From positions 32,001 to 96,000 of the IMG/VR virus record IMGVR_UViG_3300025924_000017: a stretch of 64,000 nucleotides of DNA; one strand, given 5' to 3'. The notes under the pieces are model-generated. The model did not search any database, had not been told where the DNA came from, and worked only from the letters and a program-made list of their open reading frames with translations. This stretch comes from a virus. Taxonomy: Duplodnaviria > Caudoviricetes. Both the position numbers and the translations under genes were made by a program. Below, in pieces: positions 1-64,000 of this stretch; within the stretch, counting starts at the first letter, position 1, and every line of letters begins with the position of its first letter.

Positions 1-106
1 GACGTCTCGATCAAGGTGACGTGCTCGACGTGCAAGCGCGTGGTCTATGTGAAGGAAATCAGGAACGTATCGAATGTCGAAAAGTAGGCTTTGAAGGGTT
101 GTTAAA

Positions 107-517
107 ATGAGCGAGCACATCCGCAATCTCAAAAACTACCAGACCGGCATCGACTATCTACGCAAGCTCGACCCGGAGAAATTCAACATCTGCACGTATG
201 GCTACGAGCGTGAAGGCTGTGGCTTCGTCGGGTGCGCAGCGGGCTGGTGGGCCTACGACGATGTGTTTCCGAGATACACACTCGGCTCGACCATACACGG
301 CTATCACCCGGTTTACACCGACGAACGTGGTGAGAAGTACTCCGGCGCAACTGCGATTGCCGTATTGCTGGGCATCACCGGCGATATTGCGCACGAGCTT
401 TTCAATGGCCTCTGGCGGAACATCCCACCCAGTTTGGTGACACCCGATGCCGTCGCCGACGCCATGGTCACCTATCGGGACAGCGGTGTTTGCGTGACGG
501 CGCTCGCGGAATGCTGA
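107..517 (+). CDS. hypothetical phage protein
   Basis: 136-aa ORF, first of a tightly overlapping + strand run. Confidence 0.7.
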   Translation: MSEHIRNLKNYQTGIDYLRKLDPEKFNICTYGYEREGCGFVGCAAGWWAYDDVFPRYTLGSTIHGYHPVYTDERGEKYSGATAIAVLLGITGDIAHELFNGLWRNIPPSLVTPDAVADAMVTYRDSGVCVTALAEC

Positions 518-825
518 CCAAGCGCCAACTCGAAATCCTCGACATGCTTTGCAAGTCCGAAGATCGCGAGATCGTCTGCGACGGCCGTCACTGCATGATC
601 GATCTGGAAAACATCTCGCGAAAATCGGTCTACGCGCTGCTCGGGCACATGGCGATCAAGGATGCTGGTTACGCCAGTGCTGGGTGTGACATCTACAAGC
701 CGTCACTAGAAGCGGAGAAAATCGTCAGGCGCCCGGCGCTCGCCGATGAGATGGTTGCCCGCGTGATCATGCGCAAGCCGTTCTATGTCGATGACGACGG
801 AAACATTCAGGATTCTAAGGCATGA
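511..825 (+). CDS. hypothetical protein (MLTKRQLEILDML..., possible wHTH)
   Basis: ATG 511 overlaps the upstream stop; stop overlaps the next ATG. Confidence 0.65.
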   Translation: MLTKRQLEILDMLCKSEDREIVCDGRHCMIDLENISRKSVYALLGHMAIKDAGYASAGCDIYKPSLEAEKIVRRPALADEMVARVIMRKPFYVDDDGNIQDSKA

Positions 826-1157
826 CGTTTCGCTGTCAAAAAGAGCACGGCCATGAAGGCGAGTGCGTGAAGTCGGCCGAAGCTTTCATCGCGGGCGGCG
901 TCATCCAAATCCGCATTCCGGTGGACTACTTGCCGGTGATCGTGGACGGCGCGTGGGCGGCTGGCGGCATGAATACGCGTTGGCTCGTGACCGATGCGAA
1001 GACATTCGCGCAAGGCGTCTGCACCGCGCTCAATCAGGAAGACGAGGTCGGCACGACCGCGATCCATCGCATGTTCGATAAGGCGTTCCTCGAAGCCATC
1101 GAACAGGGCACCGAGGGGATCGAGGAGCATCCGGATCAAAAGGAAATGATGGGATGA
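822..1157 (+). CDS. hypothetical protein
   Basis: ATGA coupling at both ends. Confidence 0.7.
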   Translation: MTFRCQKEHGHEGECVKSAEAFIAGGVIQIRIPVDYLPVIVDGAWAAGGMNTRWLVTDAKTFAQGVCTALNQEDEVGTTAIHRMFDKAFLEAIEQGTEGIEEHPDQKEMMG

Positions 1158-1357
1158 ACAGAGCACAATGTCAGGCAATGGCGGCAAAGATGCGCGAGCA
1201 CATCAGATGTATTGACGACCGCGCACGAAACACGCTTCCGATGCCTGTAGAGGACAAAACCGCGCATCGCGTCCTCGCCGCGCTCGCTGCCGGTTATGAC
1301 GCTGCGGCGGAAGTTGCGTCACCGGGATGTCACTGCGCGCTCGATCCGGAACAGTGA
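1154..1357 (+). CDS. hypothetical protein
   Basis: ATGA coupling. Confidence 0.6.
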   Translation: MNRAQCQAMAAKMREHIRCIDDRARNTLPMPVEDKTAHRVLAALAAGYDAAAEVASPGCHCALDPEQ

Positions 1358-1466
1358 TGCATCCTGATCTCATCACGATCATCGTTGGCTTTTGTGAACT
1401 CGTGATCGCCGCAGGCGTCGTCACGGTCGCGTGCTGGATCGATGATATTCTGGACTGGCTGCTCGG

Positions 1467-1664
1467 ATGAAACCCTGCATCGTCTGCGACGGCTCGCGTA
1501 CGCTCAAGCCCGACTTCCGCGCATGCCCGGCCTGCCTGTGGGCGTGGCTGACGCCGCACATCGATGCAACCCGCGTGCAATATCCGAAAACGGCGATCCC
1601 CACGATGACGCAGACCGCCGAAGTGATTCAGTTCGACGTATACAAACAGGCAAGAGCGCGATGA
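1467..1664 (+). CDS. small CxxC...CxxC Zn-finger-like protein
   Basis: CIVC...CPAC motifs; coupled to neighbours. Confidence 0.6.
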   Translation: MKPCIVCDGSRTLKPDFRACPACLWAWLTPHIDATRVQYPKTAIPTMTQTAEVIQFDVYKQARAR

Positions 1665-1909
1665 AGCTCAAAGTCCAAACCCGCCGCATGACCACATCGC
1701 GGACTGACGAGACGAAACATGAGCATTTCACCATGCTCGTTCGCGAAGACGGGAAGACGCACGATCTCTGGATGCGGTACGATCCGCAAGAGGCGCATTT
1801 TCAATCACTGGAGCTTGCGAAATTCTTGGACGTGCCGTGCGATCCGCTCGTGATCGATGGTAAGCCGGTCGAGATGGACGGCGTGTTCAAGACGATGCTG
1901 GAGGATTAG
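1661..1909 (+). CDS. hypothetical protein
   Basis: ATG 1661 overlaps the upstream stop; 3' part of the 1442..1909 ORF. Confidence 0.65.
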   Translation: MKLKVQTRRMTTSRTDETKHEHFTMLVREDGKTHDLWMRYDPQEAHFQSLELAKFLDVPCDPLVIDGKPVEMDGVFKTMLED

Positions 1910-2194
1910 ATGCGCGCGAAGGAAACCACGAGAGAGCTTGCTGCGCGTTGGGAGTCACTGACCTTCGAGGAGAAGAAGTCGATCCTCGCAATGCGGAGTA
2001 AACTAGCCAAAGCCAAGTTGCGTTCCAGACTGCGCATTGGCGACAAGATTCGCGCCACGAGAGCAGAATGCGGCGCTCGCGAGGCGTCGTTTTTCTTCGC
2101 TGGGTGGAGCGGCGGATGGATCATGTCCAGTGGAGGGTCGAGCATATCCCCCGGGATGGTCTACAGCGTCAACGGGGACGTGCTCGTCATATGA
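1910..2194 (+). CDS. hypothetical protein
   Basis: abuts upstream stop; ATGA with next ORF. Confidence 0.6.
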   Translation: MRAKETTRELAARWESLTFEEKKSILAMRSKLAKAKLRSRLRIGDKIRATRAECGAREASFFFAGWSGGWIMSSGGSSISPGMVYSVNGDVLVI

Positions 2195-2415
2195 GATCAT
2201 CGCCCGATGACATCGTCTACACTTCCTACACCGGCACTGCAAAGCGTCAGCTTTCTATTCCAAGGATCACGCCCATCCACGGTCTGCGCTTTCGCACGCC
2301 GCTCACGGACATCCCCATGCCGTACACCGGGCTCCTAGAGGTCGGCCCGTTATCGCGTTGGGAGAAATTTGTGCGGACGGTTCGGCGCCTGTTCGGTCTT
2401 AAAGGATACACATGA
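2191..2415 (+). CDS. hypothetical protein
   Basis: ATG 2191 in ATGA overlap. Confidence 0.55.
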   Translation: MRSSPDDIVYTSYTGTAKRQLSIPRITPIHGLRFRTPLTDIPMPYTGLLEVGPLSRWEKFVRTVRRLFGLKGYT

Positions 2416-2629
2416 TCGGTTCTATCGTTTTTGTGACAACAAAGCCTGCTGGAATAGCATCTTCGTGAAGGCTCCGACGCCTGAGGCTGTGGCGCACCAC
2501 ATCGCGCAGAAGCGTCCCGCTTCTTGGGCTGCGACCAAAGAGCCGGATGGGACGTTCGGTCATTGGTGTCCACATCACACGATCTCAAACTCGGGCGAGA
2601 TGTTCGACGTAACACCGGTGCGCGGCTGA
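2369..2629 (+). CDS. Cys/His-rich protein (CxxxxC...WCPHH); start uncertain
   Basis: motif similar to the 3785..4027 ORF; the RBS-preceded ATG at 2412 is out of frame by 1 nt at a T5 run. Confidence 0.5.
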   Translation: MCGRFGACSVLKDTHDRFYRFCDNKACWNSIFVKAPTPEAVAHHIAQKRPASWAATKEPDGTFGHWCPHHTISNSGEMFDVTPVRG

Positions 2630-2979
2630 TGTGTCAGCATTGCTATGAAAGCGAAGGCTCTCCCGTCCCCGGCGCCGATGCCCGCGCCATCGCGTCGCGT
2701 TTGAACGAAGTCGATCCATTCGGCGGATGTCACATCGTGGTCGAAGACTGGAACATGGAGGACGAGCATATCCAGTACTGCATCGACAACTCCAGCACGA
2801 CCGACACGGAACGCGAGATCATGCGCGATCTCCTGAAACTACCACTGGATCAGCGCTACGCGGCGATTGCATATGCGCAGGAGTTCGTGATCGCGAATCC
2901 CTGCAAGCATGAGAACGCCGTCGATGGGGTCTCCGGTGGTTGGGAATGTCCCGACTGTGGAGCGTGTGATTTCCTATGA
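2629..2979 (+). CDS. hypothetical protein with terminal CxxC motifs
   Basis: ATG 2629 overlaps upstream stop; MCQHC... and CPDCGAC. Confidence 0.7.
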   Translation: MCQHCYESEGSPVPGADARAIASRLNEVDPFGGCHIVVEDWNMEDEHIQYCIDNSSTTDTEREIMRDLLKLPLDQRYAAIAYAQEFVIANPCKHENAVDGVSGGWECPDCGACDFL

Positions 2980-3422
2980 GCGACTATGAAACGACTGTTG
3001 ATCGCAAAGCTATCCTCCGCGCGATGGATAAGAGAGATCGCCTCGGTACGGATGGCGTCTTCGAACTCTTGACGAAGGGCCGCAAAGACAAGAGCGGCAC
3101 CTTTACGCCCGGTTGTGGGCTACCGCCGTCGCAAGCGCTCTACATCTGCCGCTTTCTCGAAATAGGCTCCAGTTCCGATCTCGAAAAACGCCTCAATTTG
3201 ATTTTCGCGTTGGACAGTTACGAGGTCTACTTCGAGTACACCGCGTTCGAGCAATTGTTGGATATGCTCGACAAGTCGCATCCGCGCTACTGGCACAATG
3301 TCGCGTGCGCTCTCGACGACATCGTCGCGGAAATCGAACGGCGCGGCGGCTCTCTGACACGTCCGACCGTTATGGATTATTTCCGGGAATGGAAAAACGC
3401 ACCCAAAGATAACGCCGAATGA
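2976..3422 (+). CDS. protein with N-terminal segment resembling the alphaproteobacterial HisRS insertion domain
   Basis: LRAMDKRDRLGTDGVFELLTKGRKDKSGTFTPGCGL resembles the recalled HisS motif LRAIDKLDRLGxDGVRxLLGxGRKDESGDFTKGAGL. Confidence 0.6.
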   Translation: MSDYETTVDRKAILRAMDKRDRLGTDGVFELLTKGRKDKSGTFTPGCGLPPSQALYICRFLEIGSSSDLEKRLNLIFALDSYEVYFEYTAFEQLLDMLDKSHPRYWHNVACALDDIVAEIERRGGSLTRPTVMDYFREWKNAPKDNAE

Positions 3423-3658
3423 CTTACAAACCCGTCCGCGCAGGCTTCAAGCAAATCCGCTGCACGACATGCGGCCCCGGCAGGCCGTCAGTCGGTTGCG
3501 CCGATTGCCGTGGCTCCGGCTATGTCGAGGTGCGGGACAACTGTCCACACACCAACGTCAGCTACGATCCCATGTGTCATGGCTGGGAGTGTCACGACTG
3601 CGGAGGGAGCGGGCCGTGGAAGGGACGTGCGCCGGGACGGTGGGGATTCCGCTCATGA
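3419..3658 (+). CDS. DnaJ-type CxxCxGxG zinc-finger protein
   Basis: CTTCGPG, CADCRGSG, CHDCGGSG. Confidence 0.65.
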   Translation: MTYKPVRAGFKQIRCTTCGPGRPSVGCADCRGSGYVEVRDNCPHTNVSYDPMCHGWECHDCGGSGPWKGRAPGRWGFRS

Positions 3659-3783
3659 GTTGGTATTTCTGGAAGTTCATCCACAACGCGCTGATCCATC
3701 CGCTGCTCGCGTTCCCTTGGGAGCCACGATGGGTGCAGCGCGCACATGACTGGACGGCGAAGCGCTGTCCGGGCGGAGGCTGA
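3655..3783 (+). CDS. small hypothetical protein (HNALIHPL motif)
   Basis: ATGA coupling; motif recurrent in phage micro-proteins. Confidence 0.6.
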   Translation: MSWYFWKFIHNALIHPLLAFPWEPRWVQRAHDWTAKRCPGGG

Positions 3784-3784
3784 T

Positions 3785-4027
3785 ATGGCATTTCTCAGAC
3801 ACTACACCGCGACCTGCGAGCACAAGCATTGCCACGAAGAAATCACCGTGCGCGCCATAGGCCCGAATACGGGCGCCGATATGATGGCAAAAGATGGGTG
3901 GCAGGTCTGGCGAAAATACAGCAACGGATGGGAAGAAGCGCCTTCCCACAAGTGGACGACGTACTGCCCAACGCATCACCGCAAGCGGGGCTTCGCATAC
4001 GACCATACACCACCAGAGGAACCGTGA
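3785..4027 (+). CDS. Cys/His-rich protein (CxxxxC...YCPTH)
   Basis: ATG directly after upstream stop. Confidence 0.6.
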   Translation: MAFLRHYTATCEHKHCHEEITVRAIGPNTGADMMAKDGWQVWRKYSNGWEEAPSHKWTTYCPTHHRKRGFAYDHTPPEEP

Positions 4028-4194
4028 TGCTCAAACTGCTCGGAAAATTCGTCACCACTCCCAGCGGCAACATCGACGGTCTGAGATTCCTGACCGTCTG
4101 TGTTGTGGGTTGGTTTATCGGGGCAGGGCTGGCGCTGTTGTCCGTCGCCATCGCCCCGCATCTACAATCCTTCGCGACGTGGTGGAATCTGTGA
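4027..4194 (+). CDS. small membrane protein
   Basis: hydrophobic segment FLTVCVVGWFIGAGLALLSVAIA. Confidence 0.6.
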   Translation: MLKLLGKFVTTPSGNIDGLRFLTVCVVGWFIGAGLALLSVAIAPHLQSFATWWNL

Positions 4195-4421
4195 ATCGGA
4201 TCAACTATCTCACGCCCTATGAGTGTGCGCGTCTGCGCGACAAGCTTCTAGAGCGTGCCCGGCACACGAAACGTCCCGGACGATCCGCCAAGCACGTATG
4301 CCGAGTGCACGCCACACTGATGATGCGCGCTTACGGGCGCTACGACGCACAGCGCGGCACTTACAGACAGGCGCTTCTCTGGGCGCTCTCGATGTTGAAG
4401 CCGCAAGAAACAAGAATATGA
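4191..4421 (+). CDS. hypothetical protein
   Basis: GTGA coupling. Confidence 0.5.
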   Translation: MNRINYLTPYECARLRDKLLERARHTKRPGRSAKHVCRVHATLMMRAYGRYDAQRGTYRQALLWALSMLKPQETRI

Positions 4422-4630
4422 CCGGTAAAACATCCGACGCCGAATCATCCTCGTTAAAAGCGCTACGGGAGCGCTGCGCACAAGTCGCAGACGCCGAATA
4501 CAACAAATGGGCCGCTCTGGCTGACATGTACCGGCTCGAAGGTCGTGAGGATTCCATGGATCGATGCTTCGCCCGTGCACGCGCTTCGGAAGCCATCGCC
4601 GCCAACATCCGCGCGGTGACACTCGAATGA
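4418..4630 (+). CDS. hypothetical protein
   Basis: ATGA coupling. Confidence 0.6.
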   Translation: MTGKTSDAESSSLKALRERCAQVADAEYNKWAALADMYRLEGREDSMDRCFARARASEAIAANIRAVTLE

Positions 4631-4806
4631 AGATCGCCCATTACAGCAAGAAGCTCATCTGCGCGCTCTGGGGCCACTACTGGGGCGATCCCGTCACGAT
4701 CCGATCTCTCCGTTCATGGCGCGATCTGAAGAAATGGCTCGACGACGACATGCCGCCCACGAGCTATCAGGTCTGCACCGCCTGCGGGACGAAGCAATTC
4801 CTGTAG
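4627..4806 (+). CDS. DUF1660-like small phage protein
   Basis: KLICALWGHYW...CTACG resembles KLxCKLFGHxW...CxRCG. Confidence 0.5.
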   Translation: MKIAHYSKKLICALWGHYWGDPVTIRSLRSWRDLKKWLDDDMPPTSYQVCTACGTKQFL

Positions 4807-4807
4807 G

Positions 4808-5569
4808 CTATTTCCGCTTCCGCCGCTTCGCCACTCCACGCTGGACGTTGTAGTCCTTCGCCACCCGGCAAACCAACGCCATGCTGACACGCCTGCGCGT
4901 CGCGATCTGCTCGTAGGTCTGATCGGAGTTCGCAATGGCGTTTGCGATCCCGGCACGCCGTTTCTCCGAGACCTCATAGCCGTGCGCAATTCTGCTCTCA
5001 CGGCGTTTGACGTTGAGCTTCTCATCCTTATTGAGTGCCGTCATCCGCTTCGCGGCGTCGGCTTTGCGCTTCGGGTTCTTGTATGACGCTGTGATGGCCG
5101 CGCGGTTCTTGGCAATGAAGGCTTTGTCCTTGTTCTGGGTCTTCATCCGTGCACGCGCACGCTCGCGCACCGGCTCTCGTGCATTGTAGATGTAGCGGGC
5201 GACCCAGAGTGCATCCAGTACTTTCTTGCGATACTCGGGGTCCTTCCACAATTCCTTCGACCACGCCGAAGCGCGCGCAGCGCGTTCCGCATAGGTGCTC
5301 GGCCGACCGGCGCGTTTGCGGTTTGCGCACGGGATGCACAACGATCCCTTCTTGGACTTCTTCAGGCATCCGGACCGGAACGCGCAACGCGGATTGCGGT
5401 TGACGTGAGTTCGGTAGTGCGGCGTCGCGAGCGACACCAGCCGCCATCGATTCCAGATCGCATGCTCCACCGTCCCCGAGAGGTACGGTGTGTCATCTTC
5501 GTCAAGACCGCGCTTACCGGCGCGCCATCCACTACGAAAGGCGTCGTCGTGTTGCTTCTGGGAGATCAT
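4808..5569 (-). CDS. basic multidomain protein: Rmf/CrpP-like N-terminus, Zn-finger, NUMOD3-like helices, C-terminal HTH
   Basis: AFRSGWRAGKRG..TPY......W; C..C/CIPC; very K/R-rich; TYEQIATRRRVSMALVCRV HTH-like; ATG 5569 overlaps upstream stop. Confidence 0.55.
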   Translation of the reverse strand: MISQKQHDDAFRSGWRAGKRGLDEDDTPYLSGTVEHAIWNRWRLVSLATPHYRTHVNRNPRCAFRSGCLKKSKKGSLCIPCANRKRAGRPSTYAERAARASAWSKELWKDPEYRKKVLDALWVARYIYNAREPVRERARARMKTQNKDKAFIAKNRAAITASYKNPKRKADAAKRMTALNKDEKLNVKRRESRIAHGYEVSEKRRAGIANAIANSDQTYEQIATRRRVSMALVCRVAKDYNVQRGVAKRRKRK

Positions 5570-5889
5570 AGCTCGGTGAGGCGTCCGGCTTCGGCGTCCG
5601 CGAGCGTCTCCGCGACCCATTTGTCGAACTTTCCCTCGCGGCCGTCCGCTTCCATCTGGCGATCCCACGCGTCGTCATCCAAGCCCTCAAGGAAGGCACG
5701 CAGCCGGTCGCGCTCGCTCACACTGAGACGCCGGATTGCGTCCTCGACCTCATCGACGGTCGCGCCCCAGACCTGCGTGGGCACCGGCTTGTATCGCAGC
5801 ATGCCGAGCGCGTCCCAGAGCGTGACCTCCGGGATTGTGCGCCAGCACCGCCATGCCATACCGATCCGGTAGCGAAGGGTCCCGTTCAT
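5566..5889 (-). CDS. putative antitoxin-like (addiction-module component) protein, orphan
   Basis: C-terminal TVDEVEDAIRRLS..ERDRLRAFL...DDDAWDRQMEADGREGKFDKWVAETLADAEAGRLTEL matches the pattern of small proteins normally encoded upstream of ParE/RelE-like toxins. Confidence 0.6.
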   Translation of the reverse strand: MNGTLRYRIGMAWRCWRTIPEVTLWDALGMLRYKPVPTQVWGATVDEVEDAIRRLSVSERDRLRAFLEGLDDDAWDRQMEADGREGKFDKWVAETLADAEAGRLTEL

Positions 5890-5964
5890 CGCGACACTCT
5901 ACGGCGCCGAGACTTCCGTTTCAATTCTCTGATACAGTCAGTCCGCGCTCTTTCGGCTGGTGAA

Positions 5965-6534
5965 ATGACCCAAACACTTCGAGAAGACATGCCACCGGCA
6001 ACCAATCAGGTTCGCTACTCCTTTCACAATGGTGTGTGGATCGGCCGACGTCTGTACCGGCGCAAGGGTAAGGCCTCCGTCAAATGCGTCTATTTCCGCG
6101 TCGAGTTGTTCGGCAACCTCTTCGATCTCGACGACATTCCGGTTTCGCATTTGTGCATTGCCGTCGCGGTCGCCGGGCTCCCGACGATCAATTTGGAGCA
6201 GGTCAAGCGTGCCATCAAATTCGACGTGCACAACAATCCCAACTCCATCATCGGCCCAGTCCTCCAGTCGTTGGCGGCGCTCGACCTGAAGTCGCCGACC
6301 GCAACAGCACGTCTGTTCCTCGGCAACCGCGTCCGAATGACGGATCGCGGGATGCTGCTCGATAGCATGCCGTGCTCGGAGGAGCGCTTGCTGCTGGAGG
6401 CAGAGACGTTCACACGCGAGTGCCGGATCGACGCTCGGCGCGCAGCGCAACTAGTCGGTTCTGTGCGCCCACCAGATATTCCCGCATGGACGGAAACATC
6501 GCCGCGAGCTTTCGGTTCGTCCGGCACGATCTGA
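5965..6534 (+). CDS. hypothetical protein
   Basis: 189-aa ORF. Confidence 0.6.
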   Translation: MTQTLREDMPPATNQVRYSFHNGVWIGRRLYRRKGKASVKCVYFRVELFGNLFDLDDIPVSHLCIAVAVAGLPTINLEQVKRAIKFDVHNNPNSIIGPVLQSLAALDLKSPTATARLFLGNRVRMTDRGMLLDSMPCSEERLLLEAETFTRECRIDARRAAQLVGSVRPPDIPAWTETSPRAFGSSGTI

Positions 6535-7013
6535 GCGCCAGCCGCCGCCGGTGACGGTATTGCTCGACCGGCGACAGGCTGTCGAACCACCTTGCGTATT
6601 CCACCTCCACGGCCGCGATCTCGGCCTCTTGTTCGTCTTCCGTGAGCGCGCACCAGCGCTCCCATTCCTCGGCGTCCCAGTCGTCGTCCATATGCTTCTC
6701 CGATTCACCGGGCGCGCCATTGCGCCCATCTCCTAATCGGTAAGCGATGCGAGAACCGGAATAGCGGGCGCCCTTAAATCCCGAAAATTCCGCACGGCGC
6801 GGTCTTAAGTCCCGTTTGTTCCGCCCCGGCCCTTGTTGGACCCTATTTAGGGCCACGAAATTCCGAAGCTGAGACTCAGGTGACGCCAGTGCCGCGCAGC
6901 GGGAATCGTGGGCTGGGCACGAGTTCCGCCGGGTCCCGCGTATTTGCCGACTCGATACCCGGTATTGTCCGAATTGTGTTGACATAACAGGCCGCACCTG
7001 CTACCCAGCGCCC

Positions 7014-7292
7014 ATGAGAGCCAAAACGAGCAAGCGCAGAACAGGCCTGAATGACGCCATGCCGGACTCGCCCGTCGAGCGCGTCCGCAAGTCCCTGCCA
7101 CGCGGGGACGGGCGCTGGCCCGGCTTCGACCATGTCTATCTGAAGATCGCCGCAGCGTGCGAGCACATGGCGCAGACGGTGCTCCGGCTCAGCGACGAGC
7201 ACGTGACCGCCATGGCGATCCTCGGCTCCGGGCATGAGGAGACGATGAAGGCCGAGATGTGGCGCCTGCGTACGCGGGGGTTCGTCACGTAG
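7014..7292 (+). CDS. hypothetical protein, probably leaderless
   Basis: TTGACA (~6980) and GCTACCCA (~7000) just upstream of the ATG. Confidence 0.55.
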   Translation: MRAKTSKRRTGLNDAMPDSPVERVRKSLPRGDGRWPGFDHVYLKIAAACEHMAQTVLRLSDEHVTAMAILGSGHEETMKAEMWRLRTRGFVT

Positions 7293-7561
7293 CGCTTGAC
7301 GGCCGCCGCCGGGCATGCTCCATGATCCCGACGACGAGTTCAAAGCTTCTGCCGTCTGTCACGACACCGACCACTCGGCCGCGTCGCCTCCCTCCACGCA
7401 ACGGACGGCGCGGCCGATGTCTTTTCAGCCCCGGCGTCGCGATCTCGACGACCCCAAATCGATCCCTCACTCATTAGGCCAGCCGCGCAGCGGGCCGGTT
7501 ATGCTCCCGACCGCGAAAGTTCCATCACCCAGCCGACCCCTCGGCCGCACAGCCTATGCGC

Positions 7562-7913
7562 CCGGGATGGTTACTTTAATGAGAAAATGAGAACAGCAGG
7601 GCTGGGCTCTGCCCCATCTCTAATAGAGAAAAGGATGGTATCTTTAATGAGAAAATGAGTACTCTGAGTCAGGAGTCCGAAAGTACTCATTTCTTCATTA
7701 TTATATACATCCTTTTTCCTTACTATGGGGTATATAGAAAGGGAGTCAAATTAACCTCTCTGAGAGCCTCCGACACTGGTCGGACCGTCGCCGGACCCGA
7801 ATACTCAAATTTTCATTAAAGTAACCATCCCGAAATCGGTTAACTTCCGGTAATGTTACGTACTCAATTTCTCATTAAAACAACCATCCCGAGATCGGTT
7901 AACTTCCGGTAAT
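7562..7913. repeat. AT-rich region with five copies of a ~32-bp motif (2 forward, 3 reverse); origin/iteron candidate
   Basis: GGATGGTWWCTTTAATGARAAAWTGAGWAC at ~7563 and ~7633 (+) and ~7683, ~7801, ~7860 (-); the last two form a ~59-bp tandem. Confidence 0.8.
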
Positions 7914-8035
7914 CACTCCGAGCGCTCTGCGAGCGTCGTCGTTGGACCTTCGGTAGGCCGTTCGACCTGATATGGCAGACCCTATCCGGCTTAAGGGGCG
8001 GTATATCGGGTCAGCCGATCCGACGATCAATCTCC

Positions 8036-8246
8036 CCGGCTACCGCAGGCCCGGAGCCGAAGGCGATGGGCGAGCGAAGCGAGTTGGGGTGGTGATCTGA
8101 TTCCCCGACGATGTGGCGCACCGGCGAAGGAACGATCTGGTTCCCGGCTGCTCGACCCGGCGATCTGACCGGCTGGCGCACCAACTACTCGACCCTCTGA
8201 CCAACCGGCTACCGCAGGCCCGGAGCCGAAGGCGATGGGCGAGCGA
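8036..8246. repeat. 42-bp perfect direct repeat (2 copies)
   Basis: ccggctaccgcaggcccggagccgaaggcgatgggcgagcga at 8036-8077 and 8205-8246. Confidence 0.9.
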
Positions 8247-8646
8247 GGCGGAGCCCGCGAGTGATCCCTACCCGAATTGGGGTGGATCGTTCCCAATCTG
8301 GGTATGACCCGGTTTCGGTTCACTTTCCAGAGTGACCCAAAAACGGTTCACCCGATATTTGCTCTGGAGCCCATATTTGCTGTGCAGCAAATATCGCCGG
8401 ATTTCACCGAATGCTGAAACGCCCGCGCCGGGTGAAATCCTGAGGTTGACTTTCCCGTACCTGAGATACGCGAAAGTCAACCGCCGGGGCGCTTCGCGAC
8501 GGTCCGTCACGATTCTTGACTTTTTACCCCTGATGTGTGATAAAGCTTGACATCACATCGCGCTTGTGCATAGCGCTTCGCACCCGAAAGCTCTCGTGTC
8601 CGTTCCATCACTCGCACCGCCGTATGCGGTCGCGCGCCGACCCAAG

Positions 8647-9201
8647 ATGTTCGACCAACTGACCGTCGTGGCGGCGGTCGCCGCCAATCGCGAGGCGATC
8701 CTTGCGTGGGCTGCCAATCGTGGCTTCTCCGCCGGGGAAGAGCCCGAAGTCATTCTTGGCAACGTGGTGTCGGCGATCAGCAAGTCCGATGGCGACGAAG
8801 CGCGCGCGGCGCGGCTGATGGAGTTGGCCTTCCAGTGGAAGGTCGATGACAAGCTGCTCAGGCACTTCGAAGTCGTCAAGAAGAACATCCCCATTGCGCA
8901 TGCGATGCGCGTCCATCGCTGGGTGATCGAGACCGGTATCCGCTTCCCCGGAAGGATCGGCGATCTCATCACGTTCATGGCGAGCGACAACCACAATCGC
9001 AAGGCTCAGGTCGTCGGTCTCCTCGACCGTGACGCCAGTGCGGTCGTCAAAGGCGAAAGCGGCGCCAGCGGAATCGTTACCGCCGAAGACGTCATCGCCA
9101 ATCACACCCATCCGCTGTTGATGGTCAAAGGCCAGCCGCTTCTCGATCAGCGTCGCCCCACGTTCGGCCGCCGAGAGAGTTTGCCTGAGGAAACGTCGTG
9201 A
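8647..9201 (+). CDS. hypothetical protein
   Basis: ATG 8647 within the 8566..9201 ORF, downstream of TTGACA promoters. Confidence 0.65.
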   Translation: MFDQLTVVAAVAANREAILAWAANRGFSAGEEPEVILGNVVSAISKSDGDEARAARLMELAFQWKVDDKLLRHFEVVKKNIPIAHAMRVHRWVIETGIRFPGRIGDLITFMASDNHNRKAQVVGLLDRDASAVVKGESGASGIVTAEDVIANHTHPLLMVKGQPLLDQRRPTFGRRESLPEETS

Positions 9202-9700
9202 CACGGATCGTGGGAATCGACGGGCCTCAACGGCGCGCTCGCAATGGATCGACACTGAAGACTGGTCGCTGTCGATCTTCGATATGCCGCGCGAGCCGGG
9301 ACGCGGTGACAAGAACGCGGTTTCACCGACCGGCGTGGCACAACTGCTGAACCGGCTGTGTCCGGATTACGTCTTCGTCGAAGACGTCTGGTCGAGCCCG
9401 CAGATGGGCGTGACCTCGGCATTCAACTTCGGACGCTCGCTCGGCATCGTTCTCGGCGCCGCCGCAACGTCTGCAATTCTCACGCTGGTGAAGCCGACCG
9501 AATGGAAAGCGCGCACCGGCACGCCGAAGGACAAGAACCAAGCACGCCGTCGCGCACAGCAACTTTTCCCATGCGCATTCGAAGTCTTCAAGCGTGTGAA
9601 AGACGACGGCCGCGCCGAGGGTGCGATCCTCTGTTTCTACGGTCTGTTCCTCAATCGTATGACGCCGCCAAAACCGCTGACGCTGAAAGAACACCCGTAG
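9198..9700 (+). pseudogene. ruvC: RuvC-like Holliday junction resolvase, frameshifted near the 5' end (pseudogene or sequence error)
   Basis: VTRIVGID, then out-of-frame GLNGALA, then WIDTEDW...VEDVWSSPQMGVTSAFNFG...EWK...DDGRAEG; indels at ~9222 and ~9244 break the GIDPG motif. Confidence 0.75.
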
Positions 9701-10059
9701 TGCGCCCGCGTATCTTCAAGACGCCCGTTCCGCCCAAGACCACTTACCTCAAAACCAAACCAAAAGCCGACGACGATGACGACGAATTTCTTTTCATGCC
9801 CAATGCTGGACCGGCTTCGTGCATGGTCGTTTGCGAGGATCGTGAGACTTCACTCACACCCATTGGTCTTCTCGATCCATCTGGCGCTCCTCTCTACCGG
9901 GTGGTTGTGCCGCTGAGTTATTCCGCAGGTTTCGGCCGCTACAACGACGTCTATGACGGCGCGACCGAGATCGCTTTCATTACCACCGAAGGCGAGTGGC
10001 GTATGGGGCAGACCTTTGCGGGTCAAATCGACGATTACGACGAAGAGTACACCGAATGA
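9700..10059 (+). CDS. acidic hypothetical protein
   Basis: GTG 9700 overlaps upstream stop. Confidence 0.6.
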   Translation: MRPRIFKTPVPPKTTYLKTKPKADDDDDEFLFMPNAGPASCMVVCEDRETSLTPIGLLDPSGAPLYRVVVPLSYSAGFGRYNDVYDGATEIAFITTEGEWRMGQTFAGQIDDYDEEYTE

Positions 10060-10547
10060 CGACGATTGCGGTCAAAGATGGAATCATGGCGGCCGATAGC
10101 CGCTGCACCGACGATCTCGGCGCGTTTGCGACGCGCATGATCAAGGTCTTCCGGCTGGATTCCAAAGCGCTGCTGGGCTGCGCCGGTGACGCCGACTTCC
10201 GCGATGTCGTGACGCTCTTCAACAAGGCGTCCGCGAAAAAACTACCGACGCGCGCCGAACTCGCCGCGATCAAGACTGAATTCCAAGGGCTGCTGCTCTT
10301 TCCCAACGGCACGCTGTTCTTCATCGACATCACGCCCGGCGAAGGCTCCAGCAGTGAGTACAAAGGCTCGGTCGTCGAGTGCCGCGAGCGTTTCGCCGCT
10401 GTCGGCTCCGGGCAGCAGTTTGCGATGGGCGCAATGGCGGCAGGACGCGGCGCCAAACAGGCCATCGAGATCGCCTGCCGCTACGACATCCATTCCGGTC
10501 CGCCGGTCGTCGAATATCCCGTCAAACCCGTTTCCAAATCCAAGTAA
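10056..10547 (+). CDS. proteasome-beta/HslV-like Ntn-hydrolase
   Basis: MTTIA.KDGIMAADSR, GCAG, AVGSG..FAMGAM, A.EIA..YD..SG. Confidence 0.85.
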   Translation: MTTIAVKDGIMAADSRCTDDLGAFATRMIKVFRLDSKALLGCAGDADFRDVVTLFNKASAKKLPTRAELAAIKTEFQGLLLFPNGTLFFIDITPGEGSSSEYKGSVVECRERFAAVGSGQQFAMGAMAAGRGAKQAIEIACRYDIHSGPPVVEYPVKPVSKSK

Positions 10548-10553
10548 GACATC

Positions 10554-10739
10554 ATGAACATCAAAACACTCGGCAGCTTTGCCTCTTACGGTCTTTCCCT
10601 GATCGTTTTCGCACTCGTCACGCTCACCATCACCTGCGCGCTCGGCCCCAACTTCGGCGCGGCCTTCGCCGTGCTGGCTCTCTGCCACGTGATCGGCCTC
10701 TGGGCGGTGCGCATCAAGAAAAGCAGCGCGCCTTCATGA
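10554..10739 (+). CDS. small 2-TM membrane protein
   Basis: two hydrophobic segments. Confidence 0.65.
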   Translation: MNIKTLGSFASYGLSLIVFALVTLTITCALGPNFGAAFAVLALCHVIGLWAVRIKKSSAPS

Positions 10740-10909
10740 GGGGAATCGCACCCGCACTAATCGAAGCCGTTGCCATCTTCATTTTGTTCCTATGGCTGTT
10801 CACCGCCTGCGCGCTCGTTTTCAGCGCGTGGTGTGCACTACTGTTTGCGACGGTCGTCGGTGGTGCGTTCGGGTGGTGGCTTATCCGCATCTGGGCGACC
10901 TCGAAATAA
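10736..10909 (+). CDS. small 2-TM membrane protein
   Basis: ATGA coupling; hydrophobic. Confidence 0.6.
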   Translation: MRGIAPALIEAVAIFILFLWLFTACALVFSAWCALLFATVVGGAFGWWLIRIWATSK

Positions 10910-10912
10910 ATC

Positions 10913-11557
10913 ATGCCTGCACTCCAAAACGAACGTCACGAACTTTACTGCAAGCATCGCGCAAGAGGCTCGACGGCCAAGAAAGCCATCGTGCAGGCTG
11001 GCTGGCCTGTCGGCTCCAACGCGCATCTGGAGCTTGAGAAAGACCATGCGATTCAGGAACGCATTCGCGTCCTGACCGACGAATTCACGATTGCGCGCGA
11101 GCAGGCGCGTGTCGCTGCGATGAAAGCCGCCGAAACGGTCGGCATCATCACCGGCGTTTCCAAGGCATGGGTGATCCAGCAGCTTGCCCAGAACGCGATC
11201 AAGGCAGCGCAGGAAGGCGACTTCAAGGCGTCGAATGAAGCGACCAAATTGATCGGCGACGAATACGGCATGTTCAAGGGCGGATCGGCCGTCGAAGGCG
11301 ACGACAAGGAAGAGCCGCAGGTCGTCGATATGGCGCAGGTCGAAGGCTTGCTCAATGCCAGCGACGCGGTGGCCTCGAACGAACCGGCGCAAATCGAACA
11401 GCGTCCGGAGGTCAATCTCGAACTCTTGGAGCGCATGATCGGCAACCGCGCCAAGAACGCGGTCACCGCCAAGGATCGCGAACTCCCGCCAAACCCCGAA
11501 ACCGATGTCGCGATGAGCGATGCCGCCGAGATCGACGACGAGGACGAAGAACCATGA
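10913..11557 (+). CDS. terS: terminase small subunit
   Basis: MPALQNERHELYC N-terminal HTH typical of TerS; upstream of TerL. Confidence 0.75.
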   Translation: MPALQNERHELYCKHRARGSTAKKAIVQAGWPVGSNAHLELEKDHAIQERIRVLTDEFTIAREQARVAAMKAAETVGIITGVSKAWVIQQLAQNAIKAAQEGDFKASNEATKLIGDEYGMFKGGSAVEGDDKEEPQVVDMAQVEGLLNASDAVASNEPAQIEQRPEVNLELLERMIGNRAKNAVTAKDRELPPNPETDVAMSDAAEIDDEDEEP

Positions 11558-11679
11558 TGGCCGTAGCCCGCGCGCTTGCGTTCCTTTTCATCTTCAAGGT
11601 CGTCTGCCTTGGAGCGCTCGCCATCATCACCGGCTTCACCCTCGGTGTCTGGATTCGCCGCCGCTTCTTCCGCAGATGA
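11554..11679 (+). CDS. small membrane protein
   Basis: MMAVARALAFLFIFKVVCLGALAIITGFTLGVWIRRRFFRR; ATGA-coupled. Confidence 0.55.
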   Translation: MMAVARALAFLFIFKVVCLGALAIITGFTLGVWIRRRFFRR

Positions 11680-11792
11680 ACGCCGACCAGATCGTCAACG
11701 CTCTGGTCTTCGGCGCCGTCTTTCTCGTCATCCGGGTCGGCTACGTGCTCGCCGTTCTCCTCGCCTCGGTTCTGGCACGCTTCTACGACTGA
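11676..11792 (+). CDS. small membrane protein
   Basis: MNADQIVNALVFGAVFLVIRVGYVLAVLLASVLARFYD. Confidence 0.55.
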   Translation: MNADQIVNALVFGAVFLVIRVGYVLAVLLASVLARFYD

Positions 11793-11804
11793 TCAACAGC
11801 TTTC

Positions 11805-14540
11805 ATGGTATATCTCCTCGAAGACCGTGCGCGTGCGCGCACCACGGTCAGACGCCTCAACGCTCTCGCTCTTGAGACCAAGACCGCCGCCGCGCGCGGC
11901 ATCGTGCTGCCGACCGAGCGCGAGCAGGCGCTCATCGCGCTGACGAACACTTCCGACCGCTCCAACCAGATCGAAGCGCTGATCGCGATGAGCGAGCGCA
12001 TGCGCAAGGAGCATCTCGCCAAGCTGAAGCCGCTGGCGCGCGACGAGTTCAACGCCTTCTGCGAATACGTCAACCCGGAAGAGCCGCCGGAATCCAAATG
12101 GCACATCTTCCTGACCGGCGAACTGCAAGCCATCGAGACCTTGGGCGGCAACGGCCGCTTCGTCCTGAACTGCCCGCCCGGTCACGCCAAGCCGCTCGAT
12201 ATCGAGACCCCGATCCTGATGGGCGACGGGCGCTGGAAGCGTCTCGGCGACGTCGAAGTCGGCGACAGCGTCATGACCCACCAAAGCCGCCCGCGTAAAG
12301 TCACGGCCGTCCACGAGCAGGGCACGCTCGATACCCTGAAGATCACGACCCGGCAGGGCCGCGAGATCGTGACCGCGCCCGACCATTCGTTCCTGATGCG
12401 CGCCCAGCGCGGCGGCGTCTTGGGCGCCGAAGTCTTCCGCGACGCCAAGGGTCTCTACCCGGGCGACGTGTTGTCGTTTCCGAAGGTCAAGAACTGGGTG
12501 GACCGCTCCGGCAAGAGCCTCGCCGAGTTCGAGCTTGCCGCGCTGTTCGCCGCCCACGGCAGCCGGACCTACGCCAAGGATCGCACCAAGACGCGGACCT
12601 ACCTGAACGCGTTCCTCATCTGCAAGGATGAGACGCGCTCGGCGTCGATGCGCGCCACCTTGACCGCGCTCGGCATCCCACACAAGCACTGGCTGACGCA
12701 GACCGACAGCCTGCACTTCATCCGGATCGAGACCAAGTCGGCCGACGCGCTCGCCGCCGATTATGGACTGAACGATAACGTTCGGGTCCGGCGGGTTCCG
12801 GCGTTCGTGCACCGGGGCGGCGCCGCCGAAGTCCGCAAATACATCGAGACCTATGTCGATCACAAAGCCGAAGTGCTGGCGCGCTACAAGCTCCCGCGCA
12901 TCAAAATTTCGTTCCAGAGCGACAAGCTGGCGCGCGACTTCCAAGGCTTGCTCGCCCGGTTCGCGGTCCCGTCCACGCTCTCCTACAAGACCGGGCGCAC
13001 CGCGCTGGTGCTCACCCATGAGGAGCTTGCGCTCTACCTGCGCAGCTTCAACTATCGTGGCCCGCACCTCGACCGGCTGAACCGCAAGCTCGACAGCGCA
13101 CCGACGCCGCGCACCGTCCCGGGCGATCACGTACTCGCCATCGTCAAGCACAAACCGCGTCCCTGCCGCTGCCTCACCGTCGAGCAGGATCACACCTTCA
13201 TCGCCAACGGCGTGGTCGTCCACAATTCCACATACGCCAGCCGTCAATATATCGCATGGCGCCTCGGCCGCCGTCCGCGTGACAAGATCATCGGCGGCGG
13301 TCACAGCCAGCGCTTCGTCGAGAACGAGTTCTCCAAGAAGATTCGCGATCTGGTGCAGGGGCCGGAATATCAGGCGGTCTTCCCCGAGATCATCATCGAC
13401 AAGGACACCTCGGCGAAAGACCAGTGGGCCGTCATCACCGGCGGACAGTATGTCGCCAAAGGCGCCGGTCAGGCGGTCCACGGTTTCCGCGCCAACTTCA
13501 TCTGCGTGGACGATCCCTATCCCAAGATCGAACTCGCCGAGAGCCCGGTTGTGCGCGAGAAGGTGAAGACGTGGTTCTTCGGCGACCTTGGCACGCGTCT
13601 GCTACCGGGCGCGACCATCTTCGTGATCATGACGCGATTCCACGAAGACGACCTCACCGCGTCGATCATGGAAGCCAATAAGATTCTTGCTCCGGCGAGC
13701 CGCTATCGGATCGTTGAGGCGCCTGCGATCTGCTACGACCCTGAAAACGACGTGATTGGCCGCGACTTGGGTGAAGTTCTTTGGGACTTTTACTCGCTCG
13801 AATATCTCGCCGAAAAAAGAGACACACAAAGTTACCAAAGATTTAGTCTGATCTACCAGCAGGACGCCAACGCGACCGACGACTCCTCGATTGCGTCCAA
13901 ATTCAAGATTTACGATCAGGCGCCGCACGCCACACCGGAAGCGCTCAAGGATGCCGAGCGCAAGAACCAGCGCGACGCTGGCGGACGCGTCACGGTCAAC
14001 AAGCGCGACTATTACCGGCGCATCACCTTGAGCGTCGATACCGCGACCAAGGCGAACGAGCGCGCCAACTACTCGGTGTTGCAGGTCTGGGGCGAGACGG
14101 CCGACAAGAAGCATTACCTGTTGGATCAAGTGCGCGGAAAATGGGAACTGCCCGATCTGACGCGCCAGATCAACAAATTGGCCGCCAAACACGGTGTAGA
14201 TTCGATCATCGTCGAAGATAAGGGCAACGGCACCAGCTACATTCAGGAGCAGGGTAAGACCGACTTCCAAGCGCGCAAGGCTCCGGCGCCGGTGATCGCG
14301 ATCAAGGTCAATGCCAACCAGTCGAAGGAGTTCCGCTTCGAGGAGGTCAAGCCGATGATCGAGACCGGCGAGGTCTTCCTGCCGAAGCAGGCCGACTGGC
14401 TGCCACTCTTCATCCGGGAGGTGTCCCAGTTCCCGGATGGCGCCAACGACGACCAAGTGGACGCCATGACCCAGTACCTTCGCTGGGTGAAGACCAAGCG
14501 CCGCCGGGGTGGTACCAAAAAGGCGGTCGCGGGTGGCTGA
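11805..14540 (+). CDS. terL: terminase large subunit with intein
   Basis: Walker A PPGHAK|ST split by the intein, ICVDDP Walker B, FVIMTRFHEDDL, C-terminal nuclease (SVDTA..., NDDQVDAMTQ). Confidence 0.95.
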   Translation: MVYLLEDRARARTTVRRLNALALETKTAAARGIVLPTEREQALIALTNTSDRSNQIEALIAMSERMRKEHLAKLKPLARDEFNAFCEYVNPEEPPESKWHIFLTGELQAIETLGGNGRFVLNCPPGHAKPLDIETPILMGDGRWKRLGDVEVGDSVMTHQSRPRKVTAVHEQGTLDTLKITTRQGREIVTAPDHSFLMRAQRGGVLGAEVFRDAKGLYPGDVLSFPKVKNWVDRSGKSLAEFELAALFAAHGSRTYAKDRTKTRTYLNAFLICKDETRSASMRATLTALGIPHKHWLTQTDSLHFIRIETKSADALAADYGLNDNVRVRRVPAFVHRGGAAEVRKYIETYVDHKAEVLARYKLPRIKISFQSDKLARDFQGLLARFAVPSTLSYKTGRTALVLTHEELALYLRSFNYRGPHLDRLNRKLDSAPTPRTVPGDHVLAIVKHKPRPCRCLTVEQDHTFIANGVVVHNSTYASRQYIAWRLGRRPRDKIIGGGHSQRFVENEFSKKIRDLVQGPEYQAVFPEIIIDKDTSAKDQWAVITGGQYVAKGAGQAVHGFRANFICVDDPYPKIELAESPVVREKVKTWFFGDLGTRLLPGATIFVIMTRFHEDDLTASIMEANKILAPASRYRIVEAPAICYDPENDVIGRDLGEVLWDFYSLEYLAEKRDTQSYQRFSLIYQQDANATDDSSIASKFKIYDQAPHATPEALKDAERKNQRDAGGRVTVNKRDYYRRITLSVDTATKANERANYSVLQVWGETADKKHYLLDQVRGKWELPDLTRQINKLAAKHGVDSIIVEDKGNGTSYIQEQGKTDFQARKAPAPVIAIKVNANQSKEFRFEEVKPMIETGEVFLPKQADWLPLFIREVSQFPDGANDDQVDAMTQYLRWVKTKRRRGGTKKAVAGG
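12192..13226 (+). mobile_element. 345-aa intein with degenerate LAGLIDADG domain (class-3-like)
   Basis: starts PLDIETPILMGDGRWKRLGDVEVGD, block B IVTAPDHSF, ends PCRCLTVEQDHTFIANGVVVHN followed by Ser+1. Confidence 0.92.
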
Positions 14541-15176
14541 CCCAAGCACGCGGGCGTTTACCAACGCCGCGAATAGGTTAACGGGTGGGACTTTTGAGAT
14601 TGCGTCTCACTACGCGTTAACCAATGACGCGACTAGGTTAACGAGGCCCATCCGGGCCGTTTACCAAGGCGCGATCTGGGTTAATGCCGCCGCCCAGCCG
14701 AAGGCGGCGAGCGCGATGGTGGCGACGGCGAGGAGCGGGGCGAGTTCGAGCAGCCGGATGGTCATGACGCGATCTCTACCGCGCCTGTCCGCGTTCGTCA
14801 ACAGACTGCCGCGATCTGCGGCACCCGGGCACCACCGCGTCGCGATCCCGGACACCCATGTCATAGATCAGCGATTTCGTGACACATCGCCGAAATGCGC
14901 AACAAAAACAAGGCACTCTGCCATTCCTATGGCTGTGGCCCAAAAGTCATCCCGCAGTGCAGCATCAAGATGTTGTAGTTCCTGACAGTCTGTCAGCACA
15001 GGCCGACCGTCACGACACTCCTTGACAAAATCCTAGACCTGTGACCCGGCGATGTCACCTTTCCGGGCTTTCGTGACCTCGAAATGTCCGGATTTGGCCG
15101 GGAAATGTCCGGATTCGGCCCAAAATCCCCGTTTTCCGCCTCAAAATCCGGGCAAATCGTGTCCGGATACGTCCGG

Positions 15177-15392
15177 ATACCGTGCGCGAGCGCATTGTCC
15201 GGCTGGTCCTACCGCGCGCGAGATCGATCTCTACCGCGCGCAGGCGCATTTGGGCGCCCGGGCCTACCGTGCGCGCCTTCGTTGTCCGGCTGGCCCTACC
15301 GCGCGCAGAATCGTTCTCTACCGTGCGCGCTCGCGTTCTGTGGCGCGTCCTATCGTGCGCGATCTCATTGTCCGGCGCGCCCTACCGCGCGC
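15177..15392 (+). repeat. phased CTACCGYGCGC array (8 copies)
   Basis: starts 15177, 15209, 15231, 15264, 15296, 15318, 15350, 15382. Confidence 0.85.
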
Positions 15393-15564
15393 TGGCGCAT
15401 TAACCGGCGCGGGCACAACCTTAACGGCCGTTAACCTTTCGAGGTCATTGGTTAACGCCCGCCCGCCAGCCCGCTTGCGTTAACCAATTGCCGTCATTGG
15501 TTAACGGCCCTTCAGCGCCCGGCGTTAACCAATTGCCAGCATTGGTTACCGGCCCCGGCGGCGG

Positions 15565-15882
15565 TCACAGACGGCGCACCGCGCCGTCCGCCCCGATCTC
15601 GAACCGGGTCGAAACCTTGGTGCGCTCGAAGAAAGTCCGCTGCCCAGCCAGAATCTCGGCATCCGTGCCGTGATCGACGTCGCCGGGGGCCGGGTCTATG
15701 ACGATATCGCGCCACGGGACCGGCTTGTCATTGTTCACCTTGCGGACTTCGCGCTTCACCGCCGCGCAGATGGCGCGCCAGCGCAGCCCGGGCGCGCAGC
15801 GGAACAGGGCCACGATAGGCCAGTCCGGAACGTTACCCGACAAGACCAGCAGATAGCGTTCCTTGGTCATTTGGCCTCCCAT
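15565..15882 (-). CDS. hypothetical protein
   Basis: last gene of a - strand unit ending at the palindrome cluster. Confidence 0.65.
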   Translation of the reverse strand: MGGQMTKERYLLVLSGNVPDWPIVALFRCAPGLRWRAICAAVKREVRKVNNDKPVPWRDIVIDPAPGDVDHGTDAEILAGQRTFFERTKVSTRFEIGADGAVRRL

Positions 15883-16055
15883 GTCGTGCAGGTTTCACCC
15901 TCCAGCGGTCCCACCGCCATGCGTTCGCGGTTGCCATAGCGCAGCGAGTAGGGCAGGCGTTCCGCAGGCCACGTACAGAGACCCAGCGCCTCCGCCGGGT
16001 CATCGTCCGGCGCGAAGTCCGGGTCGAACCATTTGCAGGTCCCGCAGGTCTTCAT
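15867..16055 (-). CDS. small Cys-rich protein (CGTCKWF...GLC)
   Basis: typical phage CxxC-W-F motif; coupled. Confidence 0.7.
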   Translation of the reverse strand: MKTCGTCKWFDPDFAPDDDPAEALGLCTWPAERLPYSLRYGNRERMAVGPLEGETCTTWEAK

Positions 16056-16354
16056 GCCGTCACCGCCGCGCGTACGATCTCCAGATTACGCCCGGCGCGC
16101 TCGCAGGCGTCGGCGAGTTCCAGCGCCTTGACGCGGTCGCCCGCATCCCGGGCCGCCAGCGCGCGGCCTCCGAAGTCGCGCACCTGCCGGGTGAACGTGT
16201 CCAAGAGGAACGTTGCCAGCGGGTCGCGACTCCTGATCTCGACCGCCCGCTTATGCAGCGCGCGGCCGTGTTCCTCGGCTTGCGCCGCGAAGGCGTTTTC
16301 GACCGATGCCCGCAGGCGTGTGCCGAGGGTGCCTGTCATGCGCACGCGGGCCAC
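16052..16354 (-). CDS. hypothetical protein
   Basis: ATGA coupling with downstream ORF. Confidence 0.55.
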   Translation of the reverse strand: MARVRMTGTLGTRLRASVENAFAAQAEEHGRALHKRAVEIRSRDPLATFLLDTFTRQVRDFGGRALAARDAGDRVKALELADACERAGRNLEIVRAAVTA

Positions 16355-16572
16355 GCAGCGATGCGAGCCTCCTGCCGGGCCATCCGCGCGGCAGCACCCA
16401 CCACAAGCGCGGCGAGCGCGCCGGTCGGCGTGTGTCCGTTGCGGCGCAAACGTGCCACCGTGTTCAATAGCCCGGCGGTAGACCCGCGCGGGGTCTCGAC
16501 CGGCGCGTAATGGATCAGGCAGGCGTCTGCCGCCCCGTAGCGTGTGATGCTATCGCGTTTCCAGCGGGTCAT
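16336..16572 (-). CDS. hypothetical protein
   Basis: ATG 16572 just after upstream stop. Confidence 0.45.
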   Translation of the reverse strand: MTRWKRDSITRYGAADACLIHYAPVETPRGSTAGLLNTVARLRRNGHTPTGALAALVVGAAARMARQEARIAAWPACA

Positions 16573-16576
16573 GCGA

Positions 16577-16969
16577 TCACTGCCCCGGCGCGAGATAGAA
16601 CCGAATCCACTGCGCCACGACCGGGCCATTACCCTTGAAGCCGTCCTCGGACGCTTCCGCCACCCGGGCGATTTCGTCCCATGACTGGTCCGCGCCATCG
16701 GTCGCGAACTGAGCCGCCGCCTCGTGCACGTAATTCGACCCGTAACCGGTCAGCGGGTTTGCCAGAAACGCTCCGCAATTTTCGCAGTGCTGGGGCGTAT
16801 CCGCCTCACCGCCTCCGTAGGAGTAGGGGCCTTTTGGGAACGCATCCGACTCATAGGTGACTTCGTCCGCGATGTTGGCGGGCGCTTTGCCCTCGGCGGT
16901 CAGATCACGCCGGATGGCATTGCCGCAATCTTCACAGTAGAGCGCGGCCCGGTAGACAAAAGCTTTCAT
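16577..16969 (-). CDS. hypothetical protein (YCEDC...FPKGPY..GGGEADTPQHCENC...NPLT)
   Basis: ATG is part of the CGGAGTCGCAAATG leader. Confidence 0.85.
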   Translation of the reverse strand: MKAFVYRAALYCEDCGNAIRRDLTAEGKAPANIADEVTYESDAFPKGPYSYGGGEADTPQHCENCGAFLANPLTGYGSNYVHEAAAQFATDGADQSWDEIARVAEASEDGFKGNGPVVAQWIRFYLAPGQ

Positions 16970-17091
16970 TTGCGACTCCGTTGGTTCTTGATTGTGCGCC
17001 CTTGTAGCATGGAATTATTTTGTCTGTCAAGGGTTGACAGTTCAGATTTCGCCGTGCTAGAACAGCGTCACAACGAAAAACGGAGTCGCGA
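16970..17091. promoter_or_regulatory. divergent sigma70 promoter pair
   Basis: ttattttgtctgtcaagggTTGACA; -10 GCTAGAAC (+) and GCTACAAG (-). Confidence 0.85.
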
Positions 17092-17301
17092 ATGAAACGG
17101 AAAGGTGTAACGGGTTTGAAACTGTGGCGCGCCCGCGTCCAGAAAGTCTACGCCTCGCTGGCCGAACTGCGGGCCTATGACGAGACGTTCGAGATCGTGA
17201 AGCGCTGCGGCTATCGCAACGCGGAATCGCTGTGGAACGCCAACCCCCTATTGCAGGGTTCGACCCACCCGGCGGATTTTGGAGTCGCAAATGCACACTG
17301 A
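17092..17301 (+). CDS. hypothetical protein
   Basis: leader-preceded ATG. Confidence 0.8.
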   Translation: MKRKGVTGLKLWRARVQKVYASLAELRAYDETFEIVKRCGYRNAESLWNANPLLQGSTHPADFGVANAH

Positions 17302-17491
17302 CGAATTCTGCAAGACCTTGGACGCCTTGGATCGCGCGGACGCGATCAAGGCCATTCACGCCGCTTTCCTCCAACTGAGCGCGATGGGCGTGCAGGTCGA
17401 AGTCAACGGCACGACCTATGACAATGAGCCCGCCATCTCGCGGCTGAAAGCCTGCATGGTCTCCGCCGGTCACATCGGGTTCACGTCATGA
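17291..17491 (+). CDS. hypothetical protein
   Basis: leader GGAGTCGCAAATG embedded in the 3' end of the upstream gene. Confidence 0.75.
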   Translation: MHTDEFCKTLDALDRADAIKAIHAAFLQLSAMGVQVEVNGTTYDNEPAISRLKACMVSAGHIGFTS

Positions 17492-17790
17492 CGGCGCGCC
17501 GGGGCACACGCTCGATCCTGCCGAACAGCAACAGCGCCATCCTCGCGCCGATGGCTTACGGGCTACAAGTCCGCTGGCACGAAGAACTGGACTCGCATGT
17601 GCTCTACCACGGCGAGCAGCGCGTGGCGGGCCATCACAACGGCTTTTCCTGCCACGAACTCGCCAAGCGCATCCTGTCCGGCAATGCCGAACGCGCGACG
17701 GCGCAATTCGACTACATCACCGCGTGTGGCGGTCAGCATTACATCACACACGAAGCCTTCGCAACCATCCTCACAGGAGTCACACACTGA
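17488..17790 (+). CDS. hypothetical protein
   Basis: ATGA coupling. Confidence 0.7.
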   Translation: MTARRGTRSILPNSNSAILAPMAYGLQVRWHEELDSHVLYHGEQRVAGHHNGFSCHELAKRILSGNAERATAQFDYITACGGQHYITHEAFATILTGVTH

Positions 17791-17791
17791 C

Positions 17792-17917
17792 ATGCATACC
17801 CGGCACCACGGCCACGGCCATCACGGTGGCGCGGGCTTCGCGCTCCTCGCCTTCATCCCCGGCTATCGGTTTTTCCTGATGCTGATGGCCTTGATCGTGA
17901 TGTGCGGCGGGACGTGA
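17792..17917 (+). CDS. His-rich single-TM microprotein (paralogue 1)
   Basis: MHTRHHGHGHHGGAGFALLAFIPGYRFFLMLMALIVMCGGT. Confidence 0.75.
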   Translation: MHTRHHGHGHHGGAGFALLAFIPGYRFFLMLMALIVMCGGT

Positions 17918-18128
17918 TCCCACCGCCGTCCGGCACTTGCGTTAACTGTTCGCGGCGATTGGTAAACGCGGGCGAACCGCCGGGCTCAGTCCTCCGGGTA
18001 TGTGGTGGCGCGCGCCGCCTTGTCCCACGAGTAGACATGGAACGCGCGATCAGTTGGGAGAATGAGCCTCATCAACTGGTAAGAGGCCTCAAGATCAATC
18101 GCGCGGGCCAATGCTTCGTATAGGGCTT

Positions 18129-18479
18129 TCATGCGGCGGCGCGCGCCTCGCGTACGACCTCAGCCCATAACGCCTTGCACTCGGCGCGATGCTTCGCCGC
18201 CGCCCCGGGCGTGAACTGGGATTCGAAACTGTCACAGCCCTTCATGAGTTTCCCCAACTGATTGTTGAGCGCGATGGACTCAAAAAGCCCGGTGGTTTTG
18301 TCGCCCGCATTGCGCATGCGGCCCGTGTAGACGATCCAGAGGAAGTCCACGCCCTCAGTTTTGTCATAGGCCGCTTGCCACGCTTCGGGCGTGCCAGCCT
18401 TCACGGCTTCCATGTGGAAGTGTGCGATGGTTTCCGCCAGCACACCCTCACCCAGCAAAAAATCGGCGTGGGACTTCAT
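18129..18479 (-). CDS. hypothetical protein
   Basis: ATGA coupling. Confidence 0.7.
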   Translation of the reverse strand: MKSHADFLLGEGVLAETIAHFHMEAVKAGTPEAWQAAYDKTEGVDFLWIVYTGRMRNAGDKTTGLFESIALNNQLGKLMKGCDSFESQFTPGAAAKHRAECKALWAEVVREARAAA

Positions 18480-18649
18480 GCGGCGGCCTTGTCATACTGG
18501 ATTTTGACGCCGAGACCCTTCGCCTCCCGGTACCACACCGGGTAGATCGAGACCGCTCCCCACGGTTTTGTCTCCGTGACCCAGTAGGTCCACTTCAAGC
18601 GCTCGCTCGGCAACCGCCGATAAGCACGCACCAGAAATTCCGATTTCAT
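18476..18649 (-). CDS. hypothetical protein
   Basis: leader-preceded ATG (MKSEFLVRAY...). Confidence 0.8.
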   Translation of the reverse strand: MKSEFLVRAYRRLPSERLKWTYWVTETKPWGAVSIYPVWYREAKGLGVKIQYDKAAA

Positions 18650-18774
18650 TTGCGACTCCGTGTGTGTTGTTGTGCCGGTCTTATCGCATAAAAGATTTTG
18701 TCCGTCAAGTGTTGACATTCACAAAGCGCCCGGCTATAACCACGCCACAACAACGAACCAACACGGAGTCGCAA
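18650..18774. promoter_or_regulatory. divergent sigma70 promoter pair
   Basis: ttttgtccgtcaagtgTTGACA; GCTATAAC (+), GCGATAAG (-). Confidence 0.85.
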
Positions 18775-19281
18775 GTGAATCACGAACTCAGGATCAAATA
18801 CGGCACTAGCCGCGCCGCCAATACCTACGGTTACGGGCTTGTGAGCCTGTACGACGGCGGTAAGAAAGTCGCGGCCTGCAACGGCGGCGGTTACGACATG
18901 CGCGGGACGGTGTTCGGCGAATGGCTCGAAAAGACCTATCAGGAACGCCTCGTCGCGCTGGCGAAGGCAACCAAGGGCGCATTTGCGCGCGCCAACTGGA
19001 ACGGCGAACTGGGTGACGAGTCGAATTACGTCCGCCTCCCCGCTGATCGCAAGGTCGAGCTTTACGGCGGCACCTATTACGAGAACGGCAGCCGCGAGAG
19101 CGTTCACGGCCGCAAGGGTGCCCAGAAATACATCGCCAAGCCGCCGCATGTGACGTTGGATGGCGGTTGCGGGTTCGAGTCGATTTACCGGATCGCCAAG
19201 GCCATCGGCCTCAACGTCCGCACGGTTGACGCTGGGAAGAAACTCGACATCCTCCTGATCGAGGACACGAAACCCGGGTAA
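18775..19281 (+). CDS. hypothetical protein (GGGYDMRGT...LDGGCG motif)
   Basis: leader with GTG start. Confidence 0.85.
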   Translation: MNHELRIKYGTSRAANTYGYGLVSLYDGGKKVAACNGGGYDMRGTVFGEWLEKTYQERLVALAKATKGAFARANWNGELGDESNYVRLPADRKVELYGGTYYENGSRESVHGRKGAQKYIAKPPHVTLDGGCGFESIYRIAKAIGLNVRTVDAGKKLDILLIEDTKPG

Positions 19282-19359
19282 CAGTTGCGTCACGCCTGCG
19301 CCCTGCGTTCCCAAGACGCGCAGGCTTGACACTCCGGCGGATGCGCCCGCGAAGCCATC

Positions 19360-19410
19360 CGCAAGCCTGCCCCGGCGCTGGATCACTCCGGCGTCGGGGC
19401 TCTTTTTTCT
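19360..19410 (+). terminator. intrinsic terminator
   Basis: GC-rich stem gccccggcgc...gcgtcggggc followed by a T-run. Confidence 0.6.
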
Positions 19411-19462
19411 TGGGATGTTAACCAGTCGCGTCGATTGGTAAACGCGGGTGGCGCGGGCGCGC

Positions 19463-19846
19463 TCAGGTGATCTCGCGCCCGGTGTCGGCACACACGACCG
19501 GCTCATCTTCCTCCGCCATGCAACCGAGCGCCACGACGCGCCAGCCATCGCGCAGATTGAGCCGGACGGCTTCGAGCACGTCGCGCAGGTGTGCGCGGAC
19601 CGCCTCATAGCTCAATATCTCGCCGTCCGAGGTCATGAAGAAACACTCATAGCCGCCGGGCCAAGCGAACTTGCCCGCGCGCAGGGCCGACTTGACCTGC
19701 TGCATCCCTTTCAGGCCCAGAACGAAGTCGCGGCCGTGCACCGCGTAAGCCGCACGCAGCGGCGGCAGCTTGTTCCAGTCCGTGACCCGGGTGTCGTAGA
19801 GATCGCCGCCGGTCGCGACGAACAGGTGATCTGGCAGCTTGCTCAT
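19463..19846 (-). CDS. hypothetical protein (AWPGGY..FFMTSDG family)
   Basis: ATGA-coupled; recurrent phage early-region motif. Confidence 0.75.
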   Translation of the reverse strand: MSKLPDHLFVATGGDLYDTRVTDWNKLPPLRAAYAVHGRDFVLGLKGMQQVKSALRAGKFAWPGGYECFFMTSDGEILSYEAVRAHLRDVLEAVRLNLRDGWRVVALGCMAEEDEPVVCADTGREIT

Positions 19847-20187
19847 AGCAGCACCGTGACCAGTGTCGGCGTGCGCGCTGAGTCCTCTTCCTTGCGGCTG
19901 TCGTAGGGCGTGCGGCCGAGCGCGAACGCCATGACGTCGAACTGTGGGCAATCGCGACCGCCGTTCTTGATGGTCCTGCCACTGTCATGGAAGCACACGT
20001 CCACGCAATCCGCCGGGCCGCCCTTGACATAGGGCTGGAACGCAAACGTCACGCGTTTGCCGTTGCTGAGCTTGGCGGTGATCGTATAGTTGCCATCCGG
20101 AACTTCCACGCACAGATGCGGGTTGGCGTTGAACCCGGCGAAACCCGCCGCGACCGCCTCGTCTTGGGATGCTTCCTTGAAATTCAT
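19843..20187 (-). CDS. hypothetical protein
   Basis: leader-preceded ATG. Confidence 0.8.
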   Translation of the reverse strand: MNFKEASQDEAVAAGFAGFNANPHLCVEVPDGNYTITAKLSNGKRVTFAFQPYVKGGPADCVDVCFHDSGRTIKNGGRDCPQFDVMAFALGRTPYDSRKEEDSARTPTLVTVLL

Positions 20188-20302
20188 TTGCGACTCCGTT
20201 TGTTGTGCGCCTCTTATAGCAGCAATTATTTTGTCCGTCAAGTGTTGACATTCAAAAATGTCCGGGCTATAACGGCCGCAACAAACACAAACGGAGTCGC
20301 AA
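20188..20302. promoter_or_regulatory. divergent sigma70 promoter pair
   Basis: ttattttgtccgtcaagtgTTGACA; GCTATAAC (+), GCTATAAG (-). Confidence 0.9.
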
Positions 20303-20731
20303 ATGGCAAAGCTTTCTGCAAACGGCCGCACGATTGTTGGCAGCATCGATTACATCGCCAGCACAAAGCGCGTCATGTCCGATGGCGTCATTCTGGAGAA
20401 CAAGGGCCACGGCTGGAAGGTCGCGGGCAAGGTGAAGCCGGGCTTCACACCCGAGCAGGCTTTCACGCAGGGCAAGGCCAAGCATGAAGCCACACTCGCC
20501 GCGCGTCCTGCGTTGGCGGCCTATCGCGCCGCCCTGCATGACGCCTGCGGGCTCGCCAAGCGCTGGGCGCTCCACACCGCGATCACCTTGATGCCGGACG
20601 ACCCGGATGGCGTGTGGTCGAACTGCGTGGACAGCTATCCCAAAGTCGATGCGGACCTCGATGACATCGTGAGGCTTTGCGGGCTCTACACCCGCGCCAA
20701 GGCAGAGAAGGAGGAGGCGGCGGTCGCGTAA
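20303..20731 (+). CDS. hypothetical protein
   Basis: leader-preceded ATG. Confidence 0.85.
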   Translation: MAKLSANGRTIVGSIDYIASTKRVMSDGVILENKGHGWKVAGKVKPGFTPEQAFTQGKAKHEATLAARPALAAYRAALHDACGLAKRWALHTAITLMPDDPDGVWSNCVDSYPKVDADLDDIVRLCGLYTRAKAEKEEAAVA

Positions 20732-20817
20732 GCGCCGCCAGCGCGCACGTTTACCAATTGCGGAGATTGGTTACCGCGCGGTATGCGGGCGCGGGGCTCC
20801 AAGCCGCGCCGGTTTGG

Positions 20818-21234
20818 TCAACAATCCGGATCGAAGTCGTGCCACTCCTGCACCTCGTCGGGCTGGCCGTCGTGCTCGTATTCGCCTTCGCCCTCCGGGG
20901 CCAGTAGGGTGGCATCCTGTTCCGGGTCCACGCCAATCTCATGATCGACCGGAAAGCCGCATGAGAAGCCGGACTCGAAGTCCACGCGGATGCAGTGTGC
21001 GCCCTCGTACTCGACTTTCTCGACGGTCTCGAACTCGAACTGGAATTCGGGATGCTCGCTCTTCAGTTGCGGGCTCTCCTCCTTGTTCTCGCACGCGTCG
21101 AAATAAGCTTCGTCGGCGAACCGATCCGCTTCAAGGTCGCAACGCTGGCCGACGCGCAACTGATTCACCCGGCACTTGACGACGCCTTGCCGCTCGACCG
21201 TGTTGACCGTGTTCGATCCGTCGCCCCGGCTCAT
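20818..21234 (-). CDS. acidic protein ending DGQPDEVQEWHDFDPDC
   Basis: ATGA coupling; C-terminal motif common in phage proteins. Confidence 0.75.
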   Translation of the reverse strand: MSRGDGSNTVNTVERQGVVKCRVNQLRVGQRCDLEADRFADEAYFDACENKEESPQLKSEHPEFQFEFETVEKVEYEGAHCIRVDFESGFSCGFPVDHEIGVDPEQDATLLAPEGEGEYEHDGQPDEVQEWHDFDPDC

Positions 21235-21491
21235 TGCACGACCTCCGACGCATCGACAAACACCCAATGGTGCGTTGCCTCAAAGCGAAACAGCGAACGC
21301 GGCTTTTCCGCCAGCGTGCGCAGGTCGCCCTCGGCGAGCATGTCCGGCGTGGCGGTGACCACAAGACACGGCCCCTGACCGCCCGGCACGGACTTGACCG
21401 GCGTTCCCGCCGGGATCGTGAGATCGTAGCCGAATTGCGGCGCGGAACTACCCGGCACCCAGCGCTTCGTGATCGTTTCCTTGATCTGCAT
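21231..21491 (-). CDS. hypothetical protein
   Basis: leader-preceded ATG. Confidence 0.8.
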   Translation of the reverse strand: MQIKETITKRWVPGSSAPQFGYDLTIPAGTPVKSVPGGQGPCLVVTATPDMLAEGDLRTLAEKPRSLFRFEATHHWVFVDASEVVQ

Positions 21492-21724
21492 TTGCGACTC
21501 CGTTTTTCGTTTTCAGTGACGCCCTTATAGCCGAAAGAAATTTGTCCGTCAAGTGTTGACAATTCAAAATCGTTCGGCTATATCTATGCACGACACGGGG
21601 ATGGGGCCGTACGGTAAGCCCCTGCGGCGCGGAAGACGCCAAGGCCCCCGGTGCTGGTCCCACGGAAAGACCAACGGCAAGGGGTTCACCGGCCCCGCGC
21701 CCAAAAGATTGAACGGAGTCGCAA
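21492..21724. promoter_or_regulatory. divergent promoter pair with an extra structured ~125-nt + strand leader
   Basis: core at 21537-21561; GCTATATC (+), GCTATAAG (-); hairpins in 21603-21696. Confidence 0.8.
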
Positions 21725-21967
21725 ATGAGCATTTCCCTGAATACCAACCTCACCGACGCGGGCGTCGTTTGCACTTTCGCCGACACCGGCGAATATGCAG
21801 GCATCGTGCGCTCCTCGATCACCAAAGGCGGCGGGATTGAGTGGCTGGCTTGCCCGGCCTTCGGCTTCGGCGTGAACCAGTTGTTCAGCGATCTGATAGC
21901 CGCCGAGTACCTGATCCTCGCATGGGCCATCGAAGCCCGCGCGAAGTCGCTGAGCGTGGCGGGCTGA
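21725..21967 (+). CDS. hypothetical protein
   Basis: leader-preceded ATG. Confidence 0.8.
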   Translation: MSISLNTNLTDAGVVCTFADTGEYAGIVRSSITKGGGIEWLACPAFGFGVNQLFSDLIAAEYLILAWAIEARAKSLSVAG

Positions 21968-21968
21968 T

Positions 21969-22160
21969 ATGGGCACGTGGCTGGACGACCTCAAGAAGAC
22001 CGATCCGGCACTCGCCGCCGACTGGGCGATTGTCGGCAACCAGAGCAGGGCTTCGCTGCGCAACATGGTCCGCGCGCTCGAAATCATGCCGCGCCTGAAT
22101 ACCGACGAGGACAACAAGCGGCTCGCCGCCGCTAAGCGCATCCTCAAGGCTAAGAGCTAA
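21969..22160 (+). CDS. hypothetical protein
   Basis: abuts upstream stop. Confidence 0.7.
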   Translation: MGTWLDDLKKTDPALAADWAIVGNQSRASLRNMVRALEIMPRLNTDEDNKRLAAAKRILKAKS

Positions 22161-22284
22161 CCGCCCGCGACGGCCAAGCGGGCAACCGGGACTTGTGGCG
22201 CGGTGCAGCACCGATCCGCGCCTGCCCGGCAGCTTACCCACACGTTTACCAATTGCCGCTATTGGTTACCGGCCCGTGAACGCC

Positions 22285-22509
22285 TCACACGTTCGCGGAG
22301 TCGTCGAACGCGTGAGGGTTGACGTGCGACGGATCGACCGACGCATGAAAGACGACCGTGTCGCCCGGCATGATCTCAGCGACCGCGCGCGCATCGTAGC
22401 GGCGGTGGATGAAGTCCGGCGCACCGAACACACGGCGCGCCGCCTCAAAGTGGGCGTCCTTGCCCTGATCGGGATGCACGACGCCGATGAAATGAACCGC
22501 GCTCTTCAT
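22285..22509 (-). CDS. hypothetical protein (RVFGAPDFIHRRYD motif)
   Basis: ATGA coupling. Confidence 0.7.
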   Translation of the reverse strand: MKSAVHFIGVVHPDQGKDAHFEAARRVFGAPDFIHRRYDARAVAEIMPGDTVVFHASVDPSHVNPHAFDDSANV

Positions 22510-22733
22510 GCTGCTTTCTCCCGTAATTGCATCAACAGGCGTTGCGCCACACGCATCTCGCGGCCGTGACGATACGCGCCCGGAACGGTGGTGCATTCGT
22601 CGTCTAGGGCGGCGCTTGCCGCTTTCAGGGCTTCAGCGCCGAACTCTTTGAGAATGGAGTCCAGCGCGGCATCTCTGGCTTGGATGCACTCACCTGCTTC
22701 GCGTATCGCCTTGTCGCTCCAATCGTGACTCAT
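22506..22733 (-). CDS. hypothetical protein
   Basis: coupled within operon. Confidence 0.7.
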   Translation of the reverse strand: MSHDWSDKAIREAGECIQARDAALDSILKEFGAEALKAASAALDDECTTVPGAYRHGREMRVAQRLLMQLREKAA

Positions 22734-22734
22734 C

Positions 22735-22947
22735 CTAGTTCACCCGGATGGTTTCGACGTACGCGGCGATCTTGTCGCCAAGCACCGCATCCGTGATCGC
22801 CGGGTCAGCCGCGATGGCAGCCTCGCCGACGCGAAAGATTTTGGGAATGTCCATGATGCCGATCTGGACACCGCCGCACCGCGCGTTATAGGCGCGGTCG
22901 ATGCGGGCCTCGTTGATCTTTTCCTGCTTCGACTGTCTCTTGGGCAT
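22735..22947 (-). CDS. hypothetical protein
   Basis: leader-preceded ATG. Confidence 0.8.
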
Positions 22948-23068
22948 TTGCGACTCCGTTGTGGTTTGTTTGATTGTGACGCTGTTCTAGCATGGATTAT
23001 TTTGTCCGTCAAGTGTTGACATTCACAAAACGACCGGCTATAACAGCAGCACAACAACGGAGTCGCAA
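22948..23068. promoter_or_regulatory. divergent sigma70 promoter pair
   Basis: ttattttgtccgtcaagtgTTGACA; GCTATAAC (+), GCTAGAAC (-). Confidence 0.9.
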
Positions 23069-23308
23069 ATGAACCCTGAAGTGGATTTTGATTTTCACCA
23101 GAGCTTTTCGCTCACGATGGTCTACTGCATGAACCCGAACGCCTTGGCGCATATGCAGGAGCACACCGGCGACGAAGCCCAGTGGATGGGCGACGGCATC
23201 GCCGTCGAGAACCGCTATGCACCGGACCTGAGCGCCGAACTTTGCCGCGCAGGCTTCACGGTCGGACTGCCGGACGGTCGCGTCGTGACGGCGGAGGACC
23301 TGCGCTAA
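23069..23308 (+). CDS. hypothetical protein
   Basis: leader-preceded ATG. Confidence 0.8.
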   Translation: MNPEVDFDFHQSFSLTMVYCMNPNALAHMQEHTGDEAQWMGDGIAVENRYAPDLSAELCRAGFTVGLPDGRVVTAEDLR

Positions 23309-23784
23309 TGAACGAGCGCATCGAATTCGTGCGGGCCTACATCGCCGTGCAATGCACCGCGCCGGACGGCACGACCGGGGACTTTCTGTTCCGGAAGAAT
23401 GACAAGGGCGAGCGTGAACTGATCTCGCCCGTGTTCGCGGACCTGTCACCGCTGCATGACTGGCTGGAAATGAACGGTTGGGAACAGGAATCGTTTGACT
23501 CGCTGCATCCTGTTGGCGTGTTCCGCCGCGATCCGGATTACTGGTATCACAACAGCAACGAACTCCAGTGCGAGCGCATTTTCCGGACGGACGGCGGCAT
23601 CGTGAAATTGGACCACGGCGTCCCCGGCGATGGCACGCGGTGGCGTGTCGCGGACTGGACCGGCAAGAAGTTCGAGCACGATACGGGCTGGGCCTATTAC
23701 GAGAACACGATAGAGCCTTGCGATCTGATCGACCGTTTGCCAGACGATTGGGACAAGAAACAGCCTCGCAAAACGGCAGGCTGA
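23308..23784 (+). CDS. hypothetical protein
   Basis: TAATG coupling. Confidence 0.75.
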   Translation: MNERIEFVRAYIAVQCTAPDGTTGDFLFRKNDKGERELISPVFADLSPLHDWLEMNGWEQESFDSLHPVGVFRRDPDYWYHNSNELQCERIFRTDGGIVKLDHGVPGDGTRWRVADWTGKKFEHDTGWAYYENTIEPCDLIDRLPDDWDKKQPRKTAG

Positions 23785-23790
23785 GGCGAC

Positions 23791-23822
23791 CGGCGCGGGA
23801 GATTGCGACTCTCCCCGCGCCG
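23791..23822. terminator. hairpin with TTGCGAC loop
   Basis: cggcgcgggaga-ttgcgac-tctccccgcgccg; identical copy at 24982-25013. Confidence 0.75.
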
Positions 23823-23989
23823 TGTTCGCGACCGCCTTAACCAATTGCGGCGACTGGTTAATACGAGGCTGGAAACAGACGGCGGATCGCAAGTCCGGAT
23901 GCGCCCCGGAAGTTCCGGGCTGGTGGGCTGTCTCCCACGAGGTGCACCTTACAACCGCCGTCTCAACTGATGCACACACCCTAGCGCAG

Positions 23990-24063
23990 GAAAGCTTTAT
24001 TGTCAACCCTTGACAGACGAAATAATCCCCGCTATAAGAGCGCCACAACCAACGGAGTCGCAA
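23990..24063 (+). promoter_or_regulatory. promoter core in inverted orientation
   Basis: tgtcaaccc TTGACAgacgaaataa...GCTATAAG is the reverse complement of the usual core. Confidence 0.8.
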
Positions 24064-24756
24064 ATGTCCGAACACATCGCACACACCGAGCACGACGAGG
24101 AAACCGGCGTCACGCTCAAAATCATCAACGATCCGCATGGCAGCGAGTCGCCCCTCGAACACGATAGCGCGGTGATCTTCGCGGTCCTGCACCGGCGGTA
24201 CATCAACCCGGCGAAAGACGCGGCTGCGTACAAGCGCAACGGCGACTCTTACGACTTCACCACGGTCGAAGGCATTGCGGAATTCGAGAAGGCGAACGGC
24301 GCGATCAACGCGCAGTGGGCCGTGTTCCCGTTGTTCATGTACGATCATTCGGGCACGATCTACAGCGCCAGTTCCGGAGCCAATCCGTTCCACTGTCCAT
24401 GGGACTCGGGCCGCGTCGGTATTATCGCGCTTAAGAAGAGCGAAGTCGGTAAGCCCGGCAAGAAAGTCCGCAACGCCAAGCGCGAAGTGGTCTACACCGT
24501 AGGCAGCTATCTGGAACAGGCGCAAGCCGTCGCCAAGAACTACACCGACTGGGCCAACGGCAACATTTGGGGCTATGTGGTCGAAGACGCGGACGGCGAG
24601 CACATCGACTCGTGTTGGGGCTTCATCGGCGATCACGACGACGAACACCTGATGGCAGAAGCCCACAGCGCCTATCACGACGCGATCAAGGACGCGAACG
24701 CGGCGAACGCCCGCGACCTCGAAGCCGACCGCGCCGATATGTATGCGGGGGCGTGA
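24064..24756 (+). CDS. conserved MGE protein (MYDHSG...CPWDSG...DSCWGF family), function unknown
   Basis: leader-preceded ATG; motif recurrent in phages and plasmids. Confidence 0.85.
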   Translation: MSEHIAHTEHDEETGVTLKIINDPHGSESPLEHDSAVIFAVLHRRYINPAKDAAAYKRNGDSYDFTTVEGIAEFEKANGAINAQWAVFPLFMYDHSGTIYSASSGANPFHCPWDSGRVGIIALKKSEVGKPGKKVRNAKREVVYTVGSYLEQAQAVAKNYTDWANGNIWGYVVEDADGEHIDSCWGFIGDHDDEHLMAEAHSAYHDAIKDANAANARDLEADRADMYAGA

Positions 24757-24965
24757 TGGCGAAGCCACGGCGGCAGACGCTATGGAGCTACACGGTCGCG
24801 GCGACGGGCCAGACTATCGAGCCCGTCAACCTCTACCTGCTTCCCGGCGTGCGCTACGCCCTGCGCGCGCTTCACGGCGCGGACGGCTTCAGCGAGCGCC
24901 TCTTAGGTCAAGGCCGCCTCATGAGTGACGGCACTGTGACCGACCTGATACCGCCGCCGGGTTGA
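24756..24965 (+). CDS. hypothetical protein
   Basis: TGATG coupling. Confidence 0.6.
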   Translation: MAKPRRQTLWSYTVAATGQTIEPVNLYLLPGVRYALRALHGADGFSERLLGQGRLMSDGTVTDLIPPPG

Positions 24966-24981
24966 CCGGCGACGTGGCGAC

Positions 24982-25013
24982 CGGCGCGGGAGATTGCGAC
25001 TCTCCCCGCGCCG
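24982..25013. terminator. hairpin with TTGCGAC loop (copy 2)
   Basis: identical to 23791-23822, followed by tttcgctt. Confidence 0.75.
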
Positions 25014-25141
25014 TTTCGCTTAAGAGGCCTTAACCAATTGGCGTGATCGGTTAACGTTGATAGCGCGGATTATTTTGTCCGTCAAGTGTTGACAATCAAA
25101 AATCTCTGTGCGATAAGACGCCCACAAACACGGAGTCGCAA

Positions 25142-25375
25142 ATGAAGCCGATCACGAGAATAGCAACGTTCGACGGAAAAGAGCACCGCGATGCACTCGC
25201 AGCAGAGCGCCACCTAGACGAGGAATTCGGTCGGCGCGTGTCGGCGCTCGGTCACAAGTTCGCGCCTGCGGGTGTGAAGTACAGCGAGTTCCACAAGCTG
25301 GTCGAGGAGAACCTGCACGTGTTCGCAGAGCTTCTCCGGATCAAGGCCGACTTGAAAATCGAGGAGGAGGATTGA
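25142..25375 (+). CDS. hypothetical protein
   Basis: promoter core 25071-25094 plus leader. Confidence 0.8.
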   Translation: MKPITRIATFDGKEHRDALAAERHLDEEFGRRVSALGHKFAPAGVKYSEFHKLVEENLHVFAELLRIKADLKIEEED

Positions 25376-25588
25376 ATGGCGCACGAATGGAAGCGCTGCG
25401 GACTCCTGCGGTTTGACTCCGGGGTCCGCACGGTGTGGAAAAGACCGCGCGATGATCGAGAATCGGGGTTTGTGTTCCAGTCCACACGCAACCCCGATAT
25501 TGAACCCGCCCCCGGCTGCGGCGGGTATTACGACGCGCACGGCATGGCGAGGTCCGCCGGTGGGCGGTTGGAATTGACAGAGGATTGA
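25376..25588 (+). CDS. hypothetical protein
   Basis: abuts upstream stop. Confidence 0.6.
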   Translation: MAHEWKRCGLLRFDSGVRTVWKRPRDDRESGFVFQSTRNPDIEPAPGCGGYYDAHGMARSAGGRLELTED

Positions 25589-25603
25589 GGGCCGATCAGG
25601 TCC

Positions 25604-25640
25604 CGCGCCCGCCGCCGATTGCGACCCGGCGGCGGGCGCG
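25604..25640. terminator. 14-bp hairpin with ATTGCGACC loop between convergent genes
   Basis: cgcgcccgccgccg-attgcgacc-cggcggcgggcgcg then ttt. Confidence 0.75.
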
Positions 25641-25693
25641 TTTGCGTTGGTCGCGTTAACCAGTCACCGCAATTGGTAAACGCGCGCGCCGCC

Positions 25694-25840
25694 CTACCTC
25701 GGCGCGATCTCACCCAGCCGCTTGAGCCAGCCCTGCGTGTTGAACCACGCGCACACGGTTGGCATGAACCAAAGGCGCGAGCTTTGGCCGCTGTTCTGAA
25801 ATGCGGCTTCCCACATGATCGCCTGACCGAGGTGCTTCAT
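25694..25840 (-). CDS. small hypothetical protein
   Basis: MKHLGQAIMWEAAF...; ATGA-coupled to upstream gene. Confidence 0.55.
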   Translation of the reverse strand: MKHLGQAIMWEAAFQNSGQSSRLWFMPTVCAWFNTQGWLKRLGEIAPR

Positions 25841-26175
25841 GCAACCACCCCGGCCAGAATTCCATCCGCCAGCGCCGCACGCTTTGCGCGCATCGTGTGC
25901 GCCGGATCGTGGTCCGAAATGTAGGCCGCGAAGTAGCGCTCGTCGAACTTGAAAAAGCCAAGCCGCACGTCGGCCGTGGTCGCCTCGCAGATGGCGAAGC
26001 CCACGCTCGTGTAGTGCATCGGCGGCAGCATTTCGAGAAAGTACCAGTAGGTTTCCTCGTCTACTTCCACAAACCCGGCGAGCAGCCGGGCGCGGTCGAA
26101 GCGCTGGGCATGCGGAAGCTCCGGATTGAGCCAGCCGTAAAACCCGTCCTTATCGAATTTGCCTTCGAACTTCAT
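25837..26175 (-). CDS. DUF1419-like protein
   Basis: EVDEETYWYFLEMLPPM motif; leader-preceded. Confidence 0.6.
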   Translation of the reverse strand: MKFEGKFDKDGFYGWLNPELPHAQRFDRARLLAGFVEVDEETYWYFLEMLPPMHYTSVGFAICEATTADVRLGFFKFDERYFAAYISDHDPAHTMRAKRAALADGILAGVVA

Positions 26176-26291
26176 TTGCGACTCCGTTTGTTTGCAGGCA
26201 CCTTATCGCATAAAACATTTTGTCTGTCAACAGTTGACAATTCAAATTCTGCCGTGCTATAGAGGCGGCACAAACAGAAACGGAGTCGCAA
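26176..26291. promoter_or_regulatory. divergent sigma70 promoter pair
   Basis: ttttgtctgtcaacagTTGACA; GCTATAGA (+), GCGATAAG (-). Confidence 0.85.
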
Positions 26292-26684
26292 ATGAAGTAT
26301 GCAGTCAATGAACAAGGGCAGGTCACCTGCGACGGCGAGCCTATGCTCGTACTCGCGCAGGCCGTTTGGGGCGATGGTGCGCCGAGCGCCGCCGCCCGGG
26401 ATGTTGCCCAGCAGCGCGCCAAAGACGCTTTCAAGGCGCTGGAGTTGATCGAACGCCTCGCCCGCATGGGTTTTTACGCCTACCCGGACGGCGAAAGCTT
26501 TTCCGACGCGCAGGCCGAAGACGCGCTGGTCGTGCTCAACCAGATGATCGAGAACGCGCGCAAGCTTGCCCCGGATGCAGTCCCCGGCCCATATATCACG
26601 ACCGGGCACGACCTCGACGGCGACGGGCCTTGGTATGCGCCGGGCATCGGCGAAGTCGAAGCCCCGCAGGAGGATCAGCCATGA
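26292..26684 (+). CDS. hypothetical protein
   Basis: leader-preceded ATG. Confidence 0.8.
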   Translation: MKYAVNEQGQVTCDGEPMLVLAQAVWGDGAPSAAARDVAQQRAKDAFKALELIERLARMGFYAYPDGESFSDAQAEDALVVLNQMIENARKLAPDAVPGPYITTGHDLDGDGPWYAPGIGEVEAPQEDQP

Positions 26685-26749
26685 TCTAGCACGACGGCGA
26701 AGTCCTCGACCTCGGTTTGCGTTCCACAGCGGAACGCCGACCGGGCTGA
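26681..26749 (+). pseudogene. relic paralogue of 27271..27429
   Basis: MI*HDGEVLDL vs MPYHDGEVLGL (TAG in place of TAC) plus shared cgccgaccggg. Confidence 0.6.
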
Positions 26750-26829
26750 GGCCCTTAACCAATTACCGCAACCGGTTAACGCCCGCGACGAGAGAGGGCA
26801 GCGCGGCCTTACGACCGCGCTGGACCTCC

Positions 26830-26994
26830 TCACTCCATTTCCTCTGCCCCATCCTGCACCGTGTGCGCGGTAATGTCGTAACGCTCTAGTTGCGCGTTCA
26901 CGGCATCCATTGCAGCACCGACGCCGGTCTCTGCTTCGCTCCTTGAGTCCGCCGCGATCACGAACGCGACCGTAACAATGAACTGTTTTCCCAT
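26830..26994 (-). CDS. small hypothetical protein (54 aa)
   Basis: leader-preceded MGKQFIVTVAFVIAADS... Confidence 0.75.
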   Translation of the reverse strand: MGKQFIVTVAFVIAADSRSEAETGVGAAMDAVNAQLERYDITAHTVQDGAEEME

Positions 26995-27116
26995 TTGCGA
27001 CTCCGTTGTTTGTTTTCAGTACGGTTGGTATAGCACGACGGATTCTAAAATGTCAACACTTGACGGACAGAATAATTTGTGCGATAAGGTTCGCACAACA
27101 ACCAACGGAGTCGCAA
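26995..27116. promoter_or_regulatory. divergent promoter pair, core inverted
   Basis: tgtcaacacTTGACGgacagaataa is the reverse complement of the core; GCGATAAG (+), GCTATACC (-). Confidence 0.85.
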
Positions 27117-27284
27117 ATGAAGTATGATTTTCGGACAGCCGACAACGCCGCTAAGCCCCACGTCGCTGTTGTGGAAGTGGAGAGCGGCGAGACGGCTGCA
27201 ATTGTCTACATCAAAGACGGGAAAGTTGATGACGCTGAACGTCTGGCCGAGCTTTGCGTGGGGGTGTTCAATGCCCTACCATGA
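27117..27284 (+). CDS. small hypothetical protein
   Basis: leader-preceded ATG. Confidence 0.75.
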   Translation: MKYDFRTADNAAKPHVAVVEVESGETAAIVYIKDGKVDDAERLAELCVGVFNALP

Positions 27285-27429
27285 CGGCGAAGTCCTCGGC
27301 CTCGACGCTGACGGTTGTGTGATCCAGTGGGACGCCGACCGGGGCGCGGCCTACAATTCCGGCGAGACGCTGGAAGAGTTCGGCGCGGACAATCTGCGCG
27401 CCCACGAACGCGGGAGGCTGGGCCTATGA
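27271..27429 (+). CDS. small hypothetical protein
   Basis: MPYHDGEVLGLDADG... Confidence 0.65.
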   Translation: MPYHDGEVLGLDADGCVIQWDADRGAAYNSGETLEEFGADNLRAHERGRLGL

Positions 27430-27632
27430 GCAGTTGGATTTATCGCGTCGAGCTAAACGCACGCAAGGCCGGGGACATCGGCACGTTCACGCGCTGCACG
27501 TTCGATGTTATCGCCGAGCAGGCGCGCGGCGCGGATGGAGCGTACACCCGGGCCATCGCAAAGGCCACCGCGCACGGCTACGAAACACGCGGCGCAAATA
27601 GCGCTGTGCGTATGAGCGAGGTACACGCATGA
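27426..27632 (+). CDS. hypothetical protein
   Basis: ATGA coupling. Confidence 0.65.
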   Translation: MSSWIYRVELNARKAGDIGTFTRCTFDVIAEQARGADGAYTRAIAKATAHGYETRGANSAVRMSEVHA

Positions 27633-27805
27633 GCGAAGACGCGATCAGCGGCAAAGACATCCGCGAGTTCCGGCTCTACTTGAAGCAATGCACCGACCGG
27701 CAGGTTGAGGGCGTGTTCGAGCGTGAGAAGGCCGCAGGCCGGGAGACGTATATGGAACTTGCCCGCGCCGAGGCCGAGCACCGGGGCATTACCATCTGGG
27801 GCTGA
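27629..27805 (+). CDS. hypothetical protein (58 aa)
   Basis: ATGA coupling; MSEDAISGKDIREFRLYL... Confidence 0.65.
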   Translation: MSEDAISGKDIREFRLYLKQCTDRQVEGVFEREKAAGRETYMELARAEAEHRGITIWG

Positions 27806-27907
27806 CCACCATGTCATAAAATCCCCCAACTGTGACATGCCGAGTCAACGATTCCAACAGCTTAGGCCCTGCCTGTCACGTTTCACGAAACCTAGGAAAG
27901 GAAACCC

Positions 27908-28048
27908 ATGCATTCAGGCCATCACCGCCACCACGGCGGACATCATGGCGGGCACCACCTCGGCGCGCTCGCCTTCCTCGCCCTGCTTCCCGGCTATCGC
28001 TTCTTTTTGATGCTCGCCTTAGTCGTGGTCCTGTGCGGCGGCACCTGA
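27908..28048 (+). CDS. His-rich single-TM microprotein (paralogue 2)
   Basis: MHSGHHRHHGGHHGGHHLGALAFLALLPGYRFFLMLALVVVLCGGT; RBS aggaaagg. Confidence 0.75.
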   Translation: MHSGHHRHHGGHHGGHHLGALAFLALLPGYRFFLMLALVVVLCGGT

Positions 28049-28141
28049 TACTGTCATTCAAGGGTTGACAATTGACCCCGGCCGTGCGATAAGCCTTGCA
28101 ACGTCGGGATGACCCGGCGACAATCCAAACCGGAGTCGCAA

Positions 28142-28738
28142 ATGGCAAAAGAACAGTTCGCATTGCTCGCCGTGAATGAAACGGACAATTGGGACCAGTC
28201 CATTCTGGACAAGCACGGCTTTGAAGCCGCGTTCGGCGTCTACTTGATCCGCCTCGGCGAGGCCACGCATTGTTGCAGCCTCACCGCGTCAACGTGGGCC
28301 GAGTTTTACGAGAACGCCTTCATTTACGATCACGAAGACGCGGCGGCCGACAAAGCGGCGGAAGACCTCGCCCACGAGAACGGCGGCGAGTTCGGGCGCT
28401 ATCTCACCTACGTCGATCCTGACCAGAAGAGCCGCTACCTCGGCGCGGCGATCACGGTCGAAGTGGACGCGGATGAATTCGAAGGCGGCAAGAAATCCGA
28501 CGCCTATCACGAGGCAATCTGGACGGAAGCCCGCGAGGCCGCAGCCACCGGCGCGATCAGCGAACCGGCGATCCTGTGGAGCGAGGAATACTACGCCCAG
28601 CAGGAAGAGTACGCCGCCAAGCGACGCGCAGAGAACCGCAGGCCCTTGGCGCGCCCGATCCTGCCGTTGTTCTTCGCCGCCGCCCAGCGCGACGGATTCG
28701 CCACGTACGAAGGCGCAATCGAGCACGGCTGGCTTTGA
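28142..28738 (+). CDS. acidic hypothetical protein
   Basis: TTGACA/GCGATAAG promoter plus leader. Confidence 0.85.
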   Translation: MAKEQFALLAVNETDNWDQSILDKHGFEAAFGVYLIRLGEATHCCSLTASTWAEFYENAFIYDHEDAAADKAAEDLAHENGGEFGRYLTYVDPDQKSRYLGAAITVEVDADEFEGGKKSDAYHEAIWTEAREAAATGAISEPAILWSEEYYAQQEEYAAKRRAENRRPLARPILPLFFAAAQRDGFATYEGAIEHGWL

Positions 28739-29001
28739 TCCTGCGCGTGCCCTGCCACGGGCCACGCAGTACACCGGCCCGGCGCTGCCTGTCACGGCAC
28801 GCCGGGCCGGAGCATTTTGGGCGCATTATTTTGTCCTAAAGGTGTTGACAATTGGATTCCGCCCGGCTATAACACCGCCATGCCTCGCGGCGACAGAGCA
28901 GGACCTCTGGAAGGCGCGGCGCGAAGTCCTCCCGGGAAAGCCCGCCAGACGCGGGATCGCAGGGAGGCCGGGACACGCGGACCCGCCGATCTGCGCCGAG
29001 C

Positions 29002-29058
29002 CTACCTTGCGCGATATCGTGCGCTACCGTGCGCACTACCTTGCGCGCTACCGTTCGC
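29002..29058 (+). repeat. CTACCKYGCGC array (5 copies)
   Basis: starts 29002, 29014, 29024, 29036, 29048. Confidence 0.8.
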
Positions 29059-29238
29059 TGGCACGATCTGGGGCGCGCGCCGTCCGGCGCGGCCTGTGCC
29101 CGCGTTTACCAGTTGGAAGGATTGGTTAACGCCGCCTCGGAGTCCGCGTTAACCAATTGCGGCTATTGGTTAAGACCATCGCAAATTTTGTTAACCATAG
29201 GGCGTGCCGATCTGGCACGCCCACGATCTGCCGCGTGG

Positions 29239-29691
29239 CTAGGCGCTCTCCTCCTTTCGAGCCTTGACGCGCACGTAGGGCTTCTCCTCGTAGTGATCGA
29301 TCTTCTCGCCGGAGGGAAGGTCCCACGGCATGAGCATGAAGGTCACGCCAAAGGGATGGAATTCCGCGTTCTGGGGCGACAGGTTTTCAGCCTTCATGTA
29401 ACTGGCGATGTACCAGTCGCGCGCGTCACCCTCGAACGTGAAGCAGGTCTTGTTGGAGCGCAGACGATACGCAGGCAACGCGCCCACCAGATAGATGGCA
29501 TGATCCGTATAGGTGTCACCAGCCTTGAACTGCCCACGGCGCACGCCGTCCATCTCTGCCGTGTAGGTGTTCGTGCGATCATACTCCGCACCTTCGTAAG
29601 TCACACCACTGATCGTGACGGACACGGGCTTGATGTTGGAGAGATGGCCGAGGGATGCGAGGTAGGCCACGACGTTTGCGGAAACAGACAT
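29239..29691 (-). CDS. hypothetical protein
   Basis: leader-preceded ATG. Confidence 0.85.
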   Translation of the reverse strand: MSVSANVVAYLASLGHLSNIKPVSVTISGVTYEGAEYDRTNTYTAEMDGVRRGQFKAGDTYTDHAIYLVGALPAYRLRSNKTCFTFEGDARDWYIASYMKAENLSPQNAEFHPFGVTFMLMPWDLPSGEKIDHYEEKPYVRVKARKEESA

Positions 29692-29802
29692 TTGCGACTC
29701 CGTTGTTGTGCGCACTTTATGGCATGCCTTGTTTTGTCTGTCAAGGGTTGACATATAGAATTCTTCGCGCTATAACGGCAGCACAAACAAACGGAGTCGC
29801 AA
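29692..29802. promoter_or_regulatory. divergent sigma70 promoter pair
   Basis: ttgttttgtctgtcaagggTTGACA; GCTATAAC (+), GCCATAAA (-). Confidence 0.85.
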
Positions 29803-30198
29803 ATGATCTCACACGCAGACGTTCTCAAAATCGACCGCGCCATCTCCGGCAAGCTGGTCGAGCTTGCCATCGCCAAAGGCTACAGCCTGACCGTCCGCAC
29901 GAACGACGACGACGCGCACAACGTCATCAAGTCGCGCGATCCGAAGGTGATCCTCGACGAACTTCATTCCGTGGACGACGAGCGCCTCTATGTGCACGAT
30001 GCAAACGGAAAGCGCCTCGGCTGGATTTACTTCGTGTTCGGCGAATCCGGCTGGGACGTGATCTGCGATCACACCACAGGCCGGGCGATCACGGAACTGG
30101 TGGACACAGGCCCGATCAAGGCGATCTCGGATGGTATCTGCGAGAACCCGGAGAACTGGAGCGCGATACTCGCGCAGAACGGCGCGGCAGTCGGCTGA
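29803..30198 (+). CDS. hypothetical protein (GWIYFVFGESGWDVICD family)
   Basis: leader-preceded ATG. Confidence 0.85.
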   Translation: MISHADVLKIDRAISGKLVELAIAKGYSLTVRTNDDDAHNVIKSRDPKVILDELHSVDDERLYVHDANGKRLGWIYFVFGESGWDVICDHTTGRAITELVDTGPIKAISDGICENPENWSAILAQNGAAVG

Positions 30199-30200
30199 GC

Positions 30201-30267
30201 CTACGGCGCGCTACCGTTCGCTGGCGCGCTTCCTACCGTGCGCGCTACCTTGCGCTCTACCGTTCGC
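30201..30267 (+). repeat. CTACC array (5 copies)
   Basis: starts 30201, 30211, 30233, 30245, 30257. Confidence 0.8.
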
Positions 30268-30480
30268 TGGCGCGATCTGGGGCGCTGGCGCGCGCCAGCC
30301 CGGCGGCGGCGGTATGGTTAACGAAAATCGCCCCGGCGTTAACCAATTCAGTGTATTGGTTAACGCGCCGTTAACCACGTCGGCGCCCTGTCCCGATCTG
30401 GCACAAACGCGTCGAGGCGCAAGCGGCTGAGCCGCTTGCGCCTCGCGTAGGGTTTGGAGTGCGGCGCCGCGCCGCGCGGA

Positions 30481-30693
30481 CTAGTGGGCCGTCATACTCG
30501 GATCGAGTCGGACGCGTTCCAGTGTAACGAGTGCGCCTGACTCGGACTCGGCGATGAGTGCCAAGCATTGCCCGGCCATGAGTGCGGCGCGCGCATGCTT
30601 GAAATTGTCGCGCGCGTCGCCCGCCGCGCTATCGCCCGTGAAAGGGGTTGTAACCCGCTCGCGTCCCTCAGAAAGTTCAACGTGATATTTCAT
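30481..30693 (-). CDS. hypothetical protein
   Basis: leader-preceded ATG. Confidence 0.75.
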   Translation of the reverse strand: MKYHVELSEGRERVTTPFTGDSAAGDARDNFKHARAALMAGQCLALIAESESGALVTLERVRLDPSMTAH

Positions 30694-30946
30694 TTGCGAC
30701 TCCGTTTGCCTGTCGCGCGACTATCGCCGCGACACGTGAAAGCTAAGCCCGGCATTGTCGCAAGTCAAGGCATTAGAGTCGTAATTCGCGACATTCTTTC
30801 CAAGCGGTAAAAGCCCGCTCCCTTAACCCGGCATTATCCGACAATTGCGCACCACAATTATTTTGTCTTTAGACCGTTGACAATTCAAACAAGGGGATTA
30901 GATTGATGGTCACGGCGTTAGGCCGGAATGACAAACGGAGTCGCAA

Positions 30947-31078
30947 ATGAAAATCGCATTTTTCTCCATCGCCCTGTTTATCAGCTTTCAAGCTGGGGTT
31001 TCCTCGTATGTCGCGGACAAGGTTGGCGCGGAAATTACGCGCGACTTCGCGCCGCTCAATGCTATCTTCCAGCACTAA
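30947..31078 (+). CDS. small signal-peptide/membrane protein
   Basis: leader-preceded MKIAFFSIALFISFQAG... Confidence 0.7.
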   Translation: MKIAFFSIALFISFQAGVSSYVADKVGAEITRDFAPLNAIFQH

Positions 31079-31088
31079 GGGGGACACA

Positions 31089-31478
31089 ATGCGTAACGCT
31101 TATCTGACATTCCCGAATCAGTCGAATGACGGAATCTCCTTTACGAAACCTGAGGGACGATTCGGCAATCTCAAGGCGCGCCTTGAGAAAAGCCTTGTCC
31201 GCGCATTTGGCGGATTCACCGCAACCCGCGCGGATGGGGCTTGGCACGATGTCGAGACTGACATCGTGCATGCCGAGTCCGTGACGGTCTATAAAATCGC
31301 GGGCGATTGGAGCACGGAAAACGAGTCCAAGCTTCGCGGTATCGCGGCGCGCTATTGCGCACTCGGCGAGCAAATTTGCGTGCTGGTCGAATTCGCCAAC
31401 GGCGAGTCGGAATTCATTTCGCCGGAGGCTGATCTAGCTGCAACGCTTGGCAGCGCGCGCGCCTTGTTGGCGGCTTAG
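31089..31478 (+). CDS. hypothetical protein (FGGFT..ADGAW motif, DUF3574/PII-like?)
   Basis: RBS ggggga upstream of ATG. Confidence 0.7.
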   Translation: MRNAYLTFPNQSNDGISFTKPEGRFGNLKARLEKSLVRAFGGFTATRADGAWHDVETDIVHAESVTVYKIAGDWSTENESKLRGIAARYCALGEQICVLVEFANGESEFISPEADLAATLGSARALLAA

Positions 31479-31533
31479 TCGAAACCAAGGCGCGCCGCAT
31501 AGTGCGGCGCGCCGCAACCCTACGGAGTCGCAA

Positions 31534-31677
31534 ATGTCCAGTTATCTGACCCTTGAGCCGCGCCCAATCCTGAAAGCCTTGGCGCACTATGCGGCGAATA
31601 CGCGTGCAAGCGAAGTTGCGCGATTGGAGCGAGTCGCAAAGCTTGCGGCGCGCTATTGCGCCAAAGGCGCGGACTAA
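31534..31677 (+). CDS. small hypothetical protein
   Basis: leader-preceded ATG. Confidence 0.7.
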   Translation: MSSYLTLEPRPILKALAHYAANTRASEVARLERVAKLAARYCAKGAD

Positions 31678-31812
31678 GCCCGCGTTAGTGTCCTGTTTAC
31701 CGAGTCGCGCATGCGGTAAATTATTTTGTCTTGCATGCGTTGACATTTGGAAAGCCCGGGCTTAGCTTTCGTGTGTCGCGGCGATTGTGTCGCGCAAATT
31801 TTGGAGTCGCAA

Positions 31813-32160
31813 ATGTCCAAGCCTTCTGATGCCAAAGATAACAGAGTCCGCGAATTGGCACGCGTGCGGGATATGCTGGCTGATGCCGCAAGCTTCGCTT
31901 CAACGGCTGACGCCGTGCTAGTCGAAGTTGCGGCCAAAGGGGTCAAGCATGCGTTGCAATGGACCAAGGGGACACGCGTTACGGACCAAAGGCTAGTCCG
32001 CGATTATGCCCGCGTTCTCGACGTCTCAACGCATGGCAAGCGGACTCCGCTTACGCTCGCCTTGCGCGCCTTTGGTCAAGCCTTGGACAATTTCGCGCGG
32101 ACTGATTACGCGGCTGCGCAATCCGACCTTGCCATGACAGAACGTCTCCTGAAACCCTGA
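31813..32160 (+). CDS. hypothetical protein
   Basis: promoter core ~31719 plus leader. Confidence 0.8.
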   Translation: MSKPSDAKDNRVRELARVRDMLADAASFASTADAVLVEVAAKGVKHALQWTKGTRVTDQRLVRDYARVLDVSTHGKRTPLTLALRAFGQALDNFARTDYAAAQSDLAMTERLLKP

Positions 32161-32181
32161 GGCGCAAGGCGCGGCACAAAC

Positions 32182-32213
32182 AAGGCGCGGCGATATCGCC
32201 GCGCCTTTTTGCT
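32182..32213 (+). terminator. intrinsic terminator
   Basis: aaggcgcggcg-atat-cgccgcgcctt followed by ttt. Confidence 0.75.
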
Positions 32214-32447
32214 TTAGAGCCGCTAGGAACGTTCCAGAGAGGCGCGCCGCAATCGGCCGCCACGATAGGACGCGCGCCGCTTGCGCCTGTCAGTGACGCG
32301 CTAATGAGGCGCGCCGCATGCGATAACCCAACGTTCACTATTCGCGACACTGGCAAAAATAAATGGCACGCGAGTGTTGACAATACAGATTGCGGGTTTA
32401 GATTGATGGTCACGCGGCGATTGCCGCGCCAACAAACGGAGTCGCAA

Positions 32448-32675
32448 ATGCAAAAATTCATTCCCGCTAATCCGAATGCAAACGCTTTCGACGCGCGCGA
32501 CGTCGCGCGCGAAAATGCGGACTTTGGCGAGTCGATTGATCGCGGGCTCGACGCGATCCGCGCGGGCTTGGTCCGCGCCCAAACGGCAGGCATGGCGCGC
32601 CGCTGGGAACTCGCAATGGCAGCGGCCGTAGGTATCGCGGCGTTTGCCCTTCTGTCCCATTACGGGATTGTCTAA
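32448..32675 (+). CDS. hypothetical protein with C-terminal TM
   Basis: leader-preceded ATG. Confidence 0.75.
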   Translation: MQKFIPANPNANAFDARDVARENADFGESIDRGLDAIRAGLVRAQTAGMARRWELAMAAAVGIAAFALLSHYGIV

Positions 32676-32902
32676 GGGTTAACGCCGTCCCAAAAAGAGA
32701 CAACGAGGGGACCCAAGGGGGCACCCCGTTGTCTCATTTTTGGACGGCCGCGTCCGGTGCGTACGGATCGCGCAGTATTTTTGAAATCATCCGCCTACGG
32801 ACATTCAGAGCCGACCCGGCAGAAAAAAAAAAACGAGGGCAGGGGACCCGGCCCCACCCCCGTTGTTCGCGTACCCCTCCGAAAAGACACTCTTCGGACG
32901 AT

Positions 32903-33184
32903 TCAATTTTTATCGCGCGGCAGGTCCTCGTTGAAGCTCTGCCCGCGCTCGATCCAGTAGACCAACTTGTCCACCATCGCACCCGAATGCCTGAGCGTCT
33001 TCGCGACGCTGGTGAGCATCCTTTTGTCCATGCGCACAAAGCCGTCCTTCGATCTCGCCACCTCGCCTTCGAGAGAAGCCGCCATGCGGATCAGAAGCGC
33101 CGCACCCTCCATGATCTGGATCGCCGAGACGTTGACGTCGGATACGGCGTCGTTGCGTAGACGCGGTGGAATTCTCTTTTTCAT
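32903..33184 (-). CDS. hypothetical protein
   Basis: ATGA-coupled to the upstream protease. Confidence 0.65.
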   Translation of the reverse strand: MKKRIPPRLRNDAVSDVNVSAIQIMEGAALLIRMAASLEGEVARSKDGFVRMDKRMLTSVAKTLRHSGAMVDKLVYWIERGQSFNEDLPRDKN

Positions 33185-33945
33185 GGCTTGCGGTCCAGAC
33201 GGAAGTCTTCCATCACGGCATCGCCGTCCATGATCACATAGCCGGGCGCGGGCGTGGCCTTGCGGGAGCCGTCGAGCGGGATCGTCGCTCCGCGCTTGAT
33301 GGTGTCGGCGGGATAGACGTAGAGCGGGTGCGGATTGCCCAGCGTACCGACGCTCGCCTCGACCCAGCCCGCGTCGGCCGTGTCGATCAGAAGCGTCGCA
33401 TGCCCGGCCCACGATCCGTCTTCCTTCTTGACCCACATCAACTGGAGCTTCATCTCGGCGCCGTCCTGACCCCGCGCTGCCAGCAACTCGCTCAACGTCA
33501 GCGCGTAGTCCTCGCAGTCACCGCAGACCGTCCAGTTGCGCCAATGGTCTTCGAAACCGGCGGTCGCCCAGTCCGAGCGGTACTTGAACTGGTAGCGCAG
33601 ATAGAAATCGACCTGCCACGCCTCCTCGACCGTCAGCTTCTTGCCGGTCGTATGCCCGGCGCAGATCACCGCCGCCGGTGTTCGCCGACACAGATCGGGG
33701 AACGCATCGAATGCGAGCAGCAGCGGCTCGTGATCCTGCGTGGCGTCCGCTTCGGCTTTTTCGTTGCGCTTGGTCCACTCCACCGGTGGGGCAACTTCGT
33801 TGGGACAGTCGCTAAATCCCCACATCGTCTCGAACGGCAGGTGCAGGGGATTGGTGACGTCGTTGGGTGATGCCGAGGTCGGGACGCCGAGGAGCGTGCC
33901 GCCAATGGTGAGCGCGACGAGCGCGCGGGTGAGCCACGTTGTCAT
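33181..33945 (-). CDS. secreted transglutaminase-like cysteine protease (BTLCP / C93, LapG-like)
   Basis: signal peptide; GDCEDYAL (Cys), GHATLLIDT (His). Confidence 0.8.
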   Translation of the reverse strand: MTTWLTRALVALTIGGTLLGVPTSASPNDVTNPLHLPFETMWGFSDCPNEVAPPVEWTKRNEKAEADATQDHEPLLLAFDAFPDLCRRTPAAVICAGHTTGKKLTVEEAWQVDFYLRYQFKYRSDWATAGFEDHWRNWTVCGDCEDYALTLSELLAARGQDGAEMKLQLMWVKKEDGSWAGHATLLIDTADAGWVEASVGTLGNPHPLYVYPADTIKRGATIPLDGSRKATPAPGYVIMDGDAVMEDFRLDRKP

Positions 33946-34458
33946 GATTGTCGTGAATCGTGACACACAATGTCACGATTGACAACAATTAAAGGCGGCG
34001 CAGGACATAAAAGCAAAACCCCGTCTCGGCGGTGTTGACCGGGACGGGGTTCGCTACAAGCGCCGCAGGGTTGGGGGAAGAGCGGCGCGGGGTGATACAG
34101 TGAAAAAGTCTTATCTACAGGGAGTTTTTCAAGAGGGGGTCTAGCGGTTCAGGAAGGCACGCTCTCCATCGTTGGGTTGATGTCCGTGTTGATGAGAGGA
34201 CCCTAGGGGCACGTCGGGCGTCGGTCAAGCACAAAGTTATGAATGACGACATAAATCGTCGCTGCGCCGCAATATGTGACTCGCCTCCGCACCCGGTACG
34301 CCGGAATGCCATAATTCTTGACACTTTCCCCGATACATGAGATGCCAATGTCTCACGTTGTGCCGTCGCTTTGTTCGTCGCCGCAACGTTCTTTCGTCTG
34401 TGACAACTCCAAGGCGGCGCGCGGTCAAAAACGCGTTCCGCCTCCTTTCCCAAAGCCG

Positions 34459-36276
34459 ATGGCCGGTCAAGTCCCCAACTCCCAGAATATCTCACGCGTT
34501 GGCGTGGGCGCAGCCGACTCCACCACGGTCGCCGTCCATCCCGAATACTATTACTGGCTGAACGAGTGGCAGAAAATCCGCGACGTGATCGCGGGACAGC
34601 GCGAGATCAAGCGCAAAGGGCGCGTCTACCTCAAGGGTCCGCCGAAGATGGACTCGGACGACTACGAGACCTATCTCGAACGCGCCACCTTCTACAACAT
34701 GACCCGTCAGACCGTGAACGGCATGGTCGGTCAGGCGTTCTCCCGCGATCCGCTCATTCTCGGGATGCCGGATGATTTCAAGAATGCCATCCGTCTCAAG
34801 TTCGGCAAGGATGGCTCCGGTCACGTCGTCTTCGCCAAGACCGTCTTCAGCGAACAGGTGAGCATGGGACGCTACGGCGTTCTCGTCGATGCCCCGGAGA
34901 CGGCCTCGACCACACCGACCTCGTTCGCGGTCGGCTATGCCGCCGAGAACATCCTCGACTGGGACATTCAGGACGTCGGCGGCGAATACCAGCCGACGCG
35001 CATCCTGCTCCGCGAGTTCAAGCGCCAGCGCAGTCAGCCGCAGGCGCCCCAGAAGCCCGGCGCCCCCAACAAACGTGGCATGCCGGTCAAGCGCAGCGAT
35101 GCGCTCAGCACCGCACGTTACACCCAGCCCTCCGGCGCCTTCATCGAGAGCTTCACCTATGCGACGGTCTATCGCGACCTCGTGCTTGAAGCGCAGGACG
35201 CCGGACCGCCGGTCTACAAGCAGTACCTCTACAATGAATCGCCCACCGGCACGCCAGTGTCCGAGAGCACACCGCTGTTGCGCGGCCAACCGCTCAACTT
35301 CATCCCCTTCAAGTTCTTCGGCGCCCAGTACAACACCGCCGATGTGGAAGCGCCGCCGGTGCTCGACATCGTCGATCTCAACCTCAGCCACTATCGCACC
35401 TACGCCGAACTGGAGTGGGGCCGGATGTATACCGCGCTGCCGGTCTACTACGCGCCGGTCAGCGACGGCGAAGGCGCGGGCGATTACATCGTCGGACCTT
35501 CGGTCGTCTGGGAAGTCGAGCCGGATCAGGAACCCGGCATCCTCGAATACAAGGGCGACGGCCTGAAGACGCTGGAGTCCGCACTCCAGACCAAGGAACA
35601 GCAGATCGCCGCCATCGGCGGTCGCATGATGCCGGGCCACACCGCCAAGGGCTCCGCCTCGGCCGAAGAAACCGAACGCTCGGCCCAGAGTGAGCAGGCC
35701 CTCATCCTCCACGCCCTGCAAGCCTGCGAAGCCGGTATGACCGACTGCATTCGCTGGTGGCTGATGTGGCGCGACGTCGCGCTCGCCGACTCCGAGGATG
35801 TCGAATACTCCATGAACCGCATCTTCGGTGATGCGAGACTCGACGCACGTGCCATGCGCGTGTTCCAGCAGCTTCACGACGAAGGCAAGCTGCCCATCGA
35901 GATCATCTACAACGCCGTCATCGCCACCGGCTTCATGGACCCGGAGACGACGCTCGAAGAGTTCATCGACTCGCTCAACGATCCTGCGAACTTCCCGAAC
36001 AACCCGGACGTCGTGGCTCGCCAGCAGGGCTTCACCTCACGCCAGCAGCAACTCGATCAGCGCACTGTGGATCGCGAGGCTGGTATGCAGCAGCAGGAAA
36101 TCGATCTGCAAGAACGCGAGGTCGAGCTTATGGAGAACGCGCCGCCGCCGTTGCCACCCAAGACACCGAACCCGGCTGGCGCCGCACTCCCGGCGCGCGC
36201 CGGTGGACCGGTGCCGCCCAAGCCGGGCCGTGGCGGCAACAAGACTTCCAAGCCGAAACCGGGAGCAGGCGGTTGA
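34459..36276 (+). CDS. portal protein (DUF4055-type)
   Basis: HPEY...WQKIRDVIAG...YLERATFYNMTRQTVNGMVG...YGVLVD...NLSHYRTYA. Confidence 0.9.
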   Translation: MAGQVPNSQNISRVGVGAADSTTVAVHPEYYYWLNEWQKIRDVIAGQREIKRKGRVYLKGPPKMDSDDYETYLERATFYNMTRQTVNGMVGQAFSRDPLILGMPDDFKNAIRLKFGKDGSGHVVFAKTVFSEQVSMGRYGVLVDAPETASTTPTSFAVGYAAENILDWDIQDVGGEYQPTRILLREFKRQRSQPQAPQKPGAPNKRGMPVKRSDALSTARYTQPSGAFIESFTYATVYRDLVLEAQDAGPPVYKQYLYNESPTGTPVSESTPLLRGQPLNFIPFKFFGAQYNTADVEAPPVLDIVDLNLSHYRTYAELEWGRMYTALPVYYAPVSDGEGAGDYIVGPSVVWEVEPDQEPGILEYKGDGLKTLESALQTKEQQIAAIGGRMMPGHTAKGSASAEETERSAQSEQALILHALQACEAGMTDCIRWWLMWRDVALADSEDVEYSMNRIFGDARLDARAMRVFQQLHDEGKLPIEIIYNAVIATGFMDPETTLEEFIDSLNDPANFPNNPDVVARQQGFTSRQQQLDQRTVDREAGMQQQEIDLQEREVELMENAPPPLPPKTPNPAGAALPARAGGPVPPKPGRGGNKTSKPKPGAGG

Positions 36277-36467
36277 GCGTAGTTCTTGGCTGGTGGTTGA
36301 TGCCATCGTTCATCACGGTTGCCGCATGGGTCTGGGTGTTCACCAGACCGCCGCAACCGCGCAGTGGTTGGTACGATTTTGACATCATGCCTGCCGTCCG
36401 CGCCGTCTGCGCAGTGATCGTGATGCTTGCAAGCTGGCTGATCTACTTCATGGCTCAGGTACTCTGA
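36273..36467 (+). CDS. small 2-TM protein
   Basis: hydrophobic; coupled. Confidence 0.6.
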   Translation: MSVVLGWWLMPSFITVAAWVWVFTRPPQPRSGWYDFDIMPAVRAVCAVIVMLASWLIYFMAQVL

Positions 36468-36637
36468 TGCAAGGCGGTCATGGATGGGTCACCAAACGGC
36501 CTGATGGCATGGTCGCGCGCTGCGGCGGACCGAAACTCTGCAAAGAATGTCAGCGCGAAGCAGGTCTACTCAAAGGCCGGGTTCCAGCCACGACGGGCCG
36601 CGTCGAAGACCCCAACCAACTCGATCTTCCCTTCTAA
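36467..36637 (+). CDS. small Cys-motif protein (GHGWV.KRPDG..ARCGGP..C..C)
   Basis: TGATG coupling. Confidence 0.6.
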   Translation: MQGGHGWVTKRPDGMVARCGGPKLCKECQREAGLLKGRVPATTGRVEDPNQLDLPF

Positions 36638-36657
36638 CAACACCGACATCAGCACCA

Positions 36658-36881
36658 TGGGCCGCAAGTCACATTACGACAGCCTCGACGATCTCTATGC
36701 AGAACTCGACCACGAGTCGATCTTCGATGAGGATGATCCGGAACCGCTGGACGAATCCGATCTCGCGCTTTTGAACACTCGCGATAGCCAACCGCGTAAC
36801 GTCAAAACCAAGACGCGCAAGCCCCGGACTCCGAAACCGGCGCCCGCCAAGAAGACGCGGCGCCCGGCATCACGAAAATAA
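36658..36881 (+). CDS. acidic/basic bipartite small protein
   Basis: ATG 36658 in frame of 36480..36881. Confidence 0.55.
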
Positions 36882-36969
36882 TTCTGACGCGATCCTTGAC
36901 ACTCTTCCGAGCGTGTGTCACCAATCGCGACATCAACGTCGAAACTCCCCGAAAGGAACCACCCCGACT

Positions 36970-37359
36970 ATGACTTGGAATACCAACACCGCCATCGGAA
37001 TCGCCGGTGTCGTGGCCGCCGCCATTCTGGCGGTTTGGCTCGGCGTCTCGATCCTTACCACCCTCATCGTACTGCTCGTCGTTCTCGCCGTCATCTACTT
37101 CGTCACGCCGGTTCGCACCGTCGTCTTCGGCTGGCTCGGCTGGACCGAGCCTTCTCCGTCCGAACTCTTCGCCACGGCCGTCGCCGACGTCGAAGCCATC
37201 GCGACGAAGTTCGAGAACGCCGCCAAGGGTCTCTACGATGAAGTCACCGGCCATCAGGCCGATGCCGCCGAGGCGACGAAGCTCGCCGACGACAAGCAGA
37301 AGCTTGCCGACCGTGCGACGGCCGCTGCGGCAAATCACAAGGCGCTGATCGGCGCATAA
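36970..37359 (+). CDS. membrane protein with C-terminal coiled coil
   Basis: TTGACA promoter ~36898; two TM segments; terminator hairpin ~37385-37430. Confidence 0.8.
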   Translation: MTWNTNTAIGIAGVVAAAILAVWLGVSILTTLIVLLVVLAVIYFVTPVRTVVFGWLGWTEPSPSELFATAVADVEAIATKFENAAKGLYDEVTGHQADAAEATKLADDKQKLADRATAAAANHKALIGA

Positions 37360-37443
37360 GCGCACCTCCTCATTGATCAGCCTTTTACGGCGCGCGGTGT
37401 GGTCATTCTCCGCGCGCCGTTTGCCTTTTTGTAGAGGCACCAT

Positions 37444-37749
37444 GTGACCCACTTCCTCGCCGCCGCGCTTGCAGTCTCCTTCTGGGTGACGACACCTTCC
37501 GTTGGCCCCGCACCGAACTACCATCAGCCGGATGGCCTGATCGCCGAGAGTGTGAACTGCGATCAATGGGAACGCGTAGACAGCGAGACGTGGCGCGCCG
37601 AAGGTAAGGCCGTCGTCAAGTTCTACGACGAACCGGATATCGTCCTGCACCGCATCGACGTGACCCAGACCTTTGCCGACGATCTGTTCTGGACGATAGA
37701 GGATGCCTGCAATGAAGAGGCCTACGGCGCGCTCTATGACGACGAGTAA
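37444..37749 (+). CDS. secreted hypothetical protein
   Basis: signal peptide-like N-terminus. Confidence 0.65.
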   Translation: MTHFLAAALAVSFWVTTPSVGPAPNYHQPDGLIAESVNCDQWERVDSETWRAEGKAVVKFYDEPDIVLHRIDVTQTFADDLFWTIEDACNEEAYGALYDDE

Positions 37750-37990
37750 CCTCCACGAACCGTCGCTGGCGCGCAAGATGCGCGAGCTTGCGCAGAAGAA
37801 AACCGACGCGGGCGATCTCGGATTGGCGTACAGCCTCAACGTCCAAGCCGATATGTTCGAACTGGCTGCTGCGAATTTCCAACTCGGGACCGGCACGGCG
37901 GAAGGTCTGCTCCTGTCGTGGCGCAAAGCGCGCAAGCTCTTCATGGATGCGCAGAAGCCGACCAATGGTCTGCCATCGAGTTGGTCATGA
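37736..37990 (+). CDS. hypothetical protein
   Basis: operon continuity. Confidence 0.6.
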   Translation: MTTSNLHEPSLARKMRELAQKKTDAGDLGLAYSLNVQADMFELAAANFQLGTGTAEGLLLSWRKARKLFMDAQKPTNGLPSSWS

Positions 37991-38193
37991 TGCGCGCGTT
38001 GTGGTCGCGCTGGGTCGGTTGCTGGAAGTGGTTCGATAGTCTTTCCGCGCCCGGCATCGATCCCCATGAGGCCATGATCCAATACCAGTTGATGCAAATC
38101 CGCAAAGCCGACGAAGCCAAGCGGGGCGCCGACAATCCCCTGTACCCACTTTACGCACAGCTTGACGATGGACACTCCAACACCTCCGCATAA
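37987..38193 (+). CDS. hypothetical protein
   Basis: ATGA coupling. Confidence 0.55.
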   Translation: MMRALWSRWVGCWKWFDSLSAPGIDPHEAMIQYQLMQIRKADEAKRGADNPLYPLYAQLDDGHSNTSA

Positions 38194-38524
38194 ACTCGCA
38201 CTCGTTCTTCCCAAGACGTGCTTCAAGCAGGACGGCTCGCGCCGCTGGTTCCGCACGATGTTGCGGTTCCTCAACGTCGTCGAACCCGGCCCCGAAGTCG
38301 TACTCTCATGGACCCGCGTCGGCATGGCGCTCGCGATCCTGACGATGACGTTCTCCATCATCTTCCTCACGGTCTTCTCGCCGGGCAATCTCGCCGCGAT
38401 GATCGGTGCGGTCGTCGGCGCGGCGCCCTTCGTCGTCAATTATATTCACCAGCGCCGCTGCGATATGAAAACCGGAGGCAACCCGAACTCGACGGGCGAG
38501 ATCGCGCAAGGCGATTCGCAGTGA
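38168..38524 (+). CDS. 2-TM membrane protein
   Basis: two hydrophobic helices. Confidence 0.65.
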   Translation: MDTPTPPHKLALVLPKTCFKQDGSRRWFRTMLRFLNVVEPGPEVVLSWTRVGMALAILTMTFSIIFLTVFSPGNLAAMIGAVVGAAPFVVNYIHQRRCDMKTGGNPNSTGEIAQGDSQ

Positions 38525-38781
38525 GCCCCACACGCTACCCCAACCGACCCGACCAAGTTCCACGCGAGCCGCACTTCGCCATCGTCAAAGGCAGCAACCA
38601 TGAGGATGGCTATGGCGGCACGTCCTACCATCTGACCTACGAGGCCTTCTTCAACCGCGCCGACTGGGAAGCCGAGATCAACAGGCTGGAGCAAGAGCGC
38701 AACTTCGCGACGCCTTATGTCGCCCTCGATGTCCGTCCGGCGCGTGTCGAGCGCAAAGTCATCACCACCGTCGCCGAATAG
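38521..38781 (+). CDS. hypothetical protein
   Basis: GTGA coupling. Confidence 0.65.
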   Translation: MSPTRYPNRPDQVPREPHFAIVKGSNHEDGYGGTSYHLTYEAFFNRADWEAEINRLEQERNFATPYVALDVRPARVERKVITTVAE

Positions 38782-38852
38782 TCTGTTTCTTTTCTTGACA
38801 TCATTGTCGTAATTCGCGACAGTCACCGCGAACTGAGCACCCCGAGCAACGT

Positions 38853-39695
38853 TTGTCCCTTTATCACCTATACGAATACGACCCCGACCTCCACAAAACC
38901 GCCAACGAAGTAGCTGGCTGCGTGCGTGAGTTCGGTGAGGCCGGTCTGGAATCATCCGCGATCAAGGCACTTGCGGATGCCTACCTCGATCTTCTCGAAA
39001 AGCGCGGACTGCCGCCGAAGCTCTTCATCGAGCCTTCGATCCAGCTTTGCAGCGGGCGCTACTTCAACTTCCTCGACCCCGACGCGACGCCGGTCACACC
39101 GGAAGAGATCGCGCACGCACTCGGCAATGTCGCGCGCTGTGCCGGTCACACCATCTTCGATATGCCGGTCCCGGTAGGCCAGCACTGCGTCCTCGCATCA
39201 CGCGCGGCGCCCGCGCCGTTCAAGTTCGAGGCGTTGATGCACGACGCCGTCGAGGCCTTCACCGGCGATGTCACCACGCCGCTCAAGCAGTGCCTTGCCG
39301 ACTTCAAGCGCATCGAGAAATACTGCGAGCATTCCGTTCGCCGCCAATATCTTCTGCCGCTCGAAATGTCGCCCGAGGTGAAAGCCATCGACGTTCGTAT
39401 GGCCTGCACCGAGAAACGCGACTGCCTGCCGCCCGATCCGCCGGGCGAGGGCTGGGAAATGCTGGAAGGCATCGATCCCTACGAGATCATCATCACGCCG
39501 TGGAGCGCGAAGCAGGCGAAGACGCGTTGGCTCGCGGAGTTCAACGCACTCTGGCCCGAACACATGGCGCGCAACCTCCCGCGTGAGAGCGATCAGCGCG
39601 AAGACGCGGCTTGGCCTTCCTTCTCCATTGAAGCCCGCCGCGAACTGGCGACGCGCCTCGGCCTCTACGACCCCGTCACTCAGGATATTCCATAA
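38853..39695 (+). CDS. HD-domain phosphohydrolase (YfbR/YfdR-like)
   Basis: IAHALGNVARCAGH...GQHCV...EALMHDAVEAFTGDVTTPLK. Confidence 0.85.
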   Translation: MSLYHLYEYDPDLHKTANEVAGCVREFGEAGLESSAIKALADAYLDLLEKRGLPPKLFIEPSIQLCSGRYFNFLDPDATPVTPEEIAHALGNVARCAGHTIFDMPVPVGQHCVLASRAAPAPFKFEALMHDAVEAFTGDVTTPLKQCLADFKRIEKYCEHSVRRQYLLPLEMSPEVKAIDVRMACTEKRDCLPPDPPGEGWEMLEGIDPYEIIITPWSAKQAKTRWLAEFNALWPEHMARNLPRESDQREDAAWPSFSIEARRELATRLGLYDPVTQDIP

Positions 39696-40750
39696 TGGAT
39701 CAGAAGAAGCTCGACGAGCTTTCCGCCTATGCGCACCTCGTCGTTGATCGCATGACACCCGCCGAGAAGCAGCGCTTGATCGCCAATGAAGACAAGCCGC
39801 GTCCGGTGTTGGCCGCCAGTGGCGAATGTCAGCTTGGCGATCTGATCCCCGCCGACGAGCCTGTCACATCTTTTCCGCCCACGTGTCATCATCCGATGAC
39901 AGATCGGCCCTGCGTGCTCGATCTGAAGGTCGGCGCCGTGCGCCCGCATTACAACCTGACGATCAAAACACCGAACGCGGATGCGTTCAGAGGCGCCCGG
40001 CGTTTCCCGCCGCCGCGTATGCGCCCACGTGGTCAGCCGGACGCGAACGCGTTCCCGAAGTCCCTCCAGCCGCAAGTCGATGTCGATGACGTGATCGCCG
40101 GACTGGACGCGGGGCTTTCAGCAAACGACGCGATCAAGCAGGCCCGGAAGAAGTTTCGCGATTCCAATGCGAAGCCTCTGTTCGAAGCTTGCCGACACGA
40201 GCGTTCCGGATATGCAGCGGCCTATGATGTTTCGACGGACACGTCCGGCGGCACCGACGAGCCCTCCAAGCCGCTGATCGAACCCAACCGTCACCACCGC
40301 TCCGGCTACTTCACCGGCGGCGTGGTCAAAGCGGCCGATGCGCCGTCATTCTCTTCCGGCGACAAGACCTTCGAGGACTGCAAAGCGCGGTTCACCAACC
40401 TCGCGAACTTTAGCTGTGCTCCGAGTTTCCATGAAATCTCCGAAGCAACCGACGACGGAGTCACTCGCGCCCAGTTCCACCACGCTATGGACGCGCTCTG
40501 GTCTGAGTTCGAATACGTCAACAACCTCCCGCGCCGCACCGCCGACGAGGCGAAGGATGCCGCAGGCTTCGCCACGCTGATCCGGCGCTACCTGCGTCAC
40601 CTCGAAGATCATTGGGCCGACTACCCCGGCGAAGTTCAGCCCGAAGGCAACGTCGCCGTCCCCCAATGCCTGCACGACCTGCGCAAACTCGCTGCCATGG
40701 CCGTGCGCGGAATGATCATCTGCGGAATTCGTCCGCGTCAAACCTCCTAA
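39695..40750 (+). CDS. hypothetical protein
   Basis: 351-aa ORF, TAATG coupling. Confidence 0.7.
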   Translation: MDQKKLDELSAYAHLVVDRMTPAEKQRLIANEDKPRPVLAASGECQLGDLIPADEPVTSFPPTCHHPMTDRPCVLDLKVGAVRPHYNLTIKTPNADAFRGARRFPPPRMRPRGQPDANAFPKSLQPQVDVDDVIAGLDAGLSANDAIKQARKKFRDSNAKPLFEACRHERSGYAAAYDVSTDTSGGTDEPSKPLIEPNRHHRSGYFTGGVVKAADAPSFSSGDKTFEDCKARFTNLANFSCAPSFHEISEATDDGVTRAQFHHAMDALWSEFEYVNNLPRRTADEAKDAAGFATLIRRYLRHLEDHWADYPGEVQPEGNVAVPQCLHDLRKLAAMAVRGMIICGIRPRQTS

Positions 40751-40759
40751 AGGAACACC

Positions 40760-41116
40760 ATGCTTAGCAAACACCTCGTCGAACAAATCGCCCGCGTCTG
40801 TTACGCCGCTGCCACCACGTGGGACGAATCGCACGGCGCCGACCCCGCCCCGGCGTGGGAAGACGCCGACGAAGCGACCGTCCAGAGTCTCACCAAGCGC
40901 ATCAATGTGACGCTCGCCGATCCGCGCGGCGGCGACGGCACCTACCACAATACGTGGGTCGCCGAGATGCGTGAGAACGGCTGGTGCGCGGGCTCCGACT
41001 ACGACGCCAAGCGAAAGATCGACCCGCAGATGGTGCAGTTCCACATGCTGACGCCCTTTCAGAAAGCCCGCGAGCGCATGTTCCGCTCGATCATCATCGC
41101 ACTGAGCCGGGTCTGA
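40760..41116 (+). CDS. RyR-domain protein
   Basis: HNTWVAEMRENGW..G..YD..RK.DP..V.F..L...QK pattern. Confidence 0.75.
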   Translation: MLSKHLVEQIARVCYAAATTWDESHGADPAPAWEDADEATVQSLTKRINVTLADPRGGDGTYHNTWVAEMRENGWCAGSDYDAKRKIDPQMVQFHMLTPFQKARERMFRSIIIALSRV

Positions 41117-41310
41117 TGCTGCACGAATTTATTTACGTGGATGGCATCGGCTCTATGAGGGGCACCGTTCGCGTGGAGAAGATCGTTGCCAACAATGAAA
41201 GCCGAGACGGCCTTGCCTGCATCGACATGGGCAGCGGTGCTCGCACCACATCGACCGAATACAAGCCCGCGCTGTTGCTCTGGGCGCAGGCATTGAAAGA
41301 AGCCTCCTGA
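41116..41310 (+). CDS. hypothetical protein
   Basis: coupled. Confidence 0.55.
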   Translation: MLHEFIYVDGIGSMRGTVRVEKIVANNESRDGLACIDMGSGARTTSTEYKPALLLWAQALKEAS

Positions 41311-41504
41311 TGATCGTCGTGATCACACACTCCGATACCAAACGTCGCGTGGCCTTCCGTGCCGTAGAAATCCGCACTGTCGAAGAACAAGAGGACGGCA
41401 GTGCTCGCGTCGAGACTTATCGGAATGCCGATGGCTTGATCTCTACGAGCGAGCCCTTCGCAGACGTTCTTCTCACGTGGAAGCAGGGGCTCGAAGGTGG
41501 CTGA
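41310..41504 (+). CDS. hypothetical protein
   Basis: coupled. Confidence 0.6.
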   Translation: MIVVITHSDTKRRVAFRAVEIRTVEEQEDGSARVETYRNADGLISTSEPFADVLLTWKQGLEGG

Positions 41505-41940
41505 GCGCAGGAACATCTACGCCTACACGCCGCCGTGGCCCAGCGACAAGCCGGGCAACGTTCCCTATCTCTCGATCAACCGGGAGAAAGACGGCTCGAC
41601 TTCCGTGCATGTGCGCGGCGAGCCGTACCGCACCGGCGAAGTCGCAGCGCCTCATTGTGTGGGCGCGGGTCACACGGTCTACGCCAACAAGGAAGCGACG
41701 ATCACGCTCCCCACCGAGGAGCACCTCCTGATGCTCATGGTCGGTATCAGCGAGCACATCTACGGCGAAGAGATCACGCAGCGGCTTGGGGCATTCATCC
41801 TGTCCGAGACTTTGAGCGCCGCGACCGTGGTTGAAGACGAACAGATGAGTGAAGACCATCCTGATGAAGAAAGCATCGCTCGCGATCTGCCGGGCAGCGG
41901 CTTCGTCCCAACCTCCACACCGGCACCCGTCACCGAATAA
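41497..41940 (+). CDS. hypothetical protein
   Basis: coupled. Confidence 0.65.
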   Translation: MAERRNIYAYTPPWPSDKPGNVPYLSINREKDGSTSVHVRGEPYRTGEVAAPHCVGAGHTVYANKEATITLPTEEHLLMLMVGISEHIYGEEITQRLGAFILSETLSAATVVEDEQMSEDHPDEESIARDLPGSGFVPTSTPAPVTE

Positions 41941-42341
41941 TGGAATTCTGCAAACAGCACTGGAACGAGCTTTGTGCGCACGTGCGCATCCAAGGTCTTT
42001 GGGAATGCCAGATCAGCGATCCCGACGAGATCAAGATGTACCTGCGCATGATCCAAGGCGACATCCGTAATGGCGATGACGCCTCGTTGTTCGACGCGCT
42101 GCTCGCCGCCCAGTACTTGGTTTTGCAGAAGTACTACGAACTCTACGGCGTCGCGACCCTTATCGAAGAGGCGCAGGCGGAAATCGAAGAAGGCAAACCC
42201 GCTGCGGCGCCACTCTGTCAGATGTGCGAGCACGAGAAGCTCCATCCCGGCGGACCCGCCCGCTGGATGCTCGACTGTGTGAGCAACGTGCGCCGGTCGG
42301 CGATCAATCACGGCTTCATCAGACCGGACACGATGCAGTGA
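41940..42341 (+). CDS. hypothetical protein
   Basis: TAATG coupling. Confidence 0.7.
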   Translation: MEFCKQHWNELCAHVRIQGLWECQISDPDEIKMYLRMIQGDIRNGDDASLFDALLAAQYLVLQKYYELYGVATLIEEAQAEIEEGKPAAAPLCQMCEHEKLHPGGPARWMLDCVSNVRRSAINHGFIRPDTMQ

Positions 42342-42607
42342 AGGATAGCGCGTTCGCCATGACACTGTTCTCTGTCCCCATCATCATCGCAGGCCTGCTG
42401 GCGTCCGCGCTGCATGGTTGCGATCAGGCTGTCGAGGCGCGTGTCTCCAAACCGTTGCCGCCGGTGCATCTGCACAAGATCGCGGACGATGAACCGTGTC
42501 CGACGCGTTCGGCCGAAACCTGTCCGCCGATCCCCGATCCGGATGGCCTCGACGACGGTGTGATCCGCGACGACAGCAAACAGCTTCCGAAAACGGAGAA
42601 GGCATGA
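42338..42607 (+). CDS. putative lipoprotein
   Basis: hydrophobic leader ending LHGC. Confidence 0.55.
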   Translation: MKDSAFAMTLFSVPIIIAGLLASALHGCDQAVEARVSKPLPPVHLHKIADDEPCPTRSAETCPPIPDPDGLDDGVIRDDSKQLPKTEKA

Positions 42608-43143
42608 CTGAGCGTCCGCATAAACAGTACGGCGACGACCCGAAGTTCAGTTCCGCACAGATCAGGAATATGGTGACACACGGCACGGTTAGCGGGCGCG
42701 TCTCGCACAAGGTGCCCAATCGCTCGGCGTATCCGTCATGCCGTGTTGCGCACGAACACCCCAACCTTTCGCAGATTGCGAAAGGCGAGCGCACCACGCT
42801 GGAAATCGTCGAGGCCATCGCCAAGACGACTGGTCAGAAGCTCACCCGCAAGCAGATGATCGCCCGCGCCGAGAAGGTCGATGCCATTCTCAAAGGCGAG
42901 CAGCGCGTCGAACTCAAACCCACGATCATCCACGTCAATCAGTTGGTGATCCGCTCGAACGCCAAGCACGGCACGAACGAACCGCCGCTGACCTTTCGCA
43001 AAGGTCGTAACGGCCGCAAGTCCACCCGGGCGCACACTGTCACCGGCGAAGGTCCCTTCGAACTCGTCTATTCGCCTCACAACCCGCTCCCATGCGGCGC
43101 GCGTCTCTGGATCGAGACGTACGGGAAGGTGACACACAAGTGA
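42604..43143 (+). CDS. hypothetical protein (IIHVNQ.VIRSNAKHG.NEPPLT motif)
   Basis: ATGA coupling; C-terminal motif common in phages. Confidence 0.7.
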   Translation: MTERPHKQYGDDPKFSSAQIRNMVTHGTVSGRVSHKVPNRSAYPSCRVAHEHPNLSQIAKGERTTLEIVEAIAKTTGQKLTRKQMIARAEKVDAILKGEQRVELKPTIIHVNQLVIRSNAKHGTNEPPLTFRKGRNGRKSTRAHTVTGEGPFELVYSPHNPLPCGARLWIETYGKVTHK

Positions 43144-43400
43144 AGTCCTTCTTCTGCCAATGCGTCGGCATCGACTCCGCCGACTACTGGACACCAATCG
43201 AAGCGCGTCATCCCGATGATGCCGCCGAAGAATACATCAAGCGCTGCGAGGAAGGCTCCGGCGGCGAGATGCTCAACGATCCCTTCAAGGATCGCGAGAC
43301 AGTGCGGGTGAAGAACGCGGACGGCCAAGTCGTCAGCTTCGAGATCACGATGGACTGGTCGAAGGACTACTACGTTCATGAAGTGGGAGCAATGAATTGA
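43140..43400 (+). CDS. hypothetical protein
   Basis: GTGA coupling. Confidence 0.65.
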   Translation: MKSFFCQCVGIDSADYWTPIEARHPDDAAEEYIKRCEEGSGGEMLNDPFKDRETVRVKNADGQVVSFEITMDWSKDYYVHEVGAMN

Positions 43401-43563
43401 AGAGCAAAGCCGCCGAGTGGCTCACCGTATTCGCGGGCATCGTGCTCGTGATCATCATCAGCTACCAGTTGGTCAGCCCGAAAGCACGAGAGTGTCACGC
43501 GTCCGGCGGCGAATACTTCGTCGTCGATGGTTGCATGCATATGAGCGAGGCAGGCGCGGAGTA

Positions 43564-43806
43564 ATGAAACAGCCCGCGAGTTACCGCGTCATCAAATACT
43601 GGAAGAAGGTCGAACTCGCAGGCCTTCCATTCCACACGGTCTACACACTCATCCCCGAGACCAAGGTCCGGTCGGATGAAATGTCCGACCCGCAATTCGA
43701 CGCCATCGTCGTGGCCGTGAAGGAGGCCAAGCTCTCCTACCAACTCTACACCGTTGCGAAGGAGATGGCGGAGACCAGCGACGATCTGAAGGAGAAAGCA
43801 GCGTGA
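43564..43806 (+). CDS. hypothetical protein
   Basis: TAATG coupling. Confidence 0.6.
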   Translation: MKQPASYRVIKYWKKVELAGLPFHTVYTLIPETKVRSDEMSDPQFDAIVVAVKEAKLSYQLYTVAKEMAETSDDLKEKAA

Positions 43807-43906
43807 GCTATTACTGGCATTGGGGCGAATGGGGCTTGGGGAAATACAAGGGCCTCAAGAGCACGTTCCTTTTCCTCGGCCCACTCACAATTGCGTGGTT
43901 GCACTG

Positions 43907-44095
43907 ATGCCAATCGTCGATCCCGAGATGGACGATCTGATGAAGACGTTCGAGCGCCACGTGCGTGAAACGGAGTCTTGCAAGCCATGTGAAGGCCTCG
44001 GTGTCTTCCTCGGACAGTTGGGCGCCTCTCTACAATCCAAGAAGTGCAGTCCGTGTAAAGGCACGGGCTGGGTCAAGCGAAGAGACCTCAACTGA
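43907..44095 (+). CDS. small CxxCxGxG protein
   Basis: CKPCEGLG, CSPCKGTG. Confidence 0.6.
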   Translation: MPIVDPEMDDLMKTFERHVRETESCKPCEGLGVFLGQLGASLQSKKCSPCKGTGWVKRRDLN

Positions 44096-44395
44096 ATGCC
44101 GTACATTCCCAAGCAAGACCGCGAAGCCGCCGCCGATCTTCCAAACACGGCGGGCGAACTCAACTTCGCCATGACGCTGACAGCCATCACGTATGTTGAA
44201 GGCAAAGGCCTCTCGTATCAGACCATCAACGATGTGATGGGCGCATTCGAAGGCGCCAAGCAGGAATTCTACCGCCGCGTCGCCATCCCTTACGAGAACA
44301 GCAAGATCAGTCAGAACGGCGACGTGTATTCCCCGAGCCTCGCGCCCTTCGATCCATCCACCAACCTCCAGTTGGCACCAACACCAAAAGAATGA
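44096..44395 (+). CDS. DUF6899-like phage protein
   Basis: MPYI...AGELNF...AKQEFYRRVA.PYE..K...NGDVY. Confidence 0.7.
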   Translation: MPYIPKQDREAAADLPNTAGELNFAMTLTAITYVEGKGLSYQTINDVMGAFEGAKQEFYRRVAIPYENSKISQNGDVYSPSLAPFDPSTNLQLAPTPKE

Positions 44396-44712
44396 CGTCC
44401 CAACAGAAGCCTCATAAGGGTCAGATCAAAGACTGGTTCAAGCTGGCCTTCAATCGTGAGATCACCGAGAAACACTACGGCGAGAGCGCCGGTCTCGGTT
44501 TTGCGATTATCGGCACCTTCATCGACCATCCGCAATTCGGATACTCGCCGGGCGGACGTACATCGTGGATCGTCGCGATGAGTGAGCCCGACGATCAGGG
44601 CAACACCGAAGTCGAGACGCGTAACAGCCGCTACACGCTTGTCGGTCCGGGAGTCGTGTTTTCCGATGCGGAAGCGGCCGTGCAGGAGCAGACCGGAAAG
44701 CTTGCCGACTGA
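44392..44712 (+). CDS. hypothetical protein (RTSWIV...ETRNSRY)
   Basis: ATGA coupling. Confidence 0.7.
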   Translation: MTSQQKPHKGQIKDWFKLAFNREITEKHYGESAGLGFAIIGTFIDHPQFGYSPGGRTSWIVAMSEPDDQGNTEVETRNSRYTLVGPGVVFSDAEAAVQEQTGKLAD

Positions 44713-44758
44713 TGCTCCCGGGAGAATCACTGTGATCGGTTGGTGGCGAGAACGACGC

Positions 44759-44941
44759 ATGGCATTGCTCGGTTGGTACTACATCGTGTGCTGGCTGGCG
44801 CTCGCCGTCCTGATCTCCGGCATTGTGGCGGGCTCTGTAGGTTCGCTGCTTGGGTACGGGATAGCCTGCACCATCGTGGCCTTGATGTTCGGCGGCTATT
44901 TGCTTGATGCATACCTTTGGCATCGTTCGTCGAGGGGTTAG
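44759..44941 (+). CDS. small membrane protein
   Basis: hydrophobic. Confidence 0.55.
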   Translation: MALLGWYYIVCWLALAVLISGIVAGSVGSLLGYGIACTIVALMFGGYLLDAYLWHRSSRG

Positions 44942-44949
44942 AGCGTCTG

Positions 44950-45162
44950 ATGGCAACCCGCTACTTCATCGGCGTTGACGATAGCTGCCATTACTATCTC
45001 GTGCCGGTCGAGCATCGCGCCGAGTGGAATGATTGGGCGGACTACCAACTGCCCGACGAATATACGGACGCGCAAGCGAGCTACGCATGGACGACGCCAT
45101 CGTATGCACGACGCATCGACCGGTACTCCTCGATCACCTTCACAGACCCGCAAGAGCACTGA
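44950..45162 (+). CDS. hypothetical protein (DDSCHYYLVP motif)
   Basis: operon continuity. Confidence 0.65.
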   Translation: MATRYFIGVDDSCHYYLVPVEHRAEWNDWADYQLPDEYTDAQASYAWTTPSYARRIDRYSSITFTDPQEH

Positions 45163-45476
45163 TGCGTAAAGCCGACGTAGACCGTGCGCTCGCCCACACC
45201 GGCAAACGCTACGACTATATCTTCATCGACGAATACCAACACCTTGAGAAAGCCCCAATGACTTCCGTTCCTGTCCCTCATGTCTCGACCCCGCTGCCGC
45301 AGATGCATCTCGCGATGAACCTCAAGCAGCATCTCTTTGCCTCCACCATGTTCTCGCCGGTCGGCGTCCTGCTCTATCGCGCATTCGAACGCAAGACCAT
45401 CAGTCACATCAAGACGCTTCAGGCGCTCCACACCGCCCGGCGCCAGCGCGAAGCTGCAAGGGGTCATTGGCTGTGA
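45162..45476 (+). CDS. hypothetical protein
   Basis: TGATG coupling. Confidence 0.5.
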   Translation: MRKADVDRALAHTGKRYDYIFIDEYQHLEKAPMTSVPVPHVSTPLPQMHLAMNLKQHLFASTMFSPVGVLLYRAFERKTISHIKTLQALHTARRQREAARGHWL

Positions 45477-45835
45477 TCAACTTCGCCGAACACAAACCAG
45501 CGACGCTGGAAGAAGCCATCCAGATCGTCGCACAGTATCTCAACGACGAAGAGATCGCGTACATCGAGACCGAAGGTGCCAACTCCGCACACCACGGCTT
45601 CGGTACGCAAATGCGTAACGAGTGGGGCCTCTGGCACAAGTCGCCTCTCGCCAAACACTTCGAGCAACGTTTCGGTCTCGGTCACGCCGACGACATGAGC
45701 GGACTGATTCTGTCCGGCGTCGAAGCAAAGGTGAAGAAACTACCTTTCGACCCTGCGCCCCTCGTCGAGGACTACAAGAAGTTCTGGCGTCAACAGAGCA
45801 TCGATCCGCTGACGCAAAACGAGATCGCCGCATGA
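45473..45835 (+). CDS. DUF6794-like protein
   Basis: HHGFGTQMRNEWGLW...HF...GLGHADDMSGLIL. Confidence 0.7.
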   Translation: MINFAEHKPATLEEAIQIVAQYLNDEEIAYIETEGANSAHHGFGTQMRNEWGLWHKSPLAKHFEQRFGLGHADDMSGLILSGVEAKVKKLPFDPAPLVEDYKKFWRQQSIDPLTQNEIAA

Positions 45836-46296
45836 CGACTATCGCATATCGAGACGGCATCATGGCCGCCGACCGCCGCGTCACCCGTAGCGGTTACGTG
45901 ATCGGTATGAAAACGAAAATCGAGAAGGTTGGACGCCTGTTGATCGGCGGCACGGGGTCCGTGGCCGTTATCGACAGCTTTATGGCTTGGGTCCGGGGCG
46001 GTTGCAACGGTGGCTGCCCGCCAATGGGCCTCAAGAGCGCGACCGACGATGAGTACTCGGGGACCGGATGCATCATCATGCCGAACGGACGCGCCGTCCT
46101 CTTTCATGAAGGCGGTCATGAAGTTCGAGAGGGTCTACAGGATCGTCACGGTCGGGGCTCGTTTTTCGCATTCGGTTCGGGCGTCGATCACGCACTTTCC
46201 GCGATGTGGATGGGAGCATCGGCCGAAGAAGCAGTTCGTGCAGCCTCGGCATTCGATACCGGCACTGGCAACGGCATCGACACGATCCGCCTCTGA
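45832..46296 (+). CDS. proteasome-beta/HslV-like Ntn-hydrolase (paralogue 2)
   Basis: MTTIAYRDGIMAADRR, GGTG, AFGSG...A...GASAEEAV..A..FDTGTG. Confidence 0.85.
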   Translation: MTTIAYRDGIMAADRRVTRSGYVIGMKTKIEKVGRLLIGGTGSVAVIDSFMAWVRGGCNGGCPPMGLKSATDDEYSGTGCIIMPNGRAVLFHEGGHEVREGLQDRHGRGSFFAFGSGVDHALSAMWMGASAEEAVRAASAFDTGTGNGIDTIRL

Positions 46297-46397
46297 TGAG
46301 TTGGCGTGATCCCGACATGCTGCTCACCTACGCGATGCTCACCTTCGCATTGCTTCCAGCCGCAATTGCTTTGGTCTCCATCTATCTGTTGTAATCG

Positions 46398-46628
46398 ATG
46401 TCTTATCGCATGACCGACCGAATGCAGACCGCGCTCGGTTACGACGAATTCGGAAATAATCCGAGCCTGCTCTGCGAGCAGGACCAGATCACGCTCGAAC
46501 ACGGAAACTATCTCCGCGTTTCGGGCGACGCCGAGTGCGGCGTTTGCGGATCACCCTACCGTATTCACCCGGCGGTGCAGGGATGTCTTTGGCTCATTCG
46601 CGGGTGTGATGGTCTCGTGAAACTCTGA
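46398..46628 (+). CDS. hypothetical protein
   Basis: CGVCG...C motif. Confidence 0.6.
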   Translation: MSYRMTDRMQTALGYDEFGNNPSLLCEQDQITLEHGNYLRVSGDAECGVCGSPYRIHPAVQGCLWLIRGCDGLVKL

Positions 46629-46792
46629 TGTCTGCTATCGCTGCTATCCTCGCCATCTTCCTCTTCGTGCGCCTCCTAGCCGTAATCGATCCCGACGAGA
46701 TCGGGCGTCGAGCGGCTACGGTTTGCTACATCGTAATGTTCGCGGCTATGGCGGTCTTCGGCTTCGCGTTCGCCCATGCGGTGCTGCCATGA
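46628..46792 (+). CDS. small 2-TM protein
   Basis: hydrophobic; coupled. Confidence 0.55.
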   Translation: MSAIAAILAIFLFVRLLAVIDPDEIGRRAATVCYIVMFAAMAVFGFAFAHAVLP

Positions 46793-47058
46793 GCGACTTC
46801 GAGCGCGCCTTGCGTGGCTGGCGCCTGACCACAGCCAAGATTTTCTACTTCATGCCGGACGCACCGCTGGTGGTGAATCCACATTGGTTCCTCTGGCAGA
46901 AGCTCGACAAGGCCCCGAGTTTTCCGATCCTCAACGCGTACCTGCGTTGGTGGGAAGAACACATCGAGGGCAAGCTGCACTCCGTACAGGTCGCGGTGAG
47001 TGGCTTGTTGGCGCCCACAGACCTTCAACTCCGAGACGGTGAGTATCGACTGCAATGA
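46789..47058 (+). CDS. usg: Usg-family protein
   Basis: MSDFE..L.GW.LTTAKI.Y.MPD.P...WQ..D.AP.FP.L..YL.WW...IEG.LHSV. Confidence 0.8.
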   Translation: MSDFERALRGWRLTTAKIFYFMPDAPLVVNPHWFLWQKLDKAPSFPILNAYLRWWEEHIEGKLHSVQVAVSGLLAPTDLQLRDGEYRLQ

Positions 47059-47270
47059 GCTACTGGGAACGTACCAAGATTTTTATGGGACTCACCGACT
47101 GGGTCATGGTCGGCGCTTGTCTGATCGGCGCCGTGTTCTGCTTTACCCAGATTGCGATCACACCTCCGGCGACGCTCGGTGTCTTCGTCCTTCCACTCGT
47201 CGCGCTCGCGATTTGGTGGTGCAATGTCTCACCCTATGACCCGAAGATCGGGCAGGGGCCTGAGGATTGA
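47055..47270 (+). CDS. small 2-TM protein
   Basis: hydrophobic. Confidence 0.6.
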   Translation: MSYWERTKIFMGLTDWVMVGACLIGAVFCFTQIAITPPATLGVFVLPLVALAIWWCNVSPYDPKIGQGPED

Positions 47271-47713
47271 GTCATCGCAAGTACCCCGGCCCATTCGGCG
47301 TGCCACCCGCAGCCGGAATGTGCCGGTGGTGCGGACTCTGGATCAAGGACGCGGACGGGAACGTCCTGTCGGAGCAGAAGTTCTGCGGAGCGCCCTGCAA
47401 GACGCATTACCAACTGAGAGCCGATCCGCAGAAGATGCGGCAGCACGTCTTCTTCCGCGACGGCGGTAAGTGTGCGCGTTGCGGCTACGTCCACCCGTAC
47501 CTCGATGGTGACTGGGAAGCGGATCACGTCATCCCGCTCATGATCGGACTGAGCGACCCCGCGCTCTTCGAGCCGGACAATGTGATCGTGATGTGCACGG
47601 CGCCGAACCGCTGCCACTACGACAAGTCGGCCGAGGATCGGCGCACATATCGCAAGAAGTTCCGACGCACGATGCGCGACATTTACGCCGAGATCGCAAA
47701 AGAAATTTCATAA
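47267..47713 (+). CDS. HNH endonuclease
   Basis: CARCG...EADHVIPL...DN..VMC...CHYDKS. Confidence 0.8.
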   Translation: MSHRKYPGPFGVPPAAGMCRWCGLWIKDADGNVLSEQKFCGAPCKTHYQLRADPQKMRQHVFFRDGGKCARCGYVHPYLDGDWEADHVIPLMIGLSDPALFEPDNVIVMCTAPNRCHYDKSAEDRRTYRKKFRRTMRDIYAEIAKEIS

Positions 47714-47784
47714 TTCATTCGTTGACGAATGACGTCAAAGACGGCACGGTGTCGCCATACACGACATCGCCCCGAAAGAACCCC

Positions 47785-48726
47785 GTGCGCCGCATCCTGC
47801 CTTGTGACGACTTCCGCCCCGATCAGCTTCACGTCATCTCGGTCCTATCGAACCCGATCCGCTACGAGTCGCGCCTCTCGCTGTTTCGCGAGTATGTCGA
47901 GCGCATGACGGCTGCGGGCGTCACGCTCTGGATCGTCGAGGCCACATTTGGCGAGCGCAAGTATCAGGTCACCAACGATGGGAACGTCCATCACATCCAA
48001 CTTCGCTGCGACTCCGAAGTTTGGCTGAAGGAGGCGTTGATAAACGCCGGGCGCCGGTTCCTTCCGCCCGACGCGAAGTATATCGGCTGGCAGGACGCCG
48101 ACATCGCATTCGTGCGTAATGACTGGGCGACGGAGGTCATCCACCATCTCCAGCACTTCCCGGTCGTCCAGCCGTTCAGTCACGCGCAGGACCTCGGCCC
48201 GAACTTCGAACCCATGGGTCAACTCGCGATGGGCTTCGCCTTCATGTATCGCGAGCTTTCGATCACCCCCGACAGCGACTACTACACCAAGATGCACCCC
48301 GGCTACGGCTGGTACTGGCGGCGCGAAAGCTGGGATATGGTCGGCGGGATGATCGACATCGGCATCTTGGGCTCCGGCGACCGGCACATGGCGTGCGCGC
48401 TCGTGGGTCACGCCGAGAAGTCCCTCTATTATGGGCTGCACCCCAATTACCGGCGCTCGGTGTTGAACTGGCAGCACCTCGCCAAGGAAGCGGTCAACGG
48501 GAACATCGGCTATGTCCCGGGCACCATCAATCACTACTTCCACGGCCTGAAGGCCGACCGCAAGTACGGCACGCGCTGGAAAATCCTCGTCGAGCACCAG
48601 TTCGACCCCGAGATCGACATCATCCGCGACGGCGACGGCATGTTCCGTCTGCGCGGAAACAAGCCGAAGATGCGTGACGCGATCCAAAAGTACTTCCGCG
48701 CCCGGTCTGAAGACTACCATCCCTGA
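47785..48726 (+). CDS. putative GT-A-fold glycosyltransferase
   Basis: WLKEALIN...YIGWQDADI (DxD)...VQPFS...HPGYGW...GSGDRHMA; start uncertain. Confidence 0.65.
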   Translation: MRRILPCDDFRPDQLHVISVLSNPIRYESRLSLFREYVERMTAAGVTLWIVEATFGERKYQVTNDGNVHHIQLRCDSEVWLKEALINAGRRFLPPDAKYIGWQDADIAFVRNDWATEVIHHLQHFPVVQPFSHAQDLGPNFEPMGQLAMGFAFMYRELSITPDSDYYTKMHPGYGWYWRRESWDMVGGMIDIGILGSGDRHMACALVGHAEKSLYYGLHPNYRRSVLNWQHLAKEAVNGNIGYVPGTINHYFHGLKADRKYGTRWKILVEHQFDPEIDIIRDGDGMFRLRGNKPKMRDAIQKYFRARSEDYHP

Positions 48727-48989
48727 TTTGCACCCGACTTGACGGAAAAGCCCGTCAAATAAGGGTTTCTTGCGTGTTCTGTCGTGCCGCCGAGGAGGCC
48801 AACCCTCACCGGTAGCACGATACGTCAACACTTGCAAGTCGTAAATCTTGACATTGTGAAGAAATTAAAGTACAAACCTCATCATCCCGATAGACGACGC
48901 CAACCCCCGAGGTCGCCGTCATCTTTCTCCCCAAGAGCACGGGTCGTGCTCCCCACCCTGCGGGTCGCAGGTCTCCAGAGAAAGTGCGT

Positions 48990-49775
48990 ATGCCGAATAT
49001 CTTTTACGAGTCGCTGGACTCTGTTCCAGACGATTTCAAGTCCATCGCCAAGGAAGTCGATGGCAAGTTTGCAATCAACGTCGTGCCCCGTGCATCCGTT
49101 GACGAGTTTCGCGACACGAACATCGCGCTCCGGAAAGAGCGGGACGATCTGGTCGCAAAGGTGACCGCGTACAGCGGCATCGTTGGTGAAGACCTCGACG
49201 GTTTCACCAAGAACCTTGAGGACCTCCGGACCACGAAGCAACGCGTGGTGGACGGTGAACTCAAGGAAGGTCGCCAGATCGAGGAAGCCCTCGGCAAGCG
49301 TACCGAAGAATTGCGTAAGGGCTACGACTCACAGGTCCAAGGCCTCAGCAAAGAGCTTGCAGCGTACAAGGATCGCTATGCAACGCTCGACAACCAGTAC
49401 AAGCGCGGTCTGGTCGCATCGGCGATCAAGGACGCGTGTGTGTCGGCCGATAGCGGTGTGGAACCGCAGGCCATCGAAGACATCATCGCCCACGCCCACG
49501 GTCAGTGGCGGGTCGATGATCACGGCAAGATCGTGGCGTTCGATGGTGAGGCGCAACTTTTCGGCTCGGACGGTGTGAACCCGATGTCGCCGAAGGAATG
49601 GGTCGCGAAGCTGCGGACGGTGAAGCCGTTCTTCTTCAAGCCCACTCAGGGTGGCGGCTCCGGCGGCGACACGACGAAGAAGGTCCACGGCTACAACCGC
49701 GAGGACATCTCGAAGATGACGGCGGCACAACGCCTCGAACTGGCGAACACCCACGCGGGACGCCGTTCGGCCTAA
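48990..49775 (+). CDS. capsid scaffolding protein
   Basis: coiled-coil, C-terminal PFFFKPTQGGGSGG, directly upstream of the MCP. Confidence 0.75.
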   Translation: MPNIFYESLDSVPDDFKSIAKEVDGKFAINVVPRASVDEFRDTNIALRKERDDLVAKVTAYSGIVGEDLDGFTKNLEDLRTTKQRVVDGELKEGRQIEEALGKRTEELRKGYDSQVQGLSKELAAYKDRYATLDNQYKRGLVASAIKDACVSADSGVEPQAIEDIIAHAHGQWRVDDHGKIVAFDGEAQLFGSDGVNPMSPKEWVAKLRTVKPFFFKPTQGGGSGGDTTKKVHGYNREDISKMTAAQRLELANTHAGRRSA

Positions 49776-49894
49776 CCGGTCCGGAAGGACCTGACAGATC
49801 GGTCGGCGCGAGAGTGAGAAAGCTCTCGCGCCTGACCACCAAACGAAAGCCCGATCAACGGCGCGCTCGCGACGGATCGGCACACGAAATTCGA

Positions 49895-49920
49895 TGTCAC
49901 GAAAATATATTTTCGTGACA
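49895..49920. promoter_or_regulatory. perfect 26-bp palindrome upstream of the MCP
   Basis: tgtcacgaaaatatattttcgtgaca; related copy at 63019-63044. Confidence 0.7.
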
Positions 49921-50022
49921 CGCAACGAATTCCCTCGGGGCTGCTGAGCACCCGGGGCGATCCCGAGGCGGGGGCCGTCTCGAAAGCTCGGCAATCAAAA
50001 ACCCAAGGGAAATTGAGTCACC

Positions 50023-50958
50023 ATGACTGCTCTTACGCTTCTCCAAGCCGCTGCACAGGTGCAGGGTCAGGATGAGATCAAGCGCGGCGCGATCATCGAG
50101 ATGTTCGCGGCGCCCGACGTTCTCAAGTACCTGCCGTTCATCAACGTGCCCGGCAGCGCATACACCTACATCGCAGAAGGCCAGCTTTCCGGCGTCGCCT
50201 TCCGTGGTATCAACGAGTCTTACGGCACCTCGACCGGCGTCGTGAACCCGGAAACCGAACGCCTCCGCATCGTCGGCGGCGACCTCGACGTCGATAAGGC
50301 CCTCATCAAGACGCACGGCGCGGGCATCCGCTCGACGCAGGAGCGTATGAAGGTCAAGGCGCTGTCGCTGTACTACGCCTCCAAGATCGTCAACGGCGAC
50401 TCGGAAGCCGATCCGCGTGAATTCGACGGCCTCCGCAAGCGCATCACCGGCACCCAGCTTTTCGCGGCTGGTTCGTCCAGCGGCGGCGACGCCCTGAGCC
50501 TCGCGGTTCTCGACGACGCAATCGATCAGGTCGATGGTCCGACCCATCTGATCATGTCCAAGAAGATGCGCGCCCTGCTCTCGCAGGCTGCGAAGAATCC
50601 GAACGTCGCGGGCTACGTGACGTGGGACAAGAACGAGTTCGGCGAGCGGATCATGTTCTACAACGATCTGCCGATCCTCGTGACGGACTACGACTCGAAC
50701 GGCGTTCAGGTCATCGACTTCAACGAAGCCAACCCCGGTGGTGGCTCCGCAGTCGGCACCTCGATCTACGTGGTGAAGCTCGGCGATGACGGCGTTGTCG
50801 GCATCCAGAACGACATCATGGAGGTCAAGGACCTCGGCGAGATGAACGACAAGCCGGTGCTTCGTACCCGCATCGAGTGGCTGACCTCGCTGGCAGTCAT
50901 GAACGGCCGCAGCGCCGCTCGCGTCTGGGGCATCAAGAAGGCGGCGGTGACGGCCTAA
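50023..50958 (+). CDS. major capsid protein (HK97 fold)
   Basis: LTLLQAA..., FRGINE, GGDLDVD, EFDGLRKR, RTRIEW...ARVWGI. Confidence 0.9.
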   Translation: MTALTLLQAAAQVQGQDEIKRGAIIEMFAAPDVLKYLPFINVPGSAYTYIAEGQLSGVAFRGINESYGTSTGVVNPETERLRIVGGDLDVDKALIKTHGAGIRSTQERMKVKALSLYYASKIVNGDSEADPREFDGLRKRITGTQLFAAGSSSGGDALSLAVLDDAIDQVDGPTHLIMSKKMRALLSQAAKNPNVAGYVTWDKNEFGERIMFYNDLPILVTDYDSNGVQVIDFNEANPGGGSAVGTSIYVVKLGDDGVVGIQNDIMEVKDLGEMNDKPVLRTRIEWLTSLAVMNGRSAARVWGIKKAAVTA

Positions 50959-51009
50959 TCGGTCGCCACCAACCCTTCCTAACTTTCAGGAACAAGGAAA
51001 ACACCTCAG

Positions 51010-51447
51010 ATGGAATCTCGTATCCGTCACGCATATGACGCCAGCCTCGCGCTTCTCGCGCCGAACTCGGCGGCAAACACTGCGACCTTCACCAGCACGA
51101 AGGTTGACATCAATCGCATCGTCAACTCCGTCCGTGGCGCCCTCAACGGCAAGTACGGCGAGCGCAACTTCTCCGTTGTGTTCGTTGTCACCGCCCTCGA
51201 CCACACCACGGGTGACGAGACCTACTCGTACGCGTTCACCACGTGGGATGCCAACGGTGCCAACCCGGTGACGCAGCGCACCGAAGTCTTCACGACCGCC
51301 GATATCGGCGCCGTGTACGTCTACGACTTCGATACCGGTTCGCTCGCGAACCGCGACAACGACGCCGCACTGTTCGGCTTCGTGGCGACCCTCGCGGGTA
51401 CCACGCCGTCCGTGCAGGGCTTCTCGTACGTCGCACCGACCGCCTAA
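51010..51447 (+). CDS. minor capsid/decoration protein
   Basis: directly after the MCP; followed by a terminator. Confidence 0.7.
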   Translation: MESRIRHAYDASLALLAPNSAANTATFTSTKVDINRIVNSVRGALNGKYGERNFSVVFVVTALDHTTGDETYSYAFTTWDANGANPVTQRTEVFTTADIGAVYVYDFDTGSLANRDNDAALFGFVATLAGTTPSVQGFSYVAPTA

Positions 51448-51470
51448 CCCGCGCTCGGGACAACCCTCCG

Positions 51471-51508
51471 AAAAGGGGCGGGGCTTGCGCCTCGCCCCTT
51501 TTTCTTTT
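51471..51508 (+). terminator. intrinsic terminator
   Basis: aaaaggggcgggg-cttgcg-cctcgccccttttt followed by T-run. Confidence 0.75.
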
Positions 51509-51531
51509 GCTCGCATTACAGGATTTTCAAA

Positions 51532-52125
51532 GTGGCTCGTCGTCAACGTACACGCTCCAATGGCCCTCGCATGAGCAGCGGAGCCGGTGGTTTTTCCTAT
51601 CCGGTCTTCAGCCTCACCCTCGATAACGCCGAGTTCCCCGAGGCCTCGCCGCCGGGCACGCTCATCGGCAATTTCGCCTCCACGCCTCTCGATGGGCGCA
51701 TTCACCTGATCGACAATGCCGGTGGCAAGGTTGCCATGGGCGACAATCAGCGTTCTCTCGTCGTCGGCGCGACCGAAGACGATACCGTCGAAGCTTTCTC
51801 GGTCACCGCACGCCTGTCTTGGGCAGGTGCTTTCTCGGACTTCGAGTTCACCATCAACTCGGACGCCGCAACGCTGAGCGTCGGCGGCAGCACGAGCTTC
51901 GTCCACAACGCGGCGACCAACACGGTTCTCGGCGCGATCTCTTCGGTTCCAAGCGGCGCCTCCTACTCCATCGTTTCTCAGGATGTCGCGAGCGGCCTTG
52001 CGATCAGCGCTGGCAACCTTGTGAAGGGAAGTGGGACGATCACCGCCGGTGCGTACCACTTCACGCTTCGTGCCACGAAGGGCTCGTTCCACTGGGATCA
52101 GGCTTTCACCTACACCGCAACGTAA
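51532..52125 (+). CDS. cadherin/Ig-like virion protein
   Basis: LDNAEFPE.SPPGTLIG.F beta-rich repeats. Confidence 0.6.
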   Translation: MARRQRTRSNGPRMSSGAGGFSYPVFSLTLDNAEFPEASPPGTLIGNFASTPLDGRIHLIDNAGGKVAMGDNQRSLVVGATEDDTVEAFSVTARLSWAGAFSDFEFTINSDAATLSVGGSTSFVHNAATNTVLGAISSVPSGASYSIVSQDVASGLAISAGNLVKGSGTITAGAYHFTLRATKGSFHWDQAFTYTAT

Positions 52126-52135
52126 GCGCTCCCCT

Positions 52136-52525
52136 TTGGAATCCCCGGACCACTTCATCACCCGCGACGGTGTGACGTTCGCGGGGTCTCACCTGATCAT
52201 CGACTTTTGGGGCGCGAAGCATCTTGCAGATCGCGACGCGCTCGAACTGGCACTGATCGCGGCTGTGAAGGCCGCTGGCGCCACGCTGCTTCACATACAT
52301 CTGCATACCTTCGGAGACGGCGGCGGCGTCAGCGGCGTCGCTGTGCTCGCTGAGAGCCACATCAGCGTCCACACGTGGCCTGAGCGTGGCTATGCCGCCT
52401 TCGACATCTTCATGTGCGGCGACGCGCGCCCCGAACGCGCCCTCACTGTCCTCACAGAATCCCTGAACCCCGAAAGAACCGTCTCCGCAAATCACAAGAG
52501 GGGTATCACCCACGATGACACGTAA
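52136..52525 (+). CDS. speD: S-adenosylmethionine decarboxylase proenzyme
   Basis: AGSHLIIDFWG...GVSGVAVLAESHISVHTWPE.GYAAFDIFMCG; start uncertain (TTG). Confidence 0.9.
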   Translation: MESPDHFITRDGVTFAGSHLIIDFWGAKHLADRDALELALIAAVKAAGATLLHIHLHTFGDGGGVSGVAVLAESHISVHTWPERGYAAFDIFMCGDARPERALTVLTESLNPERTVSANHKRGITHDDT

Positions 52526-53294
52526 AATTCAGCGCTATGGCTGGAAGCGCGACAATCCTGACCACCGCGATCTCAAATTTGCCGCCGTCCACCGCGTCGA
52601 AGCCCTGAGCGTTCCGCCTGCCTACAGCCTCAAGCCGACCATCAAGTTCGTCTTCGATCAGGGCGATCTCGGTTCCTGTACCGCGAACTCCACGATGCTG
52701 ATGTGGGAAATGACCCACGGCCCGGCGCCGGATGGCGGCCACTGGTCGCGCATGTTCACCTACATCGAGAGCCTCATCTACGAACGTTCGTATCCGCAGG
52801 ACGCGGGCGCCGAGCTTCGCGACGTGATGAAGGTCCTCGCGACCAAGGGCACGCCGCCGGACAGCGAGTTCCCGTACGTCGTCAAGAACTTCCCGCACAA
52901 GCCGAGCCATGGCGTGATCGTCGATGCGCGCAAGGACAAGATCGTCACCTACTCCCGCCTCACGGAGCGCGCGGACTTCCTGAACTGTCTGGCGAGCGGC
53001 CATCCGTTCGTCTTTGGCTTCACGGTCTACGAGAGCTTCGAAAGCGATGAGGTCGCCAAGACTGGCGTCGTTCCGATGCCGGGCAAGAACGAGAAGGAGA
53101 TGGGCGGGCACGCCGTCTGTTGCGTCGGCTACGACCAGAACTTCCAAGGCACCGGCGAACTTTATTACCTCGTGCAGAACTCGTGGGGCGAGGACTGGGG
53201 CGACCCGAAGAACCCGGGCTGCTTCTGGATTCCTGCCGCCTACCTCGAAAATCCGGACTTGGCATCCGATTACTGGACCTGCCGGAACAGCTAA
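52515..53294 (+). CDS. papain-like cysteine peptidase (C1)
   Basis: DQGDLGSCTA, GGHAVCCVGYD, QNSWG..WG. Confidence 0.9.
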   Translation: MTRKIQRYGWKRDNPDHRDLKFAAVHRVEALSVPPAYSLKPTIKFVFDQGDLGSCTANSTMLMWEMTHGPAPDGGHWSRMFTYIESLIYERSYPQDAGAELRDVMKVLATKGTPPDSEFPYVVKNFPHKPSHGVIVDARKDKIVTYSRLTERADFLNCLASGHPFVFGFTVYESFESDEVAKTGVVPMPGKNEKEMGGHAVCCVGYDQNFQGTGELYYLVQNSWGEDWGDPKNPGCFWIPAAYLENPDLASDYWTCRNS

Positions 53295-53306
53295 AGGCTG
53301 ACGCGG

Positions 53307-53344
53307 TGTCAAGAAGTGCGGCAGTAACGCCGCATTTCTTGACA
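53307..53344. terminator. long hairpin ending in TTGACA (terminator/promoter overlap)
   Basis: tgtcaagaagtgcggc-agtaac-gccgcatttcttgaca. Confidence 0.65.
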
Positions 53345-53429
53345 GACGCCGCCTTTCATGACATCACAAAGCTCCCGAACGCCCGGCGCCAGACGCGTGG
53401 GCCACTCTCCCCGACAATCAGGAATTTCA

Positions 53430-53894
53430 ATGGCAAAGAAGCTTAGCGTCCCTTCGCATATGGCGGTCTATTCGCCCGATGGCGTGAAGGAGATGCACAC
53501 CCGCGCGAACGCGCGCGATCTCGTTCAGAACGCGGACTATTCATGGGAACCGCGCCGACCGGTCAGCCCGGTCGCGAAAGCGCCGTTCGCGCTCCCGCAG
53601 AACGCCAAGTTCAAGACCTCGAAGGCCCAAGAGGTTCTCGACCGCGCAGGCCTGAAGGCTGGCGAGGACGAGAGCGACGGCGATGAGGAATTCGACACGG
53701 TCGTGGACGAAGGCGCTGGCAACGGCACCTTCGCGCTGCCGACCGATGCCGAGGACGCGGAAGCCGACGCCGAACTCGACCCCGATAGCGTCGAGGAAGA
53801 AGCCCCCGCACCGCGCGCGCCCCGCAAGCCCCGCGCAAAGAAAACCAAGCAGCCGGTCGAAGACGAAGAAGTCGAGATCGTCGAGGAAGAATAA
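53430..53894 (+). CDS. acidic hypothetical protein
   Basis: RBS aggaa; D/E-rich. Confidence 0.75.
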   Translation: MAKKLSVPSHMAVYSPDGVKEMHTRANARDLVQNADYSWEPRRPVSPVAKAPFALPQNAKFKTSKAQEVLDRAGLKAGEDESDGDEEFDTVVDEGAGNGTFALPTDAEDAEADAELDPDSVEEEAPAPRAPRKPRAKKTKQPVEDEEVEIVEEE

Positions 53895-54185
53895 GTGACC
53901 ATTCGCGCTGGACATTTCGAGAAAACCGTCAGCTTCGACGTGACCGCCACGTCCGGGTCCTATCAGGTCCCGGGCGCGAACGACGCACGGGTCGCGCTGC
54001 TCGTGCAGTCCGACCGGACAATCCATATCGACCGCTCCGGCGAAGACGCGACTGTTTCGGCGTCGCTTCGTATCCCGGCGGATACACCGGTTCTGGTGAA
54101 CGCCTTCGCTGGCGACACGATCACCTACGTCACAGGGACCGGCGAGTCGGATGGCACCATCTGGTTCACCAAGGTCGATCACTAA
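53895..54185 (+). CDS. putative virion protein
   Basis: abuts neighbours. Confidence 0.65.
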   Translation: MTIRAGHFEKTVSFDVTATSGSYQVPGANDARVALLVQSDRTIHIDRSGEDATVSASLRIPADTPVLVNAFAGDTITYVTGTGESDGTIWFTKVDH

Positions 54186-54599
54186 ATGACCGTCCAAGTC
54201 GCGTTTGCTGGGGCAGTCCAGATCGACGTCCTCGGCTGGATCGCGGGCACGGACATGCCCGCCGCCCCGTCTTCGGTCAAGTTCGGATTGCTCACAGCGA
54301 TCCCGACGCACGACGGCGTCACGCTGCATGAGTTGAGCGGCAACGGCTATGCGCGACAGACTGTGACGTTCGGATCGGTGTCAACCGATAATACGAACCG
54401 CATCTCATCCATGTCCAACACGAACGCCATCATCTTCGGCCCGTCCACGGCCGACTGGGCGGCCGTCACGTATGGCGCATACTTCGACGGCACGACCGGC
54501 GACATGCTCGCCTACGGCGCGCTCGCCACGCCGCGCACCGCGCCAAACGGCGACACGATTTCTTTCGGCGCAGGCGCTCTGCAACTCCGCCTCCAATAA
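54186..54599 (+). CDS. fibre-associated structural protein
   Basis: GNGYARQ.VTF...N...I.F...TADW..VT..A..D..TG..L; common tail/fibre adaptor family. Confidence 0.75.
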   Translation: MTVQVAFAGAVQIDVLGWIAGTDMPAAPSSVKFGLLTAIPTHDGVTLHELSGNGYARQTVTFGSVSTDNTNRISSMSNTNAIIFGPSTADWAAVTYGAYFDGTTGDMLAYGALATPRTAPNGDTISFGAGALQLRLQ

Positions 54600-54614
54600 T
54601 CTTCGAGGACCGCT

Positions 54615-57600
54615 GTGGACCATAAAGCCCGCTGCGGTATGACCATGCGGGGGACGGTGATTGCCGTCCCGTCGCAAAAACATGAGTCTTCGCTGGCGAT
54701 CACCGCCGCGAGCGACGCGACCTTTGACGGTTACGTTGGCAAGTCCGCATCTGCGACCATCACAGCCGTCGCCGTTGGCCTCGACGATACGAAGCCCTTC
54801 CCAAATCCTAAGGCCATCGCCTATGCGACCGATCCGGTCGGTGACCTCGTCATCACCGGCGCCGCCGTTCCGAACGCTTACACCGGCGCCCTGACGACGG
54901 CTCTTGAGTTCGACCGGGGCGATGGTACTGGTGGCGGTGGCGGCGGGTCTGGCGTCGCGGGCGAATGGCTGGGCGCTTGGTCGAACACCACGTCGTATGT
55001 TGCGACCAACCTCGTCCAGCGCAGCGGTTCTTCGTATATCGCACTCGTCGATAACTCCGGCGTCGATCCGGCGACGGACGATGGAACACACTGGGACCTC
55101 GTAGCGCAAAAAGGTAGCACGGGCGCGACCGGTGCTACCGGTGCCACAGGCCCGCAAGGACCCGCCGGTGCAGACGGCGCGGACGGCGCAGGCTTTGTGT
55201 GGCAGGACGCGTGGTCGTCCGGCACCACCTATCACGAGAACGACATCGTCTCCTCCGGCGGCTCGTCTTATATCTGCATCGACACGACGAGCATCAGCGA
55301 CCCCCCCGCGTCTTCGCCCTTGAAGTGGAGCTTGCTCGCGCAGAAGGGTTCCAAAGGCGATACGGGGAACACCGGTGCGACTGGTCCGGCGGGTGCAGAC
55401 GGCCCCGCAGGTGCGGACGGAAAGACCATCCGCAGCGGCTCTGGCGCACCGTCCTCCGGACTGGGAGTCGATGGCGACTTCTACATCGATTCAAGCGCGC
55501 ATGCGATCTACGGCCCCAAAGCTTCAGGCTCATGGGGTGCATCGACTCCCCTCATAGGCGCAACAGGCGCCACCGGCTCCGCAGGAACGGACGGCAAGAC
55601 GATCCGTAGTGGATCGGGTGTGCCTTCTTCGGGCTTCGGCGTCGATGGCGACTTCTACATCGACACCGCCGCGACCGCGATCTACGGCCCGAAGACATCG
55701 GGCGCGTGGGGTTCGTCTACGCCACTCATTGGCCCCACCGGCCCTACCGGAGCCACGGGCGCGACCGGACCGGCAGGCACCGATGGTAAGACGATCCGCA
55801 GTGGTTCCGGTGTGCCATCTTCAGGCCTCGGCGTCGATGGCGACTTTTATATCGACACGACTGCCAATGCGCTCTACGGGCCAAAGACCTCCGGCGCGTG
55901 GGGATCGTCCACATCGCTAATCGGCCCAGCGGGAGCAACCGGCGCCACCGGAGCCACGGGCGCGACCGGAGCCGCCGGTGCTGATGGAAAAACCATCCGC
56001 AGCGGTTCTGGCGTTCCATCATCAGGCCTCGGCGTCGATGGTGACTTCTATGTCGATACGACCGCGCACGCGATCTATGGTCCGAAAACTTCAGGTGCTT
56101 GGGGGTCGTCAACTTCACTGATTGGACCGACCGGAGCCACTGGCGCAACCGGATCGGCGGGCGCAGCCGGTGCGGACGGTAAGACAGTTCGCAGTGGTTC
56201 GGGTGCTCCGTCGTCAGGGCTGGGCGTCGATGGCGACTTCTACATCGATACAACCGCCGACGCGATCTACGGCCCCAAGACTGCGGGCGCGTGGGGATCG
56301 GGCACATCGCTTGTTGGAGCCACTGGCGCGACCGGAGCCACAGGCGCGACCGGAGCGACGGGAGCCGCAGGCCAAGGCTTCACAAATCGCGGCGCATGGA
56401 TCACGGGCACGACATACGCTGCCTACGATGTCGTGACCGATGGTGGTCAGACCTTTCTCTGCACGACCGGCCTGACGAGTTCGACAGCCCCCGCGTCCGA
56501 TCCGACTCACTTCCTCCTCTGGGCGCAAAAAGGTGCGGCGGGAACCAATGGCACCAACGGTACCAATGGTACCAACGGTCAGGGCTTCACGAATCGTGGG
56601 GCGTGGGTCACAGGCACGACCTATTCCGCTTATGATGTGGTGACTGACGGCGGTCAGACATTCCTCTGTACGACCGGCCTGACGAGTTCGACAGCGCCCG
56701 CTTCCGATCCGACTCACTTTCTCCTCTGGGCGCAAGCCGGTGCGACCGGAGCCACAGGTGCGACCGGATCGACTGGTGCAACCGGCGCGACCGGACCCGG
56801 TGTCGCGACAGGCGGCTCGGCGAACCAAGCACTCACGAAAATCGACGGAACGAATTTCAATACCCAGTGGGGTGGCGTGATTGCGTTGCCCTCCGGACTC
56901 GTGAATGCGCCATCGATCTATTGGAATACAAACGATGGACTTTACTCTCCGGTTACGGGCGCATTCAGCGGGGCAATCGGAGGCGCCGAGCGTCTTCGTC
57001 TGACGAATACCGCGCTCCAACTGAACTCCATCCAAACAACGCCGACATCGACCTCCCAATCCACCACATTGTTTGCCCCGTTCCTTCAAGTGAACGGCAC
57101 GACCAATGCCTCAGCTTCAGAACTCATTGCGCGGTGGAGCGCCAATGCCGTTCCTCCGGGATTGTACTTTGCAAAATCTCGCGGCGCGGCTGTCGGCACA
57201 CACGCTCAGGTTTCGCTTGCCGATCCTTGCGGCTATCTCGCTTTTGCTGGCTCTGACGGAACGAACTTCGTCGATCTTGGGCATGTTGGTGTTGAAGTTT
57301 CCGGTGTCCCCACTTCTGGCGCGGGCTCTGGACGTTTCTTCGTCGAACTCTCGAATGCCTCGGGCACGCCCTCTCGTGTTTTCTCGGTCGAAGCAGACAG
57401 CACGATCAAACTTAACAACCAAGTTCGTTTCCGCCCCAACACCACGGCGCAAATCCTGCTCGGCAAGCTCGCGTCTACGCCTTCGACTGCGCTGACCACA
57501 CTTGTCACGGGCGTGTACGACCAACTCAGCGCCGCTGGCCTCCTTTCGAAACTTCTCGGCCTCTGGGTTCACGCACTCCCCGCGCAGGCGGACGCACTGC

Positions 57601-58604
57601 TCGATTGGATCGGGACCCATAATCTCACGATCACCGGAACACCGGTCTTCACCGCGAACAAGGGTTTCACGGGAGACGGATCGACGGCACTCCTCAATTG
57701 TCCTGTGAGCTTGATCGCCCTTGGATCGTTGCAGGACAGTACGTCTGCGGGCACGTATGTCTTGACGGCTTCCGCTTCCGCTGCGGCCGTTATTGGCATG
57801 AACAATGCGCAGACGCGTCGTACCTATTTGCAGTCAGCGACGAGCGGTGCGCTCGCAGTGCGGTGTAACGACCAGACGGCAGGTGATACGTTCACGCCGA
57901 CGCGTTACACCGGCATGTTCTGCATCACGCGTAACGCGAGTACCGGTTTCACAGCAGGCGTCGATGACATCGCTGCCGCTACCATCACCCGCGCGAGCCT
58001 TGCACAGAACGCCATCCCTTGCTTCCTCGGTACCACTGATTCCACCGGCAGCGAATTCTCTACGGCTCAGATCGCCTTCTCGTTCCTCGGCTTGGGCTTG
58101 AGTTCGACCGACATCGCAAACCTGCGCGCGATCATGGTGGACTATTTCCTCGTGGGTGTCGGCGCGATCACACCGACCGTAGTGAACTTGCCGCCCGCAC
58201 TGAATTTCAAGGCGCAGACCTTTTACGTCGGCGATCTCGGCGGTGGTGGCGCACTGATCCAGTCCGATGGCGTGAGTTGGTCACGCGTCGGATCGAGTTA
58301 CGAGGAGCAAACGGCCGACGCGGACAAGACACTCGTGAGTCTCACGAACGCCGAACATCAGAACTTTACCGCAACCATCACGGCAAATCGCACTGTCACG
58401 CTCCAGACCACGGACGCCAAAGGCACGACCGTCAAGAAAGGCGCGCGCTTCGTCATCCGGAACAGCGGATCGGGTGCCTTCACCTTCACGATCAAAGACG
58501 GCAGTGGTGGTACTCTACTGACGGTTCCAGTCTCGACGGCAAAATCCGCGCTCTGTGTGTTCAACGGAACGGCGTGGGCCTTGATGCAGGACGGCGCGAT
58601 CTAA
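54615..58604 (+). CDS. long collagen-like fibre protein with modular repeats
   Basis: GXY runs; 5x DGKTIRSGSG..SSGLGVDGDFYID..A.AIYGPK..GAWG; 4x W...T.Y...D.V...G..Y/F.C...W.L.AQ modules. Confidence 0.9.
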   Translation: MDHKARCGMTMRGTVIAVPSQKHESSLAITAASDATFDGYVGKSASATITAVAVGLDDTKPFPNPKAIAYATDPVGDLVITGAAVPNAYTGALTTALEFDRGDGTGGGGGGSGVAGEWLGAWSNTTSYVATNLVQRSGSSYIALVDNSGVDPATDDGTHWDLVAQKGSTGATGATGATGPQGPAGADGADGAGFVWQDAWSSGTTYHENDIVSSGGSSYICIDTTSISDPPASSPLKWSLLAQKGSKGDTGNTGATGPAGADGPAGADGKTIRSGSGAPSSGLGVDGDFYIDSSAHAIYGPKASGSWGASTPLIGATGATGSAGTDGKTIRSGSGVPSSGFGVDGDFYIDTAATAIYGPKTSGAWGSSTPLIGPTGPTGATGATGPAGTDGKTIRSGSGVPSSGLGVDGDFYIDTTANALYGPKTSGAWGSSTSLIGPAGATGATGATGATGAAGADGKTIRSGSGVPSSGLGVDGDFYVDTTAHAIYGPKTSGAWGSSTSLIGPTGATGATGSAGAAGADGKTVRSGSGAPSSGLGVDGDFYIDTTADAIYGPKTAGAWGSGTSLVGATGATGATGATGATGAAGQGFTNRGAWITGTTYAAYDVVTDGGQTFLCTTGLTSSTAPASDPTHFLLWAQKGAAGTNGTNGTNGTNGQGFTNRGAWVTGTTYSAYDVVTDGGQTFLCTTGLTSSTAPASDPTHFLLWAQAGATGATGATGSTGATGATGPGVATGGSANQALTKIDGTNFNTQWGGVIALPSGLVNAPSIYWNTNDGLYSPVTGAFSGAIGGAERLRLTNTALQLNSIQTTPTSTSQSTTLFAPFLQVNGTTNASASELIARWSANAVPPGLYFAKSRGAAVGTHAQVSLADPCGYLAFAGSDGTNFVDLGHVGVEVSGVPTSGAGSGRFFVELSNASGTPSRVFSVEADSTIKLNNQVRFRPNTTAQILLGKLASTPSTALTTLVTGVYDQLSAAGLLSKLLGLWVHALPAQADALLDWIGTHNLTITGTPVFTANKGFTGDGSTALLNCPVSLIALGSLQDSTSAGTYVLTASASAAAVIGMNNAQTRRTYLQSATSGALAVRCNDQTAGDTFTPTRYTGMFCITRNASTGFTAGVDDIAAATITRASLAQNAIPCFLGTTDSTGSEFSTAQIAFSFLGLGLSSTDIANLRAIMVDYFLVGVGAITPTVVNLPPALNFKAQTFYVGDLGGGGALIQSDGVSWSRVGSSYEEQTADADKTLVSLTNAEHQNFTATITANRTVTLQTTDAKGTTVKKGARFVIRNSGSGAFTFTIKDGSGGTLLTVPVSTAKSALCVFNGTAWALMQDGAI

Positions 58605-58838
58605 CATTTGTGTGTCCTCGTTTGGGACGCCAATTATTAAAACGTAACACATATCGCTAAAAAGTCGCAGTGTACGACACACTGCCTTGACTTGCCGGAT
58701 TTCCCGGAGTAACTGTCATTCGTTGTATGGCAACTCAGAGGAGATTCCACGATATTCGCCCGGCGATCAGTCCTTTCAGGCATCCTCGCGCTCCCAGCGC
58801 TCCGTGCAAACGCCAAACACCTACGCGGCAAGAACCGA

Positions 58839-60242
58839 ATGGGTAACGGCTATCGCGTGCACGCCTACGCGGGCCAGTCCAATGAGGTTGGCTACGGGCT
58901 CGGGAATGCGAGCTTAAGCAGCGTCGCGTGCGACTCGCGCATCGTCCAGATCGGACGCGGCAGCAGCGACATGCAAATCATCGGCATCACGAATGAGCTT
59001 GAGTACTGGCCTTCGGTCGGTCAAGCACATGGATGCAATCCTTCGGTTGCGCGGTATTGGGCCGCAAACTATCTCGCAGATGGAGATACGCTCGGCATCG
59101 TCCCGGCGGCACATGGCGAGACTTCAATCCTTCAATGGCTTCAACTTGTTCCGGATGGCCTCAACCTCTACGACGATATGGCGGCGCGGATACGCGTCTA
59201 CCTCTCGCAGCCCGGTAACAATACCGTTGACCTGCTGACGATGCAGTTGGGCGAGTTGGATTGCACGATCATCGGCGATCCAACGCACAAGTGGAATTAT
59301 TTGCTCCCGGATGTCGATACGTGGCATGCCCGCATGCTGGATTTCATCGACAAGTTTCGGGCCGACTTCGGGGTCGTGCCCTTCGTTCTCTCGAAGCTTT
59401 CGCCGCTCTGGAATCCACCCGCGAAGGCTGGCATCGAAGCGGCGATGGATACGATCCAGACCGAGCGCGCTTTCGTCCAAACGGTAACGACGAAGTATTC
59501 GCTCCTGAATGGGTCCGTCGCCACAGGCAAAGGCTTTGCTCATTTCGCCGCGCAGGGTCAAGAGATGCAGGCGATGCGCCGCATTCTGGCGGCGTCTACG
59601 CTAATCAACGGCACCCCATACTTCTCACCGAACGGTCTGGTCAACGGCGCTTTCGATGCGTGGAGTAACGGTACGTGCTTTCCTCTCGCACCGTCTACGC
59701 CGACACCCATCGCGGACTATTGGGTCGCCTGCCGCAACAATGCAGGGAACGCCACGATATCACGTCAGGCCGGATTCAACGGCTCGGCCTATTGTACTCG
59801 CATCCAACGCAATCAAGGCACGGCGGATAGCCAGACCATAAGTATCTTCCAGCGTATCCCGGACAGCGTGGCGGCGTCGTGGGCAGGCAAGACCGTAACG
59901 ATTGCCTACGACATGCGTCTCGGCGCAAACTTCTCCGGTTATGCTGGGCGATTCCGCTCGGCGATATGCACGGCAGGCGGCAGTGGCGAATCGTTCAACT
60001 ACCTGACCCGCTCGTTTCAATCCGCCACGGCGATCAGTCAGCAATATGCGAATGTGCCGTATTCGACTCCTGCGCGCTGGTTCAACACATTCGATGTACC
60101 GGTCGGTTGCGGGGAATTGGCGCTCCAGTTGAACTGGGCGCCCGATCCGTCGTTGGGTGCGGCCGGTGCAGCGGATTACGCCGATCTCGGTGCGGTCTGG
60201 TTTGCGCAAGGCGTCGTTCCGATGGGGCTGAGCACGTCATAA
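58839..60242 (+). CDS. SASA/SGNH O-acetylesterase with C-terminal CBM-like domain
   Basis: YAGQSN, AHGETSI..W, MQLGELD, HF; VNGAFD.W CBM-like C-terminus. Confidence 0.75.
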   Translation: MGNGYRVHAYAGQSNEVGYGLGNASLSSVACDSRIVQIGRGSSDMQIIGITNELEYWPSVGQAHGCNPSVARYWAANYLADGDTLGIVPAAHGETSILQWLQLVPDGLNLYDDMAARIRVYLSQPGNNTVDLLTMQLGELDCTIIGDPTHKWNYLLPDVDTWHARMLDFIDKFRADFGVVPFVLSKLSPLWNPPAKAGIEAAMDTIQTERAFVQTVTTKYSLLNGSVATGKGFAHFAAQGQEMQAMRRILAASTLINGTPYFSPNGLVNGAFDAWSNGTCFPLAPSTPTPIADYWVACRNNAGNATISRQAGFNGSAYCTRIQRNQGTADSQTISIFQRIPDSVAASWAGKTVTIAYDMRLGANFSGYAGRFRSAICTAGGSGESFNYLTRSFQSATAISQQYANVPYSTPARWFNTFDVPVGCGELALQLNWAPDPSLGAAGAADYADLGAVWFAQGVVPMGLSTS

Positions 60243-60347
60243 AGCATGCGGCGGCCTCCTATTTGCCGCAATCCACGGCCGGATAGTCGTAAATCTTGAC
60301 ACACGTTTCCGGACGCGTTAGGGTCCCCTCCTGAAATCGAGGACCCC

Positions 60348-60611
60348 ATGACCGAACGCAAGCGCGTTTACGACCCGGACGGCCAACCTTTCGACGTACC
60401 CGTCGCGAAGGCAGCCGATCTCGTGTTGTATCATGGCTGGAGCCAAACGCCCCTCGATCCGGACGCCGTCCCGGCTGTGACGACCGTCGAGCCCGAACGA
60501 GGTACGCGCACCATTGACGAGAATTCGTCGATGGAAGATTGGCGTTACTCCGAAGTCGGGCGCGAAGAGGTCGATGAGCCGGGTCCCCGGCGTCGGAAAT
60601 CCAAGACCTAA
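60348..60611 (+). CDS. hypothetical protein
   Basis: TTGACA promoter ~60296; RBS gagga. Confidence 0.7.
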   Translation: MTERKRVYDPDGQPFDVPVAKAADLVLYHGWSQTPLDPDAVPAVTTVEPERGTRTIDENSSMEDWRYSEVGREEVDEPGPRRRKSKT

Positions 60612-60617
60612 GGTTAC

Positions 60618-61145
60618 ATGCCCCGAACTCTGATCGTGAACGCGCTGGCAGGCCCCGGCGCGGGCAAGAGCACTTTGGCTTACGGCCTGATCGCTATGCT
60701 CAAGAGCAAGGGACATCGCGCCGAGTATGTCCCGGAGTTCGCGAAGGAGCTTACCTATCAGCGGGACTTCGTAGCCCTCGCCAATCAGCATGAGGTTACG
60801 AAGGAGCAGGACAGACGCCTGCGCGATCTACTGGGGCAAGTGGATATCGTCGTACACGACACTGCTTTGCCGTTGGCCCTTGTTTATTGCTCCGTGTCAT
60901 ATCGGCAGCCGTGGTTCGAACGCAGGGTGTGGGAGTTGTTCGACAGCTACCGCAATTTCAACGTCTTCGTGACGCGGAAGAAGCAATATCAGACGTACGG
61001 ACGTAAAGAGTCCGAAGCGGAAGCACATGAATTGGATGATCGCATCCTGCAACTGTTCGAAGGTCGTATCGATCTCACAGTGGAAGGGAACGATCAAGCA
61101 GTGGAGAGAGTTTACGCAGCGCTCATGGCGCTGCCGAAAGAGTAA
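60618..61145 (+). CDS. P-loop AAA_28/NadR-like kinase
   Basis: AGPGAGKST, EYVPEFAKE, VHDT.L. Confidence 0.8.
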   Translation: MPRTLIVNALAGPGAGKSTLAYGLIAMLKSKGHRAEYVPEFAKELTYQRDFVALANQHEVTKEQDRRLRDLLGQVDIVVHDTALPLALVYCSVSYRQPWFERRVWELFDSYRNFNVFVTRKKQYQTYGRKESEAEAHELDDRILQLFEGRIDLTVEGNDQAVERVYAALMALPKE

Positions 61146-61148
61146 AGT

Positions 61149-61224
61149 ACCGGTTTAGCTCAGCGGTAGAGCGGTGGTCTCCAAAACCACGTCTGCGGAG
61201 GTTCGATCCCTTCAACCGGTGCCA
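61149..61224 (+). tRNA. tRNA-Trp(CCA)
   Basis: accggtt/aaccggt acceptor; gtggt-ctCCAaa-accac; TTCGATC; G73-CCA. Confidence 0.92.
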
Positions 61225-61339
61225 GATTGCGAGTGTGTGGGGACGCACAGAGTCGTGCCTCGCCGGGACGACGGCCAGAAATGGATCACGAGTGCACGAG
61301 CGGGCTGATACCGCCACGTTGCTCCGGCCTCGCAAAGCT

Positions 61340-61414
61340 ATCGGTGTAGCTCAGTGGTAGAGCGGCGGCTTCCAATCCCGCGCGTCGGTGGTTCGATTCC
61401 ATCCACCTTTGCCA
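61340..61414 (+). tRNA. degenerate tRNA-Trp(CCA)-like gene
   Basis: canonical D and T arms, G73-CCA, ttCCAat loop; acceptor mismatched or with a 6-nt insertion. Confidence 0.55.
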
Positions 61415-61502
61415 ACTTGACGGCCCGTGAAAACGGTGACCGCCGCCCCGGGGGCAACCCCTCGAAGTACAAGAGACACGTATAGTCTCCGGGGAGAAAT
61501 AC

Positions 61503-61576
61503 GCGGGTCTGGTCTAGTGGCTGGGCCTCGGAGTGCCACTCCGATGAAGTCGGTTCGATCCCGGCGACCCGCACCA
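61503..61576 (+). tRNA. tRNA-Gly(GCC)
   Basis: gcgggtc/gacccgc; tcgga-gtGCCac-tccga; CCA. Confidence 0.85.
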
Positions 61577-61580
61577 AATT

Positions 61581-61657
61581 GCGGCTGTCATTGATAATAG
61601 GCAGTCAGCCAGCCTTCCAAGCTGGAAGTACCGGATCGTCCCCGGTCAGCCGCTCCA
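61581..61657 (+). tRNA. tRNA-Gly(TCC), atypical T-loop
   Basis: gcggctg/cagccgc; ccagc-ctTCCaa-gctgg; T-loop atcgtcc; U73-CCA. Confidence 0.8.
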
Positions 61658-61856
61658 TTGTGTGCCGGTGTCTCTTGCTTCGGCGCGTGCGGTCTAGCCG
61701 ATCTGCACGGCCCTATGTTACGCACCGCTCCCTGCCCATCCACGCTCCGCAAGGCTTTACGGCGGTCGGTGTGGAATGGGTTCGCTGGAGGGGAGGCGCT
61801 GGACGGCCCAGCAGGGGAGGCGTGGGCAACGTCAGCCGCAAAATCTTCGAGGATCG

Positions 61857-62495
61857 ATGTCACACTACCCCAACTTCGGTATTCCTGCCGTCTACGTCGA
61901 TCCAAGCATCGTCAGCTTCACGGCGACACCGGCGCTCGCCGAGTTGGGCAGCACCGTCGATAGCGTTGTCCTCCGCTGGGACATCGCGAAGCAGCCGCTC
62001 TCGCTAATCGTTGACGGCGCAACGCTACCGCTGAACACACTACTCGTCACCAAAGAAGGCCCATTCACGACCAACCAGTCTTGGTCGATGAAAGCAGGCG
62101 ACGCCGAAGAGACGTTGACCGCGAAGACGACTCTTCAATTCGTCAACAAGCTCTACTCCGGTTTTGTCACCAGCGCGCCGACCAACAGCGCCGGTATTCT
62201 TGCGCTCGAAAACAGCACACTCAGCACCACACGCCAGTCGTCCGCGCAGATTGGCGCGCCAGCCGGTAAAGTTTGGTGCTACGCATATCCGAAGCGTCTC
62301 GGCACTGTGAAGATCGCGCGCGAAATTCCGAGCGGCGTGTGGGTGCCGACGACGTTGACCCAGAGCATGGTGTCCGGTACCGACTACACTGTCAGCGTCG
62401 TGTCATTCACGAATGCCTCCGGTTATACCGAGGATTATAACGTCGTGACCTTCAGCAATCCGCAGCCTGACAACACCGTGCTGACCTTCGGTTAG
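61857..62495 (+). CDS. beta-rich putative virion protein
   Basis: Thr/Ser-rich Ig-like sequence with YAYPKRLG motif; RBS gagga. Confidence 0.75.
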   Translation: MSHYPNFGIPAVYVDPSIVSFTATPALAELGSTVDSVVLRWDIAKQPLSLIVDGATLPLNTLLVTKEGPFTTNQSWSMKAGDAEETLTAKTTLQFVNKLYSGFVTSAPTNSAGILALENSTLSTTRQSSAQIGAPAGKVWCYAYPKRLGTVKIAREIPSGVWVPTTLTQSMVSGTDYTVSVVSFTNASGYTEDYNVVTFSNPQPDNTVLTFG

Positions 62496-62669
62496 CACAT
62501 AATCGTTGACAATACCGCCGCGATGTGCGACAACCCCAATATGACGACTGTTCTTACCACGTCTGTCCTTCTTTCTCCCCGTGAGCTTGAACGCTCGACG
62601 GGTCGAGATATGCACGTCGTCGCCTAAACGGCACGACGTAAACTCCGCCCGTCCGAACTCAGCTTCTAT

Positions 62670-62745
62670 CCGGGCATCTTACTATCAGCGAAGTGGACGG
62701 GCTTTCAACCCGTAGAGCCGGGGGCAGCACCCGGTGTCCGGACCA
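62670..62745 (+). tRNA. tRNA-Glu(TTC), atypical T-loop
   Basis: ccgggca/tgtccgg; acggg-ctTTCaa-cccgt; T-loop ggcagca; CCA. Confidence 0.8.
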
Positions 62746-62746
62746 T

Positions 62747-62822
62747 GCAAGATTCGTCTAGCGGTCTAGGATACTGGAACCTCACTCCAGTGACATCGGT
62801 TCAAATCCGTTATCTTGCGCCA
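62747..62822 (+). tRNA. tRNA-Glu(CTC)
   Basis: gcaagat/atcttgc; ctgga-acCTCac-tccag (C33); TTCAAAT; G73-CCA. Confidence 0.8.
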
Positions 62823-62863
62823 AGCTGATCTCGATCCACCATCATCCGTACACTGAATAACTC

Positions 62864-62940
62864 GGGCGTGTAGCCGTCTGGTTGACGGCACCGGCTTGTC
62901 AAGCCGCCAGAGGCGAGTTCAATTCTCGTCACGCCCGCCA
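62864..62940 (+). tRNA. tRNA-Asp(GTC)
   Basis: gggcgtg/cacgccc; ttGTCaa loop; G73-CCA. Confidence 0.88.
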
Positions 62941-62941
62941 C

Positions 62942-63016
62942 GGTCTGTTCGTCTACCAGCTAGGATACTCGCCTGTCACGCGGGAGGAACGGGGGCAGCA
63001 CCCGTACAGATCGCCA
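62942..63016 (+). tRNA. tRNA-Asp(GTC), atypical T-loop
   Basis: ggtctgt/acagatc; ctGTCac loop; T-loop ggcagca; G73-CCA. Confidence 0.82.
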
Positions 63017-63128
63017 CCTGTCATGGAAATTATGTTTCATGACACGGCCGTAACGTCGCAATTCTTGACTATGATGTCGCAAAGCGCGACAATTCTTGCT
63101 TCCCACAAATTTCCATCGGACTACGACA

Positions 63129-63332
63129 GTGGCGCAAGGCAAGAAGAACTTCATCCAAAAGGCGATCCCCAAGTCCCATCGCGGCGACCTTCACAAGGCG
63201 CTGGGCATTCCCAAGGGCAACATCATCCCGCACGACGTGCTTGAGGCAGCGGCGAAGCGGAAGGGCAAGGTCGGCGAGGAAGCGCGGTTAGCGCTCACCC
63301 TCGAAGGCATGCACCCCAGCGCGAAGAAGTAA
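63129..63332 (+). CDS. small basic phage protein (FIQKAI...LHKALG.P...IP family)
   Basis: GTG start; recurrent phage motif. Confidence 0.7.
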   Translation: MAQGKKNFIQKAIPKSHRGDLHKALGIPKGNIIPHDVLEAAAKRKGKVGEEARLALTLEGMHPSAKK

Positions 63333-63335
63333 GCT

Positions 63336-63509
63336 GTGAAGCACCAGAAGACCAAGGCGCCATCGCAGCGCCACCCGCAGGCCAAGAGCCTTCAGAATCT
63401 CCACGGCGCCAACGCGCCCGGCGCCGCATCGGCACAGATGCTTGTCGGCGGCCAGCAGGTTTCCCCAACCGATCCCGGCGTACAGGCGTGCGCAATGACC
63501 GGTAACTGA
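63336..63509 (+). CDS. small hypothetical protein
   Basis: GTG 4 nt after upstream stop; followed by a terminator. Confidence 0.5.
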   Translation: MKHQKTKAPSQRHPQAKSLQNLHGANAPGAASAQMLVGGQQVSPTDPGVQACAMTGN

Positions 63510-63536
63510 ACATACCTTTCACAGAGGGCATGAGTG

Positions 63537-63576
63537 TAGGGCCGAAGCAGCGATGCTTCGGCCCTAAACTTTTTCT
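63537..63576 (+). terminator. intrinsic terminator
   Basis: tagggccgaagca-gcga-tgcttcggcccta then aactttttc. Confidence 0.8.
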
Positions 63577-63866
63577 TGACCACTTTGTTTTGAATTGTTG
63601 ACTCGTTGTTCGTAATATGAGACATACATCCCACACGGTGCTCATTCCGAGCGCCACGAAGGTTTGAAAATGTTCGCAGTGCTTAAATCCAAGCCGAGTA
63701 CACATCTGGCATCCGCCAGCGTGCTGTCGCTCGCCTTGTCGCCTGCGACCACGCCAGCTATCTAAAGCCGCGTCCGCGCGGCTCACGAGCCGCGCTCCAC
63801 CTTCTGAACTCCCCACACCCAGATCAGATCGCAGAGTTCGGCTCCTAAACAGGAGAACGAATACGT

Positions 63867-63942
63867 CTGCGTATAGCTTAGCTTGGTAGAGTACGACCCT
63901 CGGACGGTTGGGGCGGAGGTTCAAATCCTCCTACGCAGACCA
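63867..63942 (+). tRNA. tRNA-Pro(CGG)
   Basis: ctgcgta/tacgcag; cgacc-ctCGGac-ggttg; A73-CCA. Confidence 0.9.
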
Positions 63943-64000
63943 AGTTTACGGATCACGTGCGGAGGTTCAAATCCTCCTACGCAGACCAAGTTTACGGATC
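63913..64000 (+). repeat. 42-bp tandem duplication of the tRNA-Pro 3' half plus trailer
   Basis: gcggaggttcaaatcctcctacgcagaccaagtttacggatc at 63913-63954 and 63959-64000. Confidence 0.9.

Follow-up and report, generated by a model that had tools for sequence, protein, structure and literature searches.

A probable hyperplastic early-gene region of standard-part cassettes in the terL-portal interval of a phiCbK-like jumbo phage

The interval between the large terminase gene (terL) and the portal gene of a phiCbK-like phage is filled with small genes set among repeated regulatory motifs, which raises the question of what such an array is and how its cassettes are rearranged. The window analysed, a stretch of 64,000 nucleotides, belongs to a 225.6-kb phage record whose TerL is 53% identical to that of phiCbK. 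The left anchor of the array is terL (11805-14540, plus strand), a 911-aa ORF 52.7% identical to the TerL of phiCbK-like Caulobacter phages. On the right, synteny is anchored by a Peptidase_C93-like gene outside the array (33181-33945, minus strand), which is a homologue of phiCbK gp41, and by the portal gene (34459-36276, plus strand), which is 54% identical to the portal of the relative G001 and syntenic with phiCbK gp42. The array fills the 19.9 kb between the terL end (14540) and the portal start (34459). Judged by these similarities, the phage is a distant phiCbK-like jumbo siphophage with an alphaproteobacterium as its predicted host. The array is probably a hyperplastic early-gene region in which about 25 short transcription units are assembled from standard parts and whole cassettes would be shuffled by homologous recombination.

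The promoter core (TTGTC..TCAA..GTTGACA) is present in 14 copies, against 0.19 expected. Two of these lie on the minus strand (24001 and 27051), in line with the two flipped cores of the initial annotation, and the eight intact divergent modules that it described were all recovered, together with several one-sided ones; seven of the eight gaps measure 111-125 bp. The first module (16970-17091) has back-to-back promoters and a leader on each strand, and the second and third (18650-18774 and 20188-20302) carry leader and promoter matches in the divergent gap. The plus-strand 5' UTR is long in the fourth (21492-21724); the fifth, sixth, and eighth (22948-23068, 26176-26291, and 29692-29802) are divergent gaps with promoters, and in the seventh (26995-27116) the core is flipped relative to the other modules. 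For the one-sided type, an example is the plus-strand promoter and leader at 28065-28144, which drives a gene (28142-28738) conserved in the relatives L110 and L195. The promoters fit the RpoD consensus TTGaCgS / GCtANAWC, which is that of Caulobacter (PMC8144410), and 20 of the 25 genome-wide matches to the promoter pattern fall in the block, which is 8% of the genome. The sequence match supports their assignment to the host-RpoD type. Most of them stand back to back with the -35 elements TTGACA and TTGACGG 3 bp apart, and the AT-rich spacer of each could act as an upstream element of the opposite promoter. A right sub-block (30691-32675) comprises five leader-led units (leaders at 30691 on the minus strand and at 30937, 31524, 31803, and 32438 on the plus strand) with ordinary terminators, no palindromes, and a second promoter class (-10 TAGATT) that is present also in L110.

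The 13-nt leader, GGAGTCGCAAATG, occurs 25 times in the window at up to one mismatch (23 copies exact; 0.13 expected by chance) and 26 times genome-wide, with only one copy outside the terL-portal block. A called gene begins at all 25 leaders, 24 of these genes being first in their unit and one (17281) second in its operon. The latter leader had been described as stranded in a gene end; its position is indeed within the final codons of ORF 17092-17301, yet it starts the gene 17291-17491. For the most part, downstream genes overlap the stop of the gene before them and have no strong SD, and the later genes of each unit are translationally coupled. The 5' UTR, CA-rich and unstructured, ends in the leader as an invariant initiation region for only the first gene of the unit. 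Among four contigs (the window, L110, L200, and L195) 43 of 46 leader copies are identical; in another relative, L113, the spacer is different and GGAGTCG is retained. Full invariance across phages whose TerL differs by 33% suggests direct recognition by a trans-acting factor, such as one for early-mRNA shutoff or for translation, or reading via the GANTC site of the leader. Homologues of RegA, RegB, and a CcrM-type methyltransferase were looked for as candidates and none was found. We infer that factors reading the leader and the palindrome exist.

The cargo is almost entirely made of rapidly turning-over ORFans, and the 20 largest cargo proteins returned no informative Pfam or PHROG function. 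The cargo ORFs had been called unrelated apart from duplicated His-rich genes, and all-vs-all blastp agrees on both counts, yielding a single paralogue pair: His-rich small membrane peptides of 41 and 46 aa (17792-17917 and 27908-28048, both plus strand). A candidate pseudogene site at 26681 consists of only an SD followed by ATG-ATC-TAG. By analogy, the cargo probably represents host-takeover or counter-defence proteins. We infer early timing for the cassette units, whose products would be made immediately after DNA entry by the unmodified host RNA polymerase.

The third repeated motif is the palindrome GTTWACCART-N7-AYTGGTWAAC, with 16 copies at up to three mismatches (0.00 expected) and 17 at up to four. 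All lie within 14556-30364 and none elsewhere in the 225-kb genome. The copy numbers of promoter core, leader, and palindrome are far above chance, and the observation of shared motifs is confirmed. The palindrome is found in 9 of 9 convergent gaps (14.5-30.5 kb) and in three tandem gaps, and in no divergent gap. Three tandem copies (14556-14685; starts 14556, 14616, and 14659) directly follow the terL stop. They are succeeded by an 800-bp non-coding, repeat-dense region (14766-15564, plus strand), in which a TACCGTGCGC-type cluster (15178-15360) precedes palindromes at 15430, 15479, and 15524; this composite element is present in L110, L113, and L195. Convergent gaps hold palindromes at 17941-17967, 20749-20775, 22244-22270, and 26754-26780, and the copy at 19417-19443 stands 17 nt after a canonical GC-hairpin and T-run terminator (19369-19400). 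Two plus-strand tandem boundaries show the parts in series: at 23788-24066 a hairpin (~23788-23826), a palindrome (23836-23862), a flipped one-sided promoter (24010-24038), and a leader (24054-24066), and at 24981-25144 a hairpin (~24981-25017), a palindrome (25029-25055), a promoter pair (25057-25117), and a leader (25132-25144). A hairpin (~25604-25640) and a palindrome (25655-25681) make up the element at 25604-25681. The plus-strand segment 28845-29174, whose RNA fold has z = -1.0, contains a consensus promoter without leader (28845-28873), a second TACCGTGCGC-type cluster (29003-29058), and palindromes at 29104 and 29148. A third such cluster (30212-30267) accompanies the last palindrome (30338-30364) at 30212-30364 on the plus strand, the right limit of the palindrome-bearing sub-block; here 30233-30285 is 94% identical to 29024-29076.

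This phage-specific 10-7-10 palindrome stands at each unit boundary of the left 16 kb, and the GC hairpins at unit ends, some with T-runs, would act as the terminators proper. The initial annotation had included a loop-matched terminator in the grammar. GC hairpins with leader-complementary loops containing TTGCGAC(TC) do exist, but in three copies only (~23788-23826, ~24981-25017, and ~25604-25640), and they are not a general part. A possible, though rather unlikely, alternative is that the palindromes themselves are RNA-level elements, that is, bidirectional hairpin terminators or 3'-end stabilisers of convergent units, which would reduce the grammar to just promoter, leader, and terminator. 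They mark every convergent unit end, are absent from promoters, and can each fold into a 10-11-bp stem with a 7-nt loop, and the position 9 series A-T, G-T, A-C, G-C would fit wobble intermediates on either strand. However, the palindrome has no U-tract, its stem is rich in AT although the genome has 60% GC, and beside it lie separate GC hairpins (one of them with a T-run) that have the appearance of the true terminators. The arms show no covariation, the 82.1% of cells paired being equal to the shuffled mean, and position 4 varies without compensation, with uncompensated T-T or A-A in 10 of 27 copies (10 of 32 in a larger set). Moreover, arm conservation goes far beyond the requirement of a stem, and in L113 the half-site GTTAACC occurs as direct as well as inverted repeats. 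The lack of covariation speaks for a protein half-site rather than a hairpin under selection; the two arms behave as half-sites conserved independently of each other, and the palindrome is more likely the site of a dimeric DNA-binding protein (a boundary or insulator, or a packaging or ejection signal).

Metagenomic relatives carry the same grammar with other cargo. For example, L110 (TerL 67% identical in amino acids) contains 12 copies of the identical leader, together with palindromes of the same family and related promoters, but window homologues exist for only 8 of its 20 array genes (24-59% identity), and one of these is inverted. Likewise, G001/L113 have variant forms of the grammar and 4-5 cargo genes in common with the window, in a terL-portal gap of 9.8 kb against 19.9 kb. 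The breakpoints of cargo change had been predicted to fall at the motifs, and the comparison of relatives upheld this in the two events resolved, one cassette indel and one ORF replacement. L200 and L110, which are 97-98.7% identical on both flanks, differ by an extra 2-kb cassette pair between promoter-module direct repeats, with the crossover inside a common 24-bp promoter core. L195 is homologous to L110 up to the leader ATG, has an unrelated ORF, and is homologous again from the 3' repeat/palindrome cluster. Since nearly every gap contains a motif, gene-level breakpoints would in part be expected to lie close to one anyway. Breakpoints at promoter and leader repeats are consistent with homologous recombination, which would delete, insert, or swap whole cassettes with expression kept intact because the regulatory parts are repeated.

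It is doubtful that this regularity is instead a historical trace, in which tandem and inverted duplication multiplied a single cassette, its cargo was later replaced, and the leader was kept identical via gene conversion. Recombination can homogenise repeated modules and is demonstrated between modules by L200/L110, but conversion would homogenise a whole module rather than 13 nt. The promoter portions are 60-89% identical among modules, against the near-uniform leader adjoining them, and L113 keeps GGAGTCG despite its changed spacer. Less probable again is the view that the palindromes and the GTTAAC enrichment are sites of a host regulator, for example CtrA (TTAA-N7-TTAAC or TTAACCAT), coupling the early steps of infection to the cell cycle of the host. 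The arms do contain TTAAC and resemble a CtrA half-site, all the phiCbK-like phages examined show a strong concentration of GTTAAC in the terL-portal region (here 42 of the 52 copies in the genome), and the repeated promoter of phiCbK and L111 has a TTAA-N7-TTAAC-like box. Nevertheless, the array has a single full CtrA box (30359), the TTAA elements of the palindrome are spaced by 17 instead of 7 nt, and its repeats are in inverted rather than direct orientation. In 185,579 prokaryote genomes the exact palindrome consensus yielded only three chance-level matches, and it is therefore not a host operator as such.

The least probable reading takes the palindromes as lox- or dif-like core sites of a small orphan tyrosine recombinase of the phage, inverting or excising cassettes as in an integron or shufflon: their 10/11-7-10/11 layout is typical of such sites, they are confined to the array at cassette boundaries, the L110 spacers are fairly uniform ([A/C]GCGCCG in 6-7 of 9 copies), and the genome has a 249-aa Phage_integrase-family ORF (genome 144211-144795), but neither resolved event has a junction in a palindrome spacer (one crossover falls inside the promoter core, one at the leader ATG, and the other ORF-swap junction in the 3' repeat/palindrome cluster), spacers differ between most window sites and would thereby prevent strand exchange, position 4 varies among the half-sites, sites occur in tandem triplets, and the recombinase gene is ~80 kb away. 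The phiCbK homologue of this ORF, gp143, has no known substrate (PMC3556154). Integron attC and lox/dif systems share with the array the imperfect palindrome at the cassette 3' end, the inverted arms, the 7-bp spacer, and a tyrosine recombinase in the same genome; the array differs in its bidirectional cassettes with promoters of their own, its distant recombinase, its heterogeneous spacers, and the position of its rearrangement junctions.

The array had been taken for an undescribed kind of system, which does not hold, since shuffling promoter-early stem-loop (PeSL) cassettes of promoter, terminator, and SD are already published for T4-type phages (Arbiol et al., 2010, PMC2839356; Comeau et al., 2014, PMC4122927). 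In both, repeated sigma70-consensus early promoters are joined to a stem-loop and to an SD/start; these combinations cluster upstream of ORFans in hyperplastic regions, and indel or replacement junctions between related phages lie in the repeated motif, attributed to homologous recombination. However, PeSL is a single unidirectional composite with the stem-loop in or next to the promoter, whereas the array has back-to-back divergent promoter pairs, a palindrome without hairpin covariation at the far (3') unit end, an invariant 13-nt initiation region, and a jumbo siphophage of an alphaproteobacterium as its carrier. T5 pre-early genes sit in a terminal repeat, and by synteny the array, in likeness to those of SPO1 and T5, would lie beside or inside a long direct terminal repeat. 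The SPO1 module (primary description by Stewart et al., 1998) is outlined in PMC6873191 as a terminal-region cluster spanning 12-18 kb, where ~25 small early genes are divided among many short operons whose promoters and ribosome-binding sites are typical of very high expression. The array resembles it in its probable terminal-region position, gene number, short operons, and type of promoters and ribosome-binding sites, but has no sequence similarity to it, and that module summary contains no counterpart of the palindrome family or the invariant leader.

The closest positional likeness is to phiCbK and Colossus, which form one family with this phage by TerL and portal similarity and have in common the slot of terL, ORFan block, peptidase, and portal, with a repeat-dense non-coding stretch after terL. 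In contrast, phiCbK genes 1-39 are all on one strand, its repeated promoter is a different one (GTTAACC-TTTT-GTTAAC...CTAGGGT), and the leader and the 10-7-10 palindrome are absent from its region; neither motif family is mentioned by Gill et al. (2012, PMC3556154). Hence, the array grammar is clade-specific, and terminal-repeat boundaries are not directly transferable. The long terminal repeat of phiCbK-like phages starts in or just after terL (at terL codon 652 in phiCbK, just downstream of terL in Colossus) and spans 10-17 kb (PMC3556154), so that the placement of the block at a phiCbK-like terminal-repeat site was correct as to position, in the terL-portal slot. A location next to or inside such a repeat is supported by synteny, and the window phage would be terminally redundant; the record is classed 'linear' and has no end repeats, which is neutral either way on a collapsed terminal repeat. 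At least one cargo gene is common to the CcrSwift and Rogue terminal repeats: 24064-24756 has homologues within the terminal repeats annotated for CcrSwift, Rogue, and BL64.

The array of about 25 small transcription units (cassettes) fills the interval between terL and portal in a siphophage distantly related to phiCbK, as judged from the genes that anchor it. The TerL gene (11805-14540) encodes a protein with 52.7% identity to TerL of phiCbK-like Caulobacter phages and ~50% identity to that of Brevundimonas jumbo phages, the portal gene starts at 34459, and a minus-strand Peptidase_C93-like gene (33181-33945) matches phiCbK gp41. The window takes in bases 32001-96000 of an IMG/VR virus record that is 225,611 bp long, is rated as complete by CheckV, and has no end repeats. 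Against 50,697 phage records, a megablast search with the block gave a single match, 175 bp of terL, an annotated near relative being absent from that collection, and an Rfam search over 14-34.5 kb (E <= 0.1) gave zero matches.

The initial annotation described an array of shared parts, and the counts of these parts are indeed far above expectation. The 13-nt translation-initiation sequence, or leader (GGAGTCGCAAATG), is present in 25 copies in the window (<=1 mismatch) against 0.13 expected, and 1 of its 26 genome-wide copies lies beyond the block. The promoter core occurs in 14 copies against 0.19 expected, including the two reported as flipped, which lie on the other strand (24001 and 27051). 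The 27-bp palindrome (GTTWACCART-N7-AYTGGTWAAC) has 16-17 copies against 0.00 expected, all between 14556 and 30364, with zero elsewhere in the genome. Gene calling with a codon-usage model that had been trained on long genes of this phage gave ~55 small genes in the block, and a called gene starts at each of the 25 leaders. In 24 cases this is the first gene of its unit; the leader at 17281, earlier taken to be stranded in a gene end, starts the second gene of its operon. Downstream genes mostly begin before the preceding gene has ended, overlapping its stop codon, and have no strong SD, a sign of translational coupling. Promoter pairs occupy the divergent gaps (111-125 bp in seven of the eight), from which palindromes are absent, while the convergent gaps from 14.5 to 30.5 kb, nine in number, each hold one to three palindromes, as do three tandem gaps. 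The distance from the promoters to the hairpins and palindromes, which stand at the units' 3' ends, is 0.4-1.5 kb.

In each divergent module two -35 hexamers stand back to back with 3 bp between them; one strand has TTGACGG and the opposite strand TTGACA, and 14 nt separate each hexamer from a GCTATAAG or GCTATAAC element. About 20 promoters fit TTGAC(A/G)-N14-16-GCTATAAC/G, a match at the sequence level to the form of the Caulobacter RpoD consensus, TTGaCgS / GCtANAWC (PMC8144410), and 20 of the 25 matches to this pattern in the genome are inside the block. In view of this match, the array units would most simply be read by unmodified host RNA polymerase and, by extension, could be transcribed immediately after DNA entry. 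At its right end (30.7-32.7 kb), the block shows a second promoter class with the -10 sequence TAGATT, ordinary GC-hairpin/T-run terminators, and zero palindromes. These promoters (TTGACA-N16-TAGATT and then GATGGTCACG, at 30877-30904 and 32377-32404) serve the right-hand units and are early-type by sequence; the class is also kept in L110, a contig of a related phage (~9640 and ~10260), and its occurrence goes together with a lack of palindromes.

Among the window modules, the promoter parts share 60-89% mutual identity, and the adjoining leader is identical in 43 of the 46 copies collected from four contigs (the window, L110, L200, and L195). Every base of the leader seems to be under direct selection, because gene conversion would not end at 13 nt. 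In L113, a contig of the lineage represented by G001, the spacer of the leader is changed and GGAGTCG and the CA-rich tract are kept. The TCGCAA part goes beyond what a 4-nt SD explains, and we hypothesize a common trans-acting reader of the leader. Such a reader might act as a switch in translation or RNA decay by which all early units are silenced at once via their first cistron, in the manner of T4 RegA/RegB. Homologues of RegA and RegB had no matches in the genome, which are weak negatives as the controls of both searches matched nowhere. Alternatively, the reader might recognize the CcrM site embedded in the leader, as every copy (e.g., 20293-20305) holds GAGTC, a GANTC methylation site overlapping the SD; a CcrM-type or N6/N4 methyltransferase found no match in the phage genome. 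The leader also has a counterpart in three GC-rich terminator-like hairpins at unit ends (~23788-23826, 24981-25017, and 25604-25640), the loops of which, TTGCGAC(TC), complement its GAGTCGCAA. These hairpins might be remnants of leaders, antisense elements, or decoys. The loop-matched terminator proposed earlier as a standard part therefore stands as far as the leader-complementary loops are concerned, and falls short as a recurring part with just three copies, two of which are duplicates.

The palindrome is best read, in our favoured interpretation, as two independently conserved half-sites for a dimeric, probably phage-encoded, DNA-binding protein, for which an XRE protein encoded at genome 9801-9965 is one candidate. 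The arms are paired in 82.1% of cells across 32 copies from five contigs, which equals the shuffled mean and is reached by 253 of 500 shuffles, with a covariation score of 0.080 (0.086 in shuffles). At position 4 either arm varies uncompensated, with T-T or A-A in 10 of 27 copies. The arms are AT-rich with no T-run/U-tract after them, the true GC hairpins adjoining, and L113 also has the half-site directly repeated with 15-bp spacing. The absence of covariation, the uncompensated position, the AT-rich arms without a U-tract, the direct repeats, and the absence of the consensus from prokaryotes together argue for the dimeric protein. A role as an RNA hairpin is conceivable yet finds no support here, and a selected RNA or DNA hairpin was rejected for want of compensatory changes, both pairing and covariation being at the shuffled level.

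A site-specific role is much less probable. The palindromes are confined to the array and stand at every cassette boundary, and their inverted arms of 10/11 bp around a 7-bp spacer resemble what might be the core sites of the phage's minimal orphan tyrosine recombinase, which is of the phiCbK gp143 type and is encoded ~80 kb from the array (genome 144211-144795); the substrate of this small recombinase in phiCbK is unknown (PMC3556154). However, the palindrome spacers are heterogeneous and neither of the two resolved rearrangement junctions falls inside one, so that we consider this reading a long shot. If it were true, a virulent jumbo phage would possess an integron- or shufflon-like site-specific system, in which self-expressing early cassettes are inverted, excised, or captured on top of homologous recombination at the promoter repeats. 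An intrinsic (Rho-independent) terminator was rejected because the palindrome has neither GC-rich stem nor U-tract, and a terminator scan did not pick up the palindromes, its reported matches being the separate GC hairpins. A host operator was dismissed as the exact consensus has 3 chance-level matches in 185,579 prokaryote genomes, and a CtrA box (the direct repeat TTAA-N7-TTAAC) as the TTAA elements of the palindrome are 17 nt apart and its arms inverted. One CtrA-type box exists in the genome, at window position 30359. The hexamer GTTAAC occurs 52 times in the genome, of which 42 are in the 18-kb array; the other 207 kb holds 10 against ~30 expected from base composition, and GTTAAC may therefore be avoided outside the array.

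Relatives of the array were found by exact-motif scanning of IMG/VR, which gave one more many-leader contig (L012/L110, 11.2 kb), and by a palindrome scan of metagenomes, which gave three short fragments (L200, L195, and L213). L110 encodes a TerL 67% identical to that of the window and carries the leader in twelve identical copies, along with palindromes of the same family and related promoters. Eight of its 20 array genes have window homologues (24-59% identity), and the shared genes are mostly collinear, with one inverted and one behind an additional leader-proximal gene. The G001/L113 lineage possesses variants of every part, which include a leader ending in GGAGTCGAGCACATG, half-sites of the form GTTAACC, repeats of TACCGTGCGC, and TTGACA promoters set back to back; the terL-portal gap of this lineage measures 9.8 kb versus 19.9 kb here, with 4-5 cargo genes (the small ORFs of the units) common to both.

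Two junctions among these contigs could be resolved at the base level. The flanks of L200 and L110 (5287-6196) are 97-98.7% identical, and L200 has an extra 2 kb, in which a palindrome separates two gene sets, lying between two direct copies of the promoter module. The single module of L110 corresponds to the left L200 copy through a shared 24-bp core and to the right copy beyond it, which by sequence is the product expected of homologous recombination in the promoter core. The 2-kb cassette pair looks like a presence/absence polymorphism between very close metagenomic phage genomes. L195 and L110 share 76-79% identity across the promoter and leader up to the ATG, the ORF is unrelated, and similarity resumes from the 3' TACCGTGCGC repeats through the palindromes. 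The earlier expectation that cassettes are shuffled with breakpoints at the motifs agrees with both cases, which are two events in an array with a motif in nearly every gap.

The cargo genes are mutually unrelated, as was stated earlier, except for one duplicated His-rich pair, the single paralogue pair in an all-against-all comparison. These 41- and 46-aa membrane peptides (17792-17917 and 27908-28048), with a His/Gly-rich N-terminus and one transmembrane helix, are conserved in L110 (6921-7049) and may be small metal-binding membrane proteins. Pfam returned DUF-level or unknown families and nothing informative for the 20 largest cargo proteins, PHROGs returned unknown-function families alone for the 10 largest, and the ESM Atlas gave viral hypothetical clusters alone. 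A blastx search of the gap at 26681 gave zero gene remnants and does not bear out the pseudogene placed there. At 26676-26689 there is an SD and then ATG-ATC-TAG, a two-codon frame overlapping the stop of gene 26292-26684, perhaps what is left of a coupled gene that was deleted. The cargo gene at 24064-24756 has homologues inside the annotated terminal repeats of CcrSwift, CcrRogue, BL64, and others, which links the block with the family's pool of terminal-repeat genes.

The position of the array also agrees with that of the long direct terminal repeats of phiCbK, which starts at terL codon 652 and spans 10.3 kb (Gill et al. 2012, PMC3556154), and of Colossus, which starts just downstream of terL and spans ~16.7 kb (PMC3556154). 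Clusters of TACCGTGCGC-type repeats of 10-12 nt lie on the terL strand at 15178-15360, 29003-29058, and 30212-30267 in the window, and in the relatives at 2233-2625 and 8420-8455 (L110) and at 13171-13535 and 19230 (L113). In all three phage lineages the clusters are always on the terL strand, are always followed by palindromes, and occur nowhere else in the genome; in the window the oriented repeats and palindromes form composites at 15.18-15.55, 29.0-29.17, and 30.21-30.36 kb. The clusters may mark terminal-repeat or packaging boundaries, and we suggest with low confidence that the composites delimit a terminal repeat of ~14-15 kb (~15.2-15.5 kb to ~29.0-30.4 kb).

The closest described system is that of the promoter-early stem-loop cassettes (PeSLs) of T4-like phages, in which a repeated sigma70 promoter, a stem-loop, and an SD flank the ORFans of hyperplastic regions and indels and swaps arise via homologous recombination (PMC2839356, PMC4122927). 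In PeSL systems, neighbouring motifs also recombine to give excised mini-circles. The array is a real and well-defined feature of interest to phage biologists, and no new category, though its four-part grammar was not recognised as described in the initial annotation. Like PeSLs, it has a repeated promoter matching the sigma70 consensus, an SD and ORFan start at the 3' edge of the motif (here the leader), a hyperplastic region (a gap of 9.8-19.9 kb with few shared genes), and, in two events, indel/replacement junctions in the motif. However, the stem-loop is fused to the promoter in PeSLs, whereas in the array hairpins and palindromes close the units on their 3' side. Further distinctions from known systems are the back-to-back pairing of promoters, the invariance of the leader, a half-site palindrome placed separately at the 3' boundaries, and a different host and phage type. 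The array may also be compared with the SPO1/T5-type host-takeover modules: it has the sequence features of a putatively early small-gene cluster, with host-type promoters and RBS predicted to be strong, and its position agrees with that of the terminal repeats of phiCbK and Colossus, with one cargo homologue in the annotated terminal repeats of relatives. It differs from integrons in that each cassette has its own promoter, the recombinase gene is ~80 kb off, and the resolved junctions are outside the palindrome spacers. The motifs are not mentioned in the published work on phiCbK-like phages that was examined.

The array thus offers an unusually clean natural example of standard parts, with a promoter pair, leader, and boundary element reused ~25 times around interchangeable ORFans. 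It extends the PeSL principle, in which repeats of regulatory sequence serve as handles for recombination, beyond T4-like myophages to the phiCbK-like siphophages that infect alphaproteobacteria, and the population-level junctions lend concrete support to modular exchange at regulatory repeats. The 13-nt leader conserved across divergent phages, the phage-specific palindrome, and the TACCGTGCGC cluster probably have dedicated readers, and these elements provide handles on early-gene control, on terminal-repeat formation in Caulobacter phages, and on the search for new host-takeover/counter-defence proteins. The promoter and leader are possible strong portable expression parts for Caulobacter-type hosts.

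In phiCbK (NC_019405), the genes of which are all on one strand, and in the 308-kb relative L111, a different promoter is repeated. Its promoter-like unit, GTTAACC-TTTT-GTTAAC...CTAGGGT, is found in phiCbK at 2296-2346, 2586-2636, 3972-4022, 5170-5220, and 6395-6445, and in L111 at 15725-22438, a terminal-repeat region as in phiCbK. The upstream half of the unit fits the CtrA box TTAA-N7-TTAAC, and this fit suggests that early promoters in phiCbK proper may be CtrA-dependent. Within the window, in the stretch 28845-29152, a consensus promoter at 28845 is without the standard leader, and its predicted +1 coincides with the ATG at 28880, which opens a 90-codon Arg-rich frame through the repeat cluster with a codon-usage score below the cutoff of the gene caller. 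The transcript might be a leaderless mRNA or might be non-coding; a structured ncRNA beyond this promoter was rejected, the fold z-score being just -1.0. The sole leader copy beyond the array (genome G000:C1:138882-138943) has a matching consensus promoter upstream, and is therefore a lone standard cassette outside the array.

Follow-up and report, generated by a model that had tools for sequence, protein, structure and literature searches.

A palindrome confined to the 3' ends of early-gene cassettes in a relative of phage phiCbK: a predicted protein-bound boundary element

The DNA analysed here (64,000 nucleotides; 'the window', to which coordinates refer unless stated otherwise) belongs to the 225,611-bp genome of a jumbo phage that is a relative of Caulobacter phage phiCbK. 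Moving rightwards from the large terminase gene (terL), we see an array of early-gene cassettes (Table 1), sharing a single layout: back-to-back sigma-70-type promoters (TTGACR-N15-GCTATAAS), a conserved leader (GGAGTCGCAAATG), one to four small genes and, finally, a palindrome; the promoters and leaders being as standardised as the palindromes themselves. The promoter and leader repeats extend over ~100 bp, and the small genes are without known domains. Past 30.9 kb the cassettes carry no palindrome; hairpin-plus-T terminators of the ordinary, G+C-rich kind close them instead. The terminal repeat of phiCbK-type phages has its left end 779 bp ahead of the terminase stop codon (PMC3556154); judged by that position, the putative left end would be found here at about 13761.

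The palindrome, GTTAACCAAT-N7-ATTGGTTAAC, is 27 bp in length. A scan of the whole genome returns 17 copies, all within 16 kb (14556–30364), with none in the remainder of the 225,611 bp; 15 are recovered with three or fewer mismatches and 17 with five or fewer (the weakest two starting at 14659 and 17941), whilst 100 dinucleotide-preserving shuffles produce no match at all. An earlier, sequence-only reading of the window had counted 17 copies with a spacing of exactly 7 bp in each and none outside the block; all of this is upheld, the last point now genome-wide, as are the clusters it placed at 14.56–14.69, 15.43–15.55 and 29.10–29.17 kb (14556–14685, 15430–15550 and 29104–29174). Its '10-7-10' geometry keeps the 7-bp spacer (17/17) but needs a longer arm of 11 bp, CGTTAACCAAT, since a C precedes the G in 31 of 34 half-sites. 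The same regularity is apparent from exact TTAACC and GGTTAA hexamers in palindrome orientation: eight of nine nearby pairs are 13 bp apart, and none of the nine is separated by 12 or 14. The half-sites, CGTTAACCA(A/G)T, are inverted with respect to each other, such that their TTAA cores sit 21 bp (two helical turns) apart, with 17 bp between them. TTTA is the sole common arm variant (8/34 half-sites); in eight palindromes T replaces A at position 4 of one arm (GTTTACC), leaving an unpaired A:A or T:T. The spacers are G+C-rich and asymmetric, beginning with T beside the left arm on the plus strand in nine copies (TGC in six) and taking the same T-first form on the minus strand in two; all 17 are distinct. 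The palindrome stem is A+T-rich, in a genome of 60% G+C.

Table 1. Positions of the terminase gene, the cassette array and the palindromes in the window
Feature	Position	Strand	Remarks
Large terminase gene (terL)	11805..14540	+	Intein-containing
Early-gene cassette array	15565..30693		Delimited by palindromes; just downstream of terminase gene
Palindrome 1	14556..14582		3 mismatches; 15 bp past terL stop codon
Palindrome 2	14616..14642		2 mismatches
Palindrome 3	14659..14685		Weakest, 5 mismatches; overlaps weak, doubtful ORF
Palindrome 4	15430..15456		Opens triplet downstream of first minus-strand cassette
Palindrome 5	15479..15505		Perfect match
Palindrome 6	15524..15550		14 bp from stop codon of gene 15565–15870 (-)
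Palindrome 7	17941..17967		4 mismatches; convergent junction
Palindrome 8	19417..19443		Convergent junction; directly behind canonical hairpin-plus-T-run terminator (19369–19400)
Palindrome 9	20749..20775		Convergent junction
Palindrome 10	22244..22270		Convergent junction
Palindrome 11	23836..23862		Separates two tandem + cassettes; upstream of next promoter
Palindrome 12	25029..25055		Separates two tandem + cassettes; immediately ahead of promoter 25068–25124
Palindrome 13	25655..25681		Convergent junction; reverse-orientation spacer
Palindrome 14	26754..26780		Convergent junction; reverse-orientation spacer
Palindrome 15	29104..29130		Opens pair located after CTACC repeat array
Palindrome 16	29148..29174		Followed by TTAACCAT half-site at 29191–29198
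Palindrome 17	30338..30364		Perfect match

Placement follows transcription. By our own gene calls, every convergent junction between 14 and 31 kb (9/9) has at least one palindrome and no divergent junction (0/9) has any, bearing out the earlier statement that there is usually one copy where convergent units meet; three tandem junctions in the same interval also carry one, whereas in the rest of the genome there are 11 convergent junctions, all without a palindrome. The palindromes are found solely at the 3' ends of transcription units, 12–70 bp past stop codons. Immediately after terL, palindrome triplets flank a CTACCGYGCGC repeat array, an arrangement shared with L123, the closest metagenomic relative.

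The outer core of the palindrome, TTAACC-N13-GGTTAA, is retained in L123 (terminase 67% identical), a 156-kb contig, phiCbK, Rogue, Karma, BL10, BL57 and Brevundimonas phage Bajun (terminase about 50% identical). Across these phages the N13 spacing is strict and the inner arms and spacers vary, the bases adjoining the spacer being the least conserved; the inner arm reads AAT/ATT here and TTA/TAA in other lineages, with both sides shifting together between lineages. L123 has ~10 palindromes in the same layout and placement; phiCbK, Rogue, Karma, BL10 and BL57 have exactly four per terminal repeat, at fixed positions; and in Bajun they occupy the two convergent junctions that follow terL. The outer core is always downstream of terL, and scans of complete genomes show it nowhere else, save for a single weak, two-mismatch match in phiCbK; a control using the reversed pattern gives 0–1 matches. 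In five Caulobacter phages, ancestral copies are found ~815 and 1900–2100 bp from the genome's left end as mapped (PMC3556154). Neither Colossus nor a 308-kb relative has any palindrome. The genes of the phiCbK terminal repeat, in which palindromes are present, all run in one direction, and one cassette gene of the present phage (21969–22160) is inverted and displaced in L123.

Is it the letters of the palindrome, or the pairing between its arms, that has been conserved? Arm positions pair in 84.5% of cases across the 17 copies, and random reassignment of partner arms gives 85.4 ± 1.1%; a double (both-arm) change occurs just once and no compensating changes between arms were found. Perfect copies do fold stably (−13 to −18 kcal/mol; z −2.3 to −3.9), but imperfect copies show no palindromic hairpin (z −0.3 to −1.6). 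Several copies favour other folds. No T-run follows any of the 17, and no Rfam family matches the palindrome. With no compensation between the arms, and weak copies that do not fold, selection appears to act on sequence rather than on pairing, which in turn points to a predicted protein site.

We consider the host regulator CtrA to be the most likely binder, because the arms are equal to half-sites footprinted for it: TTAACCA (ctrA-P1, fliQ), TTAACCAGT (ctrA-P2) and CGTTAACCA (ccrM, reverse strand), with TTTA tolerated at pilA region 1 (PMC3751295, Table 2), the reference sites being those of Caulobacter. The half-site that follows palindrome 16 is a recognised ungapped CtrA motif (PMC6180460). 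In phiCbK-type phages, CtrA boxes are concentrated in the terminal repeats, where CtrA both binds and regulates (PMC9437464), and in the terminal-repeat region we find TTAA at 3.5 to 22 times its density over the remainder of each genome. Per repeat, the numbers of palindromes and canonical boxes are inversely related across phages: 17 and 1 in this phage, ~10 and 0 in L123, 5 and 0 in the stretch of the 156-kb contig that follows terL, 4 and 3 in phiCbK, 3–5 and 10 in Bajun, 0 and 12 in Colossus, and 0 and 14 in the 308-kb relative. The only TTAA-N7-TTAA box in the present genome (30360–30374) takes the right TTAA of palindrome 17 as its left half. That said, the geometry is not that of CtrA full sites on record, which have 7 bp between the TTAA cores where the palindrome has 17; what we see looks like two CtrA-type half-sites in a spacing without earlier description. 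Searching 101 Caulobacteraceae chromosomes for the exact pattern gave no enrichment (6 matches versus 11 for the reversed control), so no place for the palindrome in the host CtrA regulon is visible. Palindromes and canonical boxes coexist in phiCbK, each at conserved positions of their own, a hint that they differ in role or in binder; this counts against CtrA, as does Colossus, which infects the same host species but is without palindromes. CtrA is known to work as a promoter-proximal activator/repressor and origin silencer, and is not known to act as a 3'-end roadblock. The stable hairpins of the perfect copies may add a contribution at the level of RNA. On balance, we tentatively favour a symmetric boundary element occupied by a protein, host CtrA being the most likely one, at a little less than an even chance. 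The sequence-only reading had offered a transcription roadblock/insulator as one option, with a hint at CtrA; placement exclusively at 3' ends, lack of arm covariation, the half-site match and the CtrA-box-rich surroundings favour that option, with binding itself predicted.

A dimeric phage-encoded protein, or a host protein other than CtrA, might instead occupy the palindromes as symmetric, 'stoperator'-like boundary/operator sites, its binding later in infection shutting down or insulating the early cassettes. Arms of 10–11 bp with an invariant 7-bp spacer are what one typically sees for dedicated dimeric regulators; the joint change of the inner arms is as expected for a phage protein co-evolving with its site; and both the lack of enrichment in host-family chromosomes and the distinct positions of the two site types in phiCbK agree with such a protein. 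We nevertheless find this somewhat doubtful, as 20 of the larger proteins of the block were scanned without a DNA-binding domain being found, and as only three proteins of this phage are shared with phiCbK and Bajun but missing from Colossus, none of which looks DNA-binding (one is also present in Lacusarx, which has no palindrome). There is no plausible phage-encoded candidate with the palindrome's distribution; the sole DNA-binding match is a GcrA homologue, found in exactly the palindrome-bearing phages (this phage, phiCbK, Bajun and the 156-kb contig) but in neither Colossus nor the 308-kb relative, a co-occurrence that nonetheless represents one single evolutionary contrast. GcrA is described as a monomer acting on methylated GANTC (PMC9976885); the cassette leaders contain GANTC, the palindrome does not. 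Moreover, the TTAACC outer arm is unchanged across phages of different host genera, a better fit to a conserved host factor. Unlikely, in our view, is a protein-free role as RNA hairpins, whether bidirectional terminators lacking a U-tract or exonuclease-protecting 3' stem-loops, with sameness arising through copy-and-paste evolution of the cassettes. Their position exactly at unit 3' ends, the stability of the perfect copies, the equal standardisation of promoters and leaders, and the ordinary terminators of palindrome-free cassettes would all suit this idea; against it stand the uncompensated arms, the position left unpaired by GTTTACC in eight copies, the competing folds, an A+T-rich stem with no T-run after it, the missing Rfam match and the location of copy 19417 directly behind a canonical terminator. 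In phiCbK-type phages, furthermore, only the outer 6–8 bp are able to pair (loop of 11–13 nt), yet the TTAACC letters and spacing are strictly kept.

Distinctly improbable as a general explanation are DNA-level signals of the terminal repeat: small-terminase recognition, T5-like pausing of ejection, or replication-origin flanks (CTACC arrays). The fixed distances of ancestral copies from the left end, the triplets around the CTACCGYGCGC array here and in L123, and the T5 precedent of host replication-regulator boxes in a terminal repeat (bioRxiv 10.1101/866236) favour such signals, as do palindrome-free Colossus, with its left terminus elsewhere and its right terminus imprecise (PMC3556154), and the phiCbK right terminus, which falls 19 bp past a CGTTAACCAT half-site. 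They leave unexplained, however, the pattern of every convergent and no divergent junction over 16 kb, as well as the placement in Bajun, and the ejection/packaging option of the sequence-only reading fares no better on this count; a packaging/ejection role may apply to the handful of ancestral palindromes close to where the terminal repeat begins on the left. Small-terminase sites are usually clustered near the cut, which counts against that role in particular. Very unlikely, too, is that the palindromes serve as A+T-rich landing sites relieving the positive supercoils of converging transcription, e.g. for GapR with gyrase or topoisomerase IV. The A+T-rich islands do lie exactly between converging, strongly promoted units, and GapR, a Caulobacter nucleoid protein, reportedly builds up where strongly transcribed convergent genes end (Guo et al. 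2018, Cell); but GapR is not known to require a specific sequence, whereas specific letters and exact spacing are kept in distant phages, and palindromes also occur at tandem junctions and amongst the one-way genes of the phiCbK repeat. Least credible of all are tyrosine-recombinase core sites that shuffle or invert cassettes, another option raised from the sequence. Inverted 10–11-bp arms around a 7-bp asymmetric spacer fit core-site geometry, and the inverted, displaced cassette gene in L123 would be in keeping. As that reading noted, no recombinase is visible in the window; elsewhere in the genome, where it suggested looking, there are two Phage_integrase-family genes (contig positions 144211–144795 and 168024–168416). 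Tyrosine recombinases require matching overlap regions, so 17 distinct spacers would block strand exchange between copies; conservation across phages is lowest in the bases adjoining the spacer, and Colossus and the 308-kb relative, both palindrome-free, carry the small recombinase-like gene of the family as well. The ~100-bp promoter/leader repeats offer an easier route, through homologous exchange.

Returning to the preferred boundary element, likenesses to known systems are partial. Stoperators of Cluster A mycobacteriophages are many short intergenic sites thought to block transcribing polymerase rather than to act at promoters; they are asymmetric (13–14 bp), orientation-dependent, spread genome-wide and bound by the temperate phage's own repressor (L5 gp71). 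The palindromes resemble them as one short site in many copies in intergenic gaps of a phage genome, but are symmetric, 27–29 bp in length and restricted to one 16-kb early block in a phage type known as lytic. Bacterial REP/BIME elements, for which roles in termination, mRNA stability and gyrase binding have been proposed, are likewise short imperfect palindromes past stop codons, often between convergent genes; in REPs, however, the pairing is maintained and RAYT transposases provide mobility, whilst here the arms do not covary, no RAYT-type transposase gene was found in the genome, and the letters are conserved across distant phages. The injection-stop region of T5 contains paired host DnaA boxes, repeats and palindromes (Davison, bioRxiv 10.1101/866236). 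Both phages have a long terminal repeat with early or pre-early genes, and conserved non-coding repeats resembling sites of host replication/cell-cycle regulators that are kept while neighbouring genes turn over; in T5, though, these occupy one 1.2–1.7-kb non-coding region at the repeat's inner edge, rather than being spread one per transcription-unit end. Closest are the terminal-repeat CtrA boxes of phiCbK-like phages ('lytic deferment'; Mascolo et al. 2022, PMC9437464): the phage family is the same, as are the position past terL in a terminal repeat of small early genes and the intergenic TTAAC-type half-sites, with TTAA scarce elsewhere in the genome. Those sites are TTAA-N7-TTAA boxes beside promoters, whereas the half-sites here are inverted, with 17 bp between the cores, at 3' ends/convergent junctions, and nearly replace the canonical boxes. 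The palindromes are not reported in either Mascolo et al. 2022 or Gill et al. 2012.

We would thus picture the palindrome as a cis-element that goes far back in phiCbK-type phages and belongs to their long terminal repeat, the early region. Four copies sit there just past the terminase gene; in this phage and its closest relative the element would have been multiplied to become the standard 3' boundary of every early-gene cassette. Its two inverted half-sites would create a two-fold symmetric protein-binding site, most likely for the phosphorylated form of CtrA, the host cell-cycle response regulator; once bound, we infer, CtrA would stop or insulate transcription arriving from both sides of a convergent junction. 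If such a CtrA-bound boundary is real, the early region of the phage would be coupled to the state of the host cell cycle.

Clearly, the palindrome is a real and functional element. Searching with GTTAACCAAT-N7-ATTGGTTAAC gives 15 matches at up to 3 mismatches and none in 100 shuffles, whilst a whole-genome scan at up to 5 mismatches returns the 17 copies counted in the sequence-only reading, all of them within the early-gene block that follows terL; the exact 7-bp spacing, the inverted arms and the asymmetric spacers that it described are borne out in every copy, in a 10/11-7-10/11 layout. Over the 34 arms the half-site consensus is C-G-T-T-(A/t)-A-C-C-A-(A/g)-T, or CGTTAACCA(A/G)T, in which T3, A5 and C6 are invariant, C7 is present in 33 arms and the sole common variant is TTTA (8/34); a C precedes the G in 31 of the 34, hence our description of the arms as 11 bp long. 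The TTAA cores are always 17 bp apart, and the 17 spacers are G+C-rich, all different in sequence, with T as the usual + strand base adjoining the left arm. Given the base composition, 396 TTAA would be expected in the genome, some three-fold more than the 131 observed, and those present are concentrated behind terL; as a separate observation, AATT is entirely missing from the 207 kb of Brevundimonas phage Bajun, suggestive of restriction-site avoidance.

The source contig (225,611 bp, 59% G+C; the window is bases 32001-96000) encodes a terminase that contains an intein, as does that of phiCbK, and that shares 52-53% identity with the terminases of phiCbK and related phages and 67% with a fragment carried by L123, an 11-kb metagenomic contig and the closest relative; by this identity the phage belongs, as a distant member, to the jumbo siphophages of phiCbK type (Dolichocephalovirinae and kin). 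Phages of this type have a 10-17-kb direct terminal repeat, starting inside or just after terL and carrying small early genes of unknown function (PMC3556154). The DNA preceding the phiCbK left terminus is identical at 22 of 23 positions in the window phage, with other stretches of terL conserved equally well.

The block is a highly regular 16-kb array of cassettes, each consisting, in order, of a promoter, a leader, one to four small genes and a palindrome. The promoters are back-to-back sigma-70-type pairs directed outward (TTGACR-N15-GCTATAAS, matching the Caulobacter housekeeping consensus), each followed by a near-identical leader, GGAGTCGCAAATG; no informative Pfam domain was found in the 20 larger proteins of the block. 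By our own gene calls, a palindrome is present at 9 of 9 convergent, none of 9 divergent (promoter-bearing) and 3 tandem junctions within the block, 12-70 bp from the flanking stop codons, and the 11 convergent junctions in the rest of the genome all lack one; cassettes past 30.9 kb have no palindrome and are closed instead by ordinary G+C-rich hairpin-plus-T terminators. From this placement, and the replacement by terminators, the palindrome behaves as the cassettes' standard 3' boundary.

Two further features of the array deserve mention. Direct-repeat arrays of CTACCGYGCGC, with spacings of 12, 22 or 32 bp, are each found a short way upstream of one palindrome or of a cluster of them, an arrangement kept in L123, and could be iterons or the sites of another protein; and one full-consensus promoter would give a transcript of ~120 nt before running into a CTACC array and then two palindromes, which may be a non-coding early RNA.

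Positions of the features discussed (window coordinates unless another sequence is named)
Feature	Position	Strand	Remark
terL, large terminase, intein-containing	11805-14540	+	911-aa product, aligned over 98% of its length to the family's intein-containing terminases
Palindromes, 17 copies	14556-30364		
Palindromes upstream of a following promoter	23836; 25029		
Sole TTAA-N7-TTAA in the genome	30360-30374		Overlaps the last palindrome
Cassette leaders	16967-32450		25 of 27 copies genome-wide
CTACCGYGCGC arrays	15177-15392; 29002-29058; 30201-30267	+	
CTACCGYGCGC arrays, L123	2232-2624; 8419	+	
Cassette promoter lacking leader and ORF	28824-28880		Within 28824-29200
Recombinase-like gene	contig 144178-144924	-	248 aa; common to phiCbK, Colossus and the 308-kb relative
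Phage-type integrase gene	contig 167427-168608 (L002, a database sequence, 904-2085)	+	393 aa; among the relatives searched, in this genome only
GcrA homologue	contig 214470-214862	+	
GTTAACC-N13-GGTTAAC, Hyphomonadaceae	L227 3399-3425		Between fliR and a histidine kinase gene
GTTAACC-N13-GGTTAAC, two Rhodobacteraceae	L255 2799-2825; L238 3524-3550		Upstream of an SNase-like nuclease gene; third TTAA central

The order in L123 is terL, one palindrome, a CTACCGYGCGC array, three palindromes and finally cassettes whose convergent ends each bear a palindrome; its gene content mostly differs from that of the window phage, so that the non-coding framework is conserved as the genes turn over. We scanned the whole genomes of other relatives with GTTAACC-N13-GGTTAAC (up to 2 mismatches) and with the reversed pattern as control. 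In each of the Caulobacter phages phiCbK, Rogue, Karma, BL10 and BL57, exactly four sites fall in every terminal repeat, at about 815 and 1900-2100 bp counted from the mapped left end; the only other is a weak 2-mismatch match at phiCbK 42089, against 0 control matches in the five. Bajun has one site 51 bp 3' of terL and further sites at both convergent junctions of the region, and a 156-kb contig (51% G+C) has five in the 7 kb that follow terL; Colossus and a 308-kb relative have none, and Sphingobium phage Lacusarx, which is more distant and bears a terminal repeat, has one weak match. Across the palindrome-bearing phages the outer hexamers (TTAACC and GGTTAA) and their 13-bp separation are invariant, the inner arm and spacer differ by lineage, and the two inner arms are often non-complementary in Caulobacter phages, a pattern that speaks for recognition of paired TTAACC half-sites set a fixed distance apart. 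The palindromes of the window phage are the multiplied form of the four-copy element that phiCbK-type phages share. Among IMG/VR viral contigs, the full 20-base pattern finds no match and the 14-base core single, chance-like ones only.

What might bind such a site? The host cell-cycle regulator CtrA recognises TTAA-N7-TTAA, with half-sites one helical turn apart, and sits at or near promoters (-35 for activation, -10 for repression) or at replication origins. The palindrome arms are identical to extended half-sites footprinted in Caulobacter, with TTAA often lengthened to TTAAC or TTAACCA(T): the footprinted examples read TTAACCA (ctrA-P1, fliQ), TTAACCAGT (ctrA-P2) and, on the other strand, CGTTAACCA (ccrM), and the TTTA arm variant is that of pilA region 1 (PMC3751295 Table 2), whilst TTAACCAT is a recognised ungapped CtrA motif (PMC6180460). 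Mascolo et al. found that TTAA-N7-TTAA boxes cluster in the terminal repeats of phiCbK-type phages, and that CtrA binds these and regulates transcription there (PMC9437464). TTAA is likewise concentrated after terL and rare elsewhere in our set, by a factor of 3.5 to 22 relative to the rest of each genome; moreover, palindromes and canonical boxes are inversely related in number from phage to phage, which suggests that the two forms substitute for each other.

Palindromes, canonical CtrA boxes and TTAA density inside and outside the region after terL
Phage or contig	Palindromes	TTAA-N7-TTAA	TTAA per kb, inside	TTAA per kb, outside
Window phage	17	1	1.69	0.48
L123	about 10	0		
156-kb contig, region after terL	5	0		
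phiCbK	4	3	3.21	0.24
Bajun	3-5	10	4.5	0.20
Colossus	0	12	3.41	0.52
308-kb relative	0	14		

Against CtrA, no copy of the palindrome has the canonical geometry, its half-sites being two helical turns apart; the copies lie at 3' ends and not at promoters; and in phiCbK palindromes and canonical boxes occupy separate conserved places. Nor is the palindrome pattern enriched in Caulobacteraceae chromosomes, with 6 matches in an unbiased sample of 101 genomes as against 11 to the reversed control. In 31 Caulobacteraceae genomes, TTAAC-N5-GTTAA occurs 345 times and TTAAC-N15-GTTAA 634 times (controls 531 and 549); as the N5 form, intended as a positive control, is not enriched, we give this comparison no weight either way. 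A degenerate pattern run against 185,579 species genomes lists matches mostly in low-G+C Firmicutes and Treponema; also among the matches listed are single alphaproteobacterial sites, which may be three-half-site CtrA operators, a signal that we set aside as ascertainment bias given the counts in the 101 genomes. Weighing all this, we tentatively favour, at a little under even confidence, a symmetric boundary element for the early cassettes that would be bound by protein, most likely by host CtrA.

Several other readings compete with CtrA binding. That the palindromes act purely as hairpins is quite improbable: perfect copies can fold at -13 to -18 kcal/mol, but imperfect ones often favour alternative folds or do no better than shuffles. 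Arm pairing, at 84.5% of positions, is no higher than when 3' arms are randomly reassigned (85.4 ± 1.1%), with one double change between arms and, over the 17 copies, none of the compensating changes of a structured RNA; each arm therefore diverges from the consensus independently, as expected of two protein half-sites and not of a selected stem. Unlike the G+C-rich stem and U-tract of a Rho-independent terminator, the stem has G:C at 4 of 11 pairs and no copy has a T-run 3' of it, the flanks being G+C-rich; no Rfam family matches. A REP element with a RAYT transposase was also considered and rejected, PF01797 being absent from the genome. The sequence-only reading had proposed recombination sites among other options, and of this the tyrosine-recombinase core geometry stands; it had also suggested a search for a recombinase elsewhere in the genome, and two integrase-family genes do lie outside the window. 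One cassette gene is, besides, inverted and displaced in L123. Partner sites for such enzymes share a matching spacer (overlap) sequence, however, and no two of the 17 agree, whilst the bases adjoining the spacer are the least conserved across phages. No recombinase co-occurs with the palindromes either: phiCbK has a small Phage_integrase-family gene, but so do the palindrome-free Colossus and 308-kb relative, and the 393-aa integrase, itself a surprise in phages of a type known to be strictly lytic, occurs among the relatives searched in this genome only, whereas its relatives do share the palindromes. With the ~100-bp promoter and leader repeats a simpler account of gene shuffling in L123, the evidence argues against recombination.

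DNA-level signals of the terminal repeat (for packaging, ejection or an origin) would fit the fixed distance of the ancestral copies from the left genome end, the flanking of the repeat array by palindromes and the deviant termini of Colossus, which has none; the right terminus of the phiCbK repeat, mapped by experiment, falls 19 bp beyond a CGTTAACCAT half-site of the palindrome-arm type (NC_019405 10262-10287), and host DnaA boxes in the injection-stop region of T5 offer a precedent for an ejection-type role. Such signals leave one copy per convergent junction unexplained, and we think them very improbable. The main rival, unlikely in our estimation, is that the same role falls to a different dimeric protein. 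We compared 387 predicted proteins with phiCbK, Bajun and Colossus by tblastn, looking for a phage-encoded binder by its distribution; three distribution-matched proteins were rejected, all lacking a DNA-binding domain and one failing on Lacusarx. The only DNA-binding protein with the right distribution is a GcrA homologue, which the window phage, phiCbK, Bajun and the 156-kb contig all have and which Colossus and the 308-kb relative lack; GcrA, though, recognises methylated GANTC as a monomer (PMC9976885), and GANTC is a motif that the cassette leaders contain and the palindromes do not.

Each leader has a GANTC site (GAGTCG), the motif of CcrM methylation and GcrA recognition, and shares GANTCGCAAAT with the Caulobacter ctrA-P1 promoter; given the phage GcrA homologue, the cassettes may respond to the host cell cycle through its GcrA/CcrM arm as well. 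Taking CtrA binding further, the palindromes would be CtrA-gated insulators, with CtrA bound at the 3' ends of convergent early cassettes and not at promoters: CtrA, present in the swarmer cell or absent in the stalked cell, would set whether converging polymerases stop or collide, and the leader GANTC together with the GcrA homologue would let each cassette respond to the two arms of the host cell-cycle oscillator. We regard this fuller scheme as rather unlikely; were it true, a host response regulator would be employed as a roadblock, in a new CtrA binding geometry.

phiCbK is a standard tool for studying the Caulobacter cell cycle, and the proposal that CtrA controls its terminal-repeat genes dates only from 2022. 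The palindrome is a second class of TTAAC-type element, strictly spaced and undescribed (searching the literature for its motif strings turned up no account of it), at fixed positions in all phiCbK-type Caulobacter phages tested except Colossus and one per transcription-unit end in the window phage. The cassette design, with its back-to-back promoters, fixed leader and fixed boundary element, is unusually regular and may interest those studying phage early-gene evolution or constructing insulated expression units for use in Alphaproteobacteria. Should the binder be another protein, it would be an unknown, conserved regulator of the early region; if CtrA does, its recognition modes would widen to two-turn spacing and action at 3' ends, and the idea of 'lytic deferment' would gain a concrete cis-element in a tractable phage (phiCbK 819-845 and 1905-2059).

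Follow-up and report, generated by a model that had tools for sequence, protein, structure and literature searches.

The leader and the gene block between TerL and portal

The analysed window, a stretch of 64,000 nucleotides, belongs to the 225,611-bp genome of a giant phiCbK-type phage (G000), in which about 24-25 short operons lie between the genes for the large terminase (TerL) and the portal protein. The C-terminal 413 aa of TerL share 60-61% identity with TerL of phiCbK and of Brevundimonas phage Bajun, and the gene order (TerL, block, cysteine peptidase, portal) is that of Bajun. In phiCbK-type phages the corresponding block is the direct terminal repeat (PMC3556154); in the relative G003 the block was present at both contig ends. 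The first cistrons of the operons are served by the 14-nt leader CGGAGTCGCAAATG, and the following features were located.

11805..14540, plus strand: intein-containing TerL gene (PF17289, PF14890), left block border
16967..16980, minus: exact leader; 130-aa first cistron of a leftward 5-gene operon
16981..17080: divergent promoter core with back-to-back -35 elements (TGTCAA-N-TTGACA), two -10 elements and two CA-rich 5'UTRs
17081..17094, plus: leader with one mismatch (A10>G); 69-aa ORF
17280..17293, plus: promoterless internal leader with one mismatch (C1>T), lying in the 3'-terminal part of the preceding gene; 66-aa ORF
18647..18660, minus: exact leader; 57-aa ORF
18764..18777, plus: leader with GTG start; 168-aa ORF
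20185..20198, minus: exact leader; 114-aa ORF
20292..20305, plus: exact leader; 142-aa ORF
21489..21502, minus: exact leader; 86-aa ORF
-35 at 21556 and -10 at 21579, plus: predicted promoter of the 21714 leader
21714..21727, plus: exact leader about 124 nt past the predicted start of its own promoter, GC-rich 5'UTR; 80-aa ORF
22945..22958, minus: exact leader; 70-aa ORF
23058..23071, plus: exact leader; 79-aa ORF
24053..24066, plus: exact leader; 230-aa ORF (phrog_6186, function unknown)
25131..25144, plus: exact leader; 77-aa ORF
26173..26186, minus: exact leader; 112-aa ORF
26281..26294, plus: exact leader; 130-aa ORF
26992..27005, minus: exact leader; 54-aa ORF
27106..27119, plus: exact leader; 55-aa ORF heading a 5-gene operon
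28131..28144, plus: exact leader; 198-aa ORF, start placed by the gene caller at an earlier ATG (28109)
29689..29702, minus: exact leader; 150-aa ORF
29792..29805, plus: exact leader; 131-aa ORF
30691..30704, minus: exact leader, other promoter class (TTGACT..TTAGCT plus leader hairpin); 70-aa ORF
30936..30949, plus: exact leader, promoter TTGACA-16-TAGATT; 43-aa ORF
31523..31536, plus: exact leader without promoter, GC-rich hairpins upstream; 47-aa ORF missed by the gene caller
31802..31815, plus: leader with one mismatch (C1>T); 115-aa ORF
32437..32450, plus: exact leader; 75-aa ORF (gene caller start 32406)
34459..36276, plus: portal gene (DUF4055), right block border

The search, which allowed up to two mismatches, yielded 25 copies between positions 16967 and 32450 (21 exact, four with one mismatch; 15 on the plus and 10 on the minus strand), whereas 100 shuffles averaged 0.84 and never exceeded 3. 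This confirmed the near-invariant leader that a preliminary description had reported on 25 genes of both strands, together with its observation that every copy contains GAGTC (25/25). A start codon (24 ATG, one GTG) forms the 3' end of every copy, the register of the 14-mer to the start is exact in 25/25, and the orientation is always sense. The ORFs opened in this way encode 43-230 aa. The proposed restriction to the block held with one exception, as the rest of the genome contains a single additional copy (genome position 138882, minus strand, outside the window), which likewise has a promoter to itself and opens an 82-aa ORF. No paralogy was found among the 26 leader-led genes of the genome. 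GGAGTC stood ahead of a start in 25/32 cases within the block versus 6/69 elsewhere, the extra copy being among the 6; outside the block, GGAGTC is essentially absent as a ribosome-binding site. The information content was about 2 bits at every one of the 14 positions; it did not exceed about 1 bit in the CA-rich 10 nt preceding the leader and fell to about 0.2 bit past the ATG. Not all block genes carry the 14-mer: it marks the first cistron of each transcription unit and a few internal genes, and the promoter-distal genes (approximately 27) show overlapping stop/start coupling with a weak or missing Shine-Dalgarno (SD) sequence.

Architecture of the expression cassette

The 14-mer constitutes the 3' end of a cassette that comprises, in order, a sigma70-type promoter, a short CA-rich 5'UTR (18-30 nt), GGAG, a 6-nt spacer and ATG; the promoters are often divergent and back-to-back. 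GGAG is the SD core at a fixed 6-nt spacing, and C1 and UCGCAA are dispensable for pairing with the canonical anti-SD. The same 14-mer accompanies at least three promoter classes, at 13-40 nt from the -10 element and at about +124 in the case of 21714. Exact or near-exact copies without a promoter were found at 17280 and 31523, as well as in relatives (L013, position 1882; L193, 756; L194, 2358), and cassette-type promoters without the 14-mer also occur. The leader keeps a constant distance to the ATG but not to the promoter, and some internal copies have no promoter at all, which leads us to favour an element that would act at the level of the mRNA.

Alternatively, GAGTC fused to the SD could be a CcrM site in the initially transcribed region, by which early transcription would follow the methylation or replication state of the phage DNA through host GcrA, the phage GcrA-like protein or another DNA-binding protein. 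In line with this proposal, GAGTC occurs in all leader copies, GANTC is depleted across the genome (O/E 0.69), so that its retention in the leaders stands out, and one phage gene codes for a GcrA-family protein (57.9 bits). The early leaders of four lineages (G000, L013, L117 and L112) all retain an unchanged GGAGTC, whose combination with free spacers in L117 and L112 would be equally compatible with a DNA-level GANTC function, which counts against reading on the mRNA. With the transcription start taken about 7 nt past the -10 element, GAGTC is predicted at about +10 to +22 in 18-19 of the 22 promoter-proximal copies, as in sigma70 promoters of the Caulobacter GcrA/CcrM type (Haakonsen et al. 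2015, PMC4647560), and falls within the +2..+30 range of one class of GcrA-regulon sites (PMC4647560). However, the leader flanks (GGAGTCG / CGACTCC) do not match YGAKTCK, and the near variant GGAGTCT ranks 30 of 32 (PMC4647560). No CcrM-type methylase gene (PF01555) was found in the phage genome, and the near-consensus TTGACA-17-TATAA promoters should need no activator. The leader site is in register with the ATG and not with the promoter; exact copies lie at about +124 or, promoterless, inside operons, and some cassette-type promoters lack the motif. The invariant C1, CGCAAATG and the strict ATG register are left unexplained. Furthermore, phiCbK has a GcrA homologue, yet its leaders (GGATCGC) are devoid of GANTC, as are those of L115 (CTGGAG). 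The methylation-state sensor suggested earlier is therefore possible but unlikely, and weaker than an RNA operator.

Conservation of the leader in related phages

The exact 14-mer was detected in three further lineages, mostly ahead of unrelated genes, with 12 copies in L013, three in L193 and three in L195; TerL in the lineage that carries these copies is about 72% identical. Three orthologous leader-led genes encode proteins of 38-41% identity and match at 22-27%, the random level, over the 60 nt upstream, yet the 14-mer is identical; the L013 orthologue of the 28131 gene (39% aa identity) has the same leader. Because the 14-mer is preserved at this degree of divergence, all 14 positions are under purifying selection across lineages. 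In deeper relatives just GGAGTC(G/A) is kept and the spacers are free. The relative L117 runs like cassettes with spacers differing in sequence and length; therefore, the invariance of the leader does not reflect a general ribosome-binding need in this phage group.

We considered whether the pattern could arise with no dedicated factor, the 14-mer being the best-performing start for short-leader first cistrons in the host, which would persist because early expression is strongly selected and which recombination of the cassettes would have spread or homogenised. GGAG at 6-nt spacing, an A-rich -3..-1 and a CA-rich leader make a plausible strong start. The cassettes do serve as recombination substrates: between L194 and L013 a 2.07-kb module was gained or lost, bounded by two promoter-plus-leader copies of about 92 bp, with homology stopping at the ATG, and the gene content of the block differs widely between lineages. 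Against this, the invariant segment has a sharp 5' edge, beyond which the UTR differs from copy to copy in both sequence and length (13-40 nt); gene-conversion tracts therefore do not explain the pattern. The persistence of the 14-mer between such distant orthologues and the variable spacers of L117 also argue against it, and the predicted accessibility of the 14-mer was no better than that of random windows (0.47 versus 0.44 unpaired), a result that weighs against recognition on the mRNA as well. We regard an explanation with no factor as rather improbable.

The idea that the leader was selected as a recombination handle, at which co-infecting relatives swap early genes exactly at the start codon, fares worse and appears very unlikely. 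T4 PeSL cassettes provide a precedent, and the module indel at cassette repeats and the occurrence of one leader ahead of unrelated genes in four lineages agree with it. Nevertheless, 14 bp offers little length for homologous recombination, and the exchange that was seen involved the entire repeat of about 92 bp. Selection for future exchange would be weak relative to letter-perfect conservation, and the promoterless copy inside coding sequence (17280) is hard to fit. Modules are indeed gained or lost at the cassettes, apparently as a by-product and not as the role for which the 14-mer was selected.

A putative translation-initiation element of early messages

Our preferred, tentative reading is that the 14-mer is an invariant translation-initiation module of a pre-early cassette, the bases of which are probably read on the mRNA by one putative trans-acting factor. 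The cassette would consist of a host sigma70-type promoter, the 18-30 nt CA-rich 5'UTR and CGGAGUCGCAA-AUG; C1 and UCGCAA would be recognised by a single sequence-specific factor, protein or RNA, handling all of the approximately 25 first cistrons of the terminal-repeat-type early block jointly. Its most plausible action would be translational shut-off or decay after host takeover. If read by one factor, the shared leader would place all these early messages under joint control. The sequences show the copies themselves, their register to the start, their confinement to first cistrons of the block and the purifying selection on them; that these genes are expressed pre-early, that the leader acts on the mRNA and that a factor exists and has this effect is our inference. 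Against this reading, a search of the phage genome for the trans-acting factor revealed no RegA, RegB, CsrA, CSD, Hfq, ProQ or S1-domain gene.

An RNA operator for coordinated translational control, as put forward in the preliminary description, is the best-supported class given the ATG register, the sense-only orientation, the promoterless copies and the selection beyond ribosome needs, but the suggested link to CsrA/Rsm fails. ACGGA, to which a CsrA homologue would bind, is present in 22/25 window copies. The CsrA gene is absent from both the phage and the Caulobacter control genome, no conserved hairpin presents GGA, each target has one GGA, and the base before CGGA is C in 10/12 L013 copies (CCGGA), so that ANGGA is not conserved. 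A CsrA/Rsm-type operator is consequently close to refuted.

Comparison with known systems

The working mode envisaged here would follow the logic of T4, in which RegB cleaves GGAG in early SD sequences and RegA is a translational repressor that binds early start regions. In both cases the ribosome-binding site carries the mark of an early message class, which can be silenced jointly once the early phase is over; the T4 targets are degenerate, whereas the leader word is invariant, and our phage lacks a RegA or RegB homologue.

In its putative working mode the leader resembles the start-associated sequences (SAS) known from Cluster K mycobacteriophages (Pope et al. 2011, PMC3203893; 2025 survey, PMC12699233), for which no mechanism has been proven (PMC12699233), a point that counts against our reading. 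Each is a short asymmetric word (SAS, 13 bp and 11-19 copies per genome; leader, 14 bp and 26 copies) in the ribosome-binding position directly ahead of mostly ATG starts, and combines an SD core with conserved bases unable to pair with 16S rRNA. Both precede only non-structural genes after sizeable intergenic gaps, always in sense orientation, and are kept across sublineages ahead of different gene families. In contrast, there is no sequence similarity beyond GGAG, and the leader phage is a jumbo siphophage with an alphaproteobacterial host. The leader word includes the spacer, the start codon and a GANTC site, whereas SAS lies 3-7 bp upstream with variable gaps. Leader copies are found on both strands, where they form the opposite ends of divergent promoter units, and their upstream partner is a sigma70-type promoter, while that of ESAS is 17-bp inverted repeats.

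Cluster A mycobacteriophage stoperators (cited in PMC3203893) are likewise asymmetric 13-14 bp sites in many copies oriented with transcription, and an asymmetric, stoperator-like DNA site bound by a monomeric protein would yield a similar orientation bias, which counts against reading on the mRNA. Stoperators act on DNA via a repressor and have no fixed start-codon register; no repressor link is known for the leader.

An invariant RBS-spacer-ATG word has not been described for T4-type PeSL (promoter-early stem-loop) cassettes or for the repeat promoters of phiCbK, and the latter are CtrA-dependent (TTAAC-type) and have just a loose AAGGATCGCA leader. Like the block, PeSL cassettes and the early regions in the terminal repeats of T5 and phiCbK (PMC3556154, PMC9437464) form arrays of small early genes of unknown function, each gene having its own strong promoter of host type; the region is plastic, and recombination at the repeated regulatory sequence adds or removes modules. 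The position of the block next to TerL matches that of the phiCbK direct terminal repeat.

Leader copies in the TerL-portal block

The window spans bases 32001-96000 of a 225,611-bp IMG/VR record (phage genome G000) that is rated complete. Approximately 50 small genes without Pfam matches, according to the gene calls of a near-identical JGI contig, form a block between the large terminase (TerL) and portal genes (coordinates are those of the window unless marked as genome):

end at 14540, intein-containing large terminase gene, left of the block
from 34459, portal gene (DUF4055), right of the block

The search for the 14-mer CGGAGTCGCAAATG, composed of C1, GGAG, a 6-nt spacer and a start codon, returned 25 sites between 16967 and 32450 when up to two mismatches were allowed. 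Fifteen were on the plus and ten on the minus strand; 21 were exact and four carried one mismatch, and shuffled sequence gave a mean of 0.84 matches (maximum of three). The near-invariant leader of the preliminary description, with 25 copies on both strands, stands as written, and all copies contain GAGTC, as had been claimed. Each copy was sense-oriented, lay at the RBS position and terminated in a start codon (24 ATG, one GTG) that opened an ORF of 43-230 aa. The claim that genes outside the block lack the leader was borne out by the whole genome with one exception, a copy at genome 138882 (minus strand) with its own promoter and an 82-aa ORF downstream; all others were confined to the block and to first cistrons. 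G000 therefore holds 26 copies of an asymmetric, non-palindromic word, i.e., more than ten per genome. As an RBS, GGAGTC is essentially private to the block: it stood ahead of a start in 25 of 32 cases inside the block versus 6 of 69 elsewhere, the six including the extra copy. The 26 leader-led proteins showed no paralogy among them, and for ten of them PHROGs gave families of unknown function and nothing else.

The information content was approximately 2 bits at every one of the 14 leader positions, including C1 and UCGCAA, at most approximately 1 bit in the CA-rich stretch 5' of the leader and approximately 0.2 bit after the ATG. The canonical anti-SD CCUCC can pair with GGAG alone among the leader bases, and longer pairing with the canonical 16S 3' end, which may differ from that of the host, was rejected after inspection by hand. 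Leader accessibility in predicted folds was no different from that of random windows. Other candidates were also discarded. With just four events among the natural variants (two C>U and two A>G), a wobble-compatible reading had too little material to build on. A MITE-like reading of the divergent unit with its 14-bp inverted ends lacked target-site duplications and met many single, unpaired copies. The elemental pause consensus (G-10, Y-1, G+1) did not fit when aligned by hand, as G sits at -9 and -11.

Promoters and transcription units

Most copies closed a cassette in which TTGACA and a (G)CTATAA-type -10 element, separated by 16-18 nt, were followed by a CA-rich stretch of 13-25 nt. Nine divergent leader pairs were found, in which the -35 elements stood back to back (TGTCAA-N3/4-TTGACA) and the leaders pointed outwards approximately 90-105 bp apart, or approximately 210-230 bp in two cases. 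The same 14-mer was also fed by at least two further promoter classes: one reads TTGACA-16-TAGATT, the other reads TTGACT..TTAGCT and has a leader hairpin. The leader was borne by the first cistron of each transcription unit, and approximately 27 promoter-distal genes began at stop/start overlaps with a weak or absent SD. For annotation, the leader corrected two called start codons (28109 to 28142 and 32406 to 32448) and revealed one uncalled gene. This gene and the 5'UTR of one leader copy gave the following features:

31534-31677, plus strand, uncalled 47-aa ORF revealed by the leader
21591-21713, plus strand, GC-rich 5'UTR of approximately 124 nt between the cassette promoter and leader copy 21714, without an Rfam match

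The latter 5'UTR is probably structured; the Rfam search of the block as a whole returned no family. A full cassette-type promoter, TTGACA-17-TATAAC, was observed at 28845-28875 on the plus strand (genome 60845) with neither the 14-mer nor GAGTC downstream. A second promoter-like family, TTGACA-N17-(c)GACAGT/GACAAC, was leaderless and lay outside the block (38795 and 62506, plus strand; genome 150894, 156888 and 221949); these may be promoters belonging to a different temporal class. The ends of transcription units carried palindromes of the form TTAACCAAT-N7-ATTGGTTAA:

15478-15506, palindrome
15526-15548, palindrome
23829-23857, palindrome
25030-25056, palindrome
29149-29173, palindrome
30336-30366, palindrome

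The half-site of these palindromes is similar to the CtrA half-site TTAACCAT. The terminal repeats of phiCbK-type phages are dense in CtrA sites (PMC9437464).

Phage group and identity of the block

At its C-terminus, the G000 TerL shared 60-61% identity with the TerL of Caulobacter phage phiCbK, of the phiCbK relatives and of Brevundimonas phage Bajun, which all belong to the Dolichocephalovirinae. The direct terminal repeat of phiCbK begins inside TerL codon 652 and extends approximately 10 kb downstream over small unknown genes (PMC3556154). Bajun has the same gene order as G000 (TerL, small-gene block, cysteine peptidase, portal), and the 308-kb relative G003 carries the block at both contig ends. 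Because of the synteny with phiCbK and Bajun, we infer that the G000 block is the terminal-repeat region, which would enter the host first and would have been collapsed in the assembly. In phage T5, the pre-early role is served by near-consensus host-type promoters, and the promoters of the G000 block, being of this kind, would be compatible with such a role. No named phage with the same cassette was retrieved by megablast or blastn. The divergent leader pair was found in no bacterial genome, and it therefore gave no prophage or host clue.

Conservation of the leader in relatives

An exact-word scan of IMG/VR returned a single multi-copy contig, L013, with 12 exact copies and one degenerate copy within 11 kb, adjoining a TerL gene approximately 72% identical to that of G000. 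Scanning metagenome contigs for the divergent leader pair added four contigs: L196, identical to L013; L194, an L013 variant (97-99%) that contains additional modules; and L193 and L195, further lineages with three exact copies each. The conservation in relatives on which the preliminary description had made its case depend was thus found, the exact 14-mer standing in L013, L193 and L195 mostly before unrelated genes. Between lineages, promoters and UTRs differed and most genes were unrelated. In the three orthologous leader-led genes that could be paired, the proteins were 38-41% identical and the 14-mer was identical, while the 60 nt upstream of it were 22-27% identical, which is the random level. 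Invariance ends abruptly on the 5' side, since immediately before C1 G000 has A and L013 mostly has C. Taken together, these comparisons indicate that all 14 leader positions are under purifying selection rather than being the product of recent duplication or gene conversion.

In deeper relatives, less of the word was found. Contig L117 (TerL 61% identical) has similar sigma70/CA-rich cassettes and retains only GGAGTC(G/A), with spacers that vary in sequence and length; 15 of its 20 GGAGTC..ATG sites lie within 7 kb after TerL. L112 has another promoter type, yet reads GGAGTCAGNCAATG; Bajun carries AAGGAGTCC in approximately one-third of its repeat-type leaders, and L115 has CTGGAG leaders with free spacers. 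The phiCbK leaders read AAGGATCGCA..CCATG behind CtrA-type TTGTTAAC promoters, and the repeat promoters of this phage depend on CtrA (PMC9437464). Repeated promoter-leader cassettes are therefore a trait of the family and GGAGTC is a trait of the clade, the frozen spacer being peculiar to the G000/L013/L193/L195 group. The leader could be simply an optimal RBS kept within recombining cassettes. We consider this unlikely, because L117 tolerates variable spacers and ribosome binding in itself thus does not demand the invariance.

Module exchange at the cassettes

A comparison of L194:1-2987 with L013:5013-5922 revealed an indel of a 2.07-kb module carrying three more cassettes. The module was flanked by two copies of an approximately 92-bp promoter-plus-leader sequence, and homology ended one base past the ATG. 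One L194 leader copy had a 2-nt insertion (..CAAATATG). Modules are thus gained and lost by crossover at the cassettes, as happens at the T4 PeSLs, and the recombining unit is the whole repeat. Of the recombination handle suggested in the preliminary description, the gain and loss of modules at the cassettes holds; the involvement of the entire repeat makes this look like a by-product, and it is quite improbable that recombination is the function for which the leader was selected.

Level at which the leader may act

Several observations favour the mRNA level. The register with the ATG is exact, and the distance from the -10 element ranges over 13-40 nt, with copy 21714 at approximately +124. 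The word is asymmetric and invariably sense, the 14-mer is common to three promoter classes, and some cassette-type promoters lack it. In addition, exact or near-exact copies without a promoter exist:

G000 17280, within the end of the upstream gene
G000 31523
L013 1882
L193 756
L194 2358

We tentatively read the leader as a start-associated operator in the mRNA of pre-early first cistrons, recognised by a putative factor for coordinate control, and give this reading slightly less than an even chance. One such factor would read the leader of the pre-early messages, and the first cistrons would be controlled together. The RNA operator envisaged earlier is thus retained as far as register, orientation and promoterless copies are concerned; its link to CsrA/Rsm is not. 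CsrA was absent from G000 and from a Caulobacter control, which may not represent the actual host. A CsrA/Rsm site was rejected, as there was no CsrA gene and no conserved hairpin presenting GGA, each target has one GGA where CsrA usually binds two or more sites, and A(N)GGA gives way to CCGGA in most L013 copies. A CsrA site is accordingly the least credible of the readings considered. Family searches for RegA, RegB, CSD, Hfq, ProQ and S1 found none of them in the phage. The leader differs in this respect from the RegB/RegA targets of T4, where RegB or RegA is phage-encoded; G000 has neither homologue.

The leader could instead be a site in DNA, bound by GcrA at GANTC or by another DNA-binding protein. 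Besides the GAGTC of all copies, the phage encodes a GcrA-family protein:

genome 214461-214868, plus strand, GcrA-family protein of 135 aa (57.9 bits to PF07750), outside the window and without a leader upstream

GANTC sites of the GcrA regulon lie at approximately -20 or +2..+30 of sigma70 promoters (PMC4647560). The leader GANTC falls into the latter class in most copies (+10 to +22 from predicted transcription start sites), several copies being far from any promoter. GANTC is also depleted genome-wide (545 observed versus 788 expected under a maximal-order Markov model, O/E 0.69). However, the leader (GGAGTCG / CGACTCC) mismatches the extended site YGAKTCK, and its near variant GGAGTCT placed 30th of 32 (PMC4647560). 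Moreover, no CcrM-type methylase (PF01555) was found in the phage genome, consensus promoters should not need GcrA, and phiCbK has GcrA and leaders without GANTC. Thus, the GAGTC and the GcrA-like gene support the methylation sensor proposed at the outset, the flanks, the missing CcrM gene and the phiCbK leaders oppose it, and we hold a DNA-level site to be improbable. As a separate observation, CTAG was also under-represented genome-wide (O/E 0.49).

Comparison with start-associated sequences

The start-associated sequences (SAS) of Cluster K mycobacteriophages are 13-bp asymmetric words with 11-19 copies per genome that sit 3-7 bp ahead of the mostly ATG starts of non-structural genes, combine AGGAG with conserved non-pairing bases and are kept before differing gene families (PMC3203893). 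Their role was still unproven in 2025 (PMC12699233). The G000 leader matches SAS in every descriptive respect: more than ten copies per genome, position and sense at the RBS, non-pairing conserved bases, restriction to early/non-structural genes that follow larger intergenic gaps and maintenance across sublineages before different gene families. In contrast to SAS, it belongs to a proteobacterial jumbo phage, takes in the spacer and start codon, carries GANTC and is joined, on either strand, to promoter cassettes of the sigma70 type. With the SAS sequence, GGGATAGGAGCCC, the leader has just GGAG in common, and the 17-bp inverted repeats (ESAS) upstream of SAS are replaced by a sigma70-type promoter. 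Because the sequence likeness is limited to GGAG and the upstream element differs, we class the leader as an analogue of SAS, not a homologue. No description of the leader for phiCbK-type phages was found in the literature, and a search for the word gave unrelated primer matches only.

SAS, known from 2011 onwards, come from actinobacteriophages only and still lack a mechanism. The G000 leader offers a cleaner case, letter-perfect across lineages that exchanged nearly all early genes, and its phage family has relatives in a model system (phiCbK and Caulobacter). The degree of conservation is striking and the system lends itself to testing, providing a precise experimental entry to the way in which a giant phage coordinates its first wave of expression; the kind of element is already known, and the mechanism stays at the level of a proposal. 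The leader could also serve as a tag for pre-early genes in related metagenomic phages.

Terminator loops complementary to the leader

The anti-leader search identified three strong GC-rich terminator hairpins whose loops, AUUGCGAC(U/C), are exactly complementary to the spacer GUCGCAA(U):

23792-23821, plus strand, terminator hairpin
24983-25012, plus strand, terminator hairpin
25604-25640, plus strand, terminator hairpin

Each marks the 3' end of one of three consecutive rightward operons, which start at 23058, 24053 and 25131; fold energies ranged from -29 to -35 kcal/mol (55-nt windows), and the loops measured 7-9 nt. The stem sequence is common to two of the hairpins and different in the third. 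Complements of 7 nt in weaker predicted loops were frequent by chance under lax hairpin criteria, and only these three terminators stood out. No counterpart was found in L013, L117 or L112. The loops are a lead to an anti-leader partner of the spacer and a candidate for the concrete partner in a more elaborate scheme, in which GAGUCGCAA would serve as the docking site for an RNA switch that acts phage-wide and a phage-made RNA or protein would jointly turn off or stabilise approximately 25 pre-early messages. The GANTC within the leader could add a DNA-methylation input via the phage GcrA-like protein. We regard this scheme as a long shot; if true, it would give a start-associated-sequence system a defined mechanism for the first time, and would do so in a phage family whose Caulobacter and Brevundimonas members can be cultivated and are amenable to genetics. 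Outside the window, TTGCGAC also occurred in the loops of two further predicted hairpins, at genome 106395 and 113684, both on the minus strand.
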